Both the position numbers and the translations under genes were made by a program. The notes under the pieces are model-generated. The model saw only the letters and a program-made list of their open reading frames with translations, did no database searches and was not told the origin of the DNA. Of a stretch of 59,362 nucleotides of DNA, positions 1-59,362 are shown one piece after another. Numbering within the stretch: position 1 is the first letter of the stretch; the number at the start of each line of letters is the position of its first letter. Origin of the DNA: an uncultured bacterium. Lineage in GTDB: Bacteria; Spirochaetota; JAHITG01. The stretch spans positions 1-59,362 of the forward strand of contig CBDVEP010000002.1 of NCBI GenBank assembly GCA_965373035.1, read 5' to 3'.

Positions 1-2087
1 ATAAATATTTGTGCTTTTATAATACCCCGAATAATATCTCCATCTTTTATATTTTTTATATTAACAGCTATATCATGCATTGATTTTGAATACAATTTTT
101 GAAGTGTAAAATAAACAGGCTTTATAAATTTCCTATCCAAACTTATGGTTCCCATTGACTGGTAAGGATAACCAAGCATAGTGTACCAGTCAAAAGCACA
201 CCACCACACAACTCCACCTACCTGTGGAAATTCCTTAAAGGCTTTAAATGTATTAGTTGCAATTTCCACCTGCTCATCTACATTTAAAAATGAGTCATAA
301 GACCATATACCATATTCTGTAGCAATAAATGGTTTATGAGAATAAAAATGGACAAAATCATCTACAGCTTTTTTAGTGCCTTTATAAGCAATACCCTTTT
401 CTCCAAAAACACCACAATACATTGTTGCACCAACATAATCACAATCTCTATGAGAACCATCTCTGGTATCATGCCCGGCAGCAGACTGTCCAATAAGTCT
501 TGACCCATCAATCATATTTGCTGATTTTTTCAAGTCCCATATAAATTCTCTTCGTTCATTCTGCCACCCACATTCATTACATGTGGACCAGAATAATATA
601 GAAGCATGATTATAATCTCTATATATCATTTCAAGCCACATTTGCCTTGCAACTCCTCTTTCTTCACGCTGGAGGTCAAACTGGGGGCCGCCAAACCAAA
701 AAACAGGTATCTCCTCCATTACAGCAAGACCAATTCTATCTGCCAGAATATAAGTTAATGGATGATTAGGATAATGGGCTGTACGCAGGAAATTTGCATT
801 CATATCTTTAATTGCCTGTAAATCCTTTAAAATCCTTGAAGCATTATTAAAGGATAATGCTTTCCCTGTCTCCATATAATCTTCATGTCTTGCCACACCT
901 TTAAAAAATATCTTTTTACTATTTAATTTAAATCCTTCAGCATTTTCATGTTTTTCAATCTTACGAATACCAAATTGTGTATAAAATTTATCTATAATCT
1001 TTTTCTTCTTTTTTAATAATACTTCCAGAACATAAAGCTGTGGATTATCAGGTGTCCAGTATTTTACATTATTAAATTTAAATTCATAATTAATAACAGA
1101 TACTTTACCTGGATATACTTCAATACTTTTTACTGCCTTATTCTTATTTATCTTTAACCTTTGTTTAAAATCAGCAATATCTGAGGCTTTAGAACTTAAT
1201 ATGTTTTTATTATTAATAATTGTATTATAAATTTTTACTGAAGTTTTAATAGAATTTTTTTTATTTTCTGTATTATGAACATAAACACTTATTTTACACT
1301 TTGCGTTCTTCTTACCAGAAGGTTCAGACCTTACATCAGATCGAACAATATAAACTTTTTCACTTATCTCTATATATACATCCCTGTTTATTCCTCCATA
1401 ATTCCACCAGTCTGCTTTTTTATAAGGAACAATGTTGCGTTTATTTGATTTAAAATCAAAATCATTATCTTTAAGCCATGGGATATTATCCACACGCACT
1501 GCTATACTATTTTTTTTATTCCATGAGATATACCTGGTAATATTAAAAACAAATGGGGTATATCCTCCTTCATGAGTTCCTATCCACTTACCATTAATCC
1601 AAACATCTGTAACATAATTAGCACCATGAAAAAATAACCTGATTAATTTATCTTTATAAGCAGGATCAATTTTAAATCCAGTACGATACCATGTTCCATC
1701 CTGATAACGGTAAGGATAAGGATTATTAACAGAAGGTATTTTAACTTCTTTCCATGAAAAATCATTAAAATTTTTCTTATACCATCCTTTTGATTCTTTC
1801 TCAAGTTTAGCTATTATTTCTTCTGTTCTTTGCTTCAATGATAAGTCATGATTTACTTTTACTTTCTTAAAACGCCAGTAAGTATTTAAAGAAATAGTTA
1901 TCCTCTCCTGAGGTTCAAACGAAGGATATGGCAAATTATTTTGAAAAGGAATAAGCCCATCCTCTGTTTCTATAATTTCAAAAGTAGCTTTTTGAGTTTC
2001 ACATTGAGCTAAATAAGGATGGCAATAAATTAATAAGAAAAGAAAGAAGTAAGTTAAAAAAAATAATCGTATAATTGTTTTTAGCAA
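1..2087 (-). CDS. Glycoside hydrolase family 2 (beta-galactosidase/beta-glucuronidase-like), first ~695 codons; the 3' end runs off the window
   Basis: Not in the ORF track because the stop is off-window and the start is not ATG. My translation of the minus strand is open from base 1 to a TTG at 2087-2085, preceded by GGAAAAAGAG. It gives a signal-peptide-like MLKTIIRLFFLTYFFLFLLIY and the GH2 sugar-binding motif DVWINGKWIGTHEGGYTPFVFNIT. It is colinear with the GH2 at 9796-12873, with shared nucleotide strings such as 'tataatctctatatatcat' near 620 and 11420. Confidence 0.8.
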   Translation of the reverse strand, partial: MLKTIIRLFFLTYFFLFLLIYCHPYLAQCETQKATFEIIETEDGLIPFQNNLPYPSFEPQERITISLNTYWRFKKVKVNHDLSLKQRTEEIIAKLEKESKGWYKKNFNDFSWKEVKIPSVNNPYPYRYQDGTWYRTGFKIDPAYKDKLIRLFFHGANYVTDVWINGKWIGTHEGGYTPFVFNITRYISWNKKNSIAVRVDNIPWLKDNDFDFKSNKRNIVPYKKADWWNYGGINRDVYIEISEKVYIVRSDVRSEPSGKKNAKCKISVYVHNTENKKNSIKTSVKIYNTIINNKNILSSKASDIADFKQRLKINKNKAVKSIEVYPGKVSVINYEFKFNNVKYWTPDNPQLYVLEVLLKKKKKIIDKFYTQFGIRKIEKHENAEGFKLNSKKIFFKGVARHEDYMETGKALSFNNASRILKDLQAIKDMNANFLRTAHYPNHPLTYILADRIGLAVMEEIPVFWFGGPQFDLQREERGVARQMWLEMIYRDYNHASILFWSTCNECGWQNERREFIWDLKKSANMIDGSRLIGQSAAGHDTRDGSHRDCDYVGATMYCGVFGEKGIAYKGTKKAVDDFVHFYSHKPFIATEYGIWSYDSFLNVDEQVEIATNTFKAFKEFPQVGGVVWWCAFDWYTMLGYPYQSMGTISLDRKFIKPVYFTLQKLYSKSMHDIAVNIKNIKDGDIIRGIIKAQIF

Positions 2088-2202
2088 CTCTTTTTCCTGA
2101 TTTTAAGATTTTACAATTTAAATAAAATATATGTATTCAAAATCCAGTTGTCAAACAATTTATATGTATTCAACTAATGGGTCACTTATATATTCATTTA
2201 TT

Positions 2203-2328
2203 AGGAGTTAAGACTTTAGTCTTTTATAAGTCTTTTATAAAATTCTAAAAAATTAATTCCTTCATCATGAGCAATAAATTGCACCATAATTTGTATATAT
2301 TATTTTTTTAGAAAATCCGAATTATTAC
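2203..2328 (-). repeat. Copy A (3'-truncated, inverted) of a ~160-bp TIR-bounded intergenic element
   Basis: The reverse complement aligns almost base for base with 56115-56240 and 58256-58383 (gtaataattc[a/g]gattttctaaaaaa ... aagactaaagtcttaactcct). It lacks the last ~33 bp carrying the right-hand TIR. Confidence 0.75.
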
Positions 2329-2384
2329 GTGGCTTCATTTTCGTCCTTATCCTCTATGTCTTTGTGTCTCTGTGGCTATTATTT

Positions 2385-3638
2385 CTATGGGAGTTTTATA
2401 AACTCCAAATTATCAATATACAATGTAAACTCACCTTCAGGATAATCATCATCAACCTGTAATTTTATTTCCTTAAACTTTTTCTTATCAAATTTTTTCC
2501 ATTTAATTTCTTTAAAGGGAATCACTACTTTCTGCCATTTGTTACTAATTTTAATCTTGTTCTCTATCTCTATCTTAGCAGTTACATTCTTATTCACATC
2601 TCCTAATTCAAGTCTCCCTCCAACTCTGCCTTCTCCTTTTACCCAAAATTGTAAAGTATTATAAGGAGAAATATCTTTAGGTGTATCTAAATCTTCCCAG
2701 TTTTTTGGAGGAATGCCTTTTCCCTCAAAACCACCACAAAAAAAACATCCTGCCCAGCCGCCTTTTTTTTGATTAACATGAAATTTAAAAGAAGAATACC
2801 CTTTATATTTTTCTTTCATACTAATAGGTATATTCTCATAATAATCTGATTTTTCAATGGTTGATCTATTTCCCTCCCAACTGCCGCTGAAATTCCATGC
2901 ACCGTCTTCAATTGAATCATCCTCAAAAATTACTTTAAATCTCTTCTTCATTTTTATGCCTTTTTTAATAAAACGCAAATCATCAATATACAATATATAT
3001 TTTCCATAAGGGTCATTTTGTTCAACCATAAAAGTAATTCCTTTTAATGATTTTTTATTAAACCCATAAATCCAGCTAAACTCATCTAAAGGAATCTGAA
3101 CTTTCTGCCATTTTTCCTGTGGTTTAATATAATCAATTAAAAATAGTTTATCCGTGGTTAAATCATTAGTGTCCATTATCTCAATCTTTACATTTTTCAC
3201 TTTTGCTTTTCCTTCTGCTTTTATATAAAATTCTAATGTGTCACAATTACTTATATCTTTTCCTGTATTTGCTTCATCCCATGACCCTGCTGGTATCCCT
3301 TTATTATCAGCACCTGTTAAAATCTGAACACCACAATATCCTTTTTCAAAATGACTTATTTCCAGCTTTAAAGAAGATTTTCCTTTGTAAAACTCTTTTG
3401 TACTTACCAATATATTTTTATTCTTTCCTCTTGTACCAATTTTATCCTGTTCTCCCTGCCATGTATAACAATATTCCCATCCATCAAGAGGAGTTGGATC
3501 CTCTAAAAGCCAGTTTACTACTTTTGCACCTTTCTTCTTTGTAATCTTTTTAGCATCAAGATAATCAAAGGAAAAAACAAACAATCCTGTTAATAAAATC
3601 ACTAAACAATAAACTTTCATACTTTTTAACTTAAACAT
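2385..3638 (-). CDS. Secreted protein with two CIA30/CBM11-like beta-sandwich modules (A+B); a paralog of one repeat unit of the 1578-aa protein
   Basis: N-terminal hydrophobic signal (MKVYCLVILLTGLFVFSF). Each module ends with W.KV.IPL/F + LYIDxLxF (LYIDDLRFIKKG; FTLYIDNLEFIKLP) and contains GKDIS..DTLEFYIKAEG / PKDISPYNTLQFWVKGEG. The same motifs occur in the 4951-9687 product. Confidence 0.7.
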   Translation of the reverse strand: MFKLKSMKVYCLVILLTGLFVFSFDYLDAKKITKKKGAKVVNWLLEDPTPLDGWEYCYTWQGEQDKIGTRGKNKNILVSTKEFYKGKSSLKLEISHFEKGYCGVQILTGADNKGIPAGSWDEANTGKDISNCDTLEFYIKAEGKAKVKNVKIEIMDTNDLTTDKLFLIDYIKPQEKWQKVQIPLDEFSWIYGFNKKSLKGITFMVEQNDPYGKYILYIDDLRFIKKGIKMKKRFKVIFEDDSIEDGAWNFSGSWEGNRSTIEKSDYYENIPISMKEKYKGYSSFKFHVNQKKGGWAGCFFCGGFEGKGIPPKNWEDLDTPKDISPYNTLQFWVKGEGRVGGRLELGDVNKNVTAKIEIENKIKISNKWQKVVIPFKEIKWKKFDKKKFKEIKLQVDDDYPEGEFTLYIDNLEFIKLP

Positions 3639-3677
3639 AATAAAACCTCCTAAATTTTATTTTTTATATTTTTTATT

Positions 3678-3840
3678 TTAGCCACGAATTTACACGAATT
3701 TTTAAAAAATCATGGTAGTTGTCATTGCGAGGAGCGAAAGCGACGAAGCAATCTCGATACTATAATTATGAGATTGCTTCGCAAACCTATCGGTTTACTC
3801 GCAATGACAGGTTATTTAATTCGTGTTTATTCGTGGCTAA
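3678..3840. repeat. R2 'GCCACGAAT' inverted-repeat element with a second hairpin nested in its loop
   Basis: The left arm is ttagccacgaatttacacgaatt (3678-3700). The right arm is aattcgtgtttattcgtggctaa (3818-3840) and is the reverse complement of the left arm with 2 mismatches. Same arm sequence as at 13826-13908 and 15329-15411. Confidence 0.8.
3721..3808. repeat. Nested double hairpin built from the 'GTCATTGCGAG...CGAAGCAATC' unit
   Basis: The outer stem is gtcattgcgag / ctcgcaatgac and the inner stem is cgaagcaatctc / gagattgcttcg. The same ~33-nt unit recurs inverted at 36650-36681, with a fragment at 23951-23963. The supplied ORF 3719..3934 is just a read-through of this repeat. Confidence 0.8.
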
Positions 3841-3879
3841 TTTTTTTATTTTTTTCATATCTTTATTTCAACACCTCCT

Positions 3880-4857
3880 TTATTTACTCCTTTGTCCTTT
3901 TGAACTAAAAAATAAACTTAATGTAATAAAATGAGTATAACCCAGATCATCAGCAGGAACAATCCCATAATCCAACTTGCCAAGCATGGTGCTGGTTATA
4001 AGGTACTGTATTCCTAAGCCAGCCATATATTTATTTATATTTTCGTCTAAATCTAAATAATATCCTCCTCTTATAAATAATAAATCCATCATATCCCATT
4101 GTAAACCAAAACAAAAAACAGGTGATTCACTAAAATATTCATGTATATCTAAATTTAAATAAAAAACATTATGATTCATTTCATAAGCCTTATAATGGGC
4201 ACCTATTTTTAAAGCATAAGGGAGAATCTCTTTTTTTTCAAAATTTTCTAAATATACACCAATATTTTGTAATTGCAGCCCTAATGTTAAATTTTTATGT
4301 TTTTCAAGCCTGCTTTTTCCAGTTATGGAAGGGACTTTAAGATTATATTGCCCCCCTATATCAAAAGCAAGGGCTTGAGATGTATGCTCCATTAATGTTT
4401 CTGAAAAATATTTTATCTTTATTCCCGCACTTAAATCCTTTTTAATTAATCTGCCATAACCTATAGAAATGCCTAATCCGGAATATTTTAAAGGGTTATC
4501 CAGTTCAACACCATCTACATTATATTGAGGAAAATCTCCCATGCCCCAGTAATTTAAATTTCCAGTAATAATACCTTTTAATAATGGTTGGGAATAAGCT
4601 AAAGTGCTAAAATAAATATCAGATATCCATCGTAAATAAGTCAAAGAAACCTGTCTGCTTTTCACATATGCCAACCCACCTGGATTATAAGAATAAGAAC
4701 TAATCTCCGGGATATCTGCTGTTACAGCTTCTGCCATTGCTTTATCCCTGGCAGAATGACTTACCTTTAAAATCTGCCCCCCACGAGTCCCAACAGAGAT
4801 AACTAAAAACGGGAAGCATAGAATACAGATAAAAATAATTATAATTTTTTTCAACAT
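3880..4857 (-). CDS. PorV/PorQ-like outer-membrane beta-barrel (T9SS-associated family), copy 1
   Basis: Signal peptide followed by the family-typical N-terminus GTRGGQILKVSHSARDKAMAEAVTA. The rest shows an alternating amphipathic beta-strand pattern. Lies immediately downstream of a T9SS cargo gene. Confidence 0.65.
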   Translation of the reverse strand: MLKKIIIIFICILCFPFLVISVGTRGGQILKVSHSARDKAMAEAVTADIPEISSYSYNPGGLAYVKSRQVSLTYLRWISDIYFSTLAYSQPLLKGIITGNLNYWGMGDFPQYNVDGVELDNPLKYSGLGISIGYGRLIKKDLSAGIKIKYFSETLMEHTSQALAFDIGGQYNLKVPSITGKSRLEKHKNLTLGLQLQNIGVYLENFEKKEILPYALKIGAHYKAYEMNHNVFYLNLDIHEYFSESPVFCFGLQWDMMDLLFIRGGYYLDLDENINKYMAGLGIQYLITSTMLGKLDYGIVPADDLGYTHFITLSLFFSSKGQRSK

Positions 4858-4868
4858 AAAATCACCTC

Positions 4869-4953
4869 TTTATAGTTTATAGTTCGTAGTTCGTAGTTTA
4901 TAGTTTAAAGATTTACTAAAAACTATGAACTAAAAACTATGAACTATAAACTA
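4869..4953. repeat. R1 'TAGTTTATAG' imperfect inverted repeat (intercistronic hairpin)
   Basis: The left arm tagtttatagttcgtagttcgtagtttatagttt pairs with the right arm aaactatgaactaaaaactatgaactataaacta in 30 of 34 positions. The right end contributes the TAG stop of the 1578-aa gene. Confidence 0.8.
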
Positions 4954-7900
4954 TTCACACTTAATCAAAATCAATTTCGTGGTCTCGTTAACTTCTCCTC
5001 CATTGACTCTTATAATATATACACCACTGCTGACTAATTTTTTATCTTTATTTTCCTTAAACCAGTCAACTTTATTTAATCCTACTGCAAAATGCTCTTT
5101 CTTCTCCCAGACTAATTGACCTGCTATATTATAAATCTTAATATGAACATCATCCTCTTTTTGAACATTAAACCATATCTCTGTTTTATTATCTTCACAT
5201 TTAACATAATTAGGATAAGCAGCTAATTTTCTGTCAGGAAGACATAATACTCTAATATATTCAGATAAAGGGGTCTCATTACCATTATCATCGACTGATG
5301 ATATAGCAAAATAAATAGTATCCTTTGGTTTAAAACCTGTTACTTTTAATGAACTTGTATTTCTGCCATTTACAAAACAAGGAGAATCATCTGGTTTAAG
5401 CCCCTTACCAGTTTTACCAGGAGTATCAAAATTATAGTAAATATTGTATCCAACAATATAATAAGCAGCAGCAGGCTCCCATGTTATAAGAATATGATCA
5501 TTTTTATAAACAGCATTAAAGTTAGATGCAAAATCATGGGTTTTAAAAACCCCCTCACCAACACCTGTAAATTCCATATTATCAATATAACATGTAAAGT
5601 CACCTGTAGGATGATCACCTTCAACAAGATATTTAAAATTTTTAATTTTTCTTAAATCACAAAATTTCCCATCTATAGTCCAATTTATATCATTTAAAGG
5701 GATTTTTACTTGCTTCCATGTATCATTAACCTGAACATAATCAGTAATTTCTATCTTTTCACATGGATAGTCATCTGTATCAGCAAACTCCAGTCTTCCT
5801 ATTGTATTTGCATCCCCTTTTATCCAGAATTTAAAATATTTATAAGAGGATATATCTTTAGGAGCTTTAGAATCAGCATCTGAAGATGGAGGTGTGCCAT
5901 GTCCATTAGAATTACAGGAAATCCTCATATATCCCCAGCCATCAGAATTTGTCTTTTTAACATGAATTTTCAGTGAAGTATTACCATTATATTTTTCATT
6001 AGTGCACACAGGAATATTATGATCTGAATCAGGACTTGTTTCAATTATTACGCCATGATTGGTTTCAGCTCCACTATGATTCCATTTCATATCTACATTT
6101 CCTGAATCTTCATAAATAAATTTAAACCCTGGATTAGGTAATAACCCTGCATCTGTAAATCTTAATTCATCAACATATAAGGTCCAGTTCCCTGATGGGT
6201 CATACTGCTGTGCTGAAAAATTAATATTTTTAATTTGACTCTTATCTATTCCACTTAACCAGACAAAATCATCTAAAGGTATTTGAACTAAATGCCATAA
6301 TGTATTTGTTAAAACAACATAATCTTTTAATATTACTTTATCTGTTCCTTTATCATTTACATCTTTAATTTCTATCCAAGCAGAATTTATATCTGTTGAA
6401 TTTAAAGCTTTTACCCAAAATTCCAATTGATCAGTTCCACTTATATCCTTTCCTATATCTGCATCTGTTACCCAATCAAAAGCTTCACGACCTGTACCAT
6501 CAGCAGAAGTTGTGATAGCAGCATAGCACCAGCCAGGACCAAAATTATGTGTATAATGAAGTTTTAAACTTCTACTTCCACTGTGATTAGTTAATGAAGT
6601 TGGTATATCACTATCCTCTGACTTTTCTATCATATCCACTGCACCTGTATTTGTATTTGTTCCTACCCAGGCATATTGCCACCACCCATTATTATTCCTC
6701 TCTTCATATATCCATTTAACAGTAGTACAAGCTACAGCAGAAGCTGAATCTGACCAATCAGACATTCCTCCACCATGTGTATTAAAAGCCCTAACCCAGT
6801 AATAATATTTCACACTGCCAGATGTATTGTTATCTATATAACTTATTACTTCATCACCTAAAGTCGCAATTAAACTGGCACTTCCATGATTGGAAACTGT
6901 ATTTCTATATAATCTATACCCATCTTCATAAGGCACGTTTTCCCACCATATTCTTATTTTATTATTACCTATGGATGCAGCACTAATTTCAGGAACTTTT
7001 GGGGGCGTAACAATCGGTTCTTCTACTACACTTACAAAAGCCATATTATCAATATAACAGGTAAATTCTCCTTTCGGATGGTCACTCTCTATGACAAATT
7101 TCATTTCTTTTAATCTTGTTTTGTCAAAACTCTGCCAACCTATATCATCAAATGGTATTACAACTTTCTGCCATTTATTTGTAACCCAAACATGGTCTGT
7201 AATTTCAATTTTAGCAGTACTATTGGAACTTTTATCAGTCAATTCCAGCCTGCCAATAGTATTTGTATCACCTTTTATCCAAAAATTTAAAGCAGAATAT
7301 GATGATATATCTTTAGGAGCTTTAGAATCAGCATCTGAAGATGGAGGTGTGCCATGTCCATTAGAATTACAGGAAATCCTCATATATCCCCAGCCATCAG
7401 AATTTGTCTTTTTAACATGAATTTTCAGTGAAGTATTCCCTTTATATTTTTCATTAGTACTAATAGGTAAATTATCCCAGGCACCTGCTGTTTCTATGGA
7501 AAGACCACCATCAGTATTTGTAGCAGCTCCACTATGATCCCATACCATATCTACAATACCACTATCTTCATAAACAACTTTAAATTTTGGGTCAGCAGTT
7601 AACCCTGCATTTACAAATTTAAAATTGTCAATATATAATGTAAAGTCTCCTGAAGGATCATACTGTTCCATTTGAAAATCTACTCTTATTATCTTTGTCT
7701 TATCTATTCCGCCTTTCCAGCTAATATCATCTAATGGTATTTGTATCTGTGTCCATAATGTATGATTTAAATTAATATAATCTTTTAATAAAATTTTATC
7801 TGTTTCTCTTTTACTTTTATCAACAATTTTTATACCTACGGTATTTAATCCTGATGCATTAGATGCCTTAACATAAAACTCCATAGCATCTGTGTTGTTA

Positions 7901-9687
7901 ATATCCCTTCCCTTATTAGTAGCATCTGCCCAGTCAACAGGTTCTTCTCCTAATCCATTTGTAGAGCTTGAAATTCCACATCCACAGTAATGACCCAGTG
8001 TATGTGTAAAATGAAACTTTAAACTATCTGAACCCTCATAATTAATAGAAGATACAGGTATATTACCTGCAATATTTTCTATTATATCAGTACCATCATC
8101 CCATCGGGAAACAAATTCCCATTGATCATTGTTATTATTACTTTCTTCATATATCCATTTAACATCACTGTCACTTTCAGCAGAAGCATAATCTGATACC
8201 ATAGAATCACCAACACTATTTACTGCTCTTACCCAGTAATAATAAGTTATACCATCAGTTAAACCTTCATTTATAAAGCTCGTTACTTCATCTCCTAAAG
8301 TTGTAATTCTTCCTCCCTCACCTGGAAAAATATTTACTGTATTTCTATATAGTTTATATCCATTTTCTATAGGAACATTTTTCCAACTTATCTTTATCTT
8401 ATTATTCCCAATAGAGACAGCATTCACATCAGGAACTTTTGGAGGTACTGTGGTTGGTGGATCAATCACAGTAACAAACTCAAGGTTATCAATAAAACAA
8501 GTAAATTCACCTGCTGGATGGTCAGAATCAGTCATAAATTTTAAAACTTTTATTTTAAAATTATCGCAATTTTGCCAATCAAGATTAGTAATGGGTATAA
8601 CAACTTTCTGCCATTTATTTGTTACCCATACATGGTCTGTTAATTCTATCTTTGCACTGTCATCATCATCTGTATCCTGAAACTGAAATCTGCCAAGTGT
8701 ATTATTACTTCCCTTAATCCAGAAACTTAAAGCCTTATAAGAAGATATATCTTTATCAGCATTAATATCTCCCCAGCCATTAGGTTCTATTCCATCACCT
8801 TTGCTATCACCAGAAAAAGCAGCTCCAGCCCAGCCGCCAGATGCCTGGTTTATATGGAATTTCAAAGAAGTATATCCTTTATATTTTTCACTGCTGCTTG
8901 TAATTAAATTACCGCCTATGTCTTCAATAGTTGAGCCATTACCTTCCCAAATCCAGGTATATTCCCATCTGCTATCAGAGGCAGGTCTATTCTCATATAC
9001 AAACTTATACTTTGGATTAGAAATACGATTTTCATTTACAAACTTAAAATCATCTACATACAATATCCAATCTCCATTTGGATCATTTGCTTCCAAAGAA
9101 AAAGTAACATATTTTATTATTGTCTTATCTGTTCCACTAAACCAGACAAAATCATCTAAAGGAATAGTTACATGTGTCCATGAAGTATGATCTAAAATAA
9201 CATAATCTTTTAATATTACTCTATCAGTAACTTTATTATTAGTATCCCAGAGATGAATTTTCATTGTATTATTTTCTGATGCATTGGATGCTTTTACCCA
9301 GAAGTCAATTGTATCTGTATTACTTATATCCTTTCCTTTATTTGCATCATTACTATTAGTAGCTTCTATACCTGTTCTGTCTGTAGAAGTAGTAATTCCA
9401 CATAAACATGCCCCTATACCAGGATGATGAAAATGAAACTTTAAGCTGCAAGCATCACTATAATAAAAATTTGTTGATACAGGAGGATTACCTAAAAATG
9501 TATCTATATATGAAAAACCACTTCCAGAACTCAAACTTCTATCCCATACACCATTCTTATTTCGTTCTTCATAAATCCATTTATTTGTCTGGGTAAAACC
9601 TATATTAAGTAAAACTGTTTGCGTGAACATAATTAATATAATTATATACTTATAATTTTTTTTCATATCCATCACTTCCTTTTTCAT
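4951..9687 (-). CDS. Giant modular cell-surface protein: signal peptide, 3 x [CBM-like A + CBM-like B + FN3], a further FN3-like domain, and a T9SS C-terminal sorting domain
   Basis: The ~485-aa unit repeats three times; WIYEE[RS]N starts each unit and YIDN[LM][EA]FV ends each B module. FN3-like stretches read PPKVP..A.SIGNNKI.I.W.NVP.E.GY.LYRNT...YYYWVRA.N. The C-terminus KIYNIAGQLVWEKK...SSGVYIIRVNGGEVNETTKLILIK matches the Por secretion tail pattern (TIGR04183-type). Confidence 0.85.
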   Translation of the reverse strand: MKKEVMDMKKNYKYIIILIMFTQTVLLNIGFTQTNKWIYEERNKNGVWDRSLSSGSGFSYIDTFLGNPPVSTNFYYSDACSLKFHFHHPGIGACLCGITTSTDRTGIEATNSNDANKGKDISNTDTIDFWVKASNASENNTMKIHLWDTNNKVTDRVILKDYVILDHTSWTHVTIPLDDFVWFSGTDKTIIKYVTFSLEANDPNGDWILYVDDFKFVNENRISNPKYKFVYENRPASDSRWEYTWIWEGNGSTIEDIGGNLITSSSEKYKGYTSLKFHINQASGGWAGAAFSGDSKGDGIEPNGWGDINADKDISSYKALSFWIKGSNNTLGRFQFQDTDDDDSAKIELTDHVWVTNKWQKVVIPITNLDWQNCDNFKIKVLKFMTDSDHPAGEFTCFIDNLEFVTVIDPPTTVPPKVPDVNAVSIGNNKIKISWKNVPIENGYKLYRNTVNIFPGEGGRITTLGDEVTSFINEGLTDGITYYYWVRAVNSVGDSMVSDYASAESDSDVKWIYEESNNNNDQWEFVSRWDDGTDIIENIAGNIPVSSINYEGSDSLKFHFTHTLGHYCGCGISSSTNGLGEEPVDWADATNKGRDINNTDAMEFYVKASNASGLNTVGIKIVDKSKRETDKILLKDYINLNHTLWTQIQIPLDDISWKGGIDKTKIIRVDFQMEQYDPSGDFTLYIDNFKFVNAGLTADPKFKVVYEDSGIVDMVWDHSGAATNTDGGLSIETAGAWDNLPISTNEKYKGNTSLKIHVKKTNSDGWGYMRISCNSNGHGTPPSSDADSKAPKDISSYSALNFWIKGDTNTIGRLELTDKSSNSTAKIEITDHVWVTNKWQKVVIPFDDIGWQSFDKTRLKEMKFVIESDHPKGEFTCYIDNMAFVSVVEEPIVTPPKVPEISAASIGNNKIRIWWENVPYEDGYRLYRNTVSNHGSASLIATLGDEVISYIDNNTSGSVKYYYWVRAFNTHGGGMSDWSDSASAVACTTVKWIYEERNNNGWWQYAWVGTNTNTGAVDMIEKSEDSDIPTSLTNHSGSRSLKLHYTHNFGPGWCYAAITTSADGTGREAFDWVTDADIGKDISGTDQLEFWVKALNSTDINSAWIEIKDVNDKGTDKVILKDYVVLTNTLWHLVQIPLDDFVWLSGIDKSQIKNINFSAQQYDPSGNWTLYVDELRFTDAGLLPNPGFKFIYEDSGNVDMKWNHSGAETNHGVIIETSPDSDHNIPVCTNEKYNGNTSLKIHVKKTNSDGWGYMRISCNSNGHGTPPSSDADSKAPKDISSYKYFKFWIKGDANTIGRLEFADTDDYPCEKIEITDYVQVNDTWKQVKIPLNDINWTIDGKFCDLRKIKNFKYLVEGDHPTGDFTCYIDNMEFTGVGEGVFKTHDFASNFNAVYKNDHILITWEPAAAYYIVGYNIYYNFDTPGKTGKGLKPDDSPCFVNGRNTSSLKVTGFKPKDTIYFAISSVDDNGNETPLSEYIRVLCLPDRKLAAYPNYVKCEDNKTEIWFNVQKEDDVHIKIYNIAGQLVWEKKEHFAVGLNKVDWFKENKDKKLVSSGVYIIRVNGGEVNETTKLILIKCE

Positions 9688-9696
9688 TATATGTAA

Positions 9697-9793
9697 TTAG
9701 TTTATAGTTTTTAGTTCTTAGTTTTTAGTTTAAAAATGAACTATAAACTATGAACTATAAACTATGAACTATAAACTATAATCTATAAACTAA
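9697..9793. repeat. R1 'TAGTTTATAG' repeat: a left arm plus four tandem 14-bp units (tgaactataaacta) at 9737-9792
   Basis: Direct reading of the sequence. Three perfect 14-mers are followed by one degenerate 14-mer, opposed by ttagtttatagtttttagttcttagtttttagttt. Lies between the GH2 stop (9796) and the start of the giant gene (9687). Confidence 0.8.
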
Positions 9794-9795
9794 AT

Positions 9796-12700
9796 TCATT
9801 CTAATGTAATACCAATTATATGCTTATGATTGTCATCTGGTAAAATAATATTAGTCAATGTTTTACTTTTATCACATTTTAAAACAGTATGATAAAAAGC
9901 TATATCAGGTTCTCCTTCCCCGCCAGTATGTTCATGATGCTGACTGCAATACCATGCAATTTCATTATTAAATCCAGGTATAGCATTATTCCATTCACTT
10001 AATAATAATATCTCTTTATCTATACTGCCATCCTTATATTCTAATATACACTCATTTTTTTGATTACCCCAATAACTATAGCCAAATACATGAATTTTTC
10101 CATATTTCCCTTTAACTCCTTTTAAATTCTGCCTTTTACATACTAAAACATTATTCATTTTATCTTCTTTATTTCCTAAATAAAACTGAACACCTGAATC
10201 ATCAGCACTATATTCAAAATTCTTGCCTTTGGGTAATTCTTCACCAGGAAAAGACCATTCAAAAGCATCTTTTTTATTTGTATTATAAGAAATCCTGTCT
10301 AAATTAAAAGGAAGCTTAACAAAAATTTGTTTCTTTCTTTTTATTTTAAATTTCAACTTCTTATTAACAACATTCCCTGCTTTATCAATTAAAAAAATCT
10401 CTACATTATGTGAAGAACTGTTTTTAAAAGAGCTTACATCAATTAATTTTCTATACACATTTTTCTTTTTATTTAAAAGCGGCAATTGTATCTTTTTCCC
10501 ATTATCTAATCTATAAAATACCTGTAACCCTTCTCTATCATCTTTAGCAATTATTCTTAAATCATAAGTATTTACAGCAAATTTAGAAGGATTCATAATT
10601 TTTACTTCCGGCGGATCATCATAATTATCAAAATAAACTTTTACCTGTGCTGCTGCAACTTTTCCTTTATCATTTTCTGCTCTTACTGTAATAACTTTTT
10701 CTCCATCATTATATTTTAAAGTATCAATGTTTACAGTATTATTTTTTATTAATTTATAAGATTCATTATTCATTTTATAAGCTTTTGCTTTAACTTTAAA
10801 TTCAGGGTCAATTTCTAATTTTAATACTAATTCCCCTTTTACAATATCATTTTGAAGAGGAAATTTAATTACTAAGCTTTCAGCAGAAATTTCACCATAA
10901 CTTCTCTGAAGTTCAAAATAAACTGGTTTAAATAATTTCCTGTCATCTGTTACCAGTCCCATTGTCTGGTATGGTACATTCTGCATGGTAAACCAATCAA
11001 AAGCACACCACCAGATGACACCCCAGCCATATTTACTTTCTTTAAAAGCTTTAATAGTTTCACTTGCTACTTCTTTCTGTCTTTCTATATTACCCCATTC
11101 TGTTTCAGACCAGATGCCTATTTCTGTTGCAATAATTGGTTTTTCAGGTATAAAATTATTATATTTTGCTAAATCTTTTTTTGTGTCATAATAACAGGAA
11201 TTATTATAAAACACTCCGCTATAAGAAGTAATTCCTATAAAATCACAATTATGATGTGTTTTATCCCTGGTATCAATGCCAAAAGCAGACTGTCCTACCA
11301 GCCTGCTTCCATCTATTTCATAAGCAATCTTATATACATCAGCAATATATTCTCCTCTTTGTTTTTGATCTCCGCCTTCATTACAGGCAGACCAGAAAAG
11401 TATGGATGGTCTGTTATAATCTCTATATATCATCTCCAGCCACATGCCTCTTGCTATACCTCTCCCCTTTCTTTGCAAATCAAACTCAGCTCCATCAAAC
11501 CACATAACCGGTATCTCTTCCATAACACAAAGACCCATTCTATCCGCTAAAATATAAGTCATAGTATGATTTGGATAATGAGCAGTTCTGATAAAATTTG
11601 CATTAGCATCTTTTATAATTTTTAAATCATTATATACTTTTTTTATATCTTTAAAACTTAGTGCCCTTCCGGTTTTCAGGTAATCCTCATGCCTGGCAAT
11701 TCCTTTTAAAAAGATTTCCTTGTTATTTAATTTTATACTTGTATTTTTTTTATCTATTTTTATATCTCTTATACCAAACTGGGTATAGTAATTCTCTAAA
11801 ACTTTATTATTATATTGTAAAATCACATTCATTACATATAAATTTGGTTTTTTAGAACTCCATATTTTTATATCTGATAAAACAGAATTAATAAATAGTA
11901 TATCTACAGATTTAGAATTTAAATTTATAACAGCTTTAGAATGAGCAGTAATAGCTATTTCTTTTTTATAATTAATAATACTTTTTGCATCAGGATTTAA
12001 TATATTTTTTTCTGTTATTTCTGCTTCATATACTTTTATCCTTACTTTTACTTTTTTCTCTTTCTTGTCTGTATTATTTAACACAATACCTACTTTTAAC
12101 TGAGTACCATTTTTTTTAATCACTTCTGTCTTTATGTTTACTCTTACAATGTGTGTTTTTTCAGATACTTTTATATATACATCCCTGTTTATTCCGCCAT
12201 AATTCCACCAATCCATGGTCTTATATGGAACAATGTCATGTTCATTTGTGATTTCATCTTGTTTGTTATCTATTAACCATGGGATATTATCTACCCTGAC
12301 ACTAATAGTGTTCTTTTTACCAAATTTAACATATTTTGTTATATCAAAAGCAAATGGAGTATATCCCCCTTCATGAAATCCTGCATACTTTCCATTTATC
12401 CAGACATCTGTTGTATAATTTGCACCATGGAAAAATATCCTTAGATTCTTGTTTTTATATTTTTTAGGGATAACAGCTTCTTTTCTATACCACATACCAT
12501 CCTGATATCTATCTGGAAAAGGGTTATTTACATGAGGTATGGTCTCTTTTTTCCATTTCTTATCATTATAAGAAGTCTTATATCTTCCCCTGCTCTCTTT
12601 TTCCAATGCTTTTATAACAACTTTGTCCCTTTTCTTTAAACTTAATTTATGATTAAGTTTTATACGCTGGGTTTTCCATTTTCCATTTAATGTAATGACA

Positions 12701-12873
12701 TCTTTATCATCATATTCAAACTGGGCATAAGGAATATCCCCCTGGAAAGGAACATATTCATTATTTATTTTCTTTAATTTAAAAGTTGATTCCGCCCCAA
12801 TAGAAAATATATTATTTGTCAGTATAAATATTATAGCAAATATTAAAATAACCTTATTTAATAATTTATACAT
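9796..12873 (-). CDS. Glycoside hydrolase family 2 with signal peptide and a ~350-aa C-terminal extension (Ig-like plus a beta-sandwich of unknown family)
   Basis: Motifs are DVWINGKYAGFHEGGYTPFAFDIT, FIRTAHYPNH, the acid/base region FWSACNEGG and the nucleophile region IIATEIG. The N-terminus MYKLLNKVILIFAIIFILTNNIFS is signal-like. Confidence 0.85.
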   Translation of the reverse strand: MYKLLNKVILIFAIIFILTNNIFSIGAESTFKLKKINNEYVPFQGDIPYAQFEYDDKDVITLNGKWKTQRIKLNHKLSLKKRDKVVIKALEKESRGRYKTSYNDKKWKKETIPHVNNPFPDRYQDGMWYRKEAVIPKKYKNKNLRIFFHGANYTTDVWINGKYAGFHEGGYTPFAFDITKYVKFGKKNTISVRVDNIPWLIDNKQDEITNEHDIVPYKTMDWWNYGGINRDVYIKVSEKTHIVRVNIKTEVIKKNGTQLKVGIVLNNTDKKEKKVKVRIKVYEAEITEKNILNPDAKSIINYKKEIAITAHSKAVINLNSKSVDILFINSVLSDIKIWSSKKPNLYVMNVILQYNNKVLENYYTQFGIRDIKIDKKNTSIKLNNKEIFLKGIARHEDYLKTGRALSFKDIKKVYNDLKIIKDANANFIRTAHYPNHTMTYILADRMGLCVMEEIPVMWFDGAEFDLQRKGRGIARGMWLEMIYRDYNRPSILFWSACNEGGDQKQRGEYIADVYKIAYEIDGSRLVGQSAFGIDTRDKTHHNCDFIGITSYSGVFYNNSCYYDTKKDLAKYNNFIPEKPIIATEIGIWSETEWGNIERQKEVASETIKAFKESKYGWGVIWWCAFDWFTMQNVPYQTMGLVTDDRKLFKPVYFELQRSYGEISAESLVIKFPLQNDIVKGELVLKLEIDPEFKVKAKAYKMNNESYKLIKNNTVNIDTLKYNDGEKVITVRAENDKGKVAAAQVKVYFDNYDDPPEVKIMNPSKFAVNTYDLRIIAKDDREGLQVFYRLDNGKKIQLPLLNKKKNVYRKLIDVSSFKNSSSHNVEIFLIDKAGNVVNKKLKFKIKRKKQIFVKLPFNLDRISYNTNKKDAFEWSFPGEELPKGKNFEYSADDSGVQFYLGNKEDKMNNVLVCKRQNLKGVKGKYGKIHVFGYSYWGNQKNECILEYKDGSIDKEILLLSEWNNAIPGFNNEIAWYCSQHHEHTGGEGEPDIAFYHTVLKCDKSKTLTNIILPDDNHKHIIGITLE

Positions 12874-12888
12874 TTCAAATCTCCTTAA

Positions 12889-12959
12889 TTTAGTTTATAG
12901 TTTATAGTTTGTAGTTCTTAGTTAATTTTTAAACTATAAACTACGAACTATAAACTAAA
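12889..12959. repeat. R1 'TAGTTTATAG' imperfect inverted repeat
   Basis: tttagtttatagtttatagtttgtagttcttagtt / aaactataaactacgaactataaactaaa. The right arm supplies the last codons and the TAG stop (12948-12950) of the PorV-like gene. Confidence 0.75.
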
Positions 12960-13805
12960 GGGTACCTCTATCCTATAAGATAAAGAAACAAAATGCGTTG
13001 ATAATAAATCATTAACAGATGATTGATAAGCATAACCAAATTCAAGTGTCTTTAATATTATGCAGGCACCAAATGAAAACTGCATCTCTTCATTAACTCC
13101 GCCTCTTAATTTTAAATAATCACCTATGCTCCATTCTGCCCCTACTCTACCAAACAATTCTTCATCTGTTATTTCGCCTTCTGAAATAAAAACTAAATTT
13201 TTATGTAATCCAAAAGAAAATCCAATTTTATAAGATCTTTCTATTGCCTCAACTTCCATTCCTGAAAATTTATCAAATACAGTATTTTGACATACTAATC
13301 CTATTTTAATGTTTTTTTTAATAAAATATAAAATCCCAATATCCATACTTCCTTTTTTTTCTTTTAACAATACAATATCTGAATCACTATAAAGCCATTG
13401 ATATTTAAAATTTAATCCAAAATAAAAATCCTTAATATGATTACCATAAGCTACAGCCATCCAATCTTCTCTATCTTCAAACCCTATCTCCCTTGAATTA
13501 TTTAATCCTCTCCAAAGAACACCCATACTACCCCAGTTTTTTGGTAAGGGACATATCACAGATAATAAAGTATGAAAAACAAACATTTCATGCCATTGAT
13601 AGCTGGAAACATAAAGATGAATATCTTTTATCGCTCCCAGTCCAGCAGGATTAATAAGCATGGCTTCAGAATCATCTGATAATGCAATATAGGCATTCAT
13701 TAAAGCAGCAGACCGTGTTCCAACTGGAAATCCATTATGAAAAGCCATTAAATGATTAGCTAAAACAAGCAAACTAATAATTATCAAAAACACATTTTTT
13801 ATCAT
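12948..13805 (-). CDS. PorV/PorQ-like outer-membrane beta-barrel, copy 2
   Basis: Signal peptide followed by GFPVGTRSAALMNAYIALSDDSEAMLINPAGLG, the same N-terminal signature as copy 1. Lies immediately downstream of the second T9SS cargo gene. Confidence 0.6.
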   Translation of the reverse strand: MIKNVFLIIISLLVLANHLMAFHNGFPVGTRSAALMNAYIALSDDSEAMLINPAGLGAIKDIHLYVSSYQWHEMFVFHTLLSVICPLPKNWGSMGVLWRGLNNSREIGFEDREDWMAVAYGNHIKDFYFGLNFKYQWLYSDSDIVLLKEKKGSMDIGILYFIKKNIKIGLVCQNTVFDKFSGMEVEAIERSYKIGFSFGLHKNLVFISEGEITDEELFGRVGAEWSIGDYLKLRGGVNEEMQFSFGACIILKTLEFGYAYQSSVNDLLSTHFVSLSYRIEVPFSL

Positions 13806-13825
13806 GATTCTACCTTATTAATATT

Positions 13826-13977
13826 TTAGCCACGAATTAACACGAATTCACACTAATTTTAATTATTTTATATTTAATTCATATTTATTCGTGTTTATTC
13901 GTGGCTAATTCTTTCTTCTTTTCTCCTTCCTTTATATATAAATTTTTTTCGTGATTATTCGTGTAAATTCGTGGCTG
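13826..13977. repeat. R2 'GCCACGAAT' element (83-bp hairpin at 13826-13908) plus a solo arm (13948-13977), each followed by a polypurine (minus-strand) module
   Basis: The segment 13826-13908 is ~90% identical to the reverse complement of 15329-15411. On the minus strand the flanks read TATAAAGGAAGGAGAAAAGAAGAAAGAAT and TATGAAGGAGAAAAGAACAAAGAAT. Confidence 0.8.
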
Positions 13978-14020
13978 ATTCTTTGTTCTTTTCTCCTTCA
14001 TATACGGTTGAATAATCATC

Positions 14021-15271
14021 TTAATAAATCCTTATCATTTTATTAACTACTTTCTTCCCATATTCACTTTCAAAAATACCCTGGATAAAATAAAGACCTT
14101 TTTTTATTTTATTGCTGCTCTCTTTAGCCATATTATATTCAATTTCATGAAAGGTTAAAACTTTTTCTTCTCCATACAGTTTTTTATTAAAAATTACATC
14201 TATCTTTTTTCCATTAAAATCTAAAATTTTTAAAGTTACATAACTCTTAATCTTAAGTGAAAAAGAAATCATTAAATTATATTTATTAAAACAATAAGGA
14301 TTAGGTGATAGCTGAAAATTAATACTCTCACCTTTTTCAGTTGATGCATTAAAACTTATTTTCTGATAATTTCCTAAATCATCTTCCTGCAATTTCTGGC
14401 TGGCTCCTATTAAATCATAAACATCAGGGTCAGGACCAAGCTCATCTTTTCTGGGTAAATCACCACCACCACCATGCCATGGGTCTTTTTCATGAGGTGG
14501 ATAAATCTCTCTCATAATATCTCTTCCTTCATATCCTTCATGATGACCTGCTCCTACAATAAAATGCCAAACTGCATTTGTAGGATTGCCTATAAGAGTC
14601 TGGGGAATGGCTATTTCATATTGGTTCCATTCTGGTGACTGAAATAAAATATTATTCAAAGCCCCGGCAAAGCCCTTACTTCCTATTTGTTCTCCATCTG
14701 CATTCCACAGCCGGCATTCACAAGTTTTATATGCATAAATCAAATAATCAAAAAGAATACGGTCACAACCAAGCTCTACTGAAGGACCAAGGTCAGGATT
14801 ATTTCCATCTCCTTCAATAAAAGTTTTCATCCCTTTATCAGGTGTTCCTGTATCTATAGCAATAATCATAGAAGGTGCCCAATCTATACCAATTATTCCA
14901 TAAGTTTCTATATATAAATAAATGTATTCATTACTATAGGTTACACGGAACTCTTTTATATCAGCACTCTGTGGAGTAAAAATCTCATTTGTTAATGGAT
15001 AAATATAATCGCCATCTCCTGTATCATCATAAGGAGCATCATACCAGATATATTCATTGGAAGAATAAACTTCTGAATTATATGCTGTTGGTAATTTCCC
15101 TTTCCAATCAGAATTAGAAGCATCAACAGTAATAGAATGGCCCTGAATTTTAGAAAAATCCACTGTTACAATAGAATGATTAATAGTTGCATGATCTACT
15201 GCTGAATTAAGTTCATTTATTGATAAAAAAAAACATAGTAATAAAATTATATATAATTTTTTCATATTCAA
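14021..15271 (-). CDS. Secreted T9SS cargo protein with a glucodextranase-C-like (DDTGDGDY.YP) glycan-binding domain and a Por-type C-terminal sorting domain
   Basis: Signal peptide MKKLYIILLLCFFLSINELNS. DASNSDWKG...YIWYDAPYDDTGDGDYIYPLTNEIFTPQSADIKEFRV resembles the Glucodextran_C-type module. The C-terminus LSPNPYCFNK...VTLKILDFNGKKI...KKGLYFIQGIF...KMIRIY is CTD-like. Confidence 0.6.
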   Translation of the reverse strand: MNMKKLYIILLLCFFLSINELNSAVDHATINHSIVTVDFSKIQGHSITVDASNSDWKGKLPTAYNSEVYSSNEYIWYDAPYDDTGDGDYIYPLTNEIFTPQSADIKEFRVTYSNEYIYLYIETYGIIGIDWAPSMIIAIDTGTPDKGMKTFIEGDGNNPDLGPSVELGCDRILFDYLIYAYKTCECRLWNADGEQIGSKGFAGALNNILFQSPEWNQYEIAIPQTLIGNPTNAVWHFIVGAGHHEGYEGRDIMREIYPPHEKDPWHGGGGDLPRKDELGPDPDVYDLIGASQKLQEDDLGNYQKISFNASTEKGESINFQLSPNPYCFNKYNLMISFSLKIKSYVTLKILDFNGKKIDVIFNKKLYGEEKVLTFHEIEYNMAKESSNKIKKGLYFIQGIFESEYGKKVVNKMIRIY

Positions 15272-15280
15272 CCCTTAATT

Positions 15281-15411
15281 TTAGCCACGAATTCTTTCTT
15301 CTCTTATCCTTCCTTTATATAAATTTATTTAGCCACGAATTCACACGAATAAATACGAATTAAATATAAAATAATTAAAATTAGTGTTCATTCGTGTTTA
15401 TTCGTGGCTAA
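15281..15411. repeat. R2 'GCCACGAAT' solo arm (15281-15293), a polypurine module, and the 83-bp hairpin element (15329-15411)
   Basis: ttagccacgaattcacacgaataaatacgaattaaatataaaataattaaaattagtgttcattcgtgtttattcgtggctaa is the 13826-13908 element in the opposite orientation. Confidence 0.8.
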
Positions 15412-15418
15412 TTCTTTC

Positions 15419-16861
15419 TTAAAATTGAAATATTAACTTTCCTAAAAACTCATTATTATGTGTAATCCAGTACCTGTGTTCTATAAATGAAAATTCCATT
15501 GAAAAATATTTTGAAATAACTGCACCAAGGCAAAGCAGCCATCCATTTAACTTTGTTTGCCCGCCTTTAAATTCAGTATGATCAAACTTAATTGTTCTAT
15601 AAATTAAGCTGAATTTAAAAATATCCATTATTTGTTGACCGCAAATGCCTCCTCTATATTCATTTCTTGTGTCATCAATTTTATTATTATAAATAATTCC
15701 TTCCTCAAGCTGAAGTTTTTCAACATAAACATCAATTTTTGAAGAAAATGATTTATTAAATTTAATAACAAATCCTTTTTCTCCTGAAAAAATATCATTT
15801 AATTCATCTTCTCCCCTTCCCTCATCAAATAAACCATTATTCATATGAAGGGGATTATAATCAATATCTATATCTCTGTATATTACACTTAATTTAAACT
15901 GTGCACCTGCTTGTGCTTCTTCATCCGGAGACTGAAAACACACTGCAATCTCCCTTGCTTTTGGCTTTTGCCTCTCGGAAAAATCTAAAATCATACCATT
16001 CTGTCCTTTGCCATATAAATTCCATGCACCTTTATAAATATGAATATTTTTACTCATAATCGAATAAAGTAAATCAATCTTAAACCAGTGAATAGGTTTA
16101 AGCTCTAAACTTGATAAATAAATATCATTATTATAATTCAAATACCCTTCTCCCCATTTGTCAACCTGGTAATTTTCATGTACATATATTTCTTTAAAAT
16201 AAATCCCATCAAAAGGAGAAAGATATAAACATCCCCCGCCCCAGATAGCTGGATGCTCCTGCCATACTCCATCGAAATTCTGCTCAGCAATTGCACCAAG
16301 ATTTAATTGAACATTTTCAGGAAGCTGTGGGGTTAAAATTTTATTTGTAATATTATCATTAAAACATAATTTTGTATCATCTTCTGCATGCATGGCAATA
16401 AAAGCATCTATTTGCACATATTCTGATTCCTTTATATGAAAAAATAATCCCTGCAGGAAATTATCCTGCCAGGTTTCAGAATGAAAAACATAAGGAGAAT
16501 AATTAATCTTTTTATGCCCTATTCCCATGCTTAAACCCTTTAAAGGAGAATATTCTATTTCCATTGCCCAGATTAAAGTACTTGTATTATAATCTTCATT
16601 TAGTTTTTTATAAGATGACCCTAAGGCTGCTTTTAAATCTATGTAACGAGCTACTGTACCATTGAGAAACATCCTGAATTCACCATAAAGTTCCAAAGGT
16701 TCATTTTTAAAATATCTGACATCCTGTTCAAACTTCGCTTTCTCAAAAGTTACACCATAACTCTTCTGTACTATTAATAAAAACAAACAAGTTACAAAAA
16801 TTAAAGAAAACAACTGTAATTTTCTATGACTTTCTATCTTCATAATTGTTAAAAACCCCAT
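15419..16861 (-). CDS. Predicted outer-membrane beta-barrel of unknown family (480 aa); paralog of the upstream gene
   Basis: Signal/anchor LQLFSLIFVTCLFLLIVQKSYG, aromatic-rich alternating strands and a C-terminal ...LIFQF. The shared block INYSPYVFHSETWQDNFLQGLFFH matches LNYSPYLLKNYPWEGDIFRGLEFS in the neighbour. Confidence 0.55.
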   Translation of the reverse strand: MGFLTIMKIESHRKLQLFSLIFVTCLFLLIVQKSYGVTFEKAKFEQDVRYFKNEPLELYGEFRMFLNGTVARYIDLKAALGSSYKKLNEDYNTSTLIWAMEIEYSPLKGLSMGIGHKKINYSPYVFHSETWQDNFLQGLFFHIKESEYVQIDAFIAMHAEDDTKLCFNDNITNKILTPQLPENVQLNLGAIAEQNFDGVWQEHPAIWGGGCLYLSPFDGIYFKEIYVHENYQVDKWGEGYLNYNNDIYLSSLELKPIHWFKIDLLYSIMSKNIHIYKGAWNLYGKGQNGMILDFSERQKPKAREIAVCFQSPDEEAQAGAQFKLSVIYRDIDIDYNPLHMNNGLFDEGRGEDELNDIFSGEKGFVIKFNKSFSSKIDVYVEKLQLEEGIIYNNKIDDTRNEYRGGICGQQIMDIFKFSLIYRTIKFDHTEFKGGQTKLNGWLLCLGAVISKYFSMEFSFIEHRYWITHNNEFLGKLIFQF

Positions 16862-18324
16862 ATAAGAAGTTTAACTGCAAACTGATCAAAATCCTTGTAA
16901 TAATCTAAATTATTGGCATATTCTATTTCAAGGCTAATATGTTCAAATAGTTCACTTTTTGCTGCAATATAAAAAGCATTTATTTTTTTTACACCGCCAG
17001 AAAATGTCCCTTTTTTTGCTTTTTGAAATTGATAAATAATTTTTATCTGAAATTGCTTTAAATAAGTTTCTTCTAATCTTACTTGATGTTCTACTACTGT
17101 TCCATTTTTAAGAAAAGGTACAATTTCATTAAATTTAAATTTATGCTCTTTATATCCATATCCTATACTTGTTTTTTTTAAAAAATATTGTCTGACTATA
17201 CCAAAATACCCTTCCCGTCCACTGTAAGAATTATCTTCCGAATTAAAACTTCTTCTTATCTGATATTTGTTATCCAGGTAAACAGGAGCATATTTTTCAT
17301 CCAGTTTATTATAATTAAGTTCAATAACTGTCTGAAAAATTCCAACATATTCCCCTGCTATACTGGGGATTTTAATTCCTGCATTCCAGACAACTGGCTG
17401 TGAATGTGAATCTGATTTTTTAGTAAATAAATGTTTATCAATGTCAAAAAAATTTGTCTGAATAGTATAGTTTTTAATCTTAGAAAAAGAAACACCATAG
17501 ATACCGTTACATTTAAGATATTGAAAAAAATCCAGATTTAATTCTCCTAATACATATCTATTCTGAAAAACCTGACTGTATAAATCCTTCAGTGAAGTAT
17601 ATTGTAACTCCTCATTTAAAAACATAGCTGAACTGTTAAAAGAAAAAATATCATTTTCAGGCATTTTATAATCTATTTTTCCTCCATACCACCATGTTGG
17701 TCTTATTTTTTGTTCTATAGCACTGGTATAACCCATATCAATAGTAGAATAATCCCTGTCTATATTAACATCAATAGTAGGAACAGCATCAAAAAGACCT
17801 GATTCCTCTGGATTTACACCATTATTTGCTATAAAAGTTTGAAGAGAAAAACCGGAATACTCGAAAGAAAATTCCAATCCTCTAAAAATATCTCCTTCCC
17901 ATGGATAATTTTTTAATAAATAAGGTGAATAATTTAAATAAAGGCTTCCTAATTTTATATTTATATTAGCTTTACTTTTATACGCTGCCCCAAGGGAATT
18001 AATAAAAAACTGCCTGTCATCCCGCTTCCAGTGAAATTGAGAATATTCTGATTTAAATAAAGTATAAATAAACAGCTTTTCACTTAAGTTAACTCTCATT
18101 TTTAATTCAAGCTGCTGAAAAATTTCATTGGCTTTATTTGGAAAATTAGTATTGCAGCTAAACCGTGTTTTTGCCATTGTAAAAACCACAGCTTCATAAA
18201 ATTCAATCACACTGTCTTCAGAATAAACTGAATTTGAAAAAATAAAAATAAACCCAATGCATACAATAAAAATGTGTATTAATAAAACTTTTATATAATT
18301 TCTATTATTTTTATAAGATGCCAT
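16849..18324 (-). CDS. Predicted outer-membrane beta-barrel of unknown family (491 aa); paralog of the downstream gene, with a 13-nt overlap
   Basis: N-terminal anchor LLIHIFIVCIGFIFIFSNSVYS and a C-terminal ...LLIWGF. Homologous blocks are shared with 15419-16861. Confidence 0.55.
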   Translation of the reverse strand: MASYKNNRNYIKVLLIHIFIVCIGFIFIFSNSVYSEDSVIEFYEAVVFTMAKTRFSCNTNFPNKANEIFQQLELKMRVNLSEKLFIYTLFKSEYSQFHWKRDDRQFFINSLGAAYKSKANINIKLGSLYLNYSPYLLKNYPWEGDIFRGLEFSFEYSGFSLQTFIANNGVNPEESGLFDAVPTIDVNIDRDYSTIDMGYTSAIEQKIRPTWWYGGKIDYKMPENDIFSFNSSAMFLNEELQYTSLKDLYSQVFQNRYVLGELNLDFFQYLKCNGIYGVSFSKIKNYTIQTNFFDIDKHLFTKKSDSHSQPVVWNAGIKIPSIAGEYVGIFQTVIELNYNKLDEKYAPVYLDNKYQIRRSFNSEDNSYSGREGYFGIVRQYFLKKTSIGYGYKEHKFKFNEIVPFLKNGTVVEHQVRLEETYLKQFQIKIIYQFQKAKKGTFSGGVKKINAFYIAAKSELFEHISLEIEYANNLDYYKDFDQFAVKLLIWGF

Positions 18325-18349
18325 ATATTATACCTCCACTGGTTTATGA

Positions 18350-18376
18350 CAGGGACAGGTTTAAAACCTGTCCCTG
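18350..18376. promoter_or_regulatory. GC-rich 11-bp perfect hairpin between GH35 and the barrel pair
   Basis: cagggacaggt-ttaaa-acctgtccctg. No U-tract follows on the minus strand, so it is not a canonical intrinsic terminator. The GGAGG SD and ATG of the next gene follow ~20 nt later. Confidence 0.5.
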
Positions 18377-18386
18377 CTGTATCATT

Positions 18387-21149
18387 TTAAAATTTAACTT
18401 TTACCTCTATATCTTTTGCTTCATAATAAAAACCCAACTCTGGTTCAACCAATTTTGGGGGAACAAACCCAAATCCCTTAACAGGATGAATACCAGGTCC
18501 TTCTATTACAAAGGTTAATAAATTTCTTTCTTTTAATAAATTTTCAGGAATATAAAATTTATGCTGTGGTCCTACTTCTTCATATTTTCCAACTAAAAAT
18601 CCATTTATATAAATCAAGCACCTGTCAAAACACTCTTTTATATTCACATATAACGGGGTATCCCATTTTGCTTCCTTTTTTAATGTAAAGTTACGCCTTA
18701 GCCATATTATATTACCTACTTCTTCTTCAAAAATATATTTATCAGCCTGTGATGTCCTAATCCATCCCCTGTCATTAAATTTCTCTGAATAATATTCTTT
18801 ATTAACACCGCCAAGCCCTTGTTTTACTTTCCATTCTTTAAACACATACTGGTTATGTTTGTTTTTACTTTTATACATTACTGTAACTGGATAATATAAT
18901 CCACTTAATTTTTTAATAGGACCTTCATGAGGATGTGCTTTTGTATGAAAGGCATTTTCATAGCTGATTGCTACTATATTCCTGCCAGGCTGAATCTCTT
19001 CAGTAATGTCTAAATCAGGTGAGCCAATACCAATCCATTTGAATTTTCCATTAATGTAAACTGTTAACCTGTCCATCTCATTTGTCTGCAATTTTAATGT
19101 AACTTCATCACAATCCTCTGGCACTACAAACTCATTTCTGTACCAGTAATAACCATGAGTGAATAATTTTGCTTTTTCTAAAGGAGTATCTTTATCAATC
19201 ACTTTCCAATGGCTATCATTAAAATCAATCATTTTTTCTTCTGTATCTGAATAATAACGCCAATCATTTTCCCATTTTGCCTGATTTAGTGACTCCTCCT
19301 GAAAAGTATAATTTAATTCTGTTTGCCCTTGCTGATCTTTTTTTAAAGGAATTTCTTCTCCTTCAATTTCAATTTTTTTAATCTCTTTCATACTCCATAA
19401 TATTAATTTCTGGACATGTTTATTATTCATTATCTGAAAATTAAGATATGTTTCTTCATCTTTTTTCTCCCATTGTTTTAAATGATAAAAGTCACTCAGC
19501 AGAATAAAATCATCATCCACCCATATTTTATTAGCTTCTTTTTCCGGTAAAATAACAAAATGAATTTGATTGATTTCAAAAATATTTACATCTGAATGAC
19601 TGTACAAAAGTTTGTGCGAATTTTTTAAATATTTTTCATGCTTGATTTCTCCTTTTAATATTTCAATGGGGCTGTTAGACTGTATAGCCATTTCTCCTTT
19701 TATTTTTTCATTCCCTTTTAAAAAAATATATTGTATTCCATTAATTTTTTTCTTTAATAATATTTCAGATGTTGAATAAAGAATATGAATATCATCATGA
19801 ATATAAAAATCAACAGGCAATAAAAATGATGAACGAGGAATTAATGTTAAATCCTCATTCGGAAATTGTATTGTTTGTTTTATTAAATTTGAATCATAAG
19901 ATATTTTAACTTTCTTTTCTTCTGCCTCTAAATTTCTTATCAGGATCATCCCATATTTTGGATGCTTCCTGTATAATATTTTTATGTTTTCATAGCTGTC
20001 TTTAAAAGAATGACAGGTTACTGCCTTATTCTTAAACAATCTTAAAATATCTTCACCACCCTTTGCAAAATCCACATTATCATAAGTAGTTTCACCTTCT
20101 GTGATGATTTCCGGAAATGATTTTAAAAGATAAGCAAAATTCCTCAAGTGATGATATTTCTCATGGATTTCACCCCACTCCCGTATAGGCGAAGCACCAA
20201 AATCAAATGTAGTACAAATACCAATTCCACCATAATCCCCCTTAGCAGACCAATATGGAAAAGAAGTCCCCCCAGCAAGCATATAATAATTAAGCACAGA
20301 CGCTCCATAAGTTAATACAGTTTTAGTAATGGCATCTGTCAGTTCTGTCTCAACATTATATAATGGTTTCCCAAACTGGGCAAACCATCCTGCTTCCAGC
20401 TCTAAAATCATTAATGGTTTATCTGTCTGTACTTTTCGGCTTATCTCTATCTTCCTGTCAAAATCATTAAACTCCCACATCCATATCCATGGAATATTAG
20501 GATAGTAAGTATGTGTATTAATAATCTCTGTCCCCAGGATACAGCTTCCTTCATTTGTAAAAGCAGGAATATCAATCCCGGCATCCCTGACAAATTGCAG
20601 TAATTTTAAAAGATACTGCTTACCAACTTCTTTATTTTCAACAAGGTCACTAAAATCAATCAAATGGTCATATTCATTCTCCACTTGAATTAATACGATA
20701 TTTCCACCATTAGTAAATAAAAAAGGTTTTATAATCCCTGCAACTTCCTGATACCACTTTTTTACAATTTCAAGATATTCTTTATCAGGTAATCTTAAAG
20801 GGATATCTTTTTCTAAAAGCCAGTGAGGAAATCCACCGAAATCCCATTCAGCACAAATATATGGCCCTGGCTTAATAATAACATACAGGTTGTATTTTTT
20901 ACACAATTCTAAAAATTTTGGTAAATCACGATCACCATCCCAGGTAAGCTTTCCTTGTTTTTCTTCATGAAAATTCCATGGAATATATGTTGTAACAAGA
21001 TTACATCCAGCTTGTTTTATTTTTTTTAACCTGTCATCCCATAAAGCAGATGGTGTCCTGAAATAATGAAATTCTCCACCTATCAATATTTCTCTTTTTC
21101 CATTTAAAATCAGACTATGACTGTCATATTGAATAACTGCTTTTTTCAT
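18387..21149 (-). CDS. Glycoside hydrolase family 35 beta-galactosidase, apparently cytoplasmic (no signal peptide)
   Basis: GGEFHYFRTPSALWDDRLKKIKQAGCNLVTTYIPWNFHEEKQGKLTWDGDRDLPKFL and the acid/base region IQVENEY are typical GH35 N-terminal TIM-barrel motifs. The N-terminus MKKAVIQYDSHSLILNG has no hydrophobic leader. Confidence 0.85.
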   Translation of the reverse strand: MKKAVIQYDSHSLILNGKREILIGGEFHYFRTPSALWDDRLKKIKQAGCNLVTTYIPWNFHEEKQGKLTWDGDRDLPKFLELCKKYNLYVIIKPGPYICAEWDFGGFPHWLLEKDIPLRLPDKEYLEIVKKWYQEVAGIIKPFLFTNGGNIVLIQVENEYDHLIDFSDLVENKEVGKQYLLKLLQFVRDAGIDIPAFTNEGSCILGTEIINTHTYYPNIPWIWMWEFNDFDRKIEISRKVQTDKPLMILELEAGWFAQFGKPLYNVETELTDAITKTVLTYGASVLNYYMLAGGTSFPYWSAKGDYGGIGICTTFDFGASPIREWGEIHEKYHHLRNFAYLLKSFPEIITEGETTYDNVDFAKGGEDILRLFKNKAVTCHSFKDSYENIKILYRKHPKYGMILIRNLEAEEKKVKISYDSNLIKQTIQFPNEDLTLIPRSSFLLPVDFYIHDDIHILYSTSEILLKKKINGIQYIFLKGNEKIKGEMAIQSNSPIEILKGEIKHEKYLKNSHKLLYSHSDVNIFEINQIHFVILPEKEANKIWVDDDFILLSDFYHLKQWEKKDEETYLNFQIMNNKHVQKLILWSMKEIKKIEIEGEEIPLKKDQQGQTELNYTFQEESLNQAKWENDWRYYSDTEEKMIDFNDSHWKVIDKDTPLEKAKLFTHGYYWYRNEFVVPEDCDEVTLKLQTNEMDRLTVYINGKFKWIGIGSPDLDITEEIQPGRNIVAISYENAFHTKAHPHEGPIKKLSGLYYPVTVMYKSKNKHNQYVFKEWKVKQGLGGVNKEYYSEKFNDRGWIRTSQADKYIFEEEVGNIIWLRRNFTLKKEAKWDTPLYVNIKECFDRCLIYINGFLVGKYEEVGPQHKFYIPENLLKERNLLTFVIEGPGIHPVKGFGFVPPKLVEPELGFYYEAKDIEVKVKF

Positions 21150-21401
21150 TAAATATTTCTCCTCATTCCTTATATTAACAATTCTTTTTTATAATTCATC
21201 AGAAAATTTATTTTTTTTCCGATGGATTATAATCTATCATATTTCAACTACAATAAAAAATCAATTTTATTAAATCCATCCCGTAATATATCCTGTTATA
21301 ATGTTTGCGTAAACATCATACTTATATAATACCACATTTTTCAAAAAAGTCAAGTAAAAAATTATTTGACAATTCAAATTATTTAATTAATATATTATAC
21401 T

Positions 21402-21554
21402 ATGGATATAAAAATCATAAGTGCAATTTTATTAATAATGGGTGGATTTATTTTATTATTAGGCAGCTTGTTAAGAATATTTCGTAAAAACCTAATAATA
21501 TATTTTGATAAGCGTCTTTCTGAAATAAAAAAAACTCTCCAACATACCCATTAA
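21402..21554 (+). CDS. Possible 50-aa single-pass membrane peptide (below the ORF-track cutoff)
   Basis: My translation is MDIKIISAILLIMGGFILLLGSLLRIFRKNLIIYFDKRLSEIKKTLQHTH. A TTGACA at 21366-21371 is followed ~17 nt later by AT-rich -10-like hexamers that abut the ATG, giving leaderless-like geometry. No homology evidence. Confidence 0.3.
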   Translation: MDIKIISAILLIMGGFILLLGSLLRIFRKNLIIYFDKRLSEIKKTLQHTH

Positions 21555-21628
21555 TATATATGATTACCGAAGCCTGATTTGTTATTTAAAATTTTAATAG
21601 CAGTTTAATAAATAAGGTAGTTAAGTAC

Positions 21629-21919
21629 ATGAAAAAAGAAATCTTTAAAAAAGCTTTAGCTAAAATCATCCGCATTAGTAAAGAGTTTGGTGCAGAAAAA
21701 GTGTTCTTATTCGGTTCCTGTCTTGAGGAAGTTGAATCAGCACAAGATATTGATATAGCAGTAAAAGGAATCAAACCAGAAAAATTTTTTGAAATGTACG
21801 GTAAAATTTTAGGTGTTGTAGATAATGAAATAGATCTAATTCCATTAGAAGATACAAGAAAACATTTTGCTAAATGTATCATAAAAAGAGGAAGATTACT
21901 ATATGGAAAAAAAGCTTGA
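21629..21919 (+). CDS. Minimal nucleotidyltransferase (MntA-like antitoxin)
   Basis: The G-S...D-x-D motif is present as LFGSCLEEVESAQDIDIAV. The size is 96 aa. Overlaps the downstream HEPN-like gene by 17 nt. Confidence 0.75.
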   Translation: MKKEIFKKALAKIIRISKEFGAEKVFLFGSCLEEVESAQDIDIAVKGIKPEKFFEMYGKILGVVDNEIDLIPLEDTRKHFAKCIIKRGRLLYGKKA

Positions 21920-22364
21920 GCAATTAAAAGCAGATATATTAGATGAAATAAAGGCAATAGAACAAGTTTTAGAAGATTTGTCCTCTCTTAAAAATAATTT
22001 AAATCCTGATAAAATAGATAGTTCTCAAAAAGCAGCAATAGGAACATTTTTAATGAATTTTTATGTAGGAGTAGAGAACATTGTTAAACGAATAAGTAAA
22101 GAATATTATCAAACTATGCCTAAAGGAAACAGTTGGCATAAAGAACTTCTTGATTTGTCTTATAGTCCACCTCAAGGGAAAAACCCTATTTTAAATAAAA
22201 ATATAGTAGATAGACTGAATCCTTATAGAGGATTTAGACATTTATTCATTAGTGGATATGGATTTAAGCTAAGATTGGAGTTGATGAATTCATTAATAAA
22301 TAATATTGAGTCCCTGTGGATTGATATAAAGAGGGCCATTGAAAAATTCCAGAGTAAGTTATAG
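21903..22364 (+). CDS. HepT-like HEPN-domain protein (putative RNase toxin)
   Basis: All-helical 153-aa protein with a C-terminal YRGFRHLFISGYGF motif (R-x-x-RH...Y). This motif is shared with the second pair (LLRFRHFKRYYFEMEY). Shows the canonical MNT-upstream/HEPN-downstream overlap. Confidence 0.6.
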   Translation: MEKKLEQLKADILDEIKAIEQVLEDLSSLKNNLNPDKIDSSQKAAIGTFLMNFYVGVENIVKRISKEYYQTMPKGNSWHKELLDLSYSPPQGKNPILNKNIVDRLNPYRGFRHLFISGYGFKLRLELMNSLINNIESLWIDIKRAIEKFQSKL

Positions 22365-22462
22365 ATTTAAACTCATAAAATTTCAATAACAATTTTTTAA
22401 AAAAGTGCTTGACGTCTTAAATTAGTTATCAGGTCTTTAAAATTTCTGCGTTGTCTTAATAT

Positions 22463-22488
22463 AATTTACTCAATATATTGAGTAAATT
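22463..22488. promoter_or_regulatory. 26-bp perfect palindrome
   Basis: aatttactcaata|tattgagtaaatt. The halves are exact reverse complements. Confidence 0.6.
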
Positions 22489-22514
22489 TAATCAATATAA
22501 AAAGGATTTCAAGT

Positions 22515-22581
22515 AAAAAATTAAATTATCTCGTAATGACATACATCTAAAGACTGACTCCTTACTTACTAATATTTTTTT
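22515..22581 (+). repeat. Direct repeat, left copy, flanking the DUF4143 ATPase gene
   Basis: aaaaaattaaattatc...atctaaagactgactccttacttactaatattttttt. It matches 23912-23927 plus 24008-24047 (atccaaagactgacccattacttattgatattttttt). Confidence 0.65.
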
Positions 22582-22601
22582 ATTATGCAGAAAGTACTTG
22601 A

Positions 22602-22638
22602 CATTACTCCTAAAAAGTAATACTTTTTAGGAGTAATG
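22602..22638. promoter_or_regulatory. 37-bp perfect palindrome (18-bp arms, 1-nt spacer) overlapping a TTGACA box, 8 nt before the ATPase ORF
   Basis: cattactcctaaaaagta-a-tactttttaggagtaatg. TTGACA lies at 22598-22603. This is an operator-like position. Confidence 0.6.
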
Positions 22639-22645
22639 TATATAA

Positions 22646-23812
22646 ATGGTAAAAATAATGTTTAAAAGGATATTAAAAATAAATCTACCCAAAGGAAAAT
22701 CAGCTTTTCTTTGGGGTCCTCGAAAGACCGGCAAATCCACATATTTAAAAAAATACTTTCCAAATAATTTATATTATGATTTTTTAAATACAGATCTATA
22801 TTTTGAATTATTAAAAAGACCTGCTTATTTAAGAGAATTGATTTTAGCTGAAAATAAATCACTATTAACCAGTCCTATTATTATTGATGAAGTACAGAAA
22901 GTCCCATCTGTTTTAGAGGAAGTACACTGGCTTATAGAGAATAAAGGACTTTCATTTATTTTATGTGGATCAAGTGCCCGGAAGTTGAAAAGAGGAAAAG
23001 CCAATTTATTAGGTGGACGGGCATGGCGATTTGAAATGTTTCCTTTAATTTCACGTGAAGTAAAAAATTTAGAACTTCTTAAAACATTAAATAATGGATT
23101 GATTCCTTCTCATTATATTGAACAAGATAGTAAACGCTCATTAAAAGCTTATGTTCAGGATTATTTAAAAGAAGAAATATTTGCTGAAGGGTTGATTCGA
23201 AATATTCCTGCATTTTCACGATTTTTTGATGTTATAAGATATTCTCATGGACAATTAATAAATTATTCCAATATTGCCCGTGATACAGGAGTTGATTCGA
23301 AAACTATTCGCGAATATTTTCAAATCTTGATAGATACATTAATAGGTATATTCATTGAGCCTTTCACCTTACACCCAAATAGACAAATTATAAATAAAAT
23401 GCCTAAGTTTTACTTATTTGATGTTGGAGTTGCAGGAAGTATTCAAAAACGTTTTATCATTGAAGAAAAAGGATCAGAATTTGGAAATGCTTTTGAGCAT
23501 TTTATATTAATGGAATTACTTGCCCATCGGAAATATACTGAACTGGATTATAAAATAAAATATTGGAGAACAAAAACCGGGCATGAGGTAGATTTTATTT
23601 TAGAGGATGGATTAATTGCCATTGAAGTTAAAAGTAAAAGCCGAGTTGATAAAAGAGATTTAAAAAGTATTGAACAATTTTGTTTAGATTATAAACCACG
23701 TTTGGCAATAGTTGTAACTAATGAAAAATATCGAAGAAAAGTAAATAATATTTTATTACTTCCCTGGAAAAATTTTTTAAATATACTTTGGGAAGGGGAT
23801 ATTATAAAATAA
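22646..23812 (+). CDS. AAA+ ATPase with C-terminal DUF4143-type domain
   Basis: Walker A is GPRKTGKST and Walker B is IIIDEVQ. The length and C-terminal pattern are typical of the COG1373-type ATPases. The start may instead be the ATG at 22658. Confidence 0.75.
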   Translation: MVKIMFKRILKINLPKGKSAFLWGPRKTGKSTYLKKYFPNNLYYDFLNTDLYFELLKRPAYLRELILAENKSLLTSPIIIDEVQKVPSVLEEVHWLIENKGLSFILCGSSARKLKRGKANLLGGRAWRFEMFPLISREVKNLELLKTLNNGLIPSHYIEQDSKRSLKAYVQDYLKEEIFAEGLIRNIPAFSRFFDVIRYSHGQLINYSNIARDTGVDSKTIREYFQILIDTLIGIFIEPFTLHPNRQIINKMPKFYLFDVGVAGSIQKRFIIEEKGSEFGNAFEHFILMELLAHRKYTELDYKIKYWRTKTGHEVDFILEDGLIAIEVKSKSRVDKRDLKSIEQFCLDYKPRLAIVVTNEKYRRKVNNILLLPWKNFLNILWEGDIIK

Positions 23813-23858
23813 CCAATTTTTAGCCAGGAAAAGCATCAATTCTTTTTATCCCGCCATT

Positions 23859-23895
23859 CAGACTGTGTCATAATCCTTGATTATGACACAGTCTG
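23859..23895 (+). terminator. 16-bp perfect hairpin downstream of the ATPase gene
   Basis: cagactgtgtcataat-ccttg-attatgacacagtctg lies 47 nt after the stop. No clean T-run follows, so terminator function is uncertain. Confidence 0.4.
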
Positions 23896-23911
23896 ATTAC
23901 GGACATCATAT

Positions 23912-24047
23912 AAAAAATTAAATTATCGTAACTTCTCAAAATTCCATGGTAATTGTCATTGCGATGAACTTTAGCTGTCCCTGTGTAAACAGGAAAACAA
24001 TCTCATCATCCAAAGACTGACCCATTACTTATTGATATTTTTTTTCA
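23912..24047 (+). repeat. Direct repeat, right copy, expanded by a fragment of the GTCATTGCGA hairpin unit
   Basis: Shares both ends with 22515-22581. The interior carries catggtaattgtcattgcga (compare catggtagttgtcattgcga at 3711-3730). Confidence 0.6.
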
Positions 24048-24082
24048 TTGACTTTTTAATAAAAAGGTAGTACATTAGTAGT

Positions 24083-24324
24083 ATGAAAGTCAAGACATCT
24101 GTAACATTATCTGATTACATTTTAAAAGAAATTGACGTAATATTTTAGATTTTCTAAAATATTACAATGATGGATTGAAACATGAAAGTGCTATACATTG
24201 TGATGAATTAATCAGTATTCCTAAAAAAAAACTTACAAATTTTATTAACTCCTTATCAGTTGAAAAAATAAAAGAATTAAATAAAGCATTATTAGTTGCA
24301 ATAGGTTCTGAAAATAACAACTAA
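24083..24324 (+). pseudogene. Deletion-fused remnant of a type II TA pair: the 5' end of an RHH-type antitoxin plus the 3' end of a MazF/PemK-like toxin
   Basis: [21 protein letters not shown] (21 aa) is followed in another frame by ...[50 protein letters not shown]. That second piece looks like the last ~45 residues of a PemK-family toxin. No intact ORF remains. Confidence 0.5.
24137..24165. repeat. Solo TIR pair (footprint-like) of the ~160-bp element, located at the TA deletion junction
   Basis: gtaatattttagattttctaaaatattac. Its reverse complement ends with ttttagaaaatctaaaatattac, identical (23/23) to the 3' end of copy B (56251-56273). Its 5' part matches the element's 5' end at 21/23. 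Confidence 0.65.
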
Positions 24325-24369
24325 CCGATTACTTTTAAAGGGAGAAAAAATTTGATAAATAAAATGAAT

Positions 24370-24660
24370 TTAAATTTTATTAAGTTCATTTGTTGATGAA
24401 TATATTTCTATATTTATTTTTTTTGCAATATTTAATGCTTTTTCTATTACATAAGGTGATATTATTATTTTTCTATCAATTAAAGTTTTCTCTTTTTCAA
24501 TATAGAATTTTACTTTTCTTTCAAATTGATAAACATCTGAAGAATTTACTGATGATGAAATTTCCAATATTATTTTTTTGCCATTTTTAATAATAATATC
24601 AAGTTCAATTTCTTCTGGATACCCCCAGACAGTACCCTGTTTATCAAATTTATTATAAAG
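24370..24660 (-). pseudogene. N-terminally truncated PD-(D/E)XK-like (DUF3782-type) gene fragment
   Basis: The frame is open upstream of the listed 65-aa ORF: ...FDKQGTVWGYPEEIELDIIIKNGKKIILEISSSVNSSDVYQFERKVKFY...ISPYVIEKALNIAKKINIEIY. There is no start codon before an in-frame TGA. The expected E-x-K reads E-I-S. Confidence 0.45.
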
Positions 24661-24818
24661 TCAATTATTTTTTCTATGGTCACTTAAAAATTCTTACAAA
24701 ACATAAGAAAAAATGTTACTAACATTAAGACTTACCTTGGAGCAATAGATAATAATATTGAATTAAAATGGAAAAATTCTGATAATATCACATCGTATAA
24801 AATAATATAAAAATCACC

Positions 24819-24846
24819 TTGAAAAAATACAAAAGTGCGATACAAT
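24819..24846 (+). promoter_or_regulatory. Sigma70-like promoter candidate for the 24998 operon
   Basis: TTGAAA (24819-24824), a 16-nt spacer, then TACAAT (24841-24846). A 12-bp-stem hairpin (ttatgtgttttt/aaaaacacataa, 24881-24920) lies in the presumed leader. Confidence 0.4.
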
Positions 24847-24997
24847 ATGCTATTATGGGCATATTATTAAAATAATTATATTATGTGTTTTTATAATAAA
24901 AAAATGGAAAAAACACATAAAAAACGCCGAAATTAATAATATTACTTATAGAATGTACTGAATTTTAATAAAATTACTATATAAAGTTATAACAGGT

Positions 24998-26272
24998 GTG
25001 CATAAAAAAATGAAGTTTAGTTATAAATTAATTATTTTATGTGTTTTACTTGTTATTGGGCTTGGATGTAATCTGCATGCAAAACATAGTGATTATATTG
25101 GAACTTCTACTGGAAAGCTTATGGAAATTGAAGTTGATTCCCGTGTTAATGCACTTGGCGGTGCTTATTGCGGTTATGTTTCAGATTTAGTGGGCTATGA
25201 AGCTAATATTGCAGGTATTGCTGATCTGAACGAAAATCAATTTGTTTTTGCATATTATGACTGGCTTGAGGATACCTCGATTTTTTATGGAGCTTTTGGC
25301 ATGCCTGTTATAAAAAAAGGTGTTGCAGTTACAAGTATTAAATTTTTAAATATCCCATCATTTGCCAATAAAAATGACTGGGGAGAAAATTCCGGTGATA
25401 TTAATATAGGTAATTATGTATTTTCCCTTGGATTTGGTTACAAATATTTTGATAATATGAAACTCGGTATTAATATGAAATATAATCGCCAGAGCTATTC
25501 AGTAGATAATAATGATTTATTAGCATTTTCATCACTTGGTTTTGACTTTGCAGTGCAGTATAAAATTGATGTTATAAAAATTAAAAAAGTTCCTGTACTT
25601 TATAAAAAGCCCTTTGATATTAAAAATTTACAATTTGGTTTTGCCCTGCAGAATATTGGATTTAGTTCTTCTGAGGATTCTCTTCCCAGAAAAATCAAAC
25701 TGGGACTTTCCTACCCTTTTATATCAAGTTGTTCGTTTTTGTTTGATATTAATAAAAATATATATACTTTAAGTAGTCTGATAGATAGTGATATCAGATT
25801 TAATTTCGGATTAGAATATAATTATAAAAAAATTTTTTATATAAGAGGCGGAATGAAGTTAGGATATGATATGAATAGCTTTACCATTGGAGCTGGATTT
25901 CAAACTCAAATAGGTTCTCTTCTTTCTTTATTTAATTACAGTTATAATTCTCATGAAGAACTGGGTCATATTAATAATTTTTCATTAAGTACACGCTTTA
26001 AAGAACTGCGATTTGGAAGAAGGATTCATCCTTCCAAACGAAATATGATTGAATATCATTATTACAGGGGAATAGCATTTTTTATTAAAGGGGCTCTTGA
26101 AAATGCAATAATAGAATGGAAAAAAGTATTAATCATTGAGCCAGCACATGCTGAGACACTGGAGAGGATTGAAGAAGCGCAAGAAATACTTAAAGAACAG
26201 AAAGAGATTATTCCAGGAAAAGATCAGAGAAAAAAATCCAGAGATAATGAATTTATAGGTAATTTAAAATAA
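24998..26272 (+). CDS. PorV/PorQ-like outer-membrane barrel, copy 3, fused to a C-terminal TPR unit
   Basis: Signal peptide followed by GTSTGKLMEIEVDSRVNALGGAYCGYVSDLVGYEANIAGIA, the PorV-family N-terminal signature. The tail YYRGIAFFIKGALENAIIEWKKVLIIEPAHAETLERIEEA repeats the TPR unit found at the C-terminus of the next gene. Confidence 0.6.
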   Translation: MHKKMKFSYKLIILCVLLVIGLGCNLHAKHSDYIGTSTGKLMEIEVDSRVNALGGAYCGYVSDLVGYEANIAGIADLNENQFVFAYYDWLEDTSIFYGAFGMPVIKKGVAVTSIKFLNIPSFANKNDWGENSGDINIGNYVFSLGFGYKYFDNMKLGINMKYNRQSYSVDNNDLLAFSSLGFDFAVQYKIDVIKIKKVPVLYKKPFDIKNLQFGFALQNIGFSSSEDSLPRKIKLGLSYPFISSCSFLFDINKNIYTLSSLIDSDIRFNFGLEYNYKKIFYIRGGMKLGYDMNSFTIGAGFQTQIGSLLSLFNYSYNSHEELGHINNFSLSTRFKELRFGRRIHPSKRNMIEYHYYRGIAFFIKGALENAIIEWKKVLIIEPAHAETLERIEEAQEILKEQKEIIPGKDQRKKSRDNEFIGNLK

Positions 26273-26281
26273 ATATAAAGG

Positions 26282-26420
26282 CTGGTTTAAGTTATGGTTC
26301 GGGTTATGCGACCAACGGAAGTGCCTATGGTAAAACCCGAACCAGCGAAGTGGGGGAGAAAACCCGAACCAGGGAATGACCTTGAATCCTCTGACGAGCA
26401 AAGCGAGGCTTATCTTGTTA
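26282..26420. repeat. GC-rich composite repeat island with mutually exclusive pairings
   Basis: ggttcgggtt (26296-26305) is the exact complement of aacccgaacc, which occurs at both 26334-26343 and 26361-26370 within direct repeats aaaacccgaaccag. The island also contains gggaatgac and gacgagcaaagcgagg motifs related to other hairpin units in the window. Confidence 0.6.
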
Positions 26421-28283
26421 AAATGTAAAAAAACATTACTTTTATACTTAATTATAACCTTAATATTTTTTATTAACTTAAATGTCATTTCAGCTTCAAG
26501 ATCACTTAAGCTTGATAAATTAACAGATGATGAATTTAAACTTCATATTTCCCAGGGTAGAATTCATTATTTAAGAAGGCATTATAGACAAGCTATTAAA
26601 AAATGGCAGCCTTTGATAGAGCATAGAGCCTTTACTGACAACCTGCGCAACTGGTTAAATAAGGCTTATGGTAAAGTATTAACTGCTTATGGTCATTATA
26701 ATAAAGCCTATGCACTTTATTTAAAATTAGATCTTTATAAAGCCGAAGAGGTCTGTCTGGAAGCCATTGATATCCATCCAAATTACAGAGAAGCCATAGA
26801 ACTTTTAAAATTAATAAGAAATGCCATGATAGTAGAAATAAATCTACTTACAGCAAGGAAATGTCTTGAAAATAAAAAATATGAAAAAGCAATTCTAATA
26901 TGTAAAAAAATATTAAAAATCCAGCCTGACAATACCGCTGCATCTGAACTTATTGAAGAAGCATTATTAAGAAAAAATAATATTAAATTAGATAAAGAAA
27001 TAGAGCAGATATCAGCAAGAGGTATCTCTTCTTTTTCCAATAAAGAATATGAATTAGCCCAGGTAACTTTTAATAATATCCTAAAAATGGATAAAAACAA
27101 TCCAACAGCTATAAAATATATTGACAAAATTGAACAAATCAATAAAGAAAAAGAAGAAAAAATAATTTTAAATGAAGAAACAAAAAAGTATTATTCAGTC
27201 GGAGTCAAACTTTATAAATCAGGTGATTATACCAATGCTAAAAAAGAATTTCAAAATGTCACTACTTTAATATCAAACTATAAAAAAGCCAGTCAATATT
27301 TAGAAAAAATTGAAAACAAGGTTATAGAACAGGAAAAAATTAAAAAAAAGGAAGAAGAAAAATTAATTTCAAAATATTTAAGTCAGGGTATTACTTATTA
27401 TTATAAAAAAAAATATAAAATGTCTATTGCAATGCTGGAACAGGCTCAATTACTTGACCCGGATAATATTTTTGCAATAGAATATATAGAGAAAGCAAAA
27501 GATTTCTTATATCAAAAAGGCACAGAATATATTAGTGAGGACTCTCCATATTACTCTTTATTTTTAATTATTAAAAGAAAAGCAAATTATTATTTTAATA
27601 AGAAAAATTATATTGAATCATTAAAGTGGTGGGATAAAATATTAAAACTATTTCCTCTCAATAAAGCAGCAAGAGATATGGCAACTGTTATAGCTTTAAA
27701 ACTTGATAAGGACAGGGCAAGAGATTTTATCTCTCTGCGTTATAATGAAGGAAAAAAATTTTTTAATAATAAAAAATACAAAAATGCTCTTGAAGAATTT
27801 AAAATGATACATAAAATTGATCCTGAATATAAAGACATTAAAAAATATATAAAAAAAACTGAAAAATATCTCAAGAAACCTCCTGTTGTAAGATTATCAA
27901 GGAAAGTATTAAAAAATTATTATAATGCAGGACTGAAATATTTTAAAGAAAAAAAATTAAATGCTGCTATTGTCGAATGGGAGAAAGTCTTAAAGGATAC
28001 TTCCCCTGATAATCCATACAGAGTTAATGCTATGGTTAATATCAGTAAAGTAAAGCGAAAAATAGCATTTTCTACAAGTTTCGCTAAAAAAGAAAAACCA
28101 AAAACCGATAAACAAAATAAAACAGTTAAAAAACATTATTTAAAAGGTATTGCTTTTTACATCAAAGGAAAATATAAAAAAGCTATTAATGAGTGGCAAT
28201 TGGTATTAAAATATGAACCTAATCATTCAAAAGCAAAAAACAACATTGAAAAATGTGAGCGAAAACTTAAATTTGCAAGATAA
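26376..28283 (+). CDS. Signal-anchored TPR-repeat protein
   Basis: Hydrophobic N-terminus LLLYLIITLIFFINLNVISA followed by many 34-aa TPR-like units (Y..G...Y..G.Y..A...[FW]..[VI]L...P.[NH]..A). The listed ATG sits inside the GC-rich repeat, so the true start is uncertain. Confidence 0.7.
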   Translation: MTLNPLTSKARLILLKCKKTLLLYLIITLIFFINLNVISASRSLKLDKLTDDEFKLHISQGRIHYLRRHYRQAIKKWQPLIEHRAFTDNLRNWLNKAYGKVLTAYGHYNKAYALYLKLDLYKAEEVCLEAIDIHPNYREAIELLKLIRNAMIVEINLLTARKCLENKKYEKAILICKKILKIQPDNTAASELIEEALLRKNNIKLDKEIEQISARGISSFSNKEYELAQVTFNNILKMDKNNPTAIKYIDKIEQINKEKEEKIILNEETKKYYSVGVKLYKSGDYTNAKKEFQNVTTLISNYKKASQYLEKIENKVIEQEKIKKKEEEKLISKYLSQGITYYYKKKYKMSIAMLEQAQLLDPDNIFAIEYIEKAKDFLYQKGTEYISEDSPYYSLFLIIKRKANYYFNKKNYIESLKWWDKILKLFPLNKAARDMATVIALKLDKDRARDFISLRYNEGKKFFNNKKYKNALEEFKMIHKIDPEYKDIKKYIKKTEKYLKKPPVVRLSRKVLKNYYNAGLKYFKEKKLNAAIVEWEKVLKDTSPDNPYRVNAMVNISKVKRKIAFSTSFAKKEKPKTDKQNKTVKKHYLKGIAFYIKGKYKKAINEWQLVLKYEPNHSKAKNNIEKCERKLKFAR

Positions 28284-31053
28284 AAAATTATACATTATCA
28301 TTTTACTATTTCTTATTATCCCCTTAAATATATATTCTTATCCACAGGGATGGTATAATGATAAATTTATAAGCAAAGGAGAGTGGCCTCATATATTTAT
28401 TAATAACAATATTATTGGAGTTACTTACCTGGTAAAACAACAAAACCAGACTTCTGTTTATATGAAATTTAGTAATGATAAAGGAAAACACTGGTCACAT
28501 CCTGAAATACTGGTTAATAAAATCGGGAAGAGATTTGAATATATTACAAGCACTGTGGATAACAATATTCTTTATATTTCGTGGGGAGAAGATGATGGAT
28601 TCCTTTATCTTTTAAAATACAACTTAACCAACAGTAAAGTTATTTCAAAACAAAAATTATCTGACATAAAGCCTTTTGCCTGTCTGCCGAAAATTGCGAT
28701 AGATGAGGAAAAAAATATCCATTTATTTTATCACAGAGAACTGAATGAAATTTTCACACTCTATCACATAGTTAGCTTTGATAAATGCCGCAGTTGGAGT
28801 AAAAGTCATAAAATTGTTGAAAAAATATCATCTCAAGTATGTGGGATATTTTTTCCAGATGTAAAATTCTGGGGGGATTATATATATCTAATATGGCAAA
28901 ACAAGCAAACTCAAAAAAAAGAAAAGTTGATTAATGATAACCTTTACTTTTCTTACAGTAATGATCTGGGTCAGACATGGGAAGCAACTGAAAAATTAAC
29001 AGACAATAAATATAATAATTCACGACCATCTCTGATTATATCCCGTGATTTTCAAAATATATATACTATATGGGAAAGCGATAAACAGAAGGATTGGGAT
29101 ATTTTTATTGGAAAAGGGGAAATCTTAAGTAAAGATAACATCAATTGGAAAATGGAAGATTCTTTTCAAATTATCTCTGATACTTCTGCTGATTCTTTTT
29201 TTAGTAAACCGATTCTTAAAAATAATAATATTTATATTTTCTGGTATGACTTCAGAAAAGGAAAAAGCCAATTATTTTATAGAATTTTCAACCTTCAAAC
29301 AGAACAACTCTCAGGTGAAATTCAACTTACACACATAAAAAGTCATTCCAGAAAACCTGATGTTACTTTGTTTAGCAATGCTTTTTATCTGGTATGGGAA
29401 GAAAAACATAAAAATTATTCTAAAATATACTTTAAAAAAGAAGATACAGAAATAAAAAAACCAGTTATTTATTCACCTACTCATCCAACTGATAAGTGGC
29501 TCCGGAAAAAAAATGTAATCATCAGGGCAAAAAAAATTCAGGATGTGTCAGGGATTAAGGGGTATAGTTATGCTCTTGATAATAAACCATCTACTATTCC
29601 TGATATTATTAACTATAATACTAAAGAATTCAACATGGGATTTCAAAATGTAATTAGTGGGATAAGCTATATCCATTTAAGGGCTATTGATAATCATGAT
29701 AACTGGAGTGAAACTGCTCATTATAAAATAAAAATCGATACATTAGGGCCTGATATTACTGATGTAGAAATTCATCCTTTCCAGGGCAGGCGCAATAAAT
29801 ATAATATTAAATTTATTATTAAATATTTTGATTTCAGTAAAGTTACAGGATTTTATTATAAATTATCAAAAAAAATACAGACAAAATTACCCTCAAAAAT
29901 TATGATTAAAAAAGCCCGCGGCACTGTTAAAAATTTAGAAGAGGGGATATGGTTTTTCAATATTAAAGGAGTTGATAATTTAGGTAACTGGAGCAAAATT
30001 AAACATTTTAAAGTAGTACTTACAGTAGATGATATTCCTCCAGCTCCACCTAAAATTATATCTCTAACACACATAATTAACTCTGTTTCTGCTGATAAAA
30101 ATCCTGAGTTTATTTTTTCATCTATTGACAATGTTGGTATTAAAGGCTATAACTATATTATTACTAAAAACCCAAATTATGAGCCTGAAAAATCTTTTAA
30201 GACTTCACGAACTAATATAAAATTTAAAAATGTAAAAGATGGAGAATGGTTTTTTATTGTAAGGTCAGTTGATTATAATAATAACTGGAGCATGCCATCT
30301 ATTTATCCTTTTAGTATTGACAGTACAGGACCGCAAATTAAAACCATCTTATGCTCTATAAAAACAAATATAAAAAAGATAAATAATAAAACTATACGTA
30401 CTACTTTTAATGTAGGTTTCAAATGTACCTTAAAAAAAGAAGAAAAAAATATAGGTTATAGTTTTAATATTACAAAAAATAAAAAGCAAAGACTCCCTTT
30501 AAAAATATTGTCTATATCTAATAAAATAAAATATGATAATCTTAATAAAACCAATTTATATTTTAAAGTAAAGGCAAGGGATAATCTGGGAAACTGGGGA
30601 AGGGCTAAAATATATCATTTAAATTTAATAGAAAAAGCAAAGCCAGTCAAACAAATTATTAAAGCTGATTTATTTGTTTATGATGATATTCTCCATTATA
30701 GAGTTAAAAGAGGTGACAATTTATACAAAATTATCAGTTTTATACTATTAACTGAAAAACCAAAATTTTTTATTGATTCTATTACTAAATATAATAAAAT
30801 AGAAAATCCTGATGTAGTTGTTGCAGGGAGTATTCTTAAATTTCCACTGCTTCGAATTAAAGACACTATTGTTATAAACAAGATCAAACCTACATTTTTA
30901 AAAATGATTAAAAACAAAATAATTAAGGTTAAAAGAACTAAAGACGGCATAAGCCTTAAAAAAGAAAAAAATTTATTTAACTTATGGAAAAACCACCTGA
31001 TTCTTATAAAGCTAAAATTATTTTTAGAAACTGGCAAATTTTATTTTTATTAG
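28213..31053 (+). CDS. Secreted BNR/Asp-box beta-propeller protein with four Ig-like 'DN.GNWS' repeats and a C-terminal LysM domain
   Basis: Asp-boxes are SNDKGKHWS, SFDKCRSWS and SNDLGQTWE. The Ig-like repeats read IDNHDNWSETAHYKIKIDTLGP, VDNLGNWSKIKHFKVVL, VDYNNNWSMPSIYPFSIDSTGP and RDNLGNWGRAKIYHLNL. The LysM-like stretch is YRVKRGDNLYKII...ENPDVVVAGSILKFP. The start may be the TTG at 28273, which would overlap the upstream stop. Confidence 0.7.
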   Translation: MNLIIQKQKTTLKNVSENLNLQDKKLYIIILLFLIIPLNIYSYPQGWYNDKFISKGEWPHIFINNNIIGVTYLVKQQNQTSVYMKFSNDKGKHWSHPEILVNKIGKRFEYITSTVDNNILYISWGEDDGFLYLLKYNLTNSKVISKQKLSDIKPFACLPKIAIDEEKNIHLFYHRELNEIFTLYHIVSFDKCRSWSKSHKIVEKISSQVCGIFFPDVKFWGDYIYLIWQNKQTQKKEKLINDNLYFSYSNDLGQTWEATEKLTDNKYNNSRPSLIISRDFQNIYTIWESDKQKDWDIFIGKGEILSKDNINWKMEDSFQIISDTSADSFFSKPILKNNNIYIFWYDFRKGKSQLFYRIFNLQTEQLSGEIQLTHIKSHSRKPDVTLFSNAFYLVWEEKHKNYSKIYFKKEDTEIKKPVIYSPTHPTDKWLRKKNVIIRAKKIQDVSGIKGYSYALDNKPSTIPDIINYNTKEFNMGFQNVISGISYIHLRAIDNHDNWSETAHYKIKIDTLGPDITDVEIHPFQGRRNKYNIKFIIKYFDFSKVTGFYYKLSKKIQTKLPSKIMIKKARGTVKNLEEGIWFFNIKGVDNLGNWSKIKHFKVVLTVDDIPPAPPKIISLTHIINSVSADKNPEFIFSSIDNVGIKGYNYIITKNPNYEPEKSFKTSRTNIKFKNVKDGEWFFIVRSVDYNNNWSMPSIYPFSIDSTGPQIKTILCSIKTNIKKINNKTIRTTFNVGFKCTLKKEEKNIGYSFNITKNKKQRLPLKILSISNKIKYDNLNKTNLYFKVKARDNLGNWGRAKIYHLNLIEKAKPVKQIIKADLFVYDDILHYRVKRGDNLYKIISFILLTEKPKFFIDSITKYNKIENPDVVVAGSILKFPLLRIKDTIVINKIKPTFLKMIKNKIIKVKRTKDGISLKKEKNLFNLWKNHLILIKLKLFLETGKFYFY

Positions 31054-31059
31054 CGTAAT

Positions 31060-31149
31060 GGGGATGGTGCGTACTTTGTAACATTATTAAAATTATATTT
31101 TATTTAGATATATTGATATTATAATGTTACAAAGTGACGCACCGTCCCC
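31060..31149. repeat. Long hairpin (26-27-bp GC-rich arms, ~37-nt AT loop) between convergent genes; either a bidirectional terminator or a MITE-like element
   Basis: ggggatggtgcgtactttgtaacatt (31060-31085) pairs with aatgttacaaagtgacgcaccgtcccc (31123-31149). There is one mismatch and one 1-nt bulge. Confidence 0.6.
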
Positions 31150-31158
31150 ACTACCGCA

Positions 31159-31656
31159 TTATCCTTTTACAATTTTTTTTAGTTTTTCTTTTATAAACAC
31201 ACGGTCAATTGCATCTTTTCCTCTGGGGGATTGCTTAAGTTTCCACAATAATTCTAAACTAGCAAAGGGTATTTTTACTCCTCGGATTTTAACTATTATA
31301 ATAGATTTGGATGCTTCTTTATAAAATATTCCACAAGCTGATTTCATTAAATCAATAACTATTTCATCAGCAATACGGATAACATTATAGTTTTTAATAT
31401 CCCCTGGTTTAATTTCTTTTATAGCTTTATCTGGAAGATATAAAAGAGCTTCTCTTAATAATTGATGATTTTCTTCTGTGATATCTATTAGAAGATCAAT
31501 GTCTTCAGTAGCACGAACAAAACCATGCTGAATTATTGCCATACCACCAATAACAATATACTTCACTTTTTTTTTATTTAATTGTCGGCATAATTCTAAT
31601 AAATCATCTAAAGTTGGTGGTCGTGATTCTAACGAGCTAGAATTTTGCGCGTCCAT
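31159..31656 (-). CDS. Nucleotidyltransferase-fold protein (GG...DIDLL type), cassette 1
   Basis: KVKYIVIGGMAIIQHGFVRATEDIDLLID. It is a paralog of 40412-40864 (KVKYLVVGAYAVIYYTEPRFTKDIDLLVE). Confidence 0.6.
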   Translation of the reverse strand: MDAQNSSSLESRPPTLDDLLELCRQLNKKKVKYIVIGGMAIIQHGFVRATEDIDLLIDITEENHQLLREALLYLPDKAIKEIKPGDIKNYNVIRIADEIVIDLMKSACGIFYKEASKSIIIVKIRGVKIPFASLELLWKLKQSPRGKDAIDRVFIKEKLKKIVKG

Positions 31657-31814
31657 TCTTCTTTTTCCTTAAATGTTTTAAATCGATAGACCCCTTTAGG
31701 AATAAAAGGTTTTTTTCCACGAATTTCTAAAACTAATTTTAATAAATTATCCGCAGCCTCAAGACCTCCTCTGCAAGGTTTTCTTTTACCAATTATTTTA
31801 ATTGATTCTTCCAT
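31629..31814 (-). CDS. Small protein preceding and overlapping the nucleotidyltransferase (putative partner)
   Basis: 61 aa, with a 28-nt overlap with the downstream NTase. The C-terminal IPKGVYRFKTFKEKEEW motif is one I associate with small partners of such NTases. I could not perform a search. Confidence 0.45.
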   Translation of the reverse strand: MEESIKIIGKRKPCRGGLEAADNLLKLVLEIRGKKPFIPKGVYRFKTFKEKEEWTRKILAR

Positions 31815-31920
31815 ACTTTGAAGGTAATATTAAATATTATAAAGTCAAGACTGATTGTCAACAATTCATGATGGTTTTATCATTTTCTTTCACTTTTTCT
31901 TTTTGGTTTTTAGTTTTACT

Positions 31921-32406
31921 TTACTGTTTTATTTTTTTTAAAAATATACAAAATTGCCTGAAATCTTTTTTAAGTAATGATTTACATTGTTTAAATTTCT
32001 TCTGCAAATAATCAATCTTATCCCAATCATATTCCATTTCAAAATAATATCGTTTAAAATGCCGAAATCGTAATAGCTCTAAAAGATATTTATAGGATTT
32101 TTCTGATATTACTGGCTTTCTGATATTATCTATTTCTAACTGCATCTTATGAAGTAAATCAATATGCCATTTATCTTTTTCTAAACTATTCTCAAAAAAT
32201 TGGGATATACGTAAAAAAAGTGTTTCAAGGCATGTATAAAATTTTTCCATAATATCTGAAATAATAATAGCAGATGTTGTATTCCTTCCTAAAAATGTAA
32301 ATTCTTTTTGTAAAAATTCATCATAATATGAATAAATTTCTTTTAATATTTTTTGGGTATTATTTATCTCCCCTATAAGTATATCGATTTCTTCATTCTC
32401 TTTCAT
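31921..32406 (-). CDS. HepT-like HEPN-domain protein (putative RNase toxin), pair 2
   Basis: Helical 161-aa protein with the LLRFRHFKRYYFEMEY motif. Shows a 14-nt overlap with the upstream MNT gene. Confidence 0.6.
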   Translation of the reverse strand: MKENEEIDILIGEINNTQKILKEIYSYYDEFLQKEFTFLGRNTTSAIIISDIMEKFYTCLETLFLRISQFFENSLEKDKWHIDLLHKMQLEIDNIRKPVISEKSYKYLLELLRFRHFKRYYFEMEYDWDKIDYLQKKFKQCKSLLKKDFRQFCIFLKKIKQ

Positions 32407-32773
32407 ATACTAATTTCCCTCTCTTTTTGATATTGTCAGCATGAAGAGGATGAATTTTTTCAATTTGAATTAAATCTAAAAAAAAATCAGTTAATTGTTT
32501 AGCATCCTCATACATAGCAAAAAATTTTTCTGGAGAGGTTATTCCCTCTACTGCTATATCAATATCTGAAATTTCAGAAAAACATCTTTTATTAAGAAGG
32601 GACCCCCATTGATAAATACGTTTAGGATGATATTTTTCAATTAGCATATAAACTATGGTATGAAAATTTTGCCATGCTTTTTGAAATAATTCACTTCTTT
32701 TTTTCTCCTGCTCTTCTTTTTTATGCTTTAGAAATTTTTTTGCTTTTTTAATGTTAAATGTTTTACTTTCCAT
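32393..32773 (-). CDS. Minimal nucleotidyltransferase (MntA-like antitoxin), pair 2
   Basis: IYQWGSLLNKRCFSEISDIDIAVEG (G-S...D-x-D). It starts 16 nt after the stop of the RsbW-like kinase gene. Confidence 0.7.
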   Translation of the reverse strand: MESKTFNIKKAKKFLKHKKEEQEKKRSELFQKAWQNFHTIVYMLIEKYHPKRIYQWGSLLNKRCFSEISDIDIAVEGITSPEKFFAMYEDAKQLTDFFLDLIQIEKIHPLHADNIKKRGKLVYERE

Positions 32774-32789
32774 TTATCTTTTAGTAAAT

Positions 32790-33215
32790 CTATAATAAAT
32801 ATTTTACTAATTCAATTTTATTTCCTCTTTTCATACCAGCATGGTAAACAATTTCATCTACCAGCCTTCGCATTAAATAAACCCCCAAACCATTTTGTTT
32901 ATATCTTTCAATATGCTGATTTAAATCAGGGTCAGATACATCAAGTGGATTAAATTTATCACCTTCATCCTCGATAATTATAGTAATATTTTTATCAAAC
33001 TGTTTGATTGTAATATATATAGGCTTATCACTTTCTCCCTCATAATTATGCATTATAATATTACTACAGGCTTCATCTACAGCTATCTGAAACCTGTATA
33101 TATCATCTTCATTTAATGATGTCTGTACTAAGGATTCACATACACAGGCTCTTATTTTTTCTAAATTTATTTTATGACTTAAAAATTTTTTCTTTTCAAT
33201 TAATTTTTTTTCCAT
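32790..33215 (-). CDS. Anti-sigma-factor-type serine kinase (RsbW/SpoIIAB-like, HATPase_c fold)
   Basis: The N-box is DEACSNIIMHNY and the G-box is NGLGVYLMRRLVDEI. The size is 141 aa. Confidence 0.75.
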   Translation of the reverse strand: MEKKLIEKKKFLSHKINLEKIRACVCESLVQTSLNEDDIYRFQIAVDEACSNIIMHNYEGESDKPIYITIKQFDKNITIIIEDEGDKFNPLDVSDPDLNQHIERYKQNGLGVYLMRRLVDEIVYHAGMKRGNKIELVKYLL

Positions 33216-33229
33216 TATATTATTGCTCC

Positions 33230-33778
33230 TTATTTATAAGATATATTTCCATTACTATCTATAGTAATTGCACATTGACACAAAGGACATCTATACTTGC
33301 CTGATTTTGCAGCTTTCAGTCTTTTTCCGCAAACCTTACATTCAAAAGAAAAAGGGAAAACAACCTTGCCTTCTACATCGCTGAGAACCGGCCTGTCATC
33401 TCCACTGAACAGTGACTGTGCTTTTTGAAATGATTCTTCATATGTATCACATATATTAAAAAATTTAGTAAAGCCTAATAAATTAAAAACTTCAAGAACT
33501 TTTGGGTGGACACTATAAATAACTAAAAATCCCTTATTTTTAAGTTCTTCTGAAATAGCCACAAAACTTCCTATCCCGGCACTGCTTAAATAACTTAATC
33601 CATGACAATTCATGATCAATTTTGTATCTCCATTTTTAATATTTTTTATAATAGTTTCCTGAAAATATTTTGAATTATAAGAATCAACATAACCTGTAAG
33701 AGTAACAAGACACATTTGAGAGTTTTCTCTGATTTCTTCAAAAACTATTCTTATTTTTTTATCTTGTAATTCCATCAC
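33230..33778 (-). CDS. STAS-domain anti-anti-sigma-type protein with a C-terminal zinc-ribbon extension
   Basis: STAS core with a phosphorylatable-serine context HGLSYLSSAGIGSFV. The C-terminus CKVCGKRLKAAKSGKYRCPLCQC carries two CxxC pairs. Confidence 0.75.
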   Translation of the reverse strand: MMELQDKKIRIVFEEIRENSQMCLVTLTGYVDSYNSKYFQETIIKNIKNGDTKLIMNCHGLSYLSSAGIGSFVAISEELKNKGFLVIYSVHPKVLEVFNLLGFTKFFNICDTYEESFQKAQSLFSGDDRPVLSDVEGKVVFPFSFECKVCGKRLKAAKSGKYRCPLCQCAITIDSNGNISYK

Positions 33779-33807
33779 TTTTCTCCTTGATGATTATTTT
33801 TACTTAC

Positions 33808-33846
33808 AGTAATGGGACAATTATCGAGGGAAATTGTCCCATTACT
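33808..33846. promoter_or_regulatory. 15-bp perfect hairpin/palindrome in the 112-nt gap upstream of the STAS gene
   Basis: agtaatgggacaatt-atcgaggga-aattgtcccattact. No U-run follows on the minus strand. It lies ~30 nt upstream of the AAGGAG SD of the STAS gene. Confidence 0.5.
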
Positions 33847-33890
33847 ATTTACAAAATATTTAATTTTCTTTTCAGTAATAATATCATTTA

Positions 33891-35399
33891 TTATACCCTT
33901 ATAGCTATTATAGCAATATCATCATACTGCTGGGCTTCACCACAAAATCGATTAACATCATCTATTATCTCTTTAATTAATAAATCAGTTTGAAGCTGAC
34001 TATTTTTTAGTATCACATCTAACAGCCTTTTTAACTCATATTCATCCTCTTGTAAATTTTTTGCTTCTGTTATACCATCTGTATACTGAATAATAATATC
34101 ACCTTTATTCAAATTTAAAAACTTACCGCATAATGATTCCTCAAAAATCTTTGTTTCCTGAACACCTAATGGGATGCCTGGTTCTGAATATACTTCACAT
34201 TTATTTAAATCTTTCTTATAAACAATCAATTGATTGTGACCTGCATTAGCAAACTGCAATGTTATTTTATTTGGGTCTAATATACCATAAAAAGCAGTAA
34301 TAAACATTCCTCTTTTTATATCAGGAAAAATATACCTATTTGTATTAACCAGAACCTGAAAAGCAGTGCTGGTGGAATAAGCCTGTGCTTTAAGAATACT
34401 CCGTACCATCACCATAACCATAGCACCTGGTACACCTTTTCCTGAAACATCAGCAACAACTATCCCTAACCTCCCATCATCTAATTTAAAAATGTCATAA
34501 TAATCACCACCAACTTCTTTTGCCGGCTTATAATAAGCTGATATTGATACTCCCGGCAACTCAGGGATTTTTTTAGGAATAAGAGAAGTTTGAATACTTG
34601 TTGCTATATCTAATTCATATTTCATTCTCTCCTGTTCCAGCATAATATTCTGGGCTTCTTCAAGTTTACCTGTCATAATATTAAATTGATTTGCTAAAAT
34701 TTCTAATTCATCCCTGGTTTTAACAATAATTTTATATTCAAGATTACCCCCGCCTATCTCTTCAGCTCCCCTGGCTATTTGCATAATTGGCTTTACAATA
34801 AATCCTGCCAGTAAAAAAGAAATGCCTATTCCTAAAATCAAAATAATTAAAGAAATCACAAAAACTGTTAAACTAGCTTTATTTAACGCTCGTTGAATTA
34901 CTTCATAAGAAAATTCAACATGTGCATATCCCAGTATAGCTTCTTCTTCTTTTCCTTTTTTAAAAGTTTTTACTCTTATAGGATATAAAAAATCATATAT
35001 TTTACTTTCTTCTTTTATATAAAGACGAGGAGCAAAGTCATCTCCTTCTTTTTTACTTTGCGAATGCCATATTCGGGTATCATACGTTTGTCCTACTTCA
35101 TTTATATTATTATGAGAAATAACCTCACCTTCAGGATTTAAAATAAAAACCTCAACAACACCATCCTCTTTCATTATGTCTGTAATAGCCTGAAAAATTA
35201 AAAGTTCATCAGATGTGGTAAGTCCTTCTGCTGCCTGTGAAGCAAGACTTTTTGAAAGCAGAATACCCTGTCTTTGAATTCTGGTAATCAGCTCTTTTTT
35301 CTCCTGATTTAACAAGATAACACTGATAGTAACTACAACAACTGCAATTAATATTCCTACAAGTGCTCCAAACTTTATTTTTATACTAATATGCTTCAT
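33891..35399 (-). CDS. Membrane-bound sensor phosphatase: TM, extracytoplasmic domain, TM, HAMP, PP2C/SpoIIE (RsbU-like)
   Basis: Two hydrophobic segments (ALVGILIAVVVVTISVILL; LTVFVISLIILILGIGISFLLAGFIV). A HAMP-like PIMQIARGAEEIGGGNLEYKI follows, and the PP2C motif is EVGGDYYDIF...VADVSGKG. Confidence 0.8.
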   Translation of the reverse strand: MKHISIKIKFGALVGILIAVVVVTISVILLNQEKKELITRIQRQGILLSKSLASQAAEGLTTSDELLIFQAITDIMKEDGVVEVFILNPEGEVISHNNINEVGQTYDTRIWHSQSKKEGDDFAPRLYIKEESKIYDFLYPIRVKTFKKGKEEEAILGYAHVEFSYEVIQRALNKASLTVFVISLIILILGIGISFLLAGFIVKPIMQIARGAEEIGGGNLEYKIIVKTRDELEILANQFNIMTGKLEEAQNIMLEQERMKYELDIATSIQTSLIPKKIPELPGVSISAYYKPAKEVGGDYYDIFKLDDGRLGIVVADVSGKGVPGAMVMVMVRSILKAQAYSTSTAFQVLVNTNRYIFPDIKRGMFITAFYGILDPNKITLQFANAGHNQLIVYKKDLNKCEVYSEPGIPLGVQETKIFEESLCGKFLNLNKGDIIIQYTDGITEAKNLQEDEYELKRLLDVILKNSQLQTDLLIKEIIDDVNRFCGEAQQYDDIAIIAIRV

Positions 35400-35403
35400 T
35401 CAT

Positions 35404-36543
35404 TTATTCCACAATGATTATACGATTTTTTCCTGCTTTCTTTGCTTTATATAAAGCTTCATCAGCTTTTTTAATTAATTTATCTTTATTAAGAATTTGA
35501 TTTTTTTTCGCTGCTGTAACACCAATACTTAAAGTAGTAAAAACCGCTGTTTTATGATCCTCTGCAATAAATTTTTTGGTTTGAACTTCCTCTAATAATC
35601 TTTTAGCTAATATTAATGCTCCAGCAATGTCTGTTTCCGGTAAAAGCAATAAAAACTCATCCCCTCCATACCTTACAGGCATATCTATCTTCTTTCTTAC
35701 GGTTTTCTGAATAATATCTGCAATGCCTTTTAATACAACATTTCCAAAAAGATGCCCATAAGTATCATTAATCATTTTAAAATTATCAATATCAAGTAAA
35801 ACCACACCAACATCTTTCGGATACCTTTTAGCCCGCATGAGCTCTTTTTCCATTGAAATCTGTAAATACTGATAATTAAAAAGCTGGGTTAAATTATCTG
35901 TAACAGACCAATTATAGAGTTTTGCTTTTTCCATTGTAATCAGTGTTATGTTTGTTATAATAGATACAACATAAAAATCTACCATAGTTAAAAAACGTGT
36001 TTTACCAGCTGAGGCTACTTCAATTATACCTAAAATATTATTATCAATAATTAAAGGAATAGCCATTATAGAATGAGTCTTTAATTTTACTATTTTATCA
36101 ACATAACCTATATATCTTTTATCTCTGGATACTTTCCCGATAAATAATGGCTGCATATTTAAAGCTGCATGACCACAAACATCCCTGCCTTCCTTTATAA
36201 AGACATCCTTAAGCTCACTGTAGAAATCATAAGGAAGAAGCCTTTTGTTTTTATAAACCATGGTAACATTAGGATAAAGCAACTTTTTTTCATTATCATA
36301 AAAATAAAAAGTAACACGGCTGGCACCTATTGATTCAGCGGAAAACCCTAAAAACATAGACCTGATTAAAGTCTCATCCTGACCCCCAAGCATATCAATA
36401 AGTTTTATATATTCTTCAAGTGTAGCAATACTGTGTTCTCGCGCTTCTAATAACCTGCCTAAAGTAGAACCTGATTTTTTTTTCTTCTTTTTTTCCTGAG
36501 GTATTTTAATTTTCTCTACTTTTTCATCATTATTTTTTTTCAT
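35404..36543 (-). CDS. GAF-GGDEF diguanylate cyclase
   Basis: VRYGGDEFLLLL is an intact GGDEF. The upstream position of the I-site reads KKID rather than RxxD. A GAF-like N-terminal half is present. A 4-nt gap separates it from the downstream phosphatase gene. Confidence 0.8.
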   Translation of the reverse strand: MKKNNDEKVEKIKIPQEKKKKKKSGSTLGRLLEAREHSIATLEEYIKLIDMLGGQDETLIRSMFLGFSAESIGASRVTFYFYDNEKKLLYPNVTMVYKNKRLLPYDFYSELKDVFIKEGRDVCGHAALNMQPLFIGKVSRDKRYIGYVDKIVKLKTHSIMAIPLIIDNNILGIIEVASAGKTRFLTMVDFYVVSIITNITLITMEKAKLYNWSVTDNLTQLFNYQYLQISMEKELMRAKRYPKDVGVVLLDIDNFKMINDTYGHLFGNVVLKGIADIIQKTVRKKIDMPVRYGGDEFLLLLPETDIAGALILAKRLLEEVQTKKFIAEDHKTAVFTTLSIGVTAAKKNQILNKDKLIKKADEALYKAKKAGKNRIIIVE

Positions 36544-36646
36544 AATATTATACCTTCTCTATTTTAATAATACAATAATATAATATTCAAATAAAATGTC
36601 AATAATTCTATCAACATTCCCGTAATCAATTAGTTATGGGGGAAAT

Positions 36647-36682
36647 TGTCATTGCTTCGTCGCTTCGCTTCTCGCAATGACA
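36647..36682 (-). repeat. Inverted copy of the GTCATTGCGAG...CGAAGCAAT unit
   Basis: attgcttcgtcgcttcgcttctcgcaatgac is approximately the reverse complement of 3721-3751. The tgtcattgc / gcaatgaca 9-bp stem is present. Confidence 0.7.
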
Positions 36683-36706
36683 GCTATGCGGTAATAACTA
36701 CCCCCT

Positions 36707-38845
36707 CTAAATCTCAATCAGATGAACATTTTCCCATTGGGAATAAGATTTAATATGTGTAAATAAAATAATCTGATTCTCATCTAATATAGAATTCAAT
36801 ACATCCTTTACTACTTCAAGACGTTCTTTATCAAAATTAACAAAAGGGTCATCTAAAAACAATGGTAATTGTGTTAAATCATTAATCTCATGCAAAAGTG
36901 CAAGCCTTACAGCAAAATAAAGCTGTTCTTCTGTGCCGCAGCTTAAATTTTTTATAACTTCATTATCTTTATTCTGAACAAAAGGGCTAAAATCCTCATT
37001 TAATATAACCTTTTTATGCATGCCTTTTGTAATATTATTAAAAAACTCTGAAATATTCCTGGATAACCTTCCAATATGTTCTTCCTGGTATTCTTTTATT
37101 GACTCATTTAAAGTATCAACTGCTAATTTATAGGACTTCCTGTAAAGTGTCAGTTTATTTAATTCACTCTCTATTTCTTCCAGTTTATAATTAATACTTG
37201 CAATACTTTCTGTTTCTAAGGTAGTAGAAGCTAATTCTTTATTTAAACTATAAATCTTCTTTTTTAAAACTTCACTTCCGGCATTATTTTCATTTAACTG
37301 CTTTTTTAATTTCTGTATATACTGGATGGAGCTTTCCTTGTTTTTACTTAATGTGGAAAGCCCCGGATTATTCTTGTCCAACTCCTTTAAATCAGTATTA
37401 ACTGAAACAAGATTTTTTTCTTCTTCATTTTTTTTAATATTGTATTCAGAAACATTATTAACTGCATTTAAAGTGTATTTTAAATTTTCTATCTCTTGTG
37501 AAATCTTTTTATATTCTTCATATTTATTTAAAAAACCCTCATTAATTTCTTTATCAGAATGTATTTTAAATTCCTCACTAACACTTGAAATCTTAGCCTG
37601 TAACTCTTCAATTGTTTGATTTTTTGAAAAGATTAAAGTTTCATACTGAAATTTATTCTTAATTCCTTTTATTATTATAAAAGTTAAATAAACTAATGAT
37701 ACTATACCAAGAGCTATACTTATATAAAGCAAAAATTTTTTATCAAATTTTAATCTCACAAAAAAAGTAAGGCTTGCAAGGATTAAACCGTTAATGCCCA
37801 GTACAATACTTTTAATTTGCTGCGAATCACCTTTTTCTATTTTTTTTAACTCCTCTTTTTTTTTAATTAATTCTTTTTTTAATTCTTGTAAATTTTTCAT
37901 AGAATTAACGATTTCATCTGTAATGTCATTAAATTCTGAATAATTCTGAATAATGTCATTTTTAGCATTTAAATCTGCTTTTATCTTATTATACTTTTCA
38001 ATCTCATTATTAAATGTTAAAATTTTTTCTTCATAATTTGTTTTTTCTTTTAACAGGTCAATATACTGTTTACTTAATTCAAATGCTATCTGCTTTTTTC
38101 TAGTTTCTTTATCCAGATATGTTAATTCCTTTTCAAACTTTTTCAAGTTATCTTCCAACTCAGATGACTTTATACTCTGTTCAATAATATGCTCTTTTTT
38201 CATTATCAAACCCTTATATTCATTTTCATAAACCTCAATAGCCTTTTCATTTCTTCTATCTCTTATATCATGCCATGCACTTTTACTGGTTAAATCAAAA
38301 TATTCTTTTATCCATACTTCCAATATATTTTTATAATTTGTACCAACAGCTCCTGTTAAAATATGCTGAATCTCTTTATTAATGTTTGTTTTAATTGACC
38401 TCTGGTAAATAACATTAATATTACGAAAAATTCCTTCATTATTTAATCCCAATACTTTTTTTAAAACATCATAATAAAACTCTTTTTCTTCACTCCGTGA
38501 TTGAGGATGCGCTTTACCTTTAAATAAATTTTCAATAACACTATTTTTATCTTTTTTACTTAAAATAACCTCATTAGACTCAAAATCCCTGGTTAAATTA
38601 AATTCCACATCTTTGTCATGGAATTTAATCTCTATAAAATAGTTATTAGCTGGTTTTTCTGATTTGTAAAGTGCCCACCTGCTTTTATCAAGTCCAAAAA
38701 AACCAGCAATAATTGCTTTTAATAAAGTAGTTTTTCCTGTTTCATTATTTCCATATATCAGGTTTAATTTATCATTTATAAAATTAAATCTGCGAGGTTT
38801 ATAAAAAATCCCGAATCCTTCTATGTTTACCTGTTCAATCTTCAT
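36707..38845 (-). CDS. YhaN/SbcC-like coiled-coil ABC-type ATPase with a central transmembrane hairpin
   Basis: Walker A is GNNETGKTT and the C-terminal Walker B/D-loop is LPLFLDDPFVNFD. Long K/E-rich heptad regions are present. Mid-protein SIVLGINGLILASLTFFV and FLLYISIALGIVSLVYLTFIII form two hydrophobic helices. No CxxC hook is present. Confidence 0.7.
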   Translation of the reverse strand: MKIEQVNIEGFGIFYKPRRFNFINDKLNLIYGNNETGKTTLLKAIIAGFFGLDKSRWALYKSEKPANNYFIEIKFHDKDVEFNLTRDFESNEVILSKKDKNSVIENLFKGKAHPQSRSEEKEFYYDVLKKVLGLNNEGIFRNINVIYQRSIKTNINKEIQHILTGAVGTNYKNILEVWIKEYFDLTSKSAWHDIRDRRNEKAIEVYENEYKGLIMKKEHIIEQSIKSSELEDNLKKFEKELTYLDKETRKKQIAFELSKQYIDLLKEKTNYEEKILTFNNEIEKYNKIKADLNAKNDIIQNYSEFNDITDEIVNSMKNLQELKKELIKKKEELKKIEKGDSQQIKSIVLGINGLILASLTFFVRLKFDKKFLLYISIALGIVSLVYLTFIIIKGIKNKFQYETLIFSKNQTIEELQAKISSVSEEFKIHSDKEINEGFLNKYEEYKKISQEIENLKYTLNAVNNVSEYNIKKNEEEKNLVSVNTDLKELDKNNPGLSTLSKNKESSIQYIQKLKKQLNENNAGSEVLKKKIYSLNKELASTTLETESIASINYKLEEIESELNKLTLYRKSYKLAVDTLNESIKEYQEEHIGRLSRNISEFFNNITKGMHKKVILNEDFSPFVQNKDNEVIKNLSCGTEEQLYFAVRLALLHEINDLTQLPLFLDDPFVNFDKERLEVVKDVLNSILDENQIILFTHIKSYSQWENVHLIEI

Positions 38846-38847
38846 AA

Positions 38848-40038
38848 TTAATCTATCTCTATATTATGACTTCCTTTGTGAAATTTAAAGTCTGGTTCTT
38901 CTTTAGTTTCTGAAGATGTAAAATCCCTTAACCCTAAATTTAGGGCCTGGTTTAATATTCTTTGATGATTTTCAAAAGTTACATTCTTCTCAAGCAATTT
39001 TTTAAAAAACAAACCTCTGATTGTTTCTTCCCTGCTCAATTGCTTTACAACAGTACTTTCTATAAATTTTGCCTCATTATTTATCCTCACATAAAAATAA
39101 TGATCTTCTAAAATCTTAATTAATTCATTTTCATTAATGGAAAAATCTAATACTCCCTGCAAATACAAATCAAGAATTAGCAAGGAGAGTTTATCCCCTT
39201 TTTTAAGTAATGATATTAAATCCCGAATACTTGAAATATCTTCCTTGATCACATCAATAACCCTTTTTTCAATCCGTATTTTTGAAAATTGTATCTTTTT
39301 TATGTTCACTGAATTATTCTGTTTAATTTCAACAACAGCAGAATACCTATCTCCATATTCATCTATAGCTCTGGGAATAAGTGACCCTGTATAAACACAT
39401 TTATGTTCATTATCTACTTCTTTTTCCTTAAACTGATGAAAATGCCCTAATGCAAGATAATTTAATCCTGAATAAGCAAACTCTTCATATGAAAATGGCA
39501 GTTCCCTGTCAGAGATCTTAATCTCCTTTAGTTCAAGTGTGCCGTGTAAAATACCAATGTGAGTACCTTCTTTTTCTATGATTTTAAAATTTTTCAAGGC
39601 TCTCTTATACGGATTATTCACTTCATACACTCCGCTGTAAATAAAAACATGCTGGCTTTTAATGTTTATCTCATCTATTAAGTTAAAACCTGGATTTTTA
39701 ATAATCATTCCTGGAAATTTAAATGTCCGATAAATTGAGTTTTTGTAACTATAACTATCATGATTACCTGGCAGGATATATAATTTTATATTCTTTTCAT
39801 CTACTTTTAAAAAAAGCTCTCTAACCTTTTCAAGAAGCGGCAAATCAGGTCTGGGATTATCAAATAAATCACCTGCTATAATTAAAATATCAATTTCATT
39901 ATATGGATCGCATGTGTAATTGATTAATTTTTCAAAAGCATTAAATGCTTCCTTCATAAGAGAGTCAGCTTTTTGATGGAATGATTTAAATTCTGCTCCA
40001 AGATGTAAATCAGCAGTGTGAAGTATACGGATACTCAT
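38848..40038 (-). CDS. Mre11/SbcD-like metallophosphoesterase (YhaO-type)
   Basis: The calcineurin-like motifs are ILHTADLHLG, IAGDLFD, PGNHD and GHFH. A 2-nt gap separates it from the ATPase gene. Confidence 0.8.
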   Translation of the reverse strand: MSIRILHTADLHLGAEFKSFHQKADSLMKEAFNAFEKLINYTCDPYNEIDILIIAGDLFDNPRPDLPLLEKVRELFLKVDEKNIKLYILPGNHDSYSYKNSIYRTFKFPGMIIKNPGFNLIDEINIKSQHVFIYSGVYEVNNPYKRALKNFKIIEKEGTHIGILHGTLELKEIKISDRELPFSYEEFAYSGLNYLALGHFHQFKEKEVDNEHKCVYTGSLIPRAIDEYGDRYSAVVEIKQNNSVNIKKIQFSKIRIEKRVIDVIKEDISSIRDLISLLKKGDKLSLLILDLYLQGVLDFSINENELIKILEDHYFYVRINNEAKFIESTVVKQLSREETIRGLFFKKLLEKNVTFENHQRILNQALNLGLRDFTSSETKEEPDFKFHKGSHNIEID

Positions 40039-40233
40039 AATGCGTTAATTTATAGTATTAATGTTAAAAATCAAGAAAAATTATTGCTTTACTATAATCG
40101 GTAAGAATAACCTTTTACCTGTTACAGTAAATAGAATTTATTCATTGACAATCTATTAAAAAATAATAGTATAGCATATAAATAGCAAAGTAAACCTATA
40201 AACCAAAAAAAAGAGTTGTTGAGAAAAGGAGAT

Positions 40234-40464
40234 ATGGGAGATAAGAAGCAATATAACATTATGAAAAATAAAAAAATTTGGGAAAGAATGATACCGATTT
40301 CACAGGCTGATGATGATTTTGAACTAAAGTTCTGGCAGGAAGCTGGTGTACAAATGCGTTTTGCAACAGCATGGCAAATGATAAAAGATTTTTATAAAAT
40401 AAGAGGAAAGAATGAAATTAAGCCCCGACTACAAAGATCTGTTCAAAATATTCAACAAATATAA
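40234..40464 (+). CDS. Small protein preceding and overlapping the nucleotidyltransferase, cassette 2 (unrelated in sequence to the cassette 1 partner)
   Basis: I prefer the ATG at 40234 (MGDKKQY...), which is preceded by AAGGAG, to the listed start at 40216. It overlaps the NTase gene by 53 nt. Confidence 0.45.
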   Translation: MGDKKQYNIMKNKKIWERMIPISQADDDFELKFWQEAGVQMRFATAWQMIKDFYKIRGKNEIKPRLQRSVQNIQQI

Positions 40465-40864
40465 AGTAAAATATTTAGTAGTAGGTGCTTATGCTGTTAT
40501 ATATTATACAGAACCTCGTTTTACTAAAGATATTGATTTATTAGTAGAACCTGAAGTAAAAAATGCTGAAAAAGTGTATAAAGCATTATCCAAGTTTGGG
40601 GCACCATTAAACAATATTAAAATTAAAGATTTTATTAATAAAGATTTAATTTACCAGATTGGAGTTGCCCCTATAAGGATAGATATTATAATGAAGCTTC
40701 CTGGAGTTAAATTTAGAAATGCATGGAAAAGAAGAAAACAAACTTTATATGATAAAGTAAGAATTAATATTATTGACATTAGAGATTTAATAAATGCTAA
40801 AGAAAAAATAAAAAGACCTCAGGATATTTTAGATTTAAAAAAACTTAAGAAAAAGAAGAAGTAA
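40412..40864 (+). CDS. Nucleotidyltransferase-fold protein (DIDLL type), cassette 2
   Basis: KVKYLVVGAYAVIYYTEPRFTKDIDLLVEP. The C-terminal RPQDILDLKKL matches RGKDAIDRVFI of the paralog. Confidence 0.6.
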   Translation: MKLSPDYKDLFKIFNKYKVKYLVVGAYAVIYYTEPRFTKDIDLLVEPEVKNAEKVYKALSKFGAPLNNIKIKDFINKDLIYQIGVAPIRIDIIMKLPGVKFRNAWKRRKQTLYDKVRINIIDIRDLINAKEKIKRPQDILDLKKLKKKKK

Positions 40865-41011
40865 TATCTTTAGATACTGATATTTATATTAAATTCAGAT
40901 GTCTTAGCATTCAGCCATGTTTTTATTAATTTCCCAAAAATTTTTCCCATTTTAACCCATTCATGCCATTCTATGTTACATTATAACAAAAGGGAATTAT
41001 TACTTTCCTGG

Positions 41012-42064
41012 TTATGTCAGAGTCTCATTCTCAATAAATTCTAAAAGCTCCATTATTATTTTATCCCTGTTTATCTTTTTTACAAAATTTCCTTTTTTAA
41101 ATAAAATTGCTTCTGATTTAGAGCCTGCAACACCTATATCTGCATCTTTTGCTTCACCTGGCCCATTAACTATACAACCCATTACAGCAATTTTTATAGG
41201 TTTTTTCAATGCCCTTGTCTTTTTTTCTATGATGTTTGCTATTTTTTCTACATTAATACATGCTCTTGCGCATGTAGGACAGGAAATAATATCCACCATA
41301 TTATTATATAATCCCATGGATTGAAGTATTTTATACCCTACATAAACTTCTTCCACAGGGTCACAGGAAAGAGATACTCTGATAGTATCACCCAGTCCCT
41401 GATATAATAAAACCCCCAGTCCTGCTGCACTTTTTATTGTACCGGAAAACTTTGTTCCTGCTTCAGTAATTCCAATATGTAAAGGATAATCTCTTATTTT
41501 ACTGAATTTCTGATATGCTTCAATAGTAGTTAAAACATCTGAAGATTTTAAAGAAACTATTAAATTATAATATTTTGCTTTTTCAAAAATCCTTATATGC
41601 TCCATCACACAATTTATCAGGGCATTAGCATTATTCTTTTTATATTTTGTTCTGTTGATTGAGCCTGTATTAGCCCCTACACGGACAGCTATATTTTGTT
41701 CTTTAACTTTCTCAACTAACAGCTTAATTTTTTCTTTCTGTATATTCCCCGGATTAAGTCGAATGCTGTCTATACCCTGATGAATAGCTTCCATAGCAAT
41801 CCTGTAATCAAAATGAATATCACCCATAAGTGGTACATTTACTTTTTCTTTAATTTTTGATACAAGCTTTGCTGAAACAATATCAGGCAGGCTGATCCTG
41901 ACAAGCATACAGCCTGCCCTCTCTAATTGATTAATCTGCTTTATTATTTTTGAAATATTGTGAGCATCTGCATTGATCATGGATTCAACAGCAACAGGAT
42001 TACTGCTGCTGATAATTAAATCCTTTATTTTTACTTTTCTTGTTTTATGTCTTATGATTTTCAT
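41012..42064 (-). CDS. ispG: 4-hydroxy-3-methylbut-2-en-1-yl diphosphate synthase
   Basis: ISCPTCARA and MGCIVNGPGEA cluster-ligand motifs are present. The size is 350 aa. Confidence 0.9.
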   Translation of the reverse strand: MKIIRHKTRKVKIKDLIISSSNPVAVESMINADAHNISKIIKQINQLERAGCMLVRISLPDIVSAKLVSKIKEKVNVPLMGDIHFDYRIAMEAIHQGIDSIRLNPGNIQKEKIKLLVEKVKEQNIAVRVGANTGSINRTKYKKNNANALINCVMEHIRIFEKAKYYNLIVSLKSSDVLTTIEAYQKFSKIRDYPLHIGITEAGTKFSGTIKSAAGLGVLLYQGLGDTIRVSLSCDPVEEVYVGYKILQSMGLYNNMVDIISCPTCARACINVEKIANIIEKKTRALKKPIKIAVMGCIVNGPGEAKDADIGVAGSKSEAILFKKGNFVKKINRDKIIMELLEFIENETLT

Positions 42065-42068
42065 AGGG

Positions 42069-43439
42069 TTAACTCATAAACCCTTTTACTCCTTTTATTT
42101 CAGCAGTTCCTTTGAACAGCCCTAAAATGTCATTAAACATAAACATAAACAACAATCCCATCAGTACCATTAAACCAACATATTGAATAGCCCTGACAAC
42201 CTTAAAGTTTAATTCTTTTCCGCTAATTATTTCAAATAAAAAAAACAAAATATACGACCCATCAACTGCTGGAATTGGAAGTAAATTAAAAAAAGCAAGA
42301 GCAATACTGATATAACCCATAAACCATATAAAACTTAAAAAACCAGCCTCTGTTGTCTTGCCTGCATAATAAACTATTGCTACCGGGCTTTTAACAGCTT
42401 TCAATACTTTTATTTTACCGGAAACCATTAATTTCAAACCATAAAATACCTCTGTAATTACTTTATTAGCCCTTTTAAAACCATCTGAAACAGCATATAT
42501 AACATTCTTTGATTTTGAAATGTAAATATCTCCCTCCTGATTAAATGAAACACCAATAAATCCCTTTCCTTCTCTTTCTTTTACTTTTAAACGAAAAGTC
42601 TTAATCTGATTTCCTCTTTTAATCTGAAGCGTAATCCTTTGATTTGCTTTAACAGAAATGATGCTTTTAACATCATAAAAATTATTTATTTTTTTATTAT
42701 TAATTTTAATAATCTCATCACCAGCTAAAAGACCGGATTTAGAAGCTGCCCCGTTTTCAGTTACCCCTGCTATTTTACCGTTGATATATGGTAAGATACC
42801 AATTAAGCTCGCACCTGTATCAGGATCCAGCACGGGTTTAACTTTAAAATCCAGCACCCTCTTTCCTCTTTTAACTGTTATTTTTCTCTTTTTTTTATCA
42901 CCTGAAATAACTATCTTTTTTCTTATTAAAGTCCAGTTTGAAATATTTTCATCATCTATCTTAATGATTCTATCTCCATCCACCAATCCTGATAATTGTG
43001 CCGGTGATGTAATCTTTTGATTGTCTATTGTTATTTCTTTCATAACAGCAATTTTATTTGTAAAAGTAGGCTGTTTAATACCAACAGCCATTACAATAAT
43101 AAATATAAAAATCCCAAATAAATAATTAACAAACGGTCCTGCAAAAACTATCCCCAGTCTTTTTAAAGGAGGCTTGGAGTAAAATTCATCAGGTGCACCT
43201 GTTAATTCATCATTTGGTTCTTCTCCTGCCATTTTACAAAAACCACCAAGTGGTATAACTCCTAACTGATAAACCGTATCCCCTTTTTTGTATTTCAGAA
43301 TACCTGCGCCCAGACCAAGAGAAAAAATTTCAACTCTTACACCAAATAATTTAGCTATTAAAAAATGACCAAGTTCATGAATCAAAATAAGGATTCCTAT
43401 TGAAATTAATCCATATACTATTTTTAATGCAACATCCAT
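42069..43439 (-). CDS. rseP: RIP metalloprotease RseP (site-2 protease, M50 family)
   Basis: An HELGHF zinc motif sits in TM1. Central PDZ-like segments and C-terminal TM helices are present. Confidence 0.85.
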   Translation of the reverse strand: MDVALKIVYGLISIGILILIHELGHFLIAKLFGVRVEIFSLGLGAGILKYKKGDTVYQLGVIPLGGFCKMAGEEPNDELTGAPDEFYSKPPLKRLGIVFAGPFVNYLFGIFIFIIVMAVGIKQPTFTNKIAVMKEITIDNQKITSPAQLSGLVDGDRIIKIDDENISNWTLIRKKIVISGDKKKRKITVKRGKRVLDFKVKPVLDPDTGASLIGILPYINGKIAGVTENGAASKSGLLAGDEIIKINNKKINNFYDVKSIISVKANQRITLQIKRGNQIKTFRLKVKEREGKGFIGVSFNQEGDIYISKSKNVIYAVSDGFKRANKVITEVFYGLKLMVSGKIKVLKAVKSPVAIVYYAGKTTEAGFLSFIWFMGYISIALAFFNLLPIPAVDGSYILFFLFEIISGKELNFKVVRAIQYVGLMVLMGLLFMFMFNDILGLFKGTAEIKGVKGFMS

Positions 43440-43440
43440 T

Positions 43441-44577
43441 TTATTTTTCTCCTTTATTCATCTTTTTTTCAAGTGCAAATATATCATCTAAATTTGGAAT
43501 TTCAACATATTTTACACTTTTTACTAAATTTTTTATACTTGGAAAAATATCATTAAATTTAATTTTTCTTTCTAAAAATCCTGCCAGTACAATATCATCT
43601 GCTATACTTAAAGCTGCAGGCAGGTTGCCTCCTTTTTTTCCTATTTTATAAGAATATTCCAATAAAGGAAACTTATTAAAATCCGGTGACTGAAATGTCA
43701 AGCTTTTCTGTTTAAAAAAATCCAAAGACTCAAAAGGACTTTTTAATTTTTCCGGATATGACAGCGCATTAAGAATAGGAAATTTCATATCAGGTGGAGA
43801 CATCTGTGCATATATTTCTCCATCAATTGTCTTTATCATGGAATGAATAATACTTTGAGGATGTATAATTACCTCTATATCTTTATAATCTATATTAAAA
43901 AGATAATGTGCTTCAATAACCTCAAAACCCTTATTTATTAATGTAGCACTGTCAATTGTTATTTTTCCTCCCATACTCCAGACAGGATGTTTTAATGTAT
44001 CTTCCATTGTTATTTTAATAAATTCCTGGATAGGTTTATTTAAAAATGGACCGCCTGAAGCAGTAAGATAAATTTTTTCAATATGCTTTTTATTTTGCAG
44101 GGGTTCTATTAAATGAAATAAAGCACTGTGTTCACTGTCAATAGGAATAATCTGAACTTTATACTTTTTTACTAATTTATTCAGAATATCACCTGCCATA
44201 ACATAAGATTCTTTATTTGCCAGTGCAATATTTTTTCTATTATAAATTGCTTCAACAGTGTATTTTAAGCCTGAACTTCCTATTATTGCATTTAATATGA
44301 TATCACTTTTTTTTATTCCGCATAATTTTTTTAGTCCTGTTTCTCCTGAATATATTTTATGATCCGGGCACTTTTTTTGCAGTTGAATTGCTAAACCTTC
44401 ATTATATACAGCCGCATAATCAGGCTGAAATTTTTTAATCTGTCTTCTTAATAAATTAATATTTTTATTGGCTGATAACCCCACGATATTAAATAAATCA
44501 TAAAACTTTTCAATAATCTTTAAAGCATTTCTGCCAATTGAACCGGTTGAACCTAAAATAACAATATTCTTTTTCAC
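43441..44577 (-). CDS. dxr: 1-deoxy-D-xylulose 5-phosphate reductoisomerase
   Basis: ILGSTGSIG N-terminus and an IPIDSEHSALF motif. Confidence 0.9.
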   Translation of the reverse strand: MKKNIVILGSTGSIGRNALKIIEKFYDLFNIVGLSANKNINLLRRQIKKFQPDYAAVYNEGLAIQLQKKCPDHKIYSGETGLKKLCGIKKSDIILNAIIGSSGLKYTVEAIYNRKNIALANKESYVMAGDILNKLVKKYKVQIIPIDSEHSALFHLIEPLQNKKHIEKIYLTASGGPFLNKPIQEFIKITMEDTLKHPVWSMGGKITIDSATLINKGFEVIEAHYLFNIDYKDIEVIIHPQSIIHSMIKTIDGEIYAQMSPPDMKFPILNALSYPEKLKSPFESLDFFKQKSLTFQSPDFNKFPLLEYSYKIGKKGGNLPAALSIADDIVLAGFLERKIKFNDIFPSIKNLVKSVKYVEIPNLDDIFALEKKMNKGEK

Positions 44578-44582
44578 TATAT

Positions 44583-45404
44583 CTAAATCCCTGTAAGTTT
44601 TATATAATAATAAAATAATGGTATAGTTAAAAACCAGCCGTCAAAAATATCCAGTACACCGCCATGTCCTGGAAATAAACTTTTAGAATCTTTAATTGAA
44701 ACACTTCGTTTTAATACTGATTCTACCAGATCAGATAAAATGACAATAATCCCAAAACTAGTTCCAATAATCATCTTCTGTAAAAATGACATGGACAGAT
44801 GTTCTTTAAAAATCATCTCAGAAATAAAAACAGACACAATGGATGCAAAAACACCTCCCCATACTCCTGCATAAGATTTTTCAGGAGATGCTTTTACCCC
44901 TAATTTTTTTCTTCCAAAAAGCATACCAAAACAATAAGCAAATGAATCATTACACCATATTAATAAAACAATTAAAAAAAGATAATATTTTCCCCCCGGT
45001 AAATGCATTAATAATAAAAAATACGAACTTAAATATGAAATATAAAATAAACCAAAAGTAAAAAAAGATATTTTTAATAATGCATCTTTATAATTATTTT
45101 TAAATATCAAACTTATAAAATAAATAATAATTGAAAGCATAAAAATAAAATGCCTGAAGTCAATATTATTATTATAACACAAGCCTAAATATAAACTAAT
45201 AATTATTAAATTTCCGCTTAATAAAAAGTATAATTTATTTAAATTTATCTTTTTTAATAAAAAAATATAATGCATTTCATTTAAAGCAAGACTATTAAGA
45301 ACAATTAAAAAAAACAAAAAAGGAAAATTCCTCCAGACATCACTTAAAATAGCAAATAATAATACAGGGATACCTATTATACCAATAACAACTCGTTTTG
45401 TCAT
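44583..45404 (-). CDS. cdsA: Phosphatidate cytidylyltransferase
   Basis: Polytopic membrane protein with the C-terminal signature PGHGGVLDIFDG. Confidence 0.85.
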   Translation of the reverse strand: MTKRVVIGIIGIPVLLFAILSDVWRNFPFLFFLIVLNSLALNEMHYIFLLKKINLNKLYFLLSGNLIIISLYLGLCYNNNIDFRHFIFMLSIIIYFISLIFKNNYKDALLKISFFTFGLFYISYLSSYFLLLMHLPGGKYYLFLIVLLIWCNDSFAYCFGMLFGRKKLGVKASPEKSYAGVWGGVFASIVSVFISEMIFKEHLSMSFLQKMIIGTSFGIIVILSDLVESVLKRSVSIKDSKSLFPGHGGVLDIFDGWFLTIPLFYYYIKLTGI

Positions 45405-45410
45405 ATAAAA

Positions 45411-46121
45411 TTATAATCCTCCAAATCGTCTATTCCGATTGTAATAATTTTCAACTGCTTTCTGAAATTTCTTTTCATTAAAATCAGGCCAGAATGTATC
45501 TGTAAAATATAATTCACTGTAAGCAATCTGCCATAATAAAAAATTACTTATCCGGAGCTCTCCGCTTGTTCTTATTAATAAATCAGGATCAGGCATAATA
45601 TCCCCATTATACAAATATTTCTGAAACAATTTTTCATCCACATTATTTAATTTTAACTTATTTTTTTTATAATCCACAGCAATATTTTTTACAGCCCGGA
45701 GTATTTCATCCCTTGAACCATAATTTAAGCAAACATTTACAATTAATTTTTTATTGTTTTCTGTTAAATCAATCACTTTTTTTATTTCTTTTTGTAAGTT
45801 CACAGGCATTTTAGATATATCACCACTTACTAATAATCGAATATTATTTTTATGAAACTCTTCAGTTTCATCTTTAATAAACCGGGCAAGTAAATTCATT
45901 AAAATATTTATTTCTCTTTTAGGACGACTCCAATTTTCAGTTGAAAAAGCATATAATGTTAAATATTTAATATTATTCTTTATACAGGCTTTTACTATTC
46001 GCTTTACATTTTTTGAACCTTCATAATGCCCATGGGTTCTTGTTAAACCCTTTTTTTTTGCCCACCTACCATTACCATCCATGATAATTGCAATATGTTG
46101 TAATTTTCCCTGACCTGACAT
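45411..46121 (-). CDS. uppS: Isoprenyl (undecaprenyl) diphosphate synthase
   Basis: HIAIIMDGNGRWA and RTSGELRISNFLLWQ motifs. Confidence 0.9.
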   Translation of the reverse strand: MSGQGKLQHIAIIMDGNGRWAKKKGLTRTHGHYEGSKNVKRIVKACIKNNIKYLTLYAFSTENWSRPKREINILMNLLARFIKDETEEFHKNNIRLLVSGDISKMPVNLQKEIKKVIDLTENNKKLIVNVCLNYGSRDEILRAVKNIAVDYKKNKLKLNNVDEKLFQKYLYNGDIMPDPDLLIRTSGELRISNFLLWQIAYSELYFTDTFWPDFNEKKFQKAVENYYNRNRRFGGL

Positions 46122-46679
46122 TTACACTTCCATAATTTCATCAGTCTTTCTTTTTATAAGCTCATCAATTTTCTGAATATACCCATCAGTAAATTTTTGA
46201 ATTTCCTTTTTACCCCTTTCTGCAAGATCTGAACTTAAATTTTTTTCTTTTTCACTTTTATCAACTTCATGAATTGCTTCCCGACGGATATTCCTTACAG
46301 ATACTTTAGTATCCTCCCCTTTTTTATGCACTAGTTTGGCTAAATTACTTCTCTGCTCTTCATTTAAAGGAGGAAAAGCCAGTCTGATAACTTTCCCATC
46401 ATTAGAAGGTGTTATACCTAAATCCGAACCTAACAGAGCTTTTTCTATATCAGATACAACAGAACTCTCCCAGGGGCTAATAACAATTAATTTACTTTCA
46501 GGTGTTGAAATAGAAGCTATTTGATTTAATGGCGTTTTATTTCCATAATATTCTACCATAACATTTTCTATTAAAGAAGGATTAGCTCTGCCGCTGCGAA
46601 CTGATTTAAAATCTTCCAGTAAAAAATGTACTGATTTCTCCATTTTTTCTTTTGTTTGTTTATAAATATCATCAAGCAT
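46122..46679 (-). CDS. frr: Ribosome recycling factor
   Basis: 185 aa with the VRNIRREA motif, in the conserved position between pyrH and uppS. Confidence 0.9.
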   Translation of the reverse strand: MLDDIYKQTKEKMEKSVHFLLEDFKSVRSGRANPSLIENVMVEYYGNKTPLNQIASISTPESKLIVISPWESSVVSDIEKALLGSDLGITPSNDGKVIRLAFPPLNEEQRSNLAKLVHKKGEDTKVSVRNIRREAIHEVDKSEKEKNLSSDLAERGKKEIQKFTDGYIQKIDELIKRKTDEIMEV

Positions 46680-46702
46680 AACAACCTCCTATGATTAGTT
46701 TA

Positions 46703-47431
46703 TTAACTAATCATTGTTCCGACTTGTTGGCCTTTAACAAAATTTAATAAACTGTTTTTTTTAAAAAAATTTAAAACTACAATTAATAAATTATTTTCCA
46801 TAGCCATTGATAGTGCTGTTAAGTCCATTATTTTTAATTTTTTTTCAATGGCATTTGAATATGAAATTTGTTTATAAAATCTGGCATCTTTATATGAAAC
46901 AGGGTCTTTATCATAAACGCCATCTACCTTGGTTGCTTTTATTAAAATTTCTGAATCAGTTTCAATAGCTTTTAGCACTGAGGCTGTATCTGTAGTGACA
47001 AAGGGATTTGATGTTCCACCTGCATAAATATTAATATAACCATCATTCAAATATCTTTTTGCTTTTTGGGCATTAAAAAAAGAAATAGAATCAACAAATA
47101 TAGTAGAAAAAACATGATTTTTAATTTTTTCCTGGGAAAGCATATCAGAAAAAAGAAGACTGTTTATAATTGTAGCAAACATACCAGCTTTGTCTGCTTC
47201 TGTTTGAGTAAAAGTTTTGTTATGCTTTTCTTTCTGCCTTGACAGGGCACCACGAAATATATTACCAGCACCCAGAACAATTCCTATCTGAACATTTAAT
47301 TTAATTAAAGGTTTAATTTCATTAATTATATTTATTAAGGAATTAATCTGAATATTCGCACCCTTTGAATCTCCTAAAAATTCACCGCTAAATTTCAGTA
47401 AAACACGTTTGTATTTTGTTTTCTGACTCAA
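46703..47431 (-). CDS. pyrH: UMP kinase
   Basis: KRVLLKFSGE and GAGNIFRG motifs. Confidence 0.9.
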   Translation of the reverse strand: MSQKTKYKRVLLKFSGEFLGDSKGANIQINSLINIINEIKPLIKLNVQIGIVLGAGNIFRGALSRQKEKHNKTFTQTEADKAGMFATIINSLLFSDMLSQEKIKNHVFSTIFVDSISFFNAQKAKRYLNDGYINIYAGGTSNPFVTTDTASVLKAIETDSEILIKATKVDGVYDKDPVSYKDARFYKQISYSNAIEKKLKIMDLTALSMAMENNLLIVVLNFFKKNSLLNFVKGQQVGTMIS

Positions 47432-47434
47432 AAA

Positions 47435-48031
47435 TTATCTAACCCCTACCTGATATCTAATAAATCTTCCTACTGTAATATTTTCACCAATCTTGGAGAT
47501 GGCACTTTTTACAATATTTTCAATAGACTGTTCTGCATCTTTTATAAAAGGCTGTTCTAACAAACAAACTTCACTGAAAAATTTATTTAATTTCCCTTCA
47601 GCAATTTTTTCTGCTATTTTTTCAGGTTTCCCGGTTTGTTTTACCTGCTCTACATAAATCTGTTTTTCTGAAGTAATCACCTCATCAGAAATATTATCTC
47701 TTGTAATATATTTTGGATCTGTTGCAGCAACCTGCATACATAAATCTTTTGCCAGAGACTTAAACACATCAGTTTTAGCAGCAAAGTCAGTTTCACAATT
47801 TAATTCCAGTAATACGCCAATTTTCCCGCCTGCATGGATATAAGAATAAATAATTCCTTCCTTAGTAGCTCTATCAGCTTTTTTTGTTGCTTTTGCAATA
47901 CCTTTCTCTCTTAAATATTTTACTGCTTCTTCTATCTTGCCACCTGTCTCAACCAATGCTTTTTTACAATCCATCATGCCGGCATTAGTCATATCCCGCA
48001 AATTTTTAACCATTTCTGCTGTAATATGCAC
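47435..48031 (-). CDS. tsf: Elongation factor Ts (short form)
   Basis: N-terminal UBA-like MVKNLRDMTNAGMMDCKKAL. The size is 198 aa, and it lies downstream of rpsB. Confidence 0.9.
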   Translation of the reverse strand: MHITAEMVKNLRDMTNAGMMDCKKALVETGGKIEEAVKYLREKGIAKATKKADRATKEGIIYSYIHAGGKIGVLLELNCETDFAAKTDVFKSLAKDLCMQVAATDPKYITRDNISDEVITSEKQIYVEQVKQTGKPEKIAEKIAEGKLNKFFSEVCLLEQPFIKDAEQSIENIVKSAISKIGENITVGRFIRYQVGVR

Positions 48032-48076
48032 TTTACTCTTCCTCCAATCTGGTTTATTAATTTTTAGTATATTACT

Positions 48077-49213
48077 TTATTTTTTATCTTTTGATACAGA
48101 GTTTTTTTTATCTGACTTATCCTCTTTACTTTTTTTAACATTCTTTTTTTTATCTGATGAGGCTTCTTTTTTTTCTTTAGCTTTCTCTTTTGAAGGAGCT
48201 TCTTTCTTTACCTTTGAAGATGCCGCCTTGGTTACTTTTGCCTCAACATTTTCCTTTGTAGTTACTTCTTTCTTTTTTTCTGTTTTTTCCTTTACTGTAA
48301 CTTCTTTTTTTTCTTTAAAACTTTCTTTTAAATTTTTTTCTTCTTCTTTAGAATCAGAAGGTTCTGTTTCTTCTGTTTTTTCAAATTTTTCAAAACTACT
48401 GATTTTTTTCTCATCATCTTCGATTTCATATTCAGAATATTTTTCCTTAATAATCTCTGTTTCTATATCACCACCTGCCCCTTCTACTAATGCTGCCGCT
48501 TTAATGTCCTCGCCTTCTTTCTTAATCTGCAAATCTTTTTTACCTGCAAGTACGGCATCAGCAATTAAATTTGCAAAAAGATTAATAGCACGAATAGCAT
48601 CATCATTTCCTGGAATAGGATAATTTATATGTTCCGGGTCACCATTAGTATCTACTACTCCAACAATAGGAAGATTAAGATGCGTAGCTTCTTTTACAGC
48701 AATATCCTCTTTTTCTGTATCAATAACAAATAATATATCTGGTAGTTTGTCCATATCTTTAATTCCAGAAAAAACATTATTAAGCTTTTCCCGTTCTCTT
48801 GTTAATGATAAAATTTCTCTTTTGGTTAAATTTCCCTTATCATCATTTTCAATTGTCTTCTCTATATTTTTTAACCTGGTAATACTGTTTTTAACTGTAA
48901 CAAAATTAGTAAGCATTCCTCCCAGCCATCGCAGTACAATATAAGGCATTTCACATTTTTCAGCTGCTTTTTTAACTTCTTCCTGAGCTTGCTTCTTTGT
49001 TCCTACAAATAAAACAGTTTTACCTTTAGAAACCTCTTCTTTAACAAATTTATAAGCACTGTCTGTTGATTGAACTGTTTTTTGTAAGTCAATTATATGA
49101 ATTCCTTTTCTTTTTGTAAAAATAAATCGTTTCATCTTAGGATTCCATCTTTTTGTCTGATGTCCAAAATGGACTCCAGCTTCAAGTAAATCTTTCATGG
49201 AAATAGCACCCAA
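48077..49213 (-). CDS. rpsB: 30S ribosomal protein S2 with a ~150-aa K/E-rich low-complexity C-terminal extension
   Basis: LLEAGVHFGHQTKRWNPKM is followed by a canonical S2 core to roughly residue 225. After that the sequence is EDIKAAALVEG...KEEEKNLKESFKEKKEVTVKEKTEKKKE...KKSKEDKSDKKNSVSKDKK. Confidence 0.9.
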   Translation of the reverse strand: MGAISMKDLLEAGVHFGHQTKRWNPKMKRFIFTKRKGIHIIDLQKTVQSTDSAYKFVKEEVSKGKTVLFVGTKKQAQEEVKKAAEKCEMPYIVLRWLGGMLTNFVTVKNSITRLKNIEKTIENDDKGNLTKREILSLTREREKLNNVFSGIKDMDKLPDILFVIDTEKEDIAVKEATHLNLPIVGVVDTNGDPEHINYPIPGNDDAIRAINLFANLIADAVLAGKKDLQIKKEGEDIKAAALVEGAGGDIETEIIKEKYSEYEIEDDEKKISSFEKFEKTEETEPSDSKEEEKNLKESFKEKKEVTVKEKTEKKKEVTTKENVEAKVTKAASSKVKKEAPSKEKAKEKKEASSDKKKNVKKSKEDKSDKKNSVSKDKK

Positions 49214-49241
49214 ATTTATGTACCTCCTTAATTATAAAATA

Positions 49242-49520
49242 TTATATCCTTCGATATATATATATTGCTGTTATAATTCCTAATATTGCAAATAAATTTA
49301 AATTAAAAATATATCCTGCCTTAACAGCAAAATTATATGCAAAACCATTTAAATAAATAATATCTCTTACAATAGTACTTCCTCTAATTACTATAAGATT
49401 TACTAAAGTCCTGCCTATAACAGAACCAATTAACATTCCAATAAAACCAATAAAAAAATATGTTCCAAAGTTACCACTTCTTCGTACTGTCATAATACCC
49501 TCCAGACCATAAAATTTCAA
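49242..49520 (-). CDS. Small membrane protein (DUF4321-like)
   Basis: Two hydrophobic helices (FGTYFFIGFIGMLIGSVIG; LFAILGIITAIYIYRRI). The family call is tentative. The start may be the internal MTVRRSG. Confidence 0.4.
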   Translation of the reverse strand: MKFYGLEGIMTVRRSGNFGTYFFIGFIGMLIGSVIGRTLVNLIVIRGSTIVRDIIYLNGFAYNFAVKAGYIFNLNLFAILGIITAIYIYRRI

Positions 49521-49576
49521 TAATCATCCTTTAAAAAATAAAATGTCTTGTTAAATTAATACAATTTTTTAATATG

Positions 49577-50182
49577 TCAAGTATTTTGTTTTAATCTCCC
49601 CACTAGTTTTAAATATAAAACAGCAGAAGCAATAAGTGCAACAGGAAATGCCCAGAATATACCAATTATCAGAGCCAGAAATCCAAGAATTTCAATAATA
49701 TTTAAGACTATAAAGATTCCCAATAAATCCCATTTAATTCCCAAAGTCATTTTACCACTGGCTTTAAGTGCATCTAAAGCTTTCATTTTTTTATCAACAA
49801 TAAAATATTGATAAAAAGCATATTTTACCCCCCATATTACCCCGGGAAATATTAATAAAAACAAACCAGCACAAACCATTAAAAAATATAATAAAGTAGC
49901 ACCCATACTGGAAGCTAAATATGGATAACCTCTGAATAAATCTAAAATGTCTGTAGCCTCGCCTTTAGCTTTTTTTAATGAAATAATAACTAATCCTATT
50001 GTTAACCAGACATATACAATTAAAATTATTATAAATGCACCTATATCACTTATTATTAATTTTCTTAATATAAAAGAAACAAGCTCTATAAGTCCAAAAT
50101 AAATAATAATAACCAAAACAAAAAACCAGAAACTTTTTTTTGTCTCTTTCCAGCCTTTTTGAATTATTTCACTTAAAACCAT
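49577..50182 (-). CDS. Polytopic membrane protein (DUF975-like)
   Basis: Four to five hydrophobic helices. The IFPGVIWGVKYAFYQYFIVD...ALKASGKMTLG pattern resembles DUF975. Tentative. Confidence 0.45.
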   Translation of the reverse strand: MVLSEIIQKGWKETKKSFWFFVLVIIIYFGLIELVSFILRKLIISDIGAFIIILIVYVWLTIGLVIISLKKAKGEATDILDLFRGYPYLASSMGATLLYFLMVCAGLFLLIFPGVIWGVKYAFYQYFIVDKKMKALDALKASGKMTLGIKWDLLGIFIVLNIIEILGFLALIIGIFWAFPVALIASAVLYLKLVGRLKQNT

Positions 50183-50356
50183 ATATTTCCTCCTTTGTAA
50201 TTTTTTAATAACTTATCCATATTTTTTAACAATTTTTTTCTTATTTTCTTAAGATTATTGGTTTTTTCAGGTTCATTATTAAAAACAGCATCTGATATTC
50301 CTAATAAATATGATAATATCAAACTTATTTTTTTCACTGCACTACCATTTTCAATA

Positions 50357-50440
50357 TGCCGAAAGGGGGACTTGAACCCCCACGGGACTAATCCCACTGC
50401 GCCCTGAACGCAGCGTGTCTACCAATTCCACCATTTCGGC
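50357..50440 (-). tRNA. tRNA-Leu (anticodon CAG), class II with a long variable arm
   Basis: The reverse complement is GCCGAAATGGTGGAATTGGTAGACACGCTGCGTTCAGGGCGCAGTGGGATTAGTCCCGTGGGGGTTCAAGTCCCCCCTTTCGGCA. The acceptor stem is GCCGAAA/TTTCGGC, the anticodon stem-loop is CTGCG-TTCAGGG-CGCAG and the T-arm is GGGGG-TTCAAGT-CCCCC. CCA is not encoded. Confidence 0.92.
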
Positions 50441-50488
50441 TAAAATTAATATATAATATTTTTATTTTTAATAGCAAAGTTTTTTTAC

Positions 50489-51181
50489 TTACAACCTGAA
50501 GCTTGTTGTATGCATATAACCAAACTTAAAGTTCATTATATTCTTGTAACCATATTTCTCACTTGTCTTGTCAAAATTTATAATTAAATAAGTAAAATTA
50601 AGATTAATAGTACTCTTATTATTCAATTTATAATTAATACCAAAACAGAGTGGAATCCCTAAAGATGCAGGCAGCCACCTTGCTTTTTCTTCTGTATTGA
50701 TAAAATTGATAAAATTAATAGGAGTTTCAGAATAACTATATTCTAATTTCTTGTATATAAAAGAGAAGATAAGTCCTGTTGAAAAATAAGGAGAAAGATT
50801 TACTAAAAAACCGTTCTGTAACTTAAAAATCTTTTTAAAAAGTATATTATAATTAAATAAAATCCCTCCTAAAAAATTGTAAAAATTTTCATTTTTTAAA
50901 TATTCTAATGTCTCATATCCAGATATTAATGAATTATAAAATTGTTCTTTACTTCTAATTGTAAAAGGATTATATAAAAAGCCTGTAAAAATTTTATAGG
51001 AAAATGTTTCAGAAAAAAAAGATTGATAAAACAAATCAAACCCATAACCACTATTTCTAACATCAGCATCAATTGAAACAGCACTGTTATAAATCAAATC
51101 AATCCCAAAATAATTATTTTTTATCTGGGCATATAATGGGATATATATTAATAAATAAAATATAATTATTATCTGTTTCAT
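50489..51181 (-). CDS. Small predicted outer-membrane beta-barrel protein
   Basis: I prefer the start at MKQIIIIFYLLIYIPLYAQ (51181), which avoids overlap with panC. The rest is aromatic-rich alternating strands. Confidence 0.45.
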   Translation of the reverse strand: MKQIIIIFYLLIYIPLYAQIKNNYFGIDLIYNSAVSIDADVRNSGYGFDLFYQSFFSETFSYKIFTGFLYNPFTIRSKEQFYNSLISGYETLEYLKNENFYNFLGGILFNYNILFKKIFKLQNGFLVNLSPYFSTGLIFSFIYKKLEYSYSETPINFINFINTEEKARWLPASLGIPLCFGINYKLNNKSTINLNFTYLIINFDKTSEKYGYKNIMNFKFGYMHTTSFRL

Positions 51182-51188
51182 TTTATAC

Positions 51189-52037
51189 CTATATAATAAT
51201 ATTATCAATTAATCTTGATCTTCCAATACGAACAGCTAGAGCAATAACACAATGTTTATCCATATCTTTTAAATCTTCTAAAGTATCAGGGTGAATAAAA
51301 GAAATATAATCTATATTCCTCTTTTTTATAAATCGACCAGATAATAAAATCCTGTAAATATCTTTTTTTAACTTTTTAATGTTTTTTTCACCATTTTTAA
51401 TTAATTTTTTTGCATGAAATAATGACTGTGATAAAAGAAGGGCATCAGACCTTTCTTCATTATTCAAATATTTATTTCTTGAACTCATTGCCATGCCATC
51501 TGGTTGTCTTATTAAAGGCATTCCTTTAATTTTAATATTGAAATTTAAATCATGTACCATTTTTTTTATAATAATATATTGCTGATAATCTTTTAAGCCA
51601 AAATAAGCAATATCAGGATCTACAATATTTAATAATTTCAAGACAATGGTTGTTACACCCTTAAAATGATTTCCTCGAAACCTGCCACAAAGTAAATCAG
51701 ACAAACCTGAAACTTCTACGTATGTTAAATACCCATCCGGATAAATCATTTTCTCATCAGGATAAAAAATAAAATCCACCTTTTCCTTTTTACATTTTTC
51801 AGTATCTTGCTTTTTTACCCGGGGATAAGATTTATAATCCTCTTCTTGTGCAAACTGTGTGGGATTAATAAAAATACTGACTATAACTATGTCATTTTCT
51901 TTTCTTGCCTGTCTGATTAATGATAAATGCCCTTTATGAAGAGCTCCCATAGTTGGAATAAACCCGATTTTTTTATTTTTTAATTTTAAAAGCTTTATTT
52001 TTCTGTAAATCTTATCCGGAATTTTTATAATCTCCAC
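51189..52037 (-). CDS. panC: Pantoate--beta-alanine ligase
   Basis: PTMGALHKGHLSL (HIGH-type) motif. The size is 282 aa. Confidence 0.9.
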   Translation of the reverse strand: MEIIKIPDKIYRKIKLLKLKNKKIGFIPTMGALHKGHLSLIRQARKENDIVIVSIFINPTQFAQEEDYKSYPRVKKQDTEKCKKEKVDFIFYPDEKMIYPDGYLTYVEVSGLSDLLCGRFRGNHFKGVTTIVLKLLNIVDPDIAYFGLKDYQQYIIIKKMVHDLNFNIKIKGMPLIRQPDGMAMSSRNKYLNNEERSDALLLSQSLFHAKKLIKNGEKNIKKLKKDIYRILLSGRFIKKRNIDYISFIHPDTLEDLKDMDKHCVIALAVRIGRSRLIDNIII

Positions 52038-52060
52038 TTTATAATCTCCACTGGATGTTT

Positions 52061-52885
52061 CTATTTAAGCTTTTTTAATTCCTCTGGCTTCATAACATAA
52101 TAGTTCTTTTTTTCCGGAAATTTTAGTGTTTCAACATCATTCTTATACTGTAAAACAGCTTTTTTAGTTATATTATAAAGATCAGCATATTTCTTTCCAT
52201 GCTTAGGAGCAATATCAGGGTTTATTCCTAATAAGTCATCCAGTACAAGTACCTGACCATCACAATAAGGTCCTGCTCCTATTCCAATAGTAGGGATTCT
52301 TAAAGCCTGTGTTATCCTGCCGGAACATTCTGCTGTCATACCTTCAAGAACTAAAGAACAAATACCTGCTTTTTCTAAATTTCTCGCTAAATTTAATAAT
52401 TTCCCGGAAACTGATGCATCCTTTCCCTGGATTTTATAACCACCTAATTTATAAACAGATTGAGGTGTCAGTCCAATATGCCCCATCACAGGAATATCAA
52501 GCTTAACTAATTGTTCAATTAACCAAATATTTGTATCAAGTGCCTCAATTTTTACAGCCTGTGCCTTTGTTTCTTTTAAAAATCTTCCCGCATTAAAAAC
52601 AGCATCCCTTTCAGAAGTCTGGTAAGATAAAAAAGGCATATCAATAACCAGGATACAATTATTAACAGCCTTAGAAACTGCTTTTGAAATAATCAACATC
52701 TCATCCATAGTTACAGGGAGAGTTGTATTATATCCTAATTTCACCATTCCATACGAATCTCCGACAAGAATCACATCCACACCTGCTTCTTCTAAAATAC
52801 GGGCAGAAACAAAGTCATAAGCCGTAAGAACAATTATCTTTTCCTTTTTTTTCTTTTTTTCTATTAAATAATTCAAATATTTCAT
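52061..52885 (-). CDS. panB: 3-methyl-2-oxobutanoate hydroxymethyltransferase
   Basis: IIVLTAYD and ILVGDSYGMV motifs. I prefer the internal start MKYLNYL at 52885 to the listed 52924. Confidence 0.88.
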   Translation of the reverse strand: MKYLNYLIEKKKKKEKIIVLTAYDFVSARILEEAGVDVILVGDSYGMVKLGYNTTLPVTMDEMLIISKAVSKAVNNCILVIDMPFLSYQTSERDAVFNAGRFLKETKAQAVKIEALDTNIWLIEQLVKLDIPVMGHIGLTPQSVYKLGGYKIQGKDASVSGKLLNLARNLEKAGICSLVLEGMTAECSGRITQALRIPTIGIGAGPYCDGQVLVLDDLLGINPDIAPKHGKKYADLYNITKKAVLQYKNDVETLKFPEKKNYYVMKPEELKKLK

Positions 52886-53015
52886 ATTTAGTTTTAAATA
52901 TATAATAAAAATATAAAATTTCAAGTTTAAATTTAATTTACCCTTGAAACCATTTTATTTATATTGATTTTTCAAAGAATATATTTGTAACATCTTCTCT
53001 GAATTCATAAAAATT

Positions 53016-54035
53016 TTAAAATTTATTTAAAATACTTAATGAAAAAATATGTTTCTTAAATTCAACTTTATCAAGACTGACATTATCAGCTAAAACATTA
53101 TACTCTGAATTATAAAAATATAATTCTTCTTTACCTTTCCTGGCTGATTGAAAAATATATTTATAACCAAATACTATTTGACTCGCATGCGTTTGAATAA
53201 AATTTACATTAATTCCTAAAAGCCATCCTATACCAGAAGCATCATAATGTATAAAATTAGGCGACTCATTTCGCCAAGCATATTCATCAGGATAAGCATT
53301 ATAAGTTCGTAAATTCCAATATCCTTCTCCTGAATAGAAATTATATAAAAAAGCACCTTGTATTTCTATATGCAGCCACGATAACATCTCTCCATCTAAA
53401 CTGATCCCTCCAGCTAATGAATTCCAATCAAATTGATAAGTTGATTCCAAAGAATAAAACATTGAACCAACAGGGGGAATAGTTAAATTTGTAAAAGCAG
53501 AATTATCACTTACCAACTGTATCCCCTCTTTCATGGTAACATTTTCTAAATGTTTTTTATAACCGAAAAGACAATTTATTGTAATGAGTTTATTTTTTAA
53601 TTTCATCATTTTTAATTTGATTTTTGTATCCACATTAAAATGTGTAGCATTATTGCTATTTTTAAAACTTGATTGGGAAAACAAATAAGGTGATGAACCT
53701 GGTATAGTGTATAAATCACTATCCAACCCTCTTCCATCTTTTATATTGATAGTAAACCATTCTGGTTGAATATTTAGTCTTATAAATACAAAGTCAAATA
53801 GCTTAAAATTAAACAGTAGTGAAAAAGACATATTATTTATATCTTTATATTCTAATTGAGAAGTACCAATAATATAGTTACCATCATATAAATAATCAGG
53901 AAAAGATATTTTCCACATCCCCCCACTAAGTGAATAATGAAAAGATATTCCATATTCAATATTAGTAATAATAGTTGTAGCATACAATTGAGAAAAACAA
54001 AAAATAAATAAAATTGTAATAAATATTATTTTCAT
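53016..54035 (-). CDS. Predicted outer-membrane beta-barrel protein of unknown family
   Basis: Signal peptide MKIIFITILFIFCFSQLYA, alternating aromatic strands and a C-terminal ...SILNKF. Confidence 0.5.
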   Translation of the reverse strand: MKIIFITILFIFCFSQLYATTIITNIEYGISFHYSLSGGMWKISFPDYLYDGNYIIGTSQLEYKDINNMSFSLLFNFKLFDFVFIRLNIQPEWFTINIKDGRGLDSDLYTIPGSSPYLFSQSSFKNSNNATHFNVDTKIKLKMMKLKNKLITINCLFGYKKHLENVTMKEGIQLVSDNSAFTNLTIPPVGSMFYSLESTYQFDWNSLAGGISLDGEMLSWLHIEIQGAFLYNFYSGEGYWNLRTYNAYPDEYAWRNESPNFIHYDASGIGWLLGINVNFIQTHASQIVFGYKYIFQSARKGKEELYFYNSEYNVLADNVSLDKVEFKKHIFSLSILNKF

Positions 54036-54120
54036 TCCTGTAGTAGTAACCTCTTTAAAATGTTTAATATTTCTTATTAATAGAATAAGATTGTTTTTAA
54101 TTGCTGTTGCTGCAATAATA

Positions 54121-54606
54121 CTATCTGCAAATTTTTACTACTTCACCTGAATTGTTTTTAATATAACTTTTCAGCTTCTTCTTAAATACAGGATGAATTA
54201 AATCAGATTCAATTTCTAATAGGGGAACTAAAACAAAATTTCTTTTGTGCATCTGAGGATGTGGAATGGTTAAATTATTGTTTGTTATAATTTTATTATT
54301 AAAAAGCAGTATATCAATATCTATAATTCTTGGTCCCCATTGCTGTTTTCTCTTTCTTCCTAATTTTTTCTCAATCTTTAAAATAATTTTTAATAAATTT
54401 TCAGGTGACAAATCCACTTTACCTTTTAGTACCATATTTAAAAATTCAGGTTGATTTTTATAACCTATTGGTTCTGTTTTATAAACAGAAGAAGTTTTTA
54501 ATATTTTAATATGATTTTTTCCAAGAAATAATACTGCATTTTTTAAATTTTCTTTTTTATTTCCAAGATTGGTTCCCAGGGATAGATATACTATGGTCTT
54601 ATTCAT
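54121..54606 (-). CDS. folK: 2-amino-4-hydroxy-6-hydroxymethyldihydropteridine diphosphokinase
   Basis: WGPRIIDIDILLF and IPHPQMHKRNFVLVPL motifs. Confidence 0.88.
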   Translation of the reverse strand: MNKTIVYLSLGTNLGNKKENLKNAVLFLGKNHIKILKTSSVYKTEPIGYKNQPEFLNMVLKGKVDLSPENLLKIILKIEKKLGRKRKQQWGPRIIDIDILLFNNKIITNNNLTIPHPQMHKRNFVLVPLLEIESDLIHPVFKKKLKSYIKNNSGEVVKICR

Positions 54607-54622
54607 AAATCTTTTTATTTAA

Positions 54623-55789
54623 CTACCATTTAATTATCTCTATTTTATCAAAAACCTTTTCAAGAACACTTTCATCAACAGTTAATGCCATCCTTATATA
54701 ACCTTCACCTGATTTACCAAAACCGACTCCAGGTGTTACAACAATACCCTGCTCCTGTAATAATTTTTTTGCCATGGCCTTAGAATCATATCCCGGTATT
54801 GTTTCAATCCATACATAAAAAGTTGCTTTTGGATTTAAATACTGCCATCCCAATTTGTTAAGCCTTTTTAAAGCATAATCACGCCTTATCTGATAAACCT
54901 TTCTGTTTTCAGTGTTTAACTTTTGATAATTTTCAAGAGCCGTAATAGCAGCATATTGCACAGCCTGAAAAATTCCTGAATCCAGATTGCTTTTAATCCT
55001 GCCCAACCCCTGAATAATCTTCTTATTTCCAACAGCAAAACCAACACGCCAGCCTGTCATATTAAAAGTTTTTGAAAAAGAGTGAAATTCAATACTAACA
55101 TCCATAGCCCCTTCTATTTGAAGAAAAGATAAAGGACTGTTATCTTCAAAATAAAGCTCATTATATGCTGCATCATGTGCTATAATAATATTATTGTTAT
55201 ATGCAAACTCAACAGCTTCTTTAAAAAAATCAACTGATGCAACTGCTGATGTAGGATTATTTGGATAATTTAAAAACATTAATCCGGATTTTTTCTTAAC
55301 ATCCTCAGGAATCTGCCTGAAATCCGGAAGGAAATTATTTTCCTTCCTTAGGGGCATAAAAAATGGTATTCCTTCTGCAAAAATAGTACCTGACCTGTAA
55401 ACAGGATAACCTGGGTCCGGTATCAGGACATAATCATCTCTATTAATAAATGCAAGAGGAAAATGCCCTATTCCTTCTTTTGACCCTATTAATGATAATA
55501 TTTCATTTTCTGGATTTAATTTAACCTTATATCTTTTTTTAAACCATTCTGATATTTTTTCACGAAAAATAAGTAATCCATTATATGAAGGATATTGATG
55601 ATTATTTTTATCCTCTGAAGCTTTTTTAAGAGCATTAATAATAATTTCAGGAGTTGGCAAATCCGGATCACCTATACCCAGACTAATAACTTCTTTCCCT
55701 TTGCTCTTCTGCTCTTTAATTAACTTATCAATCTCAGCAAACAAATAAACAGGCAACTGCTCAATTTTTTTTGAATACTTAATTTCCAT
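54623..55789 (-). CDS. Class I PLP-dependent aminotransferase, LL-diaminopimelate aminotransferase-like
   Basis: The PLP-lysine motif is SFSKTFNMTGWRVGF. The N-terminal YLFAEIDKLIKE...ISLGIGDPDLPTP is typical of the DapL-like group. The substrate assignment is tentative. Confidence 0.7.
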   Translation of the reverse strand: MEIKYSKKIEQLPVYLFAEIDKLIKEQKSKGKEVISLGIGDPDLPTPEIIINALKKASEDKNNHQYPSYNGLLIFREKISEWFKKRYKVKLNPENEILSLIGSKEGIGHFPLAFINRDDYVLIPDPGYPVYRSGTIFAEGIPFFMPLRKENNFLPDFRQIPEDVKKKSGLMFLNYPNNPTSAVASVDFFKEAVEFAYNNNIIIAHDAAYNELYFEDNSPLSFLQIEGAMDVSIEFHSFSKTFNMTGWRVGFAVGNKKIIQGLGRIKSNLDSGIFQAVQYAAITALENYQKLNTENRKVYQIRRDYALKRLNKLGWQYLNPKATFYVWIETIPGYDSKAMAKKLLQEQGIVVTPGVGFGKSGEGYIRMALTVDESVLEKVFDKIEIIKW

Positions 55790-55845
55790 ATTTCCCTCCC
55801 AATGCCTACATCAATTACAATCTTTAAATCAGATTTATCCATTTA

Positions 55846-56088
55846 CTAAACTCCAGACATTTCAAAGACTTGTTCTTCTTCTACTAATTCAGCTGCATAT
55901 AATAAAACCGCTTGAATATCCTCCTTCTCAAGTTCTGGGTAATCCTCTAACAATTCATGAATACTTATTCCTCCGGCAAGTGCTTTTAAAATTTGATCTA
56001 CTGTTATTCGTAAGCCTCTTATAGTTAACTTCCCAACCATTACTTTTGGATTAGTTGTTATTCTTGATAACAATTCTTGTTTAATCAC
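55846..56088 (-). CDS. DUF433-domain protein (antitoxin-like), apparently an orphan
   Basis: PKVMVGKLTIRGLRITVDQILKALAGGISIHELLEDYPELEKEDIQAVLLYA is the characteristic DUF433 pattern. Confidence 0.65.
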   Translation of the reverse strand: MIKQELLSRITTNPKVMVGKLTIRGLRITVDQILKALAGGISIHELLEDYPELEKEDIQAVLLYAAELVEEEQVFEMSGV

Positions 56089-56114
56089 TTTTTAATTTCT
56101 CCATAATATATATA

Positions 56115-56273
56115 GTAATAATTCAGATTTTCTAAAAAAAATGATATATACAAATTATGGTGCAATTTATTGCTAATGATGAAGGAATTAATTCTTTAGA
56201 ATTTTATAAAAGACTTATAAAAGACTAAAGTCTTAACTCCTATACTACAATTTTAGAAAATCTAAAATATTAC
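56115..56273 (+). mobile_element. Copy B of the ~160-bp MITE-like element with ~23-bp terminal inverted repeats
   Basis: The 5' end is gtaataattcagattttctaaaa. The 3' end ttttagaaaatctaaaatattac has the reverse complement gtaatattttagattttctaaaa, matching the 5' end at 21/23. The interior is near-identical to copies A and C. Confidence 0.7.
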
Positions 56274-56508
56274 TATATATATTTAATAAAAATTCAGTTA
56301 CTATTATATGACATAAATATTCTTTCACATTTACTAACTGATATAAAAATCAAAAAGGATTTCTAACTCTCTGACTTCCCAAACCTCATAGCATTTTATG
56401 AGTATATAAATTTTTCTACCCTATTCTCATTAATATATTTATTTATATTTCACTTTCCATTATTTTTCTCAACCAAGGTGTTAGTTATAATCTCTTTTAA
56501 GCACTAAA

Positions 56509-56535
56509 GTAGGGGAGACTAAAAGTCTCCCCTAC
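56509..56535. other. Isolated GC-rich 12-bp perfect hairpin
   Basis: gtaggggagact-aaa-agtctcccctac. Confidence 0.6.
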
Positions 56536-56686
56536 AGTTGTAATTACATAAGAGGCGATAACTAATTTTTGAATGGATATTGGAAGATAAAAATCTTGTT
56601 CTTTTAAAAAGAGTAAAACAAATTCCAAAATACAAAAAGAAAAAATCTAAAAACTAAGCGGTTGAAGTACTAGCTTAAAATTAAAA

Positions 56687-56814
56687 GGTGTCGGTTCTTG
56701 ACATTTGACATTTTTTCCAATACATAGCACTATATTTAATTTTTATTTATTTAAAAAATATTATATTAACTAATCAAAAAAACAAATTAATGTCAAATGT
56801 CAAGAACCGATACC
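56687..56814. mobile_element. 128-bp MITE-like element with 26-bp terminal inverted repeats, copy 1
   Basis: ggtgtcggttcttgacatttgacatt (56687-56712) and aatgtcaaatgtcaagaaccgatacc (56789-56814) pair in 25 of 26 positions. The 76-bp AT-rich interior is nearly identical to 59287-59362. Confidence 0.75.
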
Positions 56815-56981
56815 TCATTACCTCATCTTCATCTAAGTTATTATATGCCATATATTCGTGGATTCCCGTTTTCACGGGAATGACAAAAAGAAATGGTACC
56901 TAAGTTTAACCAATATTTATTCCTTAAGTTAATAGCTATAGGCAGCAGCCCCTTAAAACTTAACACTATTTCTTGAGATAA

Positions 56982-58124
56982 TTATAATATATGATCAAGA
57001 TAATTATCTGGATGAATAATATCAAAAGAAGCATCAGGATAATTTTTTTTCCAGTCCTGAGGGATAGAAATTTTCTTTTTTGTAGAATATTTGCATTCTA
57101 ATCCGAATAATTCTCCATCCTTCTCCTGAATCAAGTCAACCTCCTGTTGATCATAAGTCCGCCAGAAATAATGATTAATGAATAAATTGTGATAATGATT
57201 TTTTTTATGCATTTCAGCTATAATAAAATTTTCCCATAATTGGCCAATATCATTCCTTAATTCCAGTACATTATATTGTGAAATAATAGCATTTCTGATA
57301 CCATTATCATAAAAGTAATATTTATTCTTCCTGCTGATTTCTTTACGTAAATTCCGGCTGAATCCTTGTAAGGGAAAAATAACAAAACTCTTTTCTAAAA
57401 GATCAAGATATCGCTGGACAGTTTTTACATCAATTTTCAGGTTAACAGCTAATTCATTACAGGCTACTTGTTGTCCTACCTGAAAAGCCAGCATTTTAAC
57501 TAAATTAATAATTATTTTTGAACTTTTTATCCGTTCTAAAGATAAAATATCTTTAAAAAGATATGATTGTACAATTTCATTGAGCAGTACTTTTTTTTCA
57601 TTAATATTATCTGTAATTACTACTTCAGGGTAACTGCCATATATTAAAAAACTCTCCAATTTTTCCTTAAGTTCATACTTGTTATAAAGAACTGTTAGTT
57701 CAGATTGAGAAAATGGAAATAATATAAGCGTTCTTTTACGGCCTGTCAATGGTTCTCCAAGATGATGTGATAAATGAAATGATGATGATCCTGTTGCAAT
57801 AACATAGATGTTTGGTATTTGATCTACTAAAATTTTTAATCCCATACCTATATCAGGAATCATCTGGGCTTCATCAATAGCAATTAATTCATAACCTTCT
57901 GCATAGCTTAAAATTTTATTAAAATCCTGTGATCCGAGTAGATTTTGTATATTAATATTATCTCCTGAATCTAACTTATATTTTAACATAGTTCTTTCTA
58001 AAAATGATTTTAATAAGGTAGTTTTCCCAACTCTTCTGGGGCCATAAAGAACTAATACTTTATTTTTTTTTAAGTAATTTTTTAATGGTTCGTAGTATCG
58101 TTTTATTATCATATTAAATTCCAT
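56982..58124 (-). CDS. AAA+ ATPase with C-terminal DUF4143-type domain, copy 2
   Basis: Walker A is GPRRVGKTT and Walker B is LIAIDEAQ. It is colinear with 22646-23812. Confidence 0.75.
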   Translation of the reverse strand: MEFNMIIKRYYEPLKNYLKKNKVLVLYGPRRVGKTTLLKSFLERTMLKYKLDSGDNINIQNLLGSQDFNKILSYAEGYELIAIDEAQMIPDIGMGLKILVDQIPNIYVIATGSSSFHLSHHLGEPLTGRKRTLILFPFSQSELTVLYNKYELKEKLESFLIYGSYPEVVITDNINEKKVLLNEIVQSYLFKDILSLERIKSSKIIINLVKMLAFQVGQQVACNELAVNLKIDVKTVQRYLDLLEKSFVIFPLQGFSRNLRKEISRKNKYYFYDNGIRNAIISQYNVLELRNDIGQLWENFIIAEMHKKNHYHNLFINHYFWRTYDQQEVDLIQEKDGELFGLECKYSTKKKISIPQDWKKNYPDASFDIIHPDNYLDHIL

Positions 58125-58174
58125 AAATTTATCTAAATTTATGGATAGTTAATCCATAAATTTAGATAAATTTA
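58121..58174. promoter_or_regulatory. Two tandem palindromic boxes overlapping the ATPase start codon
   Basis: ccataaatttatctaaatttatgg (58121-58144, perfect 11-bp arms) and ccataaatttagataaattta (58154-58174). The ATG at 58124-58122 lies inside the first box. Confidence 0.5.
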
Positions 58175-58255
58175 CTCTATATTATTAAAAAGTCAAAAAA
58201 AAAGCCCTAATATCTTTCTACCTTCTCTTTTTCAATATACTCTACTTAACATATA

Positions 58256-58415
58256 TGTAATAATTCAGATTTTCTAAAAAAGAATAATATAATTAAATTA
58301 TGGTGCAATTTATTGTTCATGATGAAGGAATTAATTCTTTAGAATTTTATAAAAGACTTATAAAAGACTAAAGTCTTAACTCCTACACTACAATTTTATA
58401 AAATCTAAAATATTA
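58256..58415 (+). mobile_element. Copy C of the ~160-bp MITE-like element
   Basis: It aligns end to end with 56115-56273, with a handful of substitutions. Confidence 0.7.
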
Positions 58416-58602
58416 CACATATATTAGCAAAGTTTCCCTTTACTAATATTATACAAAAAAAAGTGCAGATTTTTTCAAAATAAAATGAAAAAAAATATAT
58501 TGCCTGTATAATTACTATAGATATCGATTAAAAACTGTCATAAAAATTATTCCTCATTTTTCTTGACAATATTTGTTATAATATTATTATACTACAGATA
58601 TT

Positions 58603-58845
58603 ATGAAACATAAGAAATTTACTAAAGCTTGCCTCTGTTTAACCAGATATATTCTTGCATGGAAATCCTCTCTGGAATTATCTGCTGAAATATTTGTAGA
58701 AAACCTGAAAGAAGTATATAAAAAATATATTTTCCCTTTTTCAATTTTTCAAAACTTTCTAACAAAACATAACCCTTTAGAAATATTTTTCAAATACTTT
58801 TTTCCATCTTCAGCATCTTTTTCTTATATTCCCTTCCATAACTAA
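58603..58845 (+). CDS. Hypothetical 80-aa ORF of doubtful coding status
   Basis: A TTGACA at 58563-58568 and AT-rich -10 candidates lie upstream. There is no recognisable motif, and the 3' end overlaps the ogt 3' end on the opposite strand. Confidence 0.25.
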   Translation: MKHKKFTKACLCLTRYILAWKSSLELSAEIFVENLKEVYKKYIFPFSIFQNFLTKHNPLEIFFKYFFPSSASFSYIPFHN

Positions 58846-59278
58846 AATGCCCTGTATCCCCATTTAATTTTATTACCCTGTGACAGGGTATAAAAAGAGG
58901 AATAGGGTTTTCAGCCATAGCATTTCCAACAGCACGGCTGGCATTATATCCTGCTTTTCCGGATAATTCTCTATAATTTATTAATTTGCCATACTTTACT
59001 TCTGACAAAGCACGATAAATCCTCTGCCTGAACTCTGAATAAAAAGAAAGGTCAATATTCTTTAAATTAAATTCTGTCTTTTCCCCATTAAAATAATCCT
59101 GAACTTTTCTTTCTAACTTCTCCAGCCATTTTAACCTTCCCTTAAAAAGTTTATATTTTATAATTTTATTATTATTATCAGGTAAAATAAATTTTTTAAT
59201 AATATTTTTATTAAAAATTATATACGCACTTCCCCATCTTGTTTTAATTACTTTATAAAAGGTATCGGTTCTTGACAT
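58790..59278 (-). CDS. ogt: Methylated-DNA--protein-cysteine methyltransferase
   Basis: The active-site motif is IPCHRVI. Both candidate ATGs (59299 and 59278) lie inside the MITE-like repeat, and there is no ATG between the repeat edge and the conserved core. Confidence 0.8.
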   Translation of the reverse strand: MSRTDTFYKVIKTRWGSAYIIFNKNIIKKFILPDNNNKIIKYKLFKGRLKWLEKLERKVQDYFNGEKTEFNLKNIDLSFYSEFRQRIYRALSEVKYGKLINYRELSGKAGYNASRAVGNAMAENPIPLFIPCHRVIKLNGDTGHFSYGREYKKKMLKMEKSI

Positions 59279-59362
59279 TTGACATTTTTTCCAATACATA
59301 GCACTATATTTGATTTTTATTTATTTAAAAAATATTATATTAACTAATCAAAAAAACAAATT
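59261..59362. mobile_element. Copy 2 of the 128-bp MITE-like element, cut by the window end
   Basis: ggtatcggttcttgacatttgacattttttccaatacatagcactatattt[g/a]atttttatttatttaaaaaatattatattaactaatcaaaaaaacaaatt. It matches 56687-56788 with 2 substitutions. Confidence 0.75.

Follow-up and report, generated by a model that had tools for sequence, protein, structure and literature searches.

How might a diderm bacterium capture a glycan at its surface and carry it across the outer membrane without the SusC/SusD pair? Outer-membrane glycan uptake is understood mainly for Bacteroidota, through SusC/SusD, and for a few proteobacterial porins. The question is raised by a cluster of ten genes in a 59,362-nucleotide stretch of DNA from an uncultured bacterium (the window), which a sequence-only reading had taken for a T9SS-coupled analogue of a PUL, with surface-displayed CBM arrays that capture glycan and a different outer-membrane route that imports it. 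Our analysis favours, with moderate confidence, a carbohydrate-utilization locus of an uncultured low-GC diderm, with a conserved four-gene outer-membrane module at its core.

Gene content of the cluster

A reading of the ORFs in the 59-kb window placed all ten cluster genes on the minus strand, transcribed in one direction (coordinates below refer to that strand unless stated otherwise). Their junctions range from a 13-nt overlap, between the genes for the 491- and 480-aa proteins, to about 280 nt, in agreement with the earlier description of a co-directional cluster with short junctions. As that description also held, no regulator and no inner-membrane transporter is visible in the window. 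A sigma-70 promoter scan performed at chance level (116 promoter-like sites, with 126 expected), and a terminator scan of the cluster saw no intergenic terminators; the two scans neither favour nor rule out a single operon.

Glycosidases

The cluster begins with a gene (18387..21149) for a 920-aa GH35 protein, which scores 294.5 bits against Glyco_hydro_35 (PF01301; cut-off 27), also carries BetaGal_dom2, gal-bd and ABD2 domains, and finds its best PDB matches among beta-galactosidases. It has no signal peptide, nor do its orthologues at four related loci (L001, L015, L017 and L003), which agrees with the earlier view of a leaderless enzyme and points to the cytoplasm. The two GH2 proteins, GH2a (3..2102; the N-terminal ~695 aa, the C-terminus being lost at the start of the window) and GH2b (9796..12873; 1025 aa), are 51% identical, and both pass the Pfam cut-offs for Glyco_hydro_2_N, Glyco_hydro_2 and Glyco_hydro_2_C. 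The catalytic motifs CNE and ATEIG can be read in GH2b, and CNE and ATE(I/Y)G across the paralogue pair; GH2b carries a C-terminal extension of ~300 aa as well. Both have signal peptides, in agreement with the earlier reading of two secreted GH2 paralogs. GH2b, with a signal peptide and with neither a CTD nor a lipobox, is probably periplasmic.

Galactan specificity, as implied by the growth experiments that the sequence-only reading suggested, is not supported: all NCBIfam equivalogs score the GH2 proteins at 92–190 bits, far under their cut-offs of 544–2000; the closest PDB entries to GH2b are a beta-galacturonidase (7vqm) and a GUS enzyme (6ncy); and the segment that follows the nucleophile, the last third of the GH2 catalytic barrel, resembles GH5_18 enzymes and not the structures of GUS or LacZ. 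Our best guess at the substrate is a glycan that contains beta-linked galactosides. The cluster encodes no endo-acting enzyme, which counts against the model that we favour.

Predicted carbohydrate-binding proteins and their C-terminal domains

The 416-aa secreted protein (14021..15271) contains a Glucodextran_C domain (PF09985) at residues 80–303 (57.1 bits; cut-off 22), which the sequence-only reading had missed. Orthologues of this protein, 37–61% identical to it, carry a precomputed Glucodextran_C match in Pfam too and share an invariant DDxGDGDYxYP motif, and GH2 enzymes of other lineages (L033, L034, L036 and L039–L041) carry the domain as a fusion. By sequence, the 416-aa protein had no match in the PDB. 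In CAZymes, Glucodextran_C is described as an accessory module of CBM9-like/DOMON type (PMC10074034; PMC8447715), although sugar binding by it has never been demonstrated (PMC10074034).

Two further proteins, of 1578 aa (4951..9687) and 417 aa (2385..3638), had been described as built from CIA30/CBM11-like modules. The CIA30 part of that description stands (36 and 31 bits, respectively; Pfam cut-off 24), and CBM30 matches more strongly (95 and 54 bits; cut-off 27), but CBM11 stays below its cut-off (21 versus 27). The putative surface protein of 1578 aa consists of three [A-B] CBM30/CIA30-like units (residues 70–405, 509–887 and 990–1373, with boundaries set by BLAST against the 417-aa paralogue), with fn3 (47 bits in Pfam) between the units. 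The 417-aa protein, which has a signal peptide, corresponds to one such unit and is 38–44% identical to each of the three. Known CBM30 and CBM11 relatives bind beta-glucans, and how that would suit a GH35 enzyme is not obvious. Among the loci fetched, the CBM-array genes occur only in this window, outside the conserved core described below. The putative capture component that is conserved is the Glucodextran_C/DOMON-like protein.

The 1578- and 416-aa proteins had both been said to end in Por-type sorting domains. For the first, this is borne out: its CTD (residues 1491–1575) scores 35.2 bits against TIGR04183 at residues 1491–1573 (cut-off 23), with a Pfam score of 22.7 bits, below the 27 required. 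For the second, support comes at family level. The 416-aa protein alone scores 14.9 against TIGR04183, below the cut-off of 23, but its CTD (residues 322–416) aligns with the 1578-aa CTD and is backed by our own CTD HMM; of five family members, four match the PorU model in its CTD region (best 5e-9) and two match TIGR04183 (best 4e-5). The 417-aa protein has no CTD and did not match our CTD HMM. An N-terminal Sec signal peptide, with a basic n-region, a hydrophobic core and a small-residue cleavage region, can be read in the translations of both CTD proteins. Their CTDs also match FlgD_ig, CHU_C and Por_Secre_tail, weakly and about equally.

PorV/PorQ-like barrels and a possible route to the surface

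The gene downstream of the 1578-aa protein (3880..4857) encodes a 325-aa barrel that passes the NCBIfam PorV_fam model (NF033709; 136 bits, cut-off 90). The 285-aa barrel (12948..13805), encoded downstream of the 416-aa protein, reaches 39 bits on the same model and fails by this cut-off; in hhalign its family nevertheless aligns, at a probability of 99.1% (E = 4e-19), with a five-barrel profile centred on two members that pass PorV_fam. The earlier claim of two PorV/PorQ-like barrels therefore stands for the first protein by curated score and for the second at the level of its family. The best scores against PorV proper (NF033710; 71 bits, cut-off 250) and PorQ proper (NF033711; 81 bits, cut-off 220) both belong to the 325-aa protein. 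Outside the cluster, and overlooked before, a plus-strand gene at 24998..26272 encodes a third family member (424 aa; PorV_fam 113 bits, cut-off 90), and the barrel family is therefore multi-copy in this organism. Judged by these scores, none of the three barrels is a PorV or PorQ orthologue.

Each evaluable ORF that ends in a CTD has a PorV-like barrel gene next downstream, and the cargo and barrel reading frames overlap or nearly abut. The orthologue of the 285-aa barrel gene likewise comes after the Glucodextran_C gene at six related loci (L003, L007, L012, L013, L014 and L017). This arrangement resembles the PorU-PorV, PorZ-PorQ and SprB-SprF pairs, in which a small FadL-like barrel is the partner, by gene adjacency or by function, of a protein with a beta-sandwich sorting domain at its C-terminus; in the known pairs the barrel keeps the CTD protein on the surface with its CTD uncleaved (PMC10202324). 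The best match of the Glucodextran_C protein's CTD is the CTD of PorU itself. There are also differences. Type B cargo uses PorP/SprF, whereas the adjacent barrels here are of the PorV/PorQ family, and the CTDs are type A-like or ambiguous, unlike the type B CTD of SprB-SprF-type cargo. In the known pairs the cargo is a T9SS component or a gliding adhesin; here it is a predicted carbohydrate-binding protein. Finally, those pairs fall within the described range of T9SS, and the host lineage here apparently lies outside it.

GTDB assigns the nearest genome, a MAG, to Spirochaetota; RseP and IspG are 69% and 73% identical to it and in the same gene order. Judged from this one MAG, with two genes and an old GTDB release, the organism would lie near or in Spirochaetota and probably falls outside Bacteroidota. 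In the larger ORFs scanned, together nearly the whole window, TonB_dep_Rec, Plug and SusD gave no match, and they gave none either in the genes called at L001, L003, L004 and L007. The claim that the locus is without SusC/SusD is thus upheld for the ORFs scanned, but since the nearest genome is from Spirochaetota, the absence is expected rather than remarkable. Reports of T9SS are confined to Bacteroidetes or the FCB group (PMC4793230), and none of its core genes (SprA/Sov, PorK/L/M/N or GldK/L/M/N, PorU) was found in the 59-kb window. The label "T9SS-coupled" would derive from the CTDs and the PorV-family barrels only.

These observations leave room for an alternative in which the organism has no canonical T9SS. 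The FlgD-Ig/Por-type CTD and the adjacent PorV/FadL-like barrel would then form a self-contained pair, with the barrel itself or a general machine such as BAM/TAM placing and holding the cargo, and the rest of the model unchanged. Besides the Spirochaetota label of the nearest genome and the lack of core genes in 59 kb, this idea draws on the strict adjacency of one cargo to one barrel, with overlapping or near-abutting frames, on the equally weak matches of the CTDs to FlgD_ig, CHU_C and Por_Secre_tail, and on the failure of every barrel to reach the PorV/PorQ equivalog cut-offs. However, the 1578-aa CTD does pass TIGR04183 and two barrels do pass PorV_fam; core T9SS genes are normally scattered, and little can be read into a single window that lacks them; the pore of a 14-strand FadL-type barrel is too small for folded domains to be translocated; and the phylum placement itself depends on two genes and an old release. 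We consider this alternative unlikely, though worth keeping in mind, and retain a T9SS-type route in the model that we favour. If the lineage does lack core T9SS, the CTD/barrel pairs would indicate a different display route.

The paired A and B barrels

Upstream of the Glucodextran_C gene lie the genes for two proteins that we call the A-type (16849..18324; 491 aa, with a signal peptide, ending in IWGF) and B-type (15419..16861; 480 aa, ending in IFQF) outer-membrane barrels. The earlier reading of two paralogous ~480-aa barrels is supported: aligned over their full length, the two share 19% identity (E = 3e-11), as distant paralogues would, and both were modelled by AF2 as all-beta barrels. 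The best Foldseek matches of the A-type model (pLDDT 71) are AlgE, MOMP and OccK, at a TM of ~0.5 and E = 3e-10, and those of the B-type model (pLDDT 67) are OccD2, OccK11, OprD and AlgE. Across both, the matches are modest, with a probability of 1.0, TM 0.43–0.57, E = 1e-7 to 3e-10 and rmsd 8–10 Å, with models at pLDDT 67–71, and DSSP assigns about 20–22 strand segments, which makes the strand number ambiguous. Neither barrel matched a Pfam or NCBIfam model, OprD/Occ and Alginate_exp included, at E ≤ 0.01–0.1. Outer-membrane proteins usually end in F or W, as do the complete A/B members, apart from three A-type members that end in L.

The A/B barrels thus share size, an all-beta fold and an aromatic C-terminus with the substrate-specific 18-strand barrels OprD/Occ, AlgE and Campylobacter MOMP, but show no detectable sequence similarity to them and, unlike them, always occur as an adjacent paralogue pair. 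Of these known channels, OccK2 binds glucuronate and AlgE lets a polysaccharide chain through. Judging from fold and synteny, sugars may be imported through these ~480-aa barrels; that the top Foldseek match of the A barrel, AlgE, is an exporter counts against uptake. We also considered the A/B barrels as the translocon of the CTD cargo and rejected the idea: no A/B pair accompanies the second cargo/anchor pair here or, in L003, a GH2-CTD/PorV-like pair, and folded domains would not fit through barrels of this size.

A conserved four-gene cassette

An exhaustive profile search found 18 representatives of the A/B barrel family among 1.84 billion. In all 11 readable loci the A-type gene is directly followed by the B-type gene, the stop and start often overlapping. 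In the full cassette the order continues with the Glucodextran_C/DOMON-like protein with its CTD and then a PorV-like barrel of ~284 aa. This fixed cassette, complete or partial, is present in the window, L001–L007 and L012–L018: it is complete in six contigs (the window, L003, L007, L012, L013 and L015) and partial in nine that are cut. With its flanks, the core order (GH35 or GH2)-barrel A-barrel B-Glucodextran_C/CTD-PorV-like-(GH2) recurs at 35–56% protein identity, and in 8 loci the gene immediately before barrel A encodes GH2 or GH35. LacI regulators flank the cassette in five loci (L001, L007, L013, L014 and L017), and in L001 an ABC solute-binding protein (SBP_bac_1) adjoins GH35. The cassette was absent or undetected in 185,579 GTDB species representatives, where a scan with the A-type alignment found no relative, and exact look-ups of the 480-aa protein of the window and of P0010 returned no contig.

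The four-gene outer-membrane module is conserved and previously undescribed, and its barrel family is essentially confined to this context. Recurrence of the gene order had been proposed as a check, and with the LacI and solute-binding-protein context and the systematic CTD/PorV-like pairing it bears out a PUL-like, functionally coherent carbohydrate locus. These data support a real locus rather than a chance neighbourhood.

They bear likewise on the possibility that the cluster is an operon of exo-glycosidases only, in which the barrels, the Glucodextran_C protein and the CBM arrays are general porins or adhesins with no shared role in glycan uptake. The barrels have no family annotation and a fold that fits general as well as specific porins, glycan binding and transport are predictions, and the promoter and terminator scans are neutral as to a single operon. 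Yet general porins and adhesins would hardly account for four genes kept in constant order beside GH2 or GH35 when the proteins are just 35–56% identical, for the physical fusion of Glucodextran_C to GH2 in other lineages, for LacI regulators that abut the cassette, or for a barrel family all but restricted to it, and we regard this explanation as quite improbable. Still less probable is export or remodelling of a cell-surface polysaccharide, with AlgE-like barrels as the export pore, an envelope-attached Glucodextran_C protein and glycosidases that trim as AlgL does in the alginate operon: the AlgE matches of the A barrel, the Pfam description of PF09985 as an SLH-like (cell-wall) binding module and a Pel9A-like beta-helix protein after the cassette in L007 fit it, but the barrels match OprD/Occ uptake channels and AlgE about equally, neither the window nor the related loci yielded a glycosyltransferase, polymerase, flippase or Wza/Wzc-type gene, and a GH35 in the cytoplasm, together with LacI repressors and an ABC solute-binding protein, is typical of catabolism.

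A model for glycan capture and import

In the carbohydrate-utilization model that we favour, the 416-aa Glucodextran_C/DOMON-like protein would be exported by Sec and then cross the outer membrane by a T9SS-type route, and the 1578-aa protein, an array of six CBM30/CIA30-like modules, would take the same path. Both would bind glycan. They would be held on the surface non-covalently, the uncleaved CTD staying bound to the PorV/PorQ-family barrel encoded just downstream, as modelled on PorU on PorV and PorZ on PorQ; the 325- and 285-aa barrels are thus the proposed cognate anchors of the 1578- and 416-aa proteins. The paired A and B barrels, with an OprD/AlgE-like fold and with neither a plug nor a TonB box, would act as a passive, substrate-specific outer-membrane channel. 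The two Sec-exported GH2 proteins, as exo-glycosidases, would trim the imported glycan in the periplasm; the products would enter through an inner-membrane transporter encoded elsewhere, perhaps of the kind suggested by the solute-binding protein beside GH35 in one relative; and the leaderless GH35 would complete hydrolysis in the cytoplasm. In relatives, a LacI-type repressor would control the set.

Several features of this model recall the SusC/SusD PULs of Bacteroidota: co-located glycoside hydrolases, predicted glycan-binding proteins, a putative outer-membrane channel and a regulator (here in relatives), together with a compartmentalized breakdown, proposed here, of surface binding, periplasmic exo-enzymes and a last cytoplasmic step. 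However, PULs have a SusC-like TonB-dependent transporter and a SusD-like lipoprotein, of which none was found here; unlike SusC, the channel candidates are plug-less barrels of ~480 aa. The binding proteins bear CTDs instead of lipid anchors, and the regulators of relatives are LacI-type, not hybrid two-component or ECF/anti-sigma systems. Cytophaga hutchinsonii and "Ca. Paraporphyromonas polyenzymogenes" also secrete multimodular CAZymes without depending on SusC/D, with carbohydrate-active or carbohydrate-binding modules on a Por-type CTD as an alternative to lipoprotein SGBPs (PMC5831590, PMC11611037), but these are Bacteroidota with a full T9SS and catalytic cargo (cellulases). The CTD cargo in this window, by contrast, is non-catalytic, and each has its own adjacent barrel.

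More speculatively, the four conserved genes may encode one outer-membrane machine, a TonB-independent functional analogue of SusC/SusD assembled from unrelated parts. Its channel would be an A/B heteromer, and a DOMON/CBM9-like glycan-binding protein would cap or feed it, tethered beside it by the CTD to a PorV-like barrel of its own. The host lineage would be one beyond the FCB group. We offer this reading tentatively, as a possibility on the doubtful side; if it is true, CTD/PorV-type display is phylogenetically wider than described and has a role in nutrient capture. In either form, the locus is a concrete, conserved and testable candidate for glycan capture and import in other diderm phyla. 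Its elements are an undescribed family of paired barrels, cargo-specific PorV-like barrels and the CAZyme-associated Glucodextran_C domain. It would extend the principle of a CTD protein held by a cognate barrel, as in PorU-PorV, PorZ-PorQ and SprB-SprF, to predicted carbohydrate-binding proteins, in a lineage apparently outside the phyla with described T9SS.

Other features of the cluster

The idea that the cluster is a horizontally acquired island was rejected because its GC content (0.28–0.33) and GC skew match those of the remaining window. An Rfam scan detected only one tRNA, with no riboswitch in the cluster. For GH2a, the likely start is a TTG at 2087 preceded by AGGAAA, and a promoter-like TTGACA-17-TATATT lies upstream of the gene at 2154..2126.

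Organization of the gene cluster

As the sequence-only reading had described, bases 1-21149 carry ten genes that all lie on the minus strand. In transcription order, these encode a GH35 (920 aa; 18387..21149), a 491-aa protein (A-type barrel; 16849..18324), a 480-aa protein (B-type barrel; 15419..16861), a 416-aa protein (GluDex; 14021..15271), a 285-aa PorV-like barrel (12948..13805), GH2b (1025 aa; 9796..12873), a 1578-aa protein composed of a CBM array and a Por-type C-terminal sorting domain (CTD) (4951..9687), a 325-aa PorV/PorQ-family protein (3880..4857), a 417-aa CBM30/CIA30 protein (2385..3638) and GH2a (3..2102), whose C-terminus lies beyond the window edge. The genes for the 491- and 480-aa proteins overlap by 13 nt, and the remaining junctions measure 62–280 nt. 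GC content within the cluster is 0.28–0.33, and both GC content and GC skew equal those of the remainder of the window. Direct inspection of the translations revealed a signal-peptide-like N-terminus in every protein of the cluster except GH35. Nearly all of the initial domain calls were upheld by Pfam and NCBIfam. The proposal of a PUL analogue stands insofar as this is a PUL-like locus without SusC/SusD, but the four-gene outer-membrane module within it had been only half recognized.

A recurring four-gene cassette

We read the contigs encoding homologues of the A- and B-type barrels, along with 64 metagenome loci which were retrieved by GluDex alignment and mapped with custom HMMs. A search for the gene order in relatives had been suggested, and other contigs do contain a recurring order: A-type barrel, B-type barrel, Glucodextran_C/CTD protein, and a PorV-like barrel of ∼284 aa. 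The four genes are adjacent in the window and in loci L003, L007, L012 and L013 (in the last two, the contig begins within the A gene). L015 has all four in a rearranged form, with the GluDex/CTD and PorV-like pair directly after GH35 and the A/B barrels after GH2. The cassette is cut after its third gene in L001, L004 and L018, and is partial on the short contigs L002, L005, L006, L014, L016 and L017. In every locus where it could be read (11/11), the B-type gene immediately follows the A-type gene, often with overlapping stop and start codons, and in eight loci the gene directly upstream of barrel A encodes a GH2 or a GH35. L003 carries a condensed form of the cluster seen in the window, in the order GH2, A, B, GluDex, PorV-like, GH2 with a CTD, second PorV-like, GH35. 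The conserved heart of the locus is a four-gene outer-membrane module.

Regulatory and transport genes accompany the cassette in several loci. LacI-family regulator genes come after it in L007, L013 and L014; in L017 such a gene is located 70 nt downstream, on the other strand. L001 has one 4.4 kb upstream of the cassette, and there an ABC solute-binding protein gene directly precedes GH35. In L007 (NCBI MAG contig JAQTRT010000100), a gene for a Pel9A-like beta-helix protein of pectate-lyase type (7616..9744, +) comes after the cassette and its LacI gene, so the glycan served by the cassette may vary from lineage to lineage.

In the product of the cassette's third gene, the 416-aa GluDex protein, the sequence-only reading had missed one domain. 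This is Glucodextran_C (PF09985, 57 bits), a CBM9-like beta-sandwich of the DOMON-like superfamily that accompanies GH15, GH57, GH65 and GH53 enzymes as an accessory module and for which direct sugar binding has never been demonstrated (PMC10074034; PMC8447715). In six metagenome loci (L033, L034, L036, L039, L040 and L041), GH2 enzymes carry a Glucodextran_C-like domain fused at their C-terminus; the L036 fusion (1302 aa) is a close orthologue of GH2b, and L040 contains tandem GH2 genes. These fusions argue that the free-standing GluDex protein would share its target glycan with the GH2 enzymes.

The paired barrels

The 480- and 491-aa proteins match nothing in Pfam or NCBIfam. They align with each other over their full length (19% identity, E 3e-11), in agreement with their earlier description as paralogous barrels, and AlphaFold2 models, built with moderate confidence from shallow alignments of 9–10 sequences, are all-beta for both (pLDDT 71 and 67, pTM 0.68 and 0.65 for the 491- and 480-aa proteins, respectively). 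The top Foldseek matches in the PDB were AlgE, OprD/Occ channels and Campylobacter MOMP (probability 1.0, E 3e-10 to 1e-7, TM 0.43–0.57). The C-terminal residue of complete members is aromatic (F or W), except in three A-type members, where it is L, and neither protein has a plug domain. From the all-beta models, the AlgE/Occ/MOMP matches and the C-terminal residue, we predict that both are outer-membrane barrels in the size class of substrate-specific channels, with an uncertain number of strands. The family has very few members: word-indexed searches across 5.8 billion proteins returned 3, 5 and 7 matches, and when 1.84 billion cluster representatives were searched exhaustively with a profile, the result was 18 family proteins, all with E <1e-10, with an empty twilight zone.

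Sorting domains and PorV-like barrels

A CTD HMM identified exactly two CTD-ending proteins in the window, the same number as originally proposed. The 1578-aa protein passes TIGR04183, but the 416-aa protein alone does not (14.9 bits, cut-off 23), and its CTD is supported at the level of the family: four of five orthologues match the PorU model in its C-terminal CTD portion (best E 5e-9), two of five match TIGR04183, and the 416-aa protein's final 95 residues align to the 1578-aa CTD. The two proposed PorV/PorQ-like barrels fared similarly. The 325-aa protein scores 136 bits against a family cut-off of 90, but the 285-aa barrel alone reaches only 39 bits of the same 90; its family nevertheless aligns by hhalign (probability 99.1%, E 4e-19, 236 columns) with a five-barrel profile built around two members that pass PorV_fam. 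A third PorV_fam barrel (424 aa, 113 bits) is encoded at 24998..26272 (+), so this barrel family is multi-copy in the organism. All three barrels of the window score far below the PorV and PorQ equivalog cut-offs. The third barrel gene opens a set (24998..31053, +) whose other two products are a TPR protein of 635 aa and a protein of 946 aa; the latter gives weak BNR_2/sialidase-like and OmpL47-type matches and has no CTD by the custom HMM. This set may be another envelope or surface module.

Across the fetched loci, a PorV-like gene lies at −6 to +216 nt after every CTD-ending ORF with enough downstream DNA. By eye, the same pairing was also found in L003, with the GH2-CTD enzyme, and in L015, with a GluDex protein of 500 aa, and it extends to distant Glucodextran_C/CTD proteins (L046, L047, L052 and others). 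At least three cargo architectures obey it (the CBM array, a GH2 enzyme and GluDex proteins that vary in size), in loci that are partly non-independent because several are homologous contigs. In known systems, the CTD of PorU remains on PorV and that of PorZ on PorQ, and genes for type B cargo are clustered with those for the cognate PorP/SprF proteins, which are thought to be the anchors (review PMC10202324). The PorU-PorV and PorZ-PorQ pairs are a precedent for the window's pairs of CTD and PorV-like genes, and the GluDex CTD is most similar to PorU's own retained CTD, consistent with that precedent.

CBM modules, glycoside hydrolases and substrate

The 417- and 1578-aa proteins, earlier described as built from CIA30/CBM11-like modules, both passed the Pfam thresholds for CBM30 and CIA30, but CBM11 fell slightly under threshold. 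By BLAST, the 417-aa protein is a single two-module unit, and the 1578-aa protein contains three such units (residues 70–405, 509–887 and 990–1373; 38–44% identity to the 417-aa protein), with fn3 domains between units and the CTD at its end. The 417-aa protein has a signal peptide and neither CTD nor lipobox, and may be periplasmic, which is odd given its paralogy to a surface-displayed array. Genes for such arrays were absent from the other fetched loci, save one weak match in L053; the arrays are an accessory of the window's genome, outside the conserved core.

GH2a and GH2b, correctly read as secreted paralogues, each contain three GH2 domains by Pfam and share 51% identity. GH35 (Pfam, 294 bits) is indeed leaderless; the protein and four orthologues begin directly with the catalytic domain. 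GH35 points to beta-galactosides as a candidate substrate. Both GH2s score far under every NCBIfam equivalog cut-off. Their nearest solved structures are one beta-galacturonidase and glucuronidases, and the final third of their catalytic barrel is similar to GH5_18 beta-mannosidase-type enzymes. They may represent an atypical GH2 subgroup. In GH2b, the TIM-barrel segment after the nucleophile (residues ∼590–680) matches only GH5_18 in the PDB (7lr1, 7lr7; E 0.003), with no match to GH2 glucuronidases or LacZ. The GH2s also share a conserved C-terminal extension of ∼300 aa that ends in ...HKHIIGITLE and has no family match. Because no endo-acting enzyme is present at the locus, the substrate would be either oligosaccharides or a polymer chain threaded through the channel.

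Proposed mechanism and host lineage

The best-supported reading of the locus is LacI-type-regulated glycan utilization. The analysis establishes gene content, folds, synteny and sorting signals; anchoring, channel function, transport direction and substrate we infer. GluDex and, in the window, the six-module CBM array, both of them CTD proteins, would stand on the cell surface, each retained by its own PorV-like barrel, and the A/B pair would form a passive outer-membrane channel. The Sec-exported GH2 enzymes, which have neither CTD nor lipobox, would act in the periplasm, their products would cross the inner membrane via a putative transporter, and the leaderless GH35 would complete hydrolysis in the cytoplasm.

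The rest of the window is housekeeping (rpsB-tsf-pyrH-frr-uppS-cdsA-dxr-rseP-ispG, with panB, panC and dapL). The sole close genome among GTDB species representatives was MAG MM_PC_MetaG.mb.203 (RseP 69% and IspG 73% identity, order kept), followed by Firmicutes at ∼50%; its authors' GTDB classification is p__Spirochaetota, with no class (supplement of PMC8275790). Judged from these two genes and an old GTDB release, a Bacteroidota origin of the window is unlikely, and in a non-Bacteroidota host the absence of SusC/SusD is expected. T9SS has been found only in Bacteroidetes (PMC4793230), or in the FCB group according to reviews, so Por-type CTDs and PorV-family barrels are unexpected in this lineage. 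The same locus logic with surface display by a route other than a canonical T9SS is an unlikely alternative. That the envelope proteins are co-located and functionally unrelated is quite improbable and is contradicted by the conserved gene order and by the GH2-GluDex fusions. Polysaccharide export through the AlgE-like barrels is less probable still: no synthesis gene is present, and the catabolic markers also contradict it.

Other genes in the window

Two AAA_14/DUF4143 ATPase genes are present (22646..23812, +; 56982..58124, −), and such a gene adjoins the sugar locus both in the window and in the related L001 (2427..3587). Toxin-antitoxin genes of nucleotidyltransferase/HEPN type lie at 21903..22364 (+), 31159..31656 (−), 31921..32773 (−) and 40412..40864 (+); two are HepT-like, one of them beside a Polbeta/MNT gene, and two are DUF6036/AbiEii-like nucleotidyltransferases. 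A partner-switching set at 32790..36543 (−), comprising a HATPase_c_2 anti-sigma-type kinase, a STAS protein and a HAMP-SpoIIE phosphatase, adjoins a GAF-GGDEF diguanylate cyclase. At 36707..40038 (−), an SbcC-like ATPase (712 aa; AAA_27, AAA_23) is paired with an SbcD-like metallophosphoesterase (396 aa). Ribosomal protein S2 (378 aa; 48077..49213, −) has a C-terminal extension of ∼150 residues and partially matches the NCBIfam model ‘S2, sunset domain variant’ (305 bits, cut-off 710). A 339-aa protein (53016..54035, −) is a borderline match to the Protochlamydia outer-membrane protein family Pom (22.5 bits versus 22.4). The sole Rfam match in the window is a tRNA gene at 50357..50440 (−).

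What the first reader, a model, noticed from the sequence alone, without database searches (positions are those of the whole stretch)
31921..36543. Partner-switching module with no sigma factor, led by a diguanylate cyclase and running directly into an MNT/HEPN pair
Seen: on the minus strand, GAF-GGDEF is followed after 4 nt by HAMP-PP2C phosphatase. A 112-nt gap carrying a 15-bp perfect palindrome follows, then the STAS-Zn-ribbon gene. The RsbW-like kinase comes 14 nt later and the MNT gene 16 nt after that, and MNT overlaps the HEPN gene by 14 nt. No sigma factor or other known kinase target is encoded nearby.

Established: in RsbU/V/W-type systems the kinase sequesters an output protein until the dephosphorylated STAS partner displaces it. 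MntA/HepT pairs are type VII TA systems in which the NTase inactivates the HEPN RNase.

Inference: the output of this switch may be c-di-GMP synthesis. More speculatively, it may be control of the co-transcribed HEPN toxin, giving an environmentally gated RNase or persistence switch. I do not recognise that coupling as described.
Basis: partly seen in the sequence, partly recalled or inferred. Interest (0 to 1): 0.65.

Follow-up and report, generated by a model that had tools for sequence, protein, structure and literature searches.

The report
c-di-GMP partner switch plus hitchhiking toxin-antitoxin cassettes
The gene layout is real, but comparison with related genomes shows a conserved four-gene signalling operon (cyclase, phosphatase, STAS protein, kinase) of an already described kind, with the MNT/HEPN pair being a mobile cassette that landed behind it in this lineage only.

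Summary

The conserved unit is GAF-GGDEF / HAMP-PP2C / STAS-Zn-ribbon / RsbW-like kinase. Three syntenic relatives (L005, L006, L088; 65-77% aa identity) carry exactly these four genes. In all three, the convergent 946-aa gene follows directly. None has MNT/HEPN or the second small-ORF/NTase pair.

A more distant relative (L001) has an HD-GYP phosphodiesterase right after the kinase. L006 keeps a pseudogene remnant of that gene. The module is therefore tied to c-di-GMP enzymes. Partner switches that control a diguanylate cyclase are already described (BgrR/U/W/V, HsbR/A/D, SiaABCD, Moorella MtT-MtG).

The MNT/HepT-like_2 cassette is promiscuous:
- It occurs in 289 genomic stretches across many phyla.
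- The same 14-nt overlap is its commonest form.
- Upstream neighbours in 73 loci fall into 104 Pfam families.
- None of 80 loci has a kinase, STAS or PP2C gene adjacent.
- In 21 of 71 loci it sits 30 nt or less behind an unrelated same-strand gene.

The window holds four such TA-like cassettes. Read-through co-transcription with the kinase is likely, but functional coupling is not supported.

The parts
36575..36602 (-). Best sigma-70-like promoter match of the region (TTGACA-16-TATTAT, 11/12). It lies 32 nt upstream of the GGDEF start and is the likely operon promoter.
   Evidence: This is a consensus match only.
35404..36543 (-). GAF-GGDEF diguanylate cyclase, 379 aa. The RYGGDEF active-site motif is intact. 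The I-site position reads KKID rather than RxxD.
   Evidence: Pfam. NCBIfam GGDEF 1.5e-49. The motif is conserved in L088, L006 and L005.
33891..35399 (-). Membrane sensor phosphatase, 502 aa: TM, extracytoplasmic domain (weak sCache_3_2 hit), TM, HAMP, then PP2C/SpoIIE.
   Evidence: Pfam. The best NCBIfam hit is SiaA over residues 167-502, but at 65 bits against a cut-off of 700. PDB hits are Rv1364c, RssB and SiaA-PP2C 6k4e.
33808..33846 (.). Inverted repeat with 15-bp arms and a 9-nt spacer, in the PP2C-STAS gap. It is specific to this lineage and its function is unknown. It could be an mRNA hairpin, or an operator over a weak promoter-like site at 33820..33793.
   Evidence: Absent from L005, L088, L006 and L001. 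Not repeated elsewhere in the window.
33230..33778 (-). STAS protein (anti-sigma-antagonist type) with a C-terminal Zn-ribbon. The YLSSAGIG motif is invariant and holds the phospho-acceptor serine at the N-terminus of helix 2. The four Cys (C146, C149, C163, C166) are invariant. The start may be the ATG at 33775.
   Evidence: AF2 model with pLDDT 83. Fold matches SpoIIAA/RsbV at TM 0.85-0.90.
32790..33215 (-). RsbW/SpoIIAB-type serine kinase, 141 aa (HATPase_c_2).
   Evidence: Pfam. NCBIfam RsbW 6.7e-19 and SpoIIAB 5e-17, both below the equivalog cut-offs. PDB RsbW 6m36 at 1.3e-12. Orthologues at 56-65% identity in L001, L005, L006 and L088.
31054..32789 (.). Segment present in the window lineage only. 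It lies between the kinase stop and the stop of the convergent 946-aa gene and holds two TA-like cassettes. The same interval overlaps by about 4 nt in L005, is about 15-30 nt in L088, and is about 400 nt in L006, where it holds the HD-GYP pseudogene.
32393..32773 (-). MNT-type nucleotidyltransferase, 126 aa, with motif GS-x11-DID. Putative antitoxin.
   Evidence: Pfam Polbeta. NCBIfam MntA_antitoxin at 31.5 bits against a cut-off of 60. Motif.
31921..32406 (-). HepT-like_2 (PF20797) HEPN-fold protein, 161 aa. The family signature FRHF[KR]RYY is intact. There is no conserved Rx4-6H.
   Evidence: AF2 model with pLDDT 92. The best folds are HEPN toxins 8yuf, 8xdj and 7ae6 at TM 0.6-0.7, with weak E-values.
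31834..31861 (-). Promoter-like site (TTGACA-16-TAATAT, 10/12), 20 nt upstream of the 61-aa ORF. The second cassette probably has its own promoter.
31159..31814 (-). Second TA-like pair: a 61-aa ORF (31814..31629) overlapping a 165-aa DUF6036/DUF2204/AbiEii-like NTase (31656..31159).
   Evidence: A paralogous pair lies at 40216..40864 (+).
31055..31155 (.). Long hairpin (stem of about 32 bp, -47.8 kcal/mol, z = -9.9), lying mainly between the two convergent stop codons, with the outer arm reaching about 4 nt into the 3' end of the NTase gene. Probable bidirectional terminator.
   Evidence: Unique in the window.

Best explanation
Two unrelated things lie side by side.

(A) A conserved, self-promoted four-gene operon encodes a sigma-less partner-switching module wired to c-di-GMP.
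- An extracytoplasmic signal acts on the TM-HAMP-PP2C phosphatase.
- The phosphatase removes the phosphate that the RsbW-like kinase places on the conserved serine of the STAS-Zn-ribbon protein.
- The phosphorylation state of STAS then sets the activity of the co-encoded GAF-GGDEF cyclase. In the ancestor it also set an HD-GYP phosphodiesterase encoded after the kinase.
- STAS could do this by binding the enzyme directly (as in BgrV, HsbA and SiaC). Alternatively it could free or occupy the kinase, which binds the enzyme (as in Moorella MtT-MtG).

(B) Two mobile TA-like cassettes were inserted in this lineage into the convergent junction behind the kinase. They are MNT/HepT-like_2 and a small ORF/DUF6036 NTase pair.
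- The MNT/HEPN cassette arrives with essentially no upstream non-coding DNA. It is therefore probably transcribed by read-through from the signalling operon.
- This is how the cassette behaves behind many unrelated genes. It does not make the cassette an output of the switch.

Shown: gene content, motifs, synteny, absence of the cassette in relatives, and promiscuity of the cassette.
Inferred: phosphorylation chemistry, STAS- or kinase-to-cyclase contact, and co-transcription.
For: Anatomy and domains.

Synteny:
- L005 and L006 have GGDEF-PP2C-STAS-kinase, then the convergent orthologue of the 946-aa gene.
- L088 adds the upstream AAA712 gene and has roughly 15-30 nt between the kinase and the convergent gene.
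- No MNT, HEPN, orf61 or NT165 match was found in any of these loci or in any of 43 STAS loci.

c-di-GMP link:
- The GGDEF motif is conserved.
- L001 has a PAS-HD-GYP gene (HHERWDGEGYP) right after the kinase.
- L006 has a 56%-identical pseudogene remnant, with an in-frame stop, at the same place.

Precedents:
- BgrU/BgrW control BgrV phosphorylation and hence the cyclase BgrR. Moorella MtT binds the cyclase MtG (PMC7647112, Discussion).
- HsbA~P binds HsbD (PMC5085249).
- Unphosphorylated SiaC activates SiaD (PMC8457831).

Cassette mobility:
- More than 570 relatives at 45-62% identity.
- 289 genome stretches in many phyla.
- MNT lies upstream in at least 67 of 84 cases, and the modal overlap of -14 nt equals that of the window.
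- Upstream neighbours in 73 loci fall into 104 Pfam families, none seen in more than 2 loci.
- In 21 of 71 loci the cassette sits 30 nt or less behind a same-strand unrelated gene. One example is a Peptidase_M6 gene in L134.
- Family HMMs find no adjacent kinase, STAS or PP2C in 80 loci.
- The window contains a second MNT/HepT-like_2 pair and a second DUF6036 pair.

Transcription: no promoter- or terminator-like site lies between kinase and MNT. Promoter-like sites lie upstream of GGDEF and of orf61.
Against: - There is no expression, interaction or biochemical data, and no RNA run holds the region.
- The link to GGDEF rests on synteny in only four closely related lineages.
- L001 has no GGDEF upstream. 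More distant PP2C-STAS-kinase triads (L096, L097, L108) have neither GGDEF nor HD-GYP nearby.
- A sigma factor or another target elsewhere in the genome cannot be excluded from a 59-kb window.
- The kinase-MNT junction is retained in a ~94%-identical strain from another study. The fusion is therefore stable, and transcriptional coupling could have been co-opted.
- The insertion polarity (gain in the window lineage rather than loss in three relatives) rests on parsimony and on the HD-GYP outgroup state, not on a resolved tree.
Confidence: 0.72

Rival explanations
1. The partner switch gates the HEPN toxin, either post-translationally (kinase or STAS acting on MNT or HEPN) or as a designed transcriptional unit. 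This would give an environmentally controlled RNase or persistence switch.
For: - 16-nt spacing with no promoter- or terminator-like site between kinase and MNT.
- The junction is conserved in a ~94%-identical strain.
Against: - MNT/HEPN is absent from all three syntenic relatives and from all 43 STAS loci.
- None of 80 HEPN loci has an adjacent kinase, STAS or PP2C gene. The single locus (L038) with such genes has them 1.7-5.6 kb away, beyond a convergent gene.
- Tight spacing behind unrelated genes is typical of this cassette.
- No paper joins HepT/MntA with partner switching.
Confidence: 0.05
2. This is a classical anti-sigma module. The RsbW-like kinase sequesters a sigma factor encoded elsewhere in the genome, and the neighbouring GGDEF and HD-GYP genes are merely co-regulated cargo.
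For: - The kinase and the STAS protein match RsbW/SpoIIAB and RsbV/SpoIIAA best, by sequence and by fold.
- Only 59 kb of the genome is visible.
Against: - No sigma factor lies in the window, or next to the module in L001, L005, L006 or L088.
- c-di-GMP enzymes are repeatedly adjacent on both sides.
- Several RsbU/V/W-type modules are known to work without a sigma factor (PMC7647112, PMC8457831).
Confidence: 0.18
3. The MNT/HepT-like_2 pair is not a toxin-antitoxin system at all. It would be a two-subunit nucleotidyltransferase, with the HEPN-fold protein acting as the substrate-binding subunit, and it would have no growth-arrest role.
For: - The family has no conserved Rx4-6H RNase motif.
- There is no NCBIfam or PADLOC hit for the HEPN partner.
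- The MntA model scores below its cut-off.
Against: - The gene order, the 14-nt overlap, the wide patchy distribution and the multi-copy occurrence are TA-like.
- The best fold matches are AMPylated HEPN toxins.
- Class II HEPN/MNT pairs without RX4H were still toxic and were neutralised by MNT (PMC7641770).
- The invariant Tyr120 and Tyr121 next to the conserved R-H are candidate AMPylation sites.
Confidence: 0.2

Closest known systems
BgrR / BgrU-BgrW-BgrV of Sinorhizobium meliloti (Baena et al. 2019, doi 10.1111/1462-2920.14624; summarised in PMC7647112 and PMC8457831)
   Same: - An RsbU-like PP2C phosphatase and an RsbW-like kinase set the phosphorylation state of an RsbV-like STAS protein.
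- That state controls a diguanylate cyclase encoded in the same cluster.
- No sigma factor is involved.
   Different: - Here the phosphatase is a membrane HAMP sensor.
- The STAS protein carries a C-terminal Zn-ribbon.
- The cyclase has a GAF domain.
- Relatives carry an HD-GYP phosphodiesterase after the kinase.
- Homology to the Bgr proteins was not tested, because their sequences were not at hand.
SiaABCD of Pseudomonas aeruginosa (PMC7647112, PMC8457831)
   Same: - One operon encodes a TM-HAMP-PP2C phosphatase, a small Ser/Thr kinase, a phosphorylatable adaptor with an anti-sigma-antagonist-like fold, and a diguanylate cyclase.
- The unphosphorylated adaptor activates the cyclase.
   Different: - SiaC is a DUF1987 protein, not a PF01740 STAS protein.
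- The window kinase matches RsbW/SpoIIAB and shows no SiaB match at E<=0.01 among solved structures.
- The SiaA and SiaD equivalog models score 65 against 700 bits and 143 against 290 bits.
- The gene order differs.
HptB-HsbR-HsbA-HsbD of Pseudomonas aeruginosa (PMC5085249)
   Same: A STAS anti-sigma antagonist binds a diguanylate cyclase in a phosphorylation-dependent way.
   Different: - HsbR is a response-regulator/PP2C/kinase fusion fed by a phosphorelay.
- HsbA also acts on anti-sigma factors.
- The phosphorylated form is the one that binds the cyclase.
[quoted passage not shown]
   Same: - An MNT gene with a GS...DxD motif lies upstream of, and overlaps, a HEPN-fold gene.
- The pair has a wide patchy distribution and occurs in several copies per genome.
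   Different: - The HEPN partner belongs to PF20797 (HepT-like_2). It lacks the RX4HXY motif that defines Class I pairs.
- The conserved signature is FRHF[KR]RYY.
- The MNT spacing is x11 rather than x10.

Membership tests
RsbU/RsbV/RsbW-type partner-switching module | PP2C (SpoIIE-family) phosphatase | tested here: met
   PF07228 at 1.6e-45 over residues 307-502.
RsbU/RsbV/RsbW-type partner-switching module | Single STAS domain with a conserved phospho-acceptor Ser at the N-terminus of helix 2 | tested here: met
   - PF01740 at 7e-19.
- S64/S65 are invariant within YLSSAGIG in 8 homologues.
- Helix 65-78 follows the serines in the model.
- The fold matches SpoIIAA/RsbV at TM 0.85-0.90.
RsbU/RsbV/RsbW-type partner-switching module | GHKL-type serine kinase of the RsbW/SpoIIAB class | tested here: met
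   - PF13581 at 6.9e-25.
- PDB RsbW at 1.3e-12 and SpoIIAB at 4e-07.
- NCBIfam RsbW and SpoIIAB hits are below the equivalog cut-offs.
RsbU/RsbV/RsbW-type partner-switching module | Cognate sigma factor as the kinase's alternative partner, usually co-encoded | tested here: not met
   No sigma-factor Pfam hit in any ORF of at least 100 aa of the 59-kb window, or beside the module in L001, L005, L006 or L088. The rest of the genome is unseen.
RsbU/RsbV/RsbW-type partner-switching module | Reversible phosphorylation of STAS, and a mutually exclusive binding partner | not testable with these tools
   This needs kinase and phosphatase assays and binding assays.
Partner switch controlling a diguanylate cyclase (Bgr / Hsb / Sia kind) | Catalytically competent GGDEF protein genetically linked to the module | tested here: met
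   The GGDEF gene lies 4 nt upstream of the PP2C gene. Linkage and the RYGGDEF motif are conserved in L005, L006 and L088.
Partner switch controlling a diguanylate cyclase (Bgr / Hsb / Sia kind) | Direct, phosphorylation-dependent contact between the adaptor (or kinase) and the cyclase | not testable with these tools
   No complex prediction or assay was available.
SiaABCD (as orthologues) | SiaA, SiaB, SiaC (DUF1987) and SiaD equivalogs | tested here: not met
   - SiaA model scores 65 bits against a cut-off of 700.
- SiaD model scores 143 bits against 290.
- The adaptor is PF01740, not DUF1987.
- The kinase has no SiaB match among solved structures at E<=0.01.
Type VII HepT/MntA TA, Class I | MNT with GSX10DXD | tested here: inconclusive
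   The motif is GS-x11-DID. NCBIfam MntA scores 31.5 bits against a cut-off of 60.
Type VII HepT/MntA TA, Class I | HEPN with RX4HXY | tested here: not met
   There is no R-x4-6-H in the window protein and none conserved in 28 family members. The conserved signature is FRHF[KR]RYY.
Type VII HepT/MntA TA, Class I | Adjacent two-gene unit with MNT first | tested here: met
   The 14-nt overlap is the modal arrangement (19 loci). MNT lies upstream in at least 67 of 84 cases.
Type VII HepT/MntA TA, Class I | Toxicity of HEPN and neutralisation by AMPylation | not testable with these tools
   This needs expression and mass spectrometry.

The most novel reading that the evidence does not exclude
In this lineage the captured MNT/HepT-like_2 cassette has been co-opted. 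It has no promoter of its own and lies 16 nt behind the kinase gene. Its expression, and possibly its MNT:HEPN balance, would then follow the signalling operon. Alternatively the RsbW-like kinase or the STAS-Zn-ribbon protein acts on MNT or HEPN. Either route would give a signal-gated HEPN effector.

A milder novel reading concerns the STAS protein. STAS plus a C-terminal Zn-ribbon is a large family with no description that I could find: 103 of the 149 best 50%-identity cluster representatives carry it. Its ribbon could be the output-binding element of sigma-less partner switches.
Probability: 0.05. Interest if true: 0.7.

Novelty: new variant of a known kind. Interest (0 to 1): 0.28.

Why it matters
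As posed, the finding would have linked environmental Ser/Thr signalling to a toxin-antitoxin RNase. The comparative evidence says that link is an accident of insertion.

Three modest points remain.
- This is a clean natural example of TA cassettes landing at the 3' end of an operon and borrowing its transcription. It is a caution for guilt-by-association annotation.
- It adds another lineage, an uncultured marine-sediment/cold-seep bacterium, in which a sigma-less RsbU/V/W-type switch is wired to c-di-GMP enzymes. The ancestor carried both a cyclase and an HD-GYP phosphodiesterase.
- It points to a widespread STAS-Zn-ribbon subfamily, with no description that I could find, that could be tested for how partner switches reach non-sigma outputs.

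Tried and rejected
- **Exact look-ups.** Look-ups of the window kinase and HEPN proteins found nothing on record.
- **RNA evidence.** No RNA run holds the region. The 'joints' in the contig lay-out have sides of only 21-25 nt and were disregarded.
- **The 15-bp inverted repeat as a conserved regulatory element.** Rejected. It is absent from L005, L088, L006 and L001 and is not a repeated element of the window. It is not followed by a T-run, so it is not a canonical terminator.
- **SiaABCD orthology.** Rejected, because scores are far below the equivalog cut-offs and the adaptor family differs.
- **Class I HepT membership.** Rejected, because RX4HXY is absent.
- **Rarity of STAS-Zn-ribbon.** The word-index search gave only 8 relatives. 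The exhaustive profile search shows that this was a sensitivity artefact.
- **A general link between STAS-Zn-ribbon and c-di-GMP genes.** Not supported. Relatives at 35-39% identity (L089-L094) are stand-alone in varied contexts. Only L089 has a cNMP-GGDEF gene, 1.7 kb away.
- **L038.** This is the only HEPN locus with PP2C, STAS and kinase genes within 6 kb. They are separated from the cassette by a convergent gene, and the kinase and STAS genes are on the other strand. I judge this to be chance, in a spirochaete MAG.
- **Base composition.** It does not mark the inserted segment.
- **PADLOC.** It gives only weak PDC-S09 hits for the MNT proteins.

Full report
**1. Observation**

- GAF-GGDEF, 36543..35404.
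- 4-nt gap.
- TM-HAMP-PP2C/SpoIIE, 35399..33891.
- 112-nt gap.
- STAS with a C-terminal CxxC-x13-CxxC, 33778..33230.
- 14-nt gap.
- HATPase_c_2 kinase, 33215..32790.
- 16-nt gap.
- MNT (Polbeta), 32773..32393.
- 14-nt overlap.
- HepT-like_2, 32406..31921.

The 'palindrome' is an interrupted inverted repeat. Its arms (33808-33822 and 33832-33846) are 15 bp each, perfectly complementary, and separated by 9 nt. The gap folds well (-29 kcal/mol, z = -5.4).

It consists of a 61-aa ORF (31814..31629) overlapping a 165-aa DUF6036/DUF2204/AbiEii-like nucleotidyltransferase (31656..31159). It is preceded by its own TTGACA-16-TAATAT site.

The best promoter-like site of the region (TTGACA-16-TATTAT) lies just upstream of the GGDEF gene. 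No promoter- or terminator-like site separates kinase and MNT.

No ORF of at least 100 aa in the 59-kb window hits a sigma-factor family.

The window is chromosomal. It carries rpsB-tsf-pyrH-frr-uppS-cdsA-dxr-rseP-ispG.

Source and assembly:
- Public runs that hold the region are marine-sediment and cold-seep metagenomes.
- The nearest named IspG relatives are MAGs labelled 'Spirochaetes bacterium', at 73% identity.
- Contigs from two studies span the kinase-MNT junction, one at 100% and one at ~94% identity. The junction is therefore real and is shared at about species level.

**2. What is conserved**

The STAS-Zn-ribbon protein led to the syntenic relatives.

| Locus | STAS identity | Gene order |
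|---|---|---|
| L005 | 70% | GGDEF-PP2C-STAS-kinase, then the convergent orthologue of the window's 946-aa gene |
| L006 | 72% | GGDEF-PP2C-STAS-kinase, then the convergent orthologue of the window's 946-aa gene |
| L088 | 71% | AAA712-GGDEF-PP2C-STAS-kinase, then the convergent orthologue of the window's 946-aa gene |

The distance from the kinase stop to the convergent stop differs between loci:
- L005: an overlap of about 4 nt.
- L088: about 15-30 nt.
- L006: about 400 nt.
- Window: 1736 nt (31054-32789), holding both TA-like pairs.

No MNT, HEPN, orf61 or NT165 match exists in these loci or in any of the 43 STAS loci retrieved from metagenomes.

A more distant relative, L001 (55%), has PP2C-STAS-kinase followed by a PAS-HD-GYP gene carrying HHERWDGEGYP. 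The 400 nt of L006 are a pseudogene remnant of that same gene, 56% identical over the last 106 residues and with an in-frame stop.

The ancestral slot behind the kinase was therefore occupied by a c-di-GMP phosphodiesterase. It was lost in L005 and L088, is decaying in L006, and is replaced by TA cassettes in the window lineage. Gain of the cassettes in the window lineage is the parsimonious reading.

**3. The MNT/HepT-like_2 cassette is promiscuous**

- The HEPN protein has more than 570 relatives at 45-62% identity.
- A scan of one genome per species found 289 stretches. They occur in Desulfobacterota, Spirochaetes, Chloroflexota, Verrucomicrobiota, Planctomycetota, Bacteroidales and others.
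- In the 80 loci fetched, MNT lies directly upstream in at least 67 of 84 cases. The commonest overlap is 14 nt, as in the window.
- The genes upstream of the cassette in 73 loci fall into 104 Pfam families, none present in more than two loci.
- HMMs built from 13 kinases, 22 STAS and 12 PP2C domains find no such gene adjacent to the cassette in any of the 80 loci.
- One spirochaete locus (L038) has these genes 1.7-5.6 kb away, beyond a convergent gene.
- In 21 of 71 loci the cassette sits 30 nt or less behind, or overlaps, an unrelated same-strand gene. An example is a Peptidase_M6 gene in L134.

The 16-nt spacing in the window is therefore a property of the cassette, not evidence of partnership with the kinase.

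The window itself holds four TA-like cassettes:
- The MNT/HepT-like_2 pair of the finding.
- A second MNT/HepT-like_2 pair at 21629..22364 (+), only 21% and 34% identical to the first.
- The small-ORF/DUF6036 pair just downstream of the finding.
- A second small-ORF/DUF6036 pair at 40216..40864 (+).

**4. What the HEPN protein is**

- It belongs to PF20797.
- Its AF2 model (pLDDT 92) is a helical bundle. The best PDB matches are HEPN toxins, including AMPylated ones (8yuf, 8xdj, 7ae6) and YutE. TM-scores are 0.6-0.7, but E-values are weak.
- Neither it nor its family has a conserved Rx4-6H. The invariant signature is FRHF[KR]RYY.
- It therefore fails the RX4HXY criterion of Class I HepT/MntA (PMC7641770).
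- MNT has GS-x11-DID.
- A TA function is likely by analogy. Class II pairs without RX4H were toxic. It is not shown here.

**5. How the conserved module most likely works**

Sequence and fold place the components in known classes:
- The kinase groups with RsbW/SpoIIAB.
- The STAS domain groups with RsbV/SpoIIAA.
- The phosphatase shares the TM-HAMP-PP2C architecture of SiaA, but it is far below the SiaA equivalog cut-off.

Other features:
- The phospho-acceptor motif YLSSAGIG and the four Zn-ribbon cysteines are invariant.
- The RYGGDEF motif is conserved.

Published systems give the template:
- BgrU/BgrW set the phosphorylation of BgrV, which controls the cyclase BgrR.
- Moorella MtT kinase binds the cyclase MtG (PMC7647112).
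- HsbA~P binds HsbD (PMC5085249).
- Unphosphorylated SiaC activates SiaD, and SiaB phosphorylation prevents this (PMC8457831).

My proposal has three steps. A signal sensed outside the membrane changes PP2C activity. This changes the phosphorylation state of STAS-ZnR. That state changes the activity of the GAF-GGDEF cyclase, and ancestrally of the HD-GYP enzyme. The contact is made either by STAS, perhaps through its Zn-ribbon, or by the kinase.

These steps are inferred. The synteny and the motifs are shown.

**6. Comparison and novelty**

- A sigma-less partner switch with a diguanylate cyclase output is an established kind.
- This instance differs in its domain architecture: a HAMP sensor phosphatase, a STAS-Zn-ribbon protein, a GAF-GGDEF cyclase and an ancestral HD-GYP enzyme.
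- The STAS-Zn-ribbon architecture is widespread. Of the 149 best 50%-identity cluster representatives, 103 are proteins of 150-260 aa ending in CxxC-x8-22-CxxC.
- A full-text search found no paper joining 'STAS domain' and 'zinc ribbon'.
- The proposed coupling to the HEPN toxin is not supported. It survives only as a low-probability, lineage-specific co-option through read-through transcription.

**7. Verdict**

The c-di-GMP output is plausible but already known in kind. HEPN control is not supported.
- Interest is low to moderate.

Noticed in passing
window 21629-22364 (+): A second MNT/HepT-like_2 pair: MNT of 96 aa with GS-x9-DID, and HEPN of 153 aa, with a 17-nt overlap. It sits at a strand-switch junction. 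It is only 34% and 21% identical to the pair in the finding, so it was acquired independently.
   Followed up: partly
window 40216-40864 (+): A second small-ORF (82 aa) plus DUF6036 nucleotidyltransferase (150 aa) pair. The NTase is 41% identical over its N-terminus to the one at 31159-31656. It lies between the SbcD-like gene and ispG.
   Followed up: partly
window 33230-33778; proteins P0129-P0277: STAS plus a C-terminal CxxC...CxxC Zn-ribbon is a large family. Of the 149 best 50%-identity cluster representatives, 103 carry it. No paper joining 'STAS domain' and 'zinc ribbon' was found. More distant members (L089-L094) are stand-alone genes in varied contexts.
   Followed up: partly
L006 3329-3655; L001 11093-11980: A PAS-HD-GYP phosphodiesterase gene follows the kinase in L001. 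In L006 the same gene survives as a pseudogene with an in-frame stop, which records gene decay at this slot.
   Followed up: yes
window 31055-31155: A very stable hairpin (stem of about 32 bp, -47.8 kcal/mol, z = -9.9), lying mainly between two convergent stop codons and reaching about 4 nt into the 3' end of the NTase gene. It is unique in the window and is a probable bidirectional terminator.
   Followed up: partly
window 4870-4970, 9681-9800, 12891-12960; L001 10990-11080: Tandem heptamer repeats (TAGTTTA/TAGTTCG type) lie in intergenic gaps of the glycoside-hydrolase/CBM30 gene cluster. Telomere-like heptamers (GGTTTAG/ACTTTAG) lie between the kinase and the HD-GYP gene in L001. Their function is unknown.
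   Followed up: no
window 3816, 13884, 13954, 15387: A motif of about 33 nt, TTATTCGTGTTTATTCGTGGCTAATTCTTTCTT, is repeated four times upstream of genes in the carbohydrate-active cluster. It is a candidate shared regulatory site.
   Followed up: no
window 2202-2309, 56135-56273, 58277-58416; 56682-56788 and 59256-59362: Repeats of 94-98% identity flank a DUF4143/AAA_14 ATPase gene (56982-58124). A second DUF4143/AAA_14 gene lies at 22646-23812, next to the second MNT/HEPN pair. The same pairing of a DUF4143 gene near the cassette is seen in L133.
   Followed up: no
window 36707-40038 (-): An SbcD/Mre11-like phosphoesterase (396 aa) plus an SMC/Rad50-like ATPase (712 aa) lie directly upstream of the GGDEF gene. 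The ATPase's best PADLOC hit is LmuB at 3.7e-18. The ATPase is syntenic in L088. Whether the pair serves repair or defence is undecided.
   Followed up: partly
window 2385-21149 (-): A large cluster of secreted carbohydrate-active proteins: GH2, GH35, repeated CBM30/fn3 modules in a 1578-aa protein with internal repeats of about 1.45 kb, and a glucodextranase-like module.
   Followed up: no
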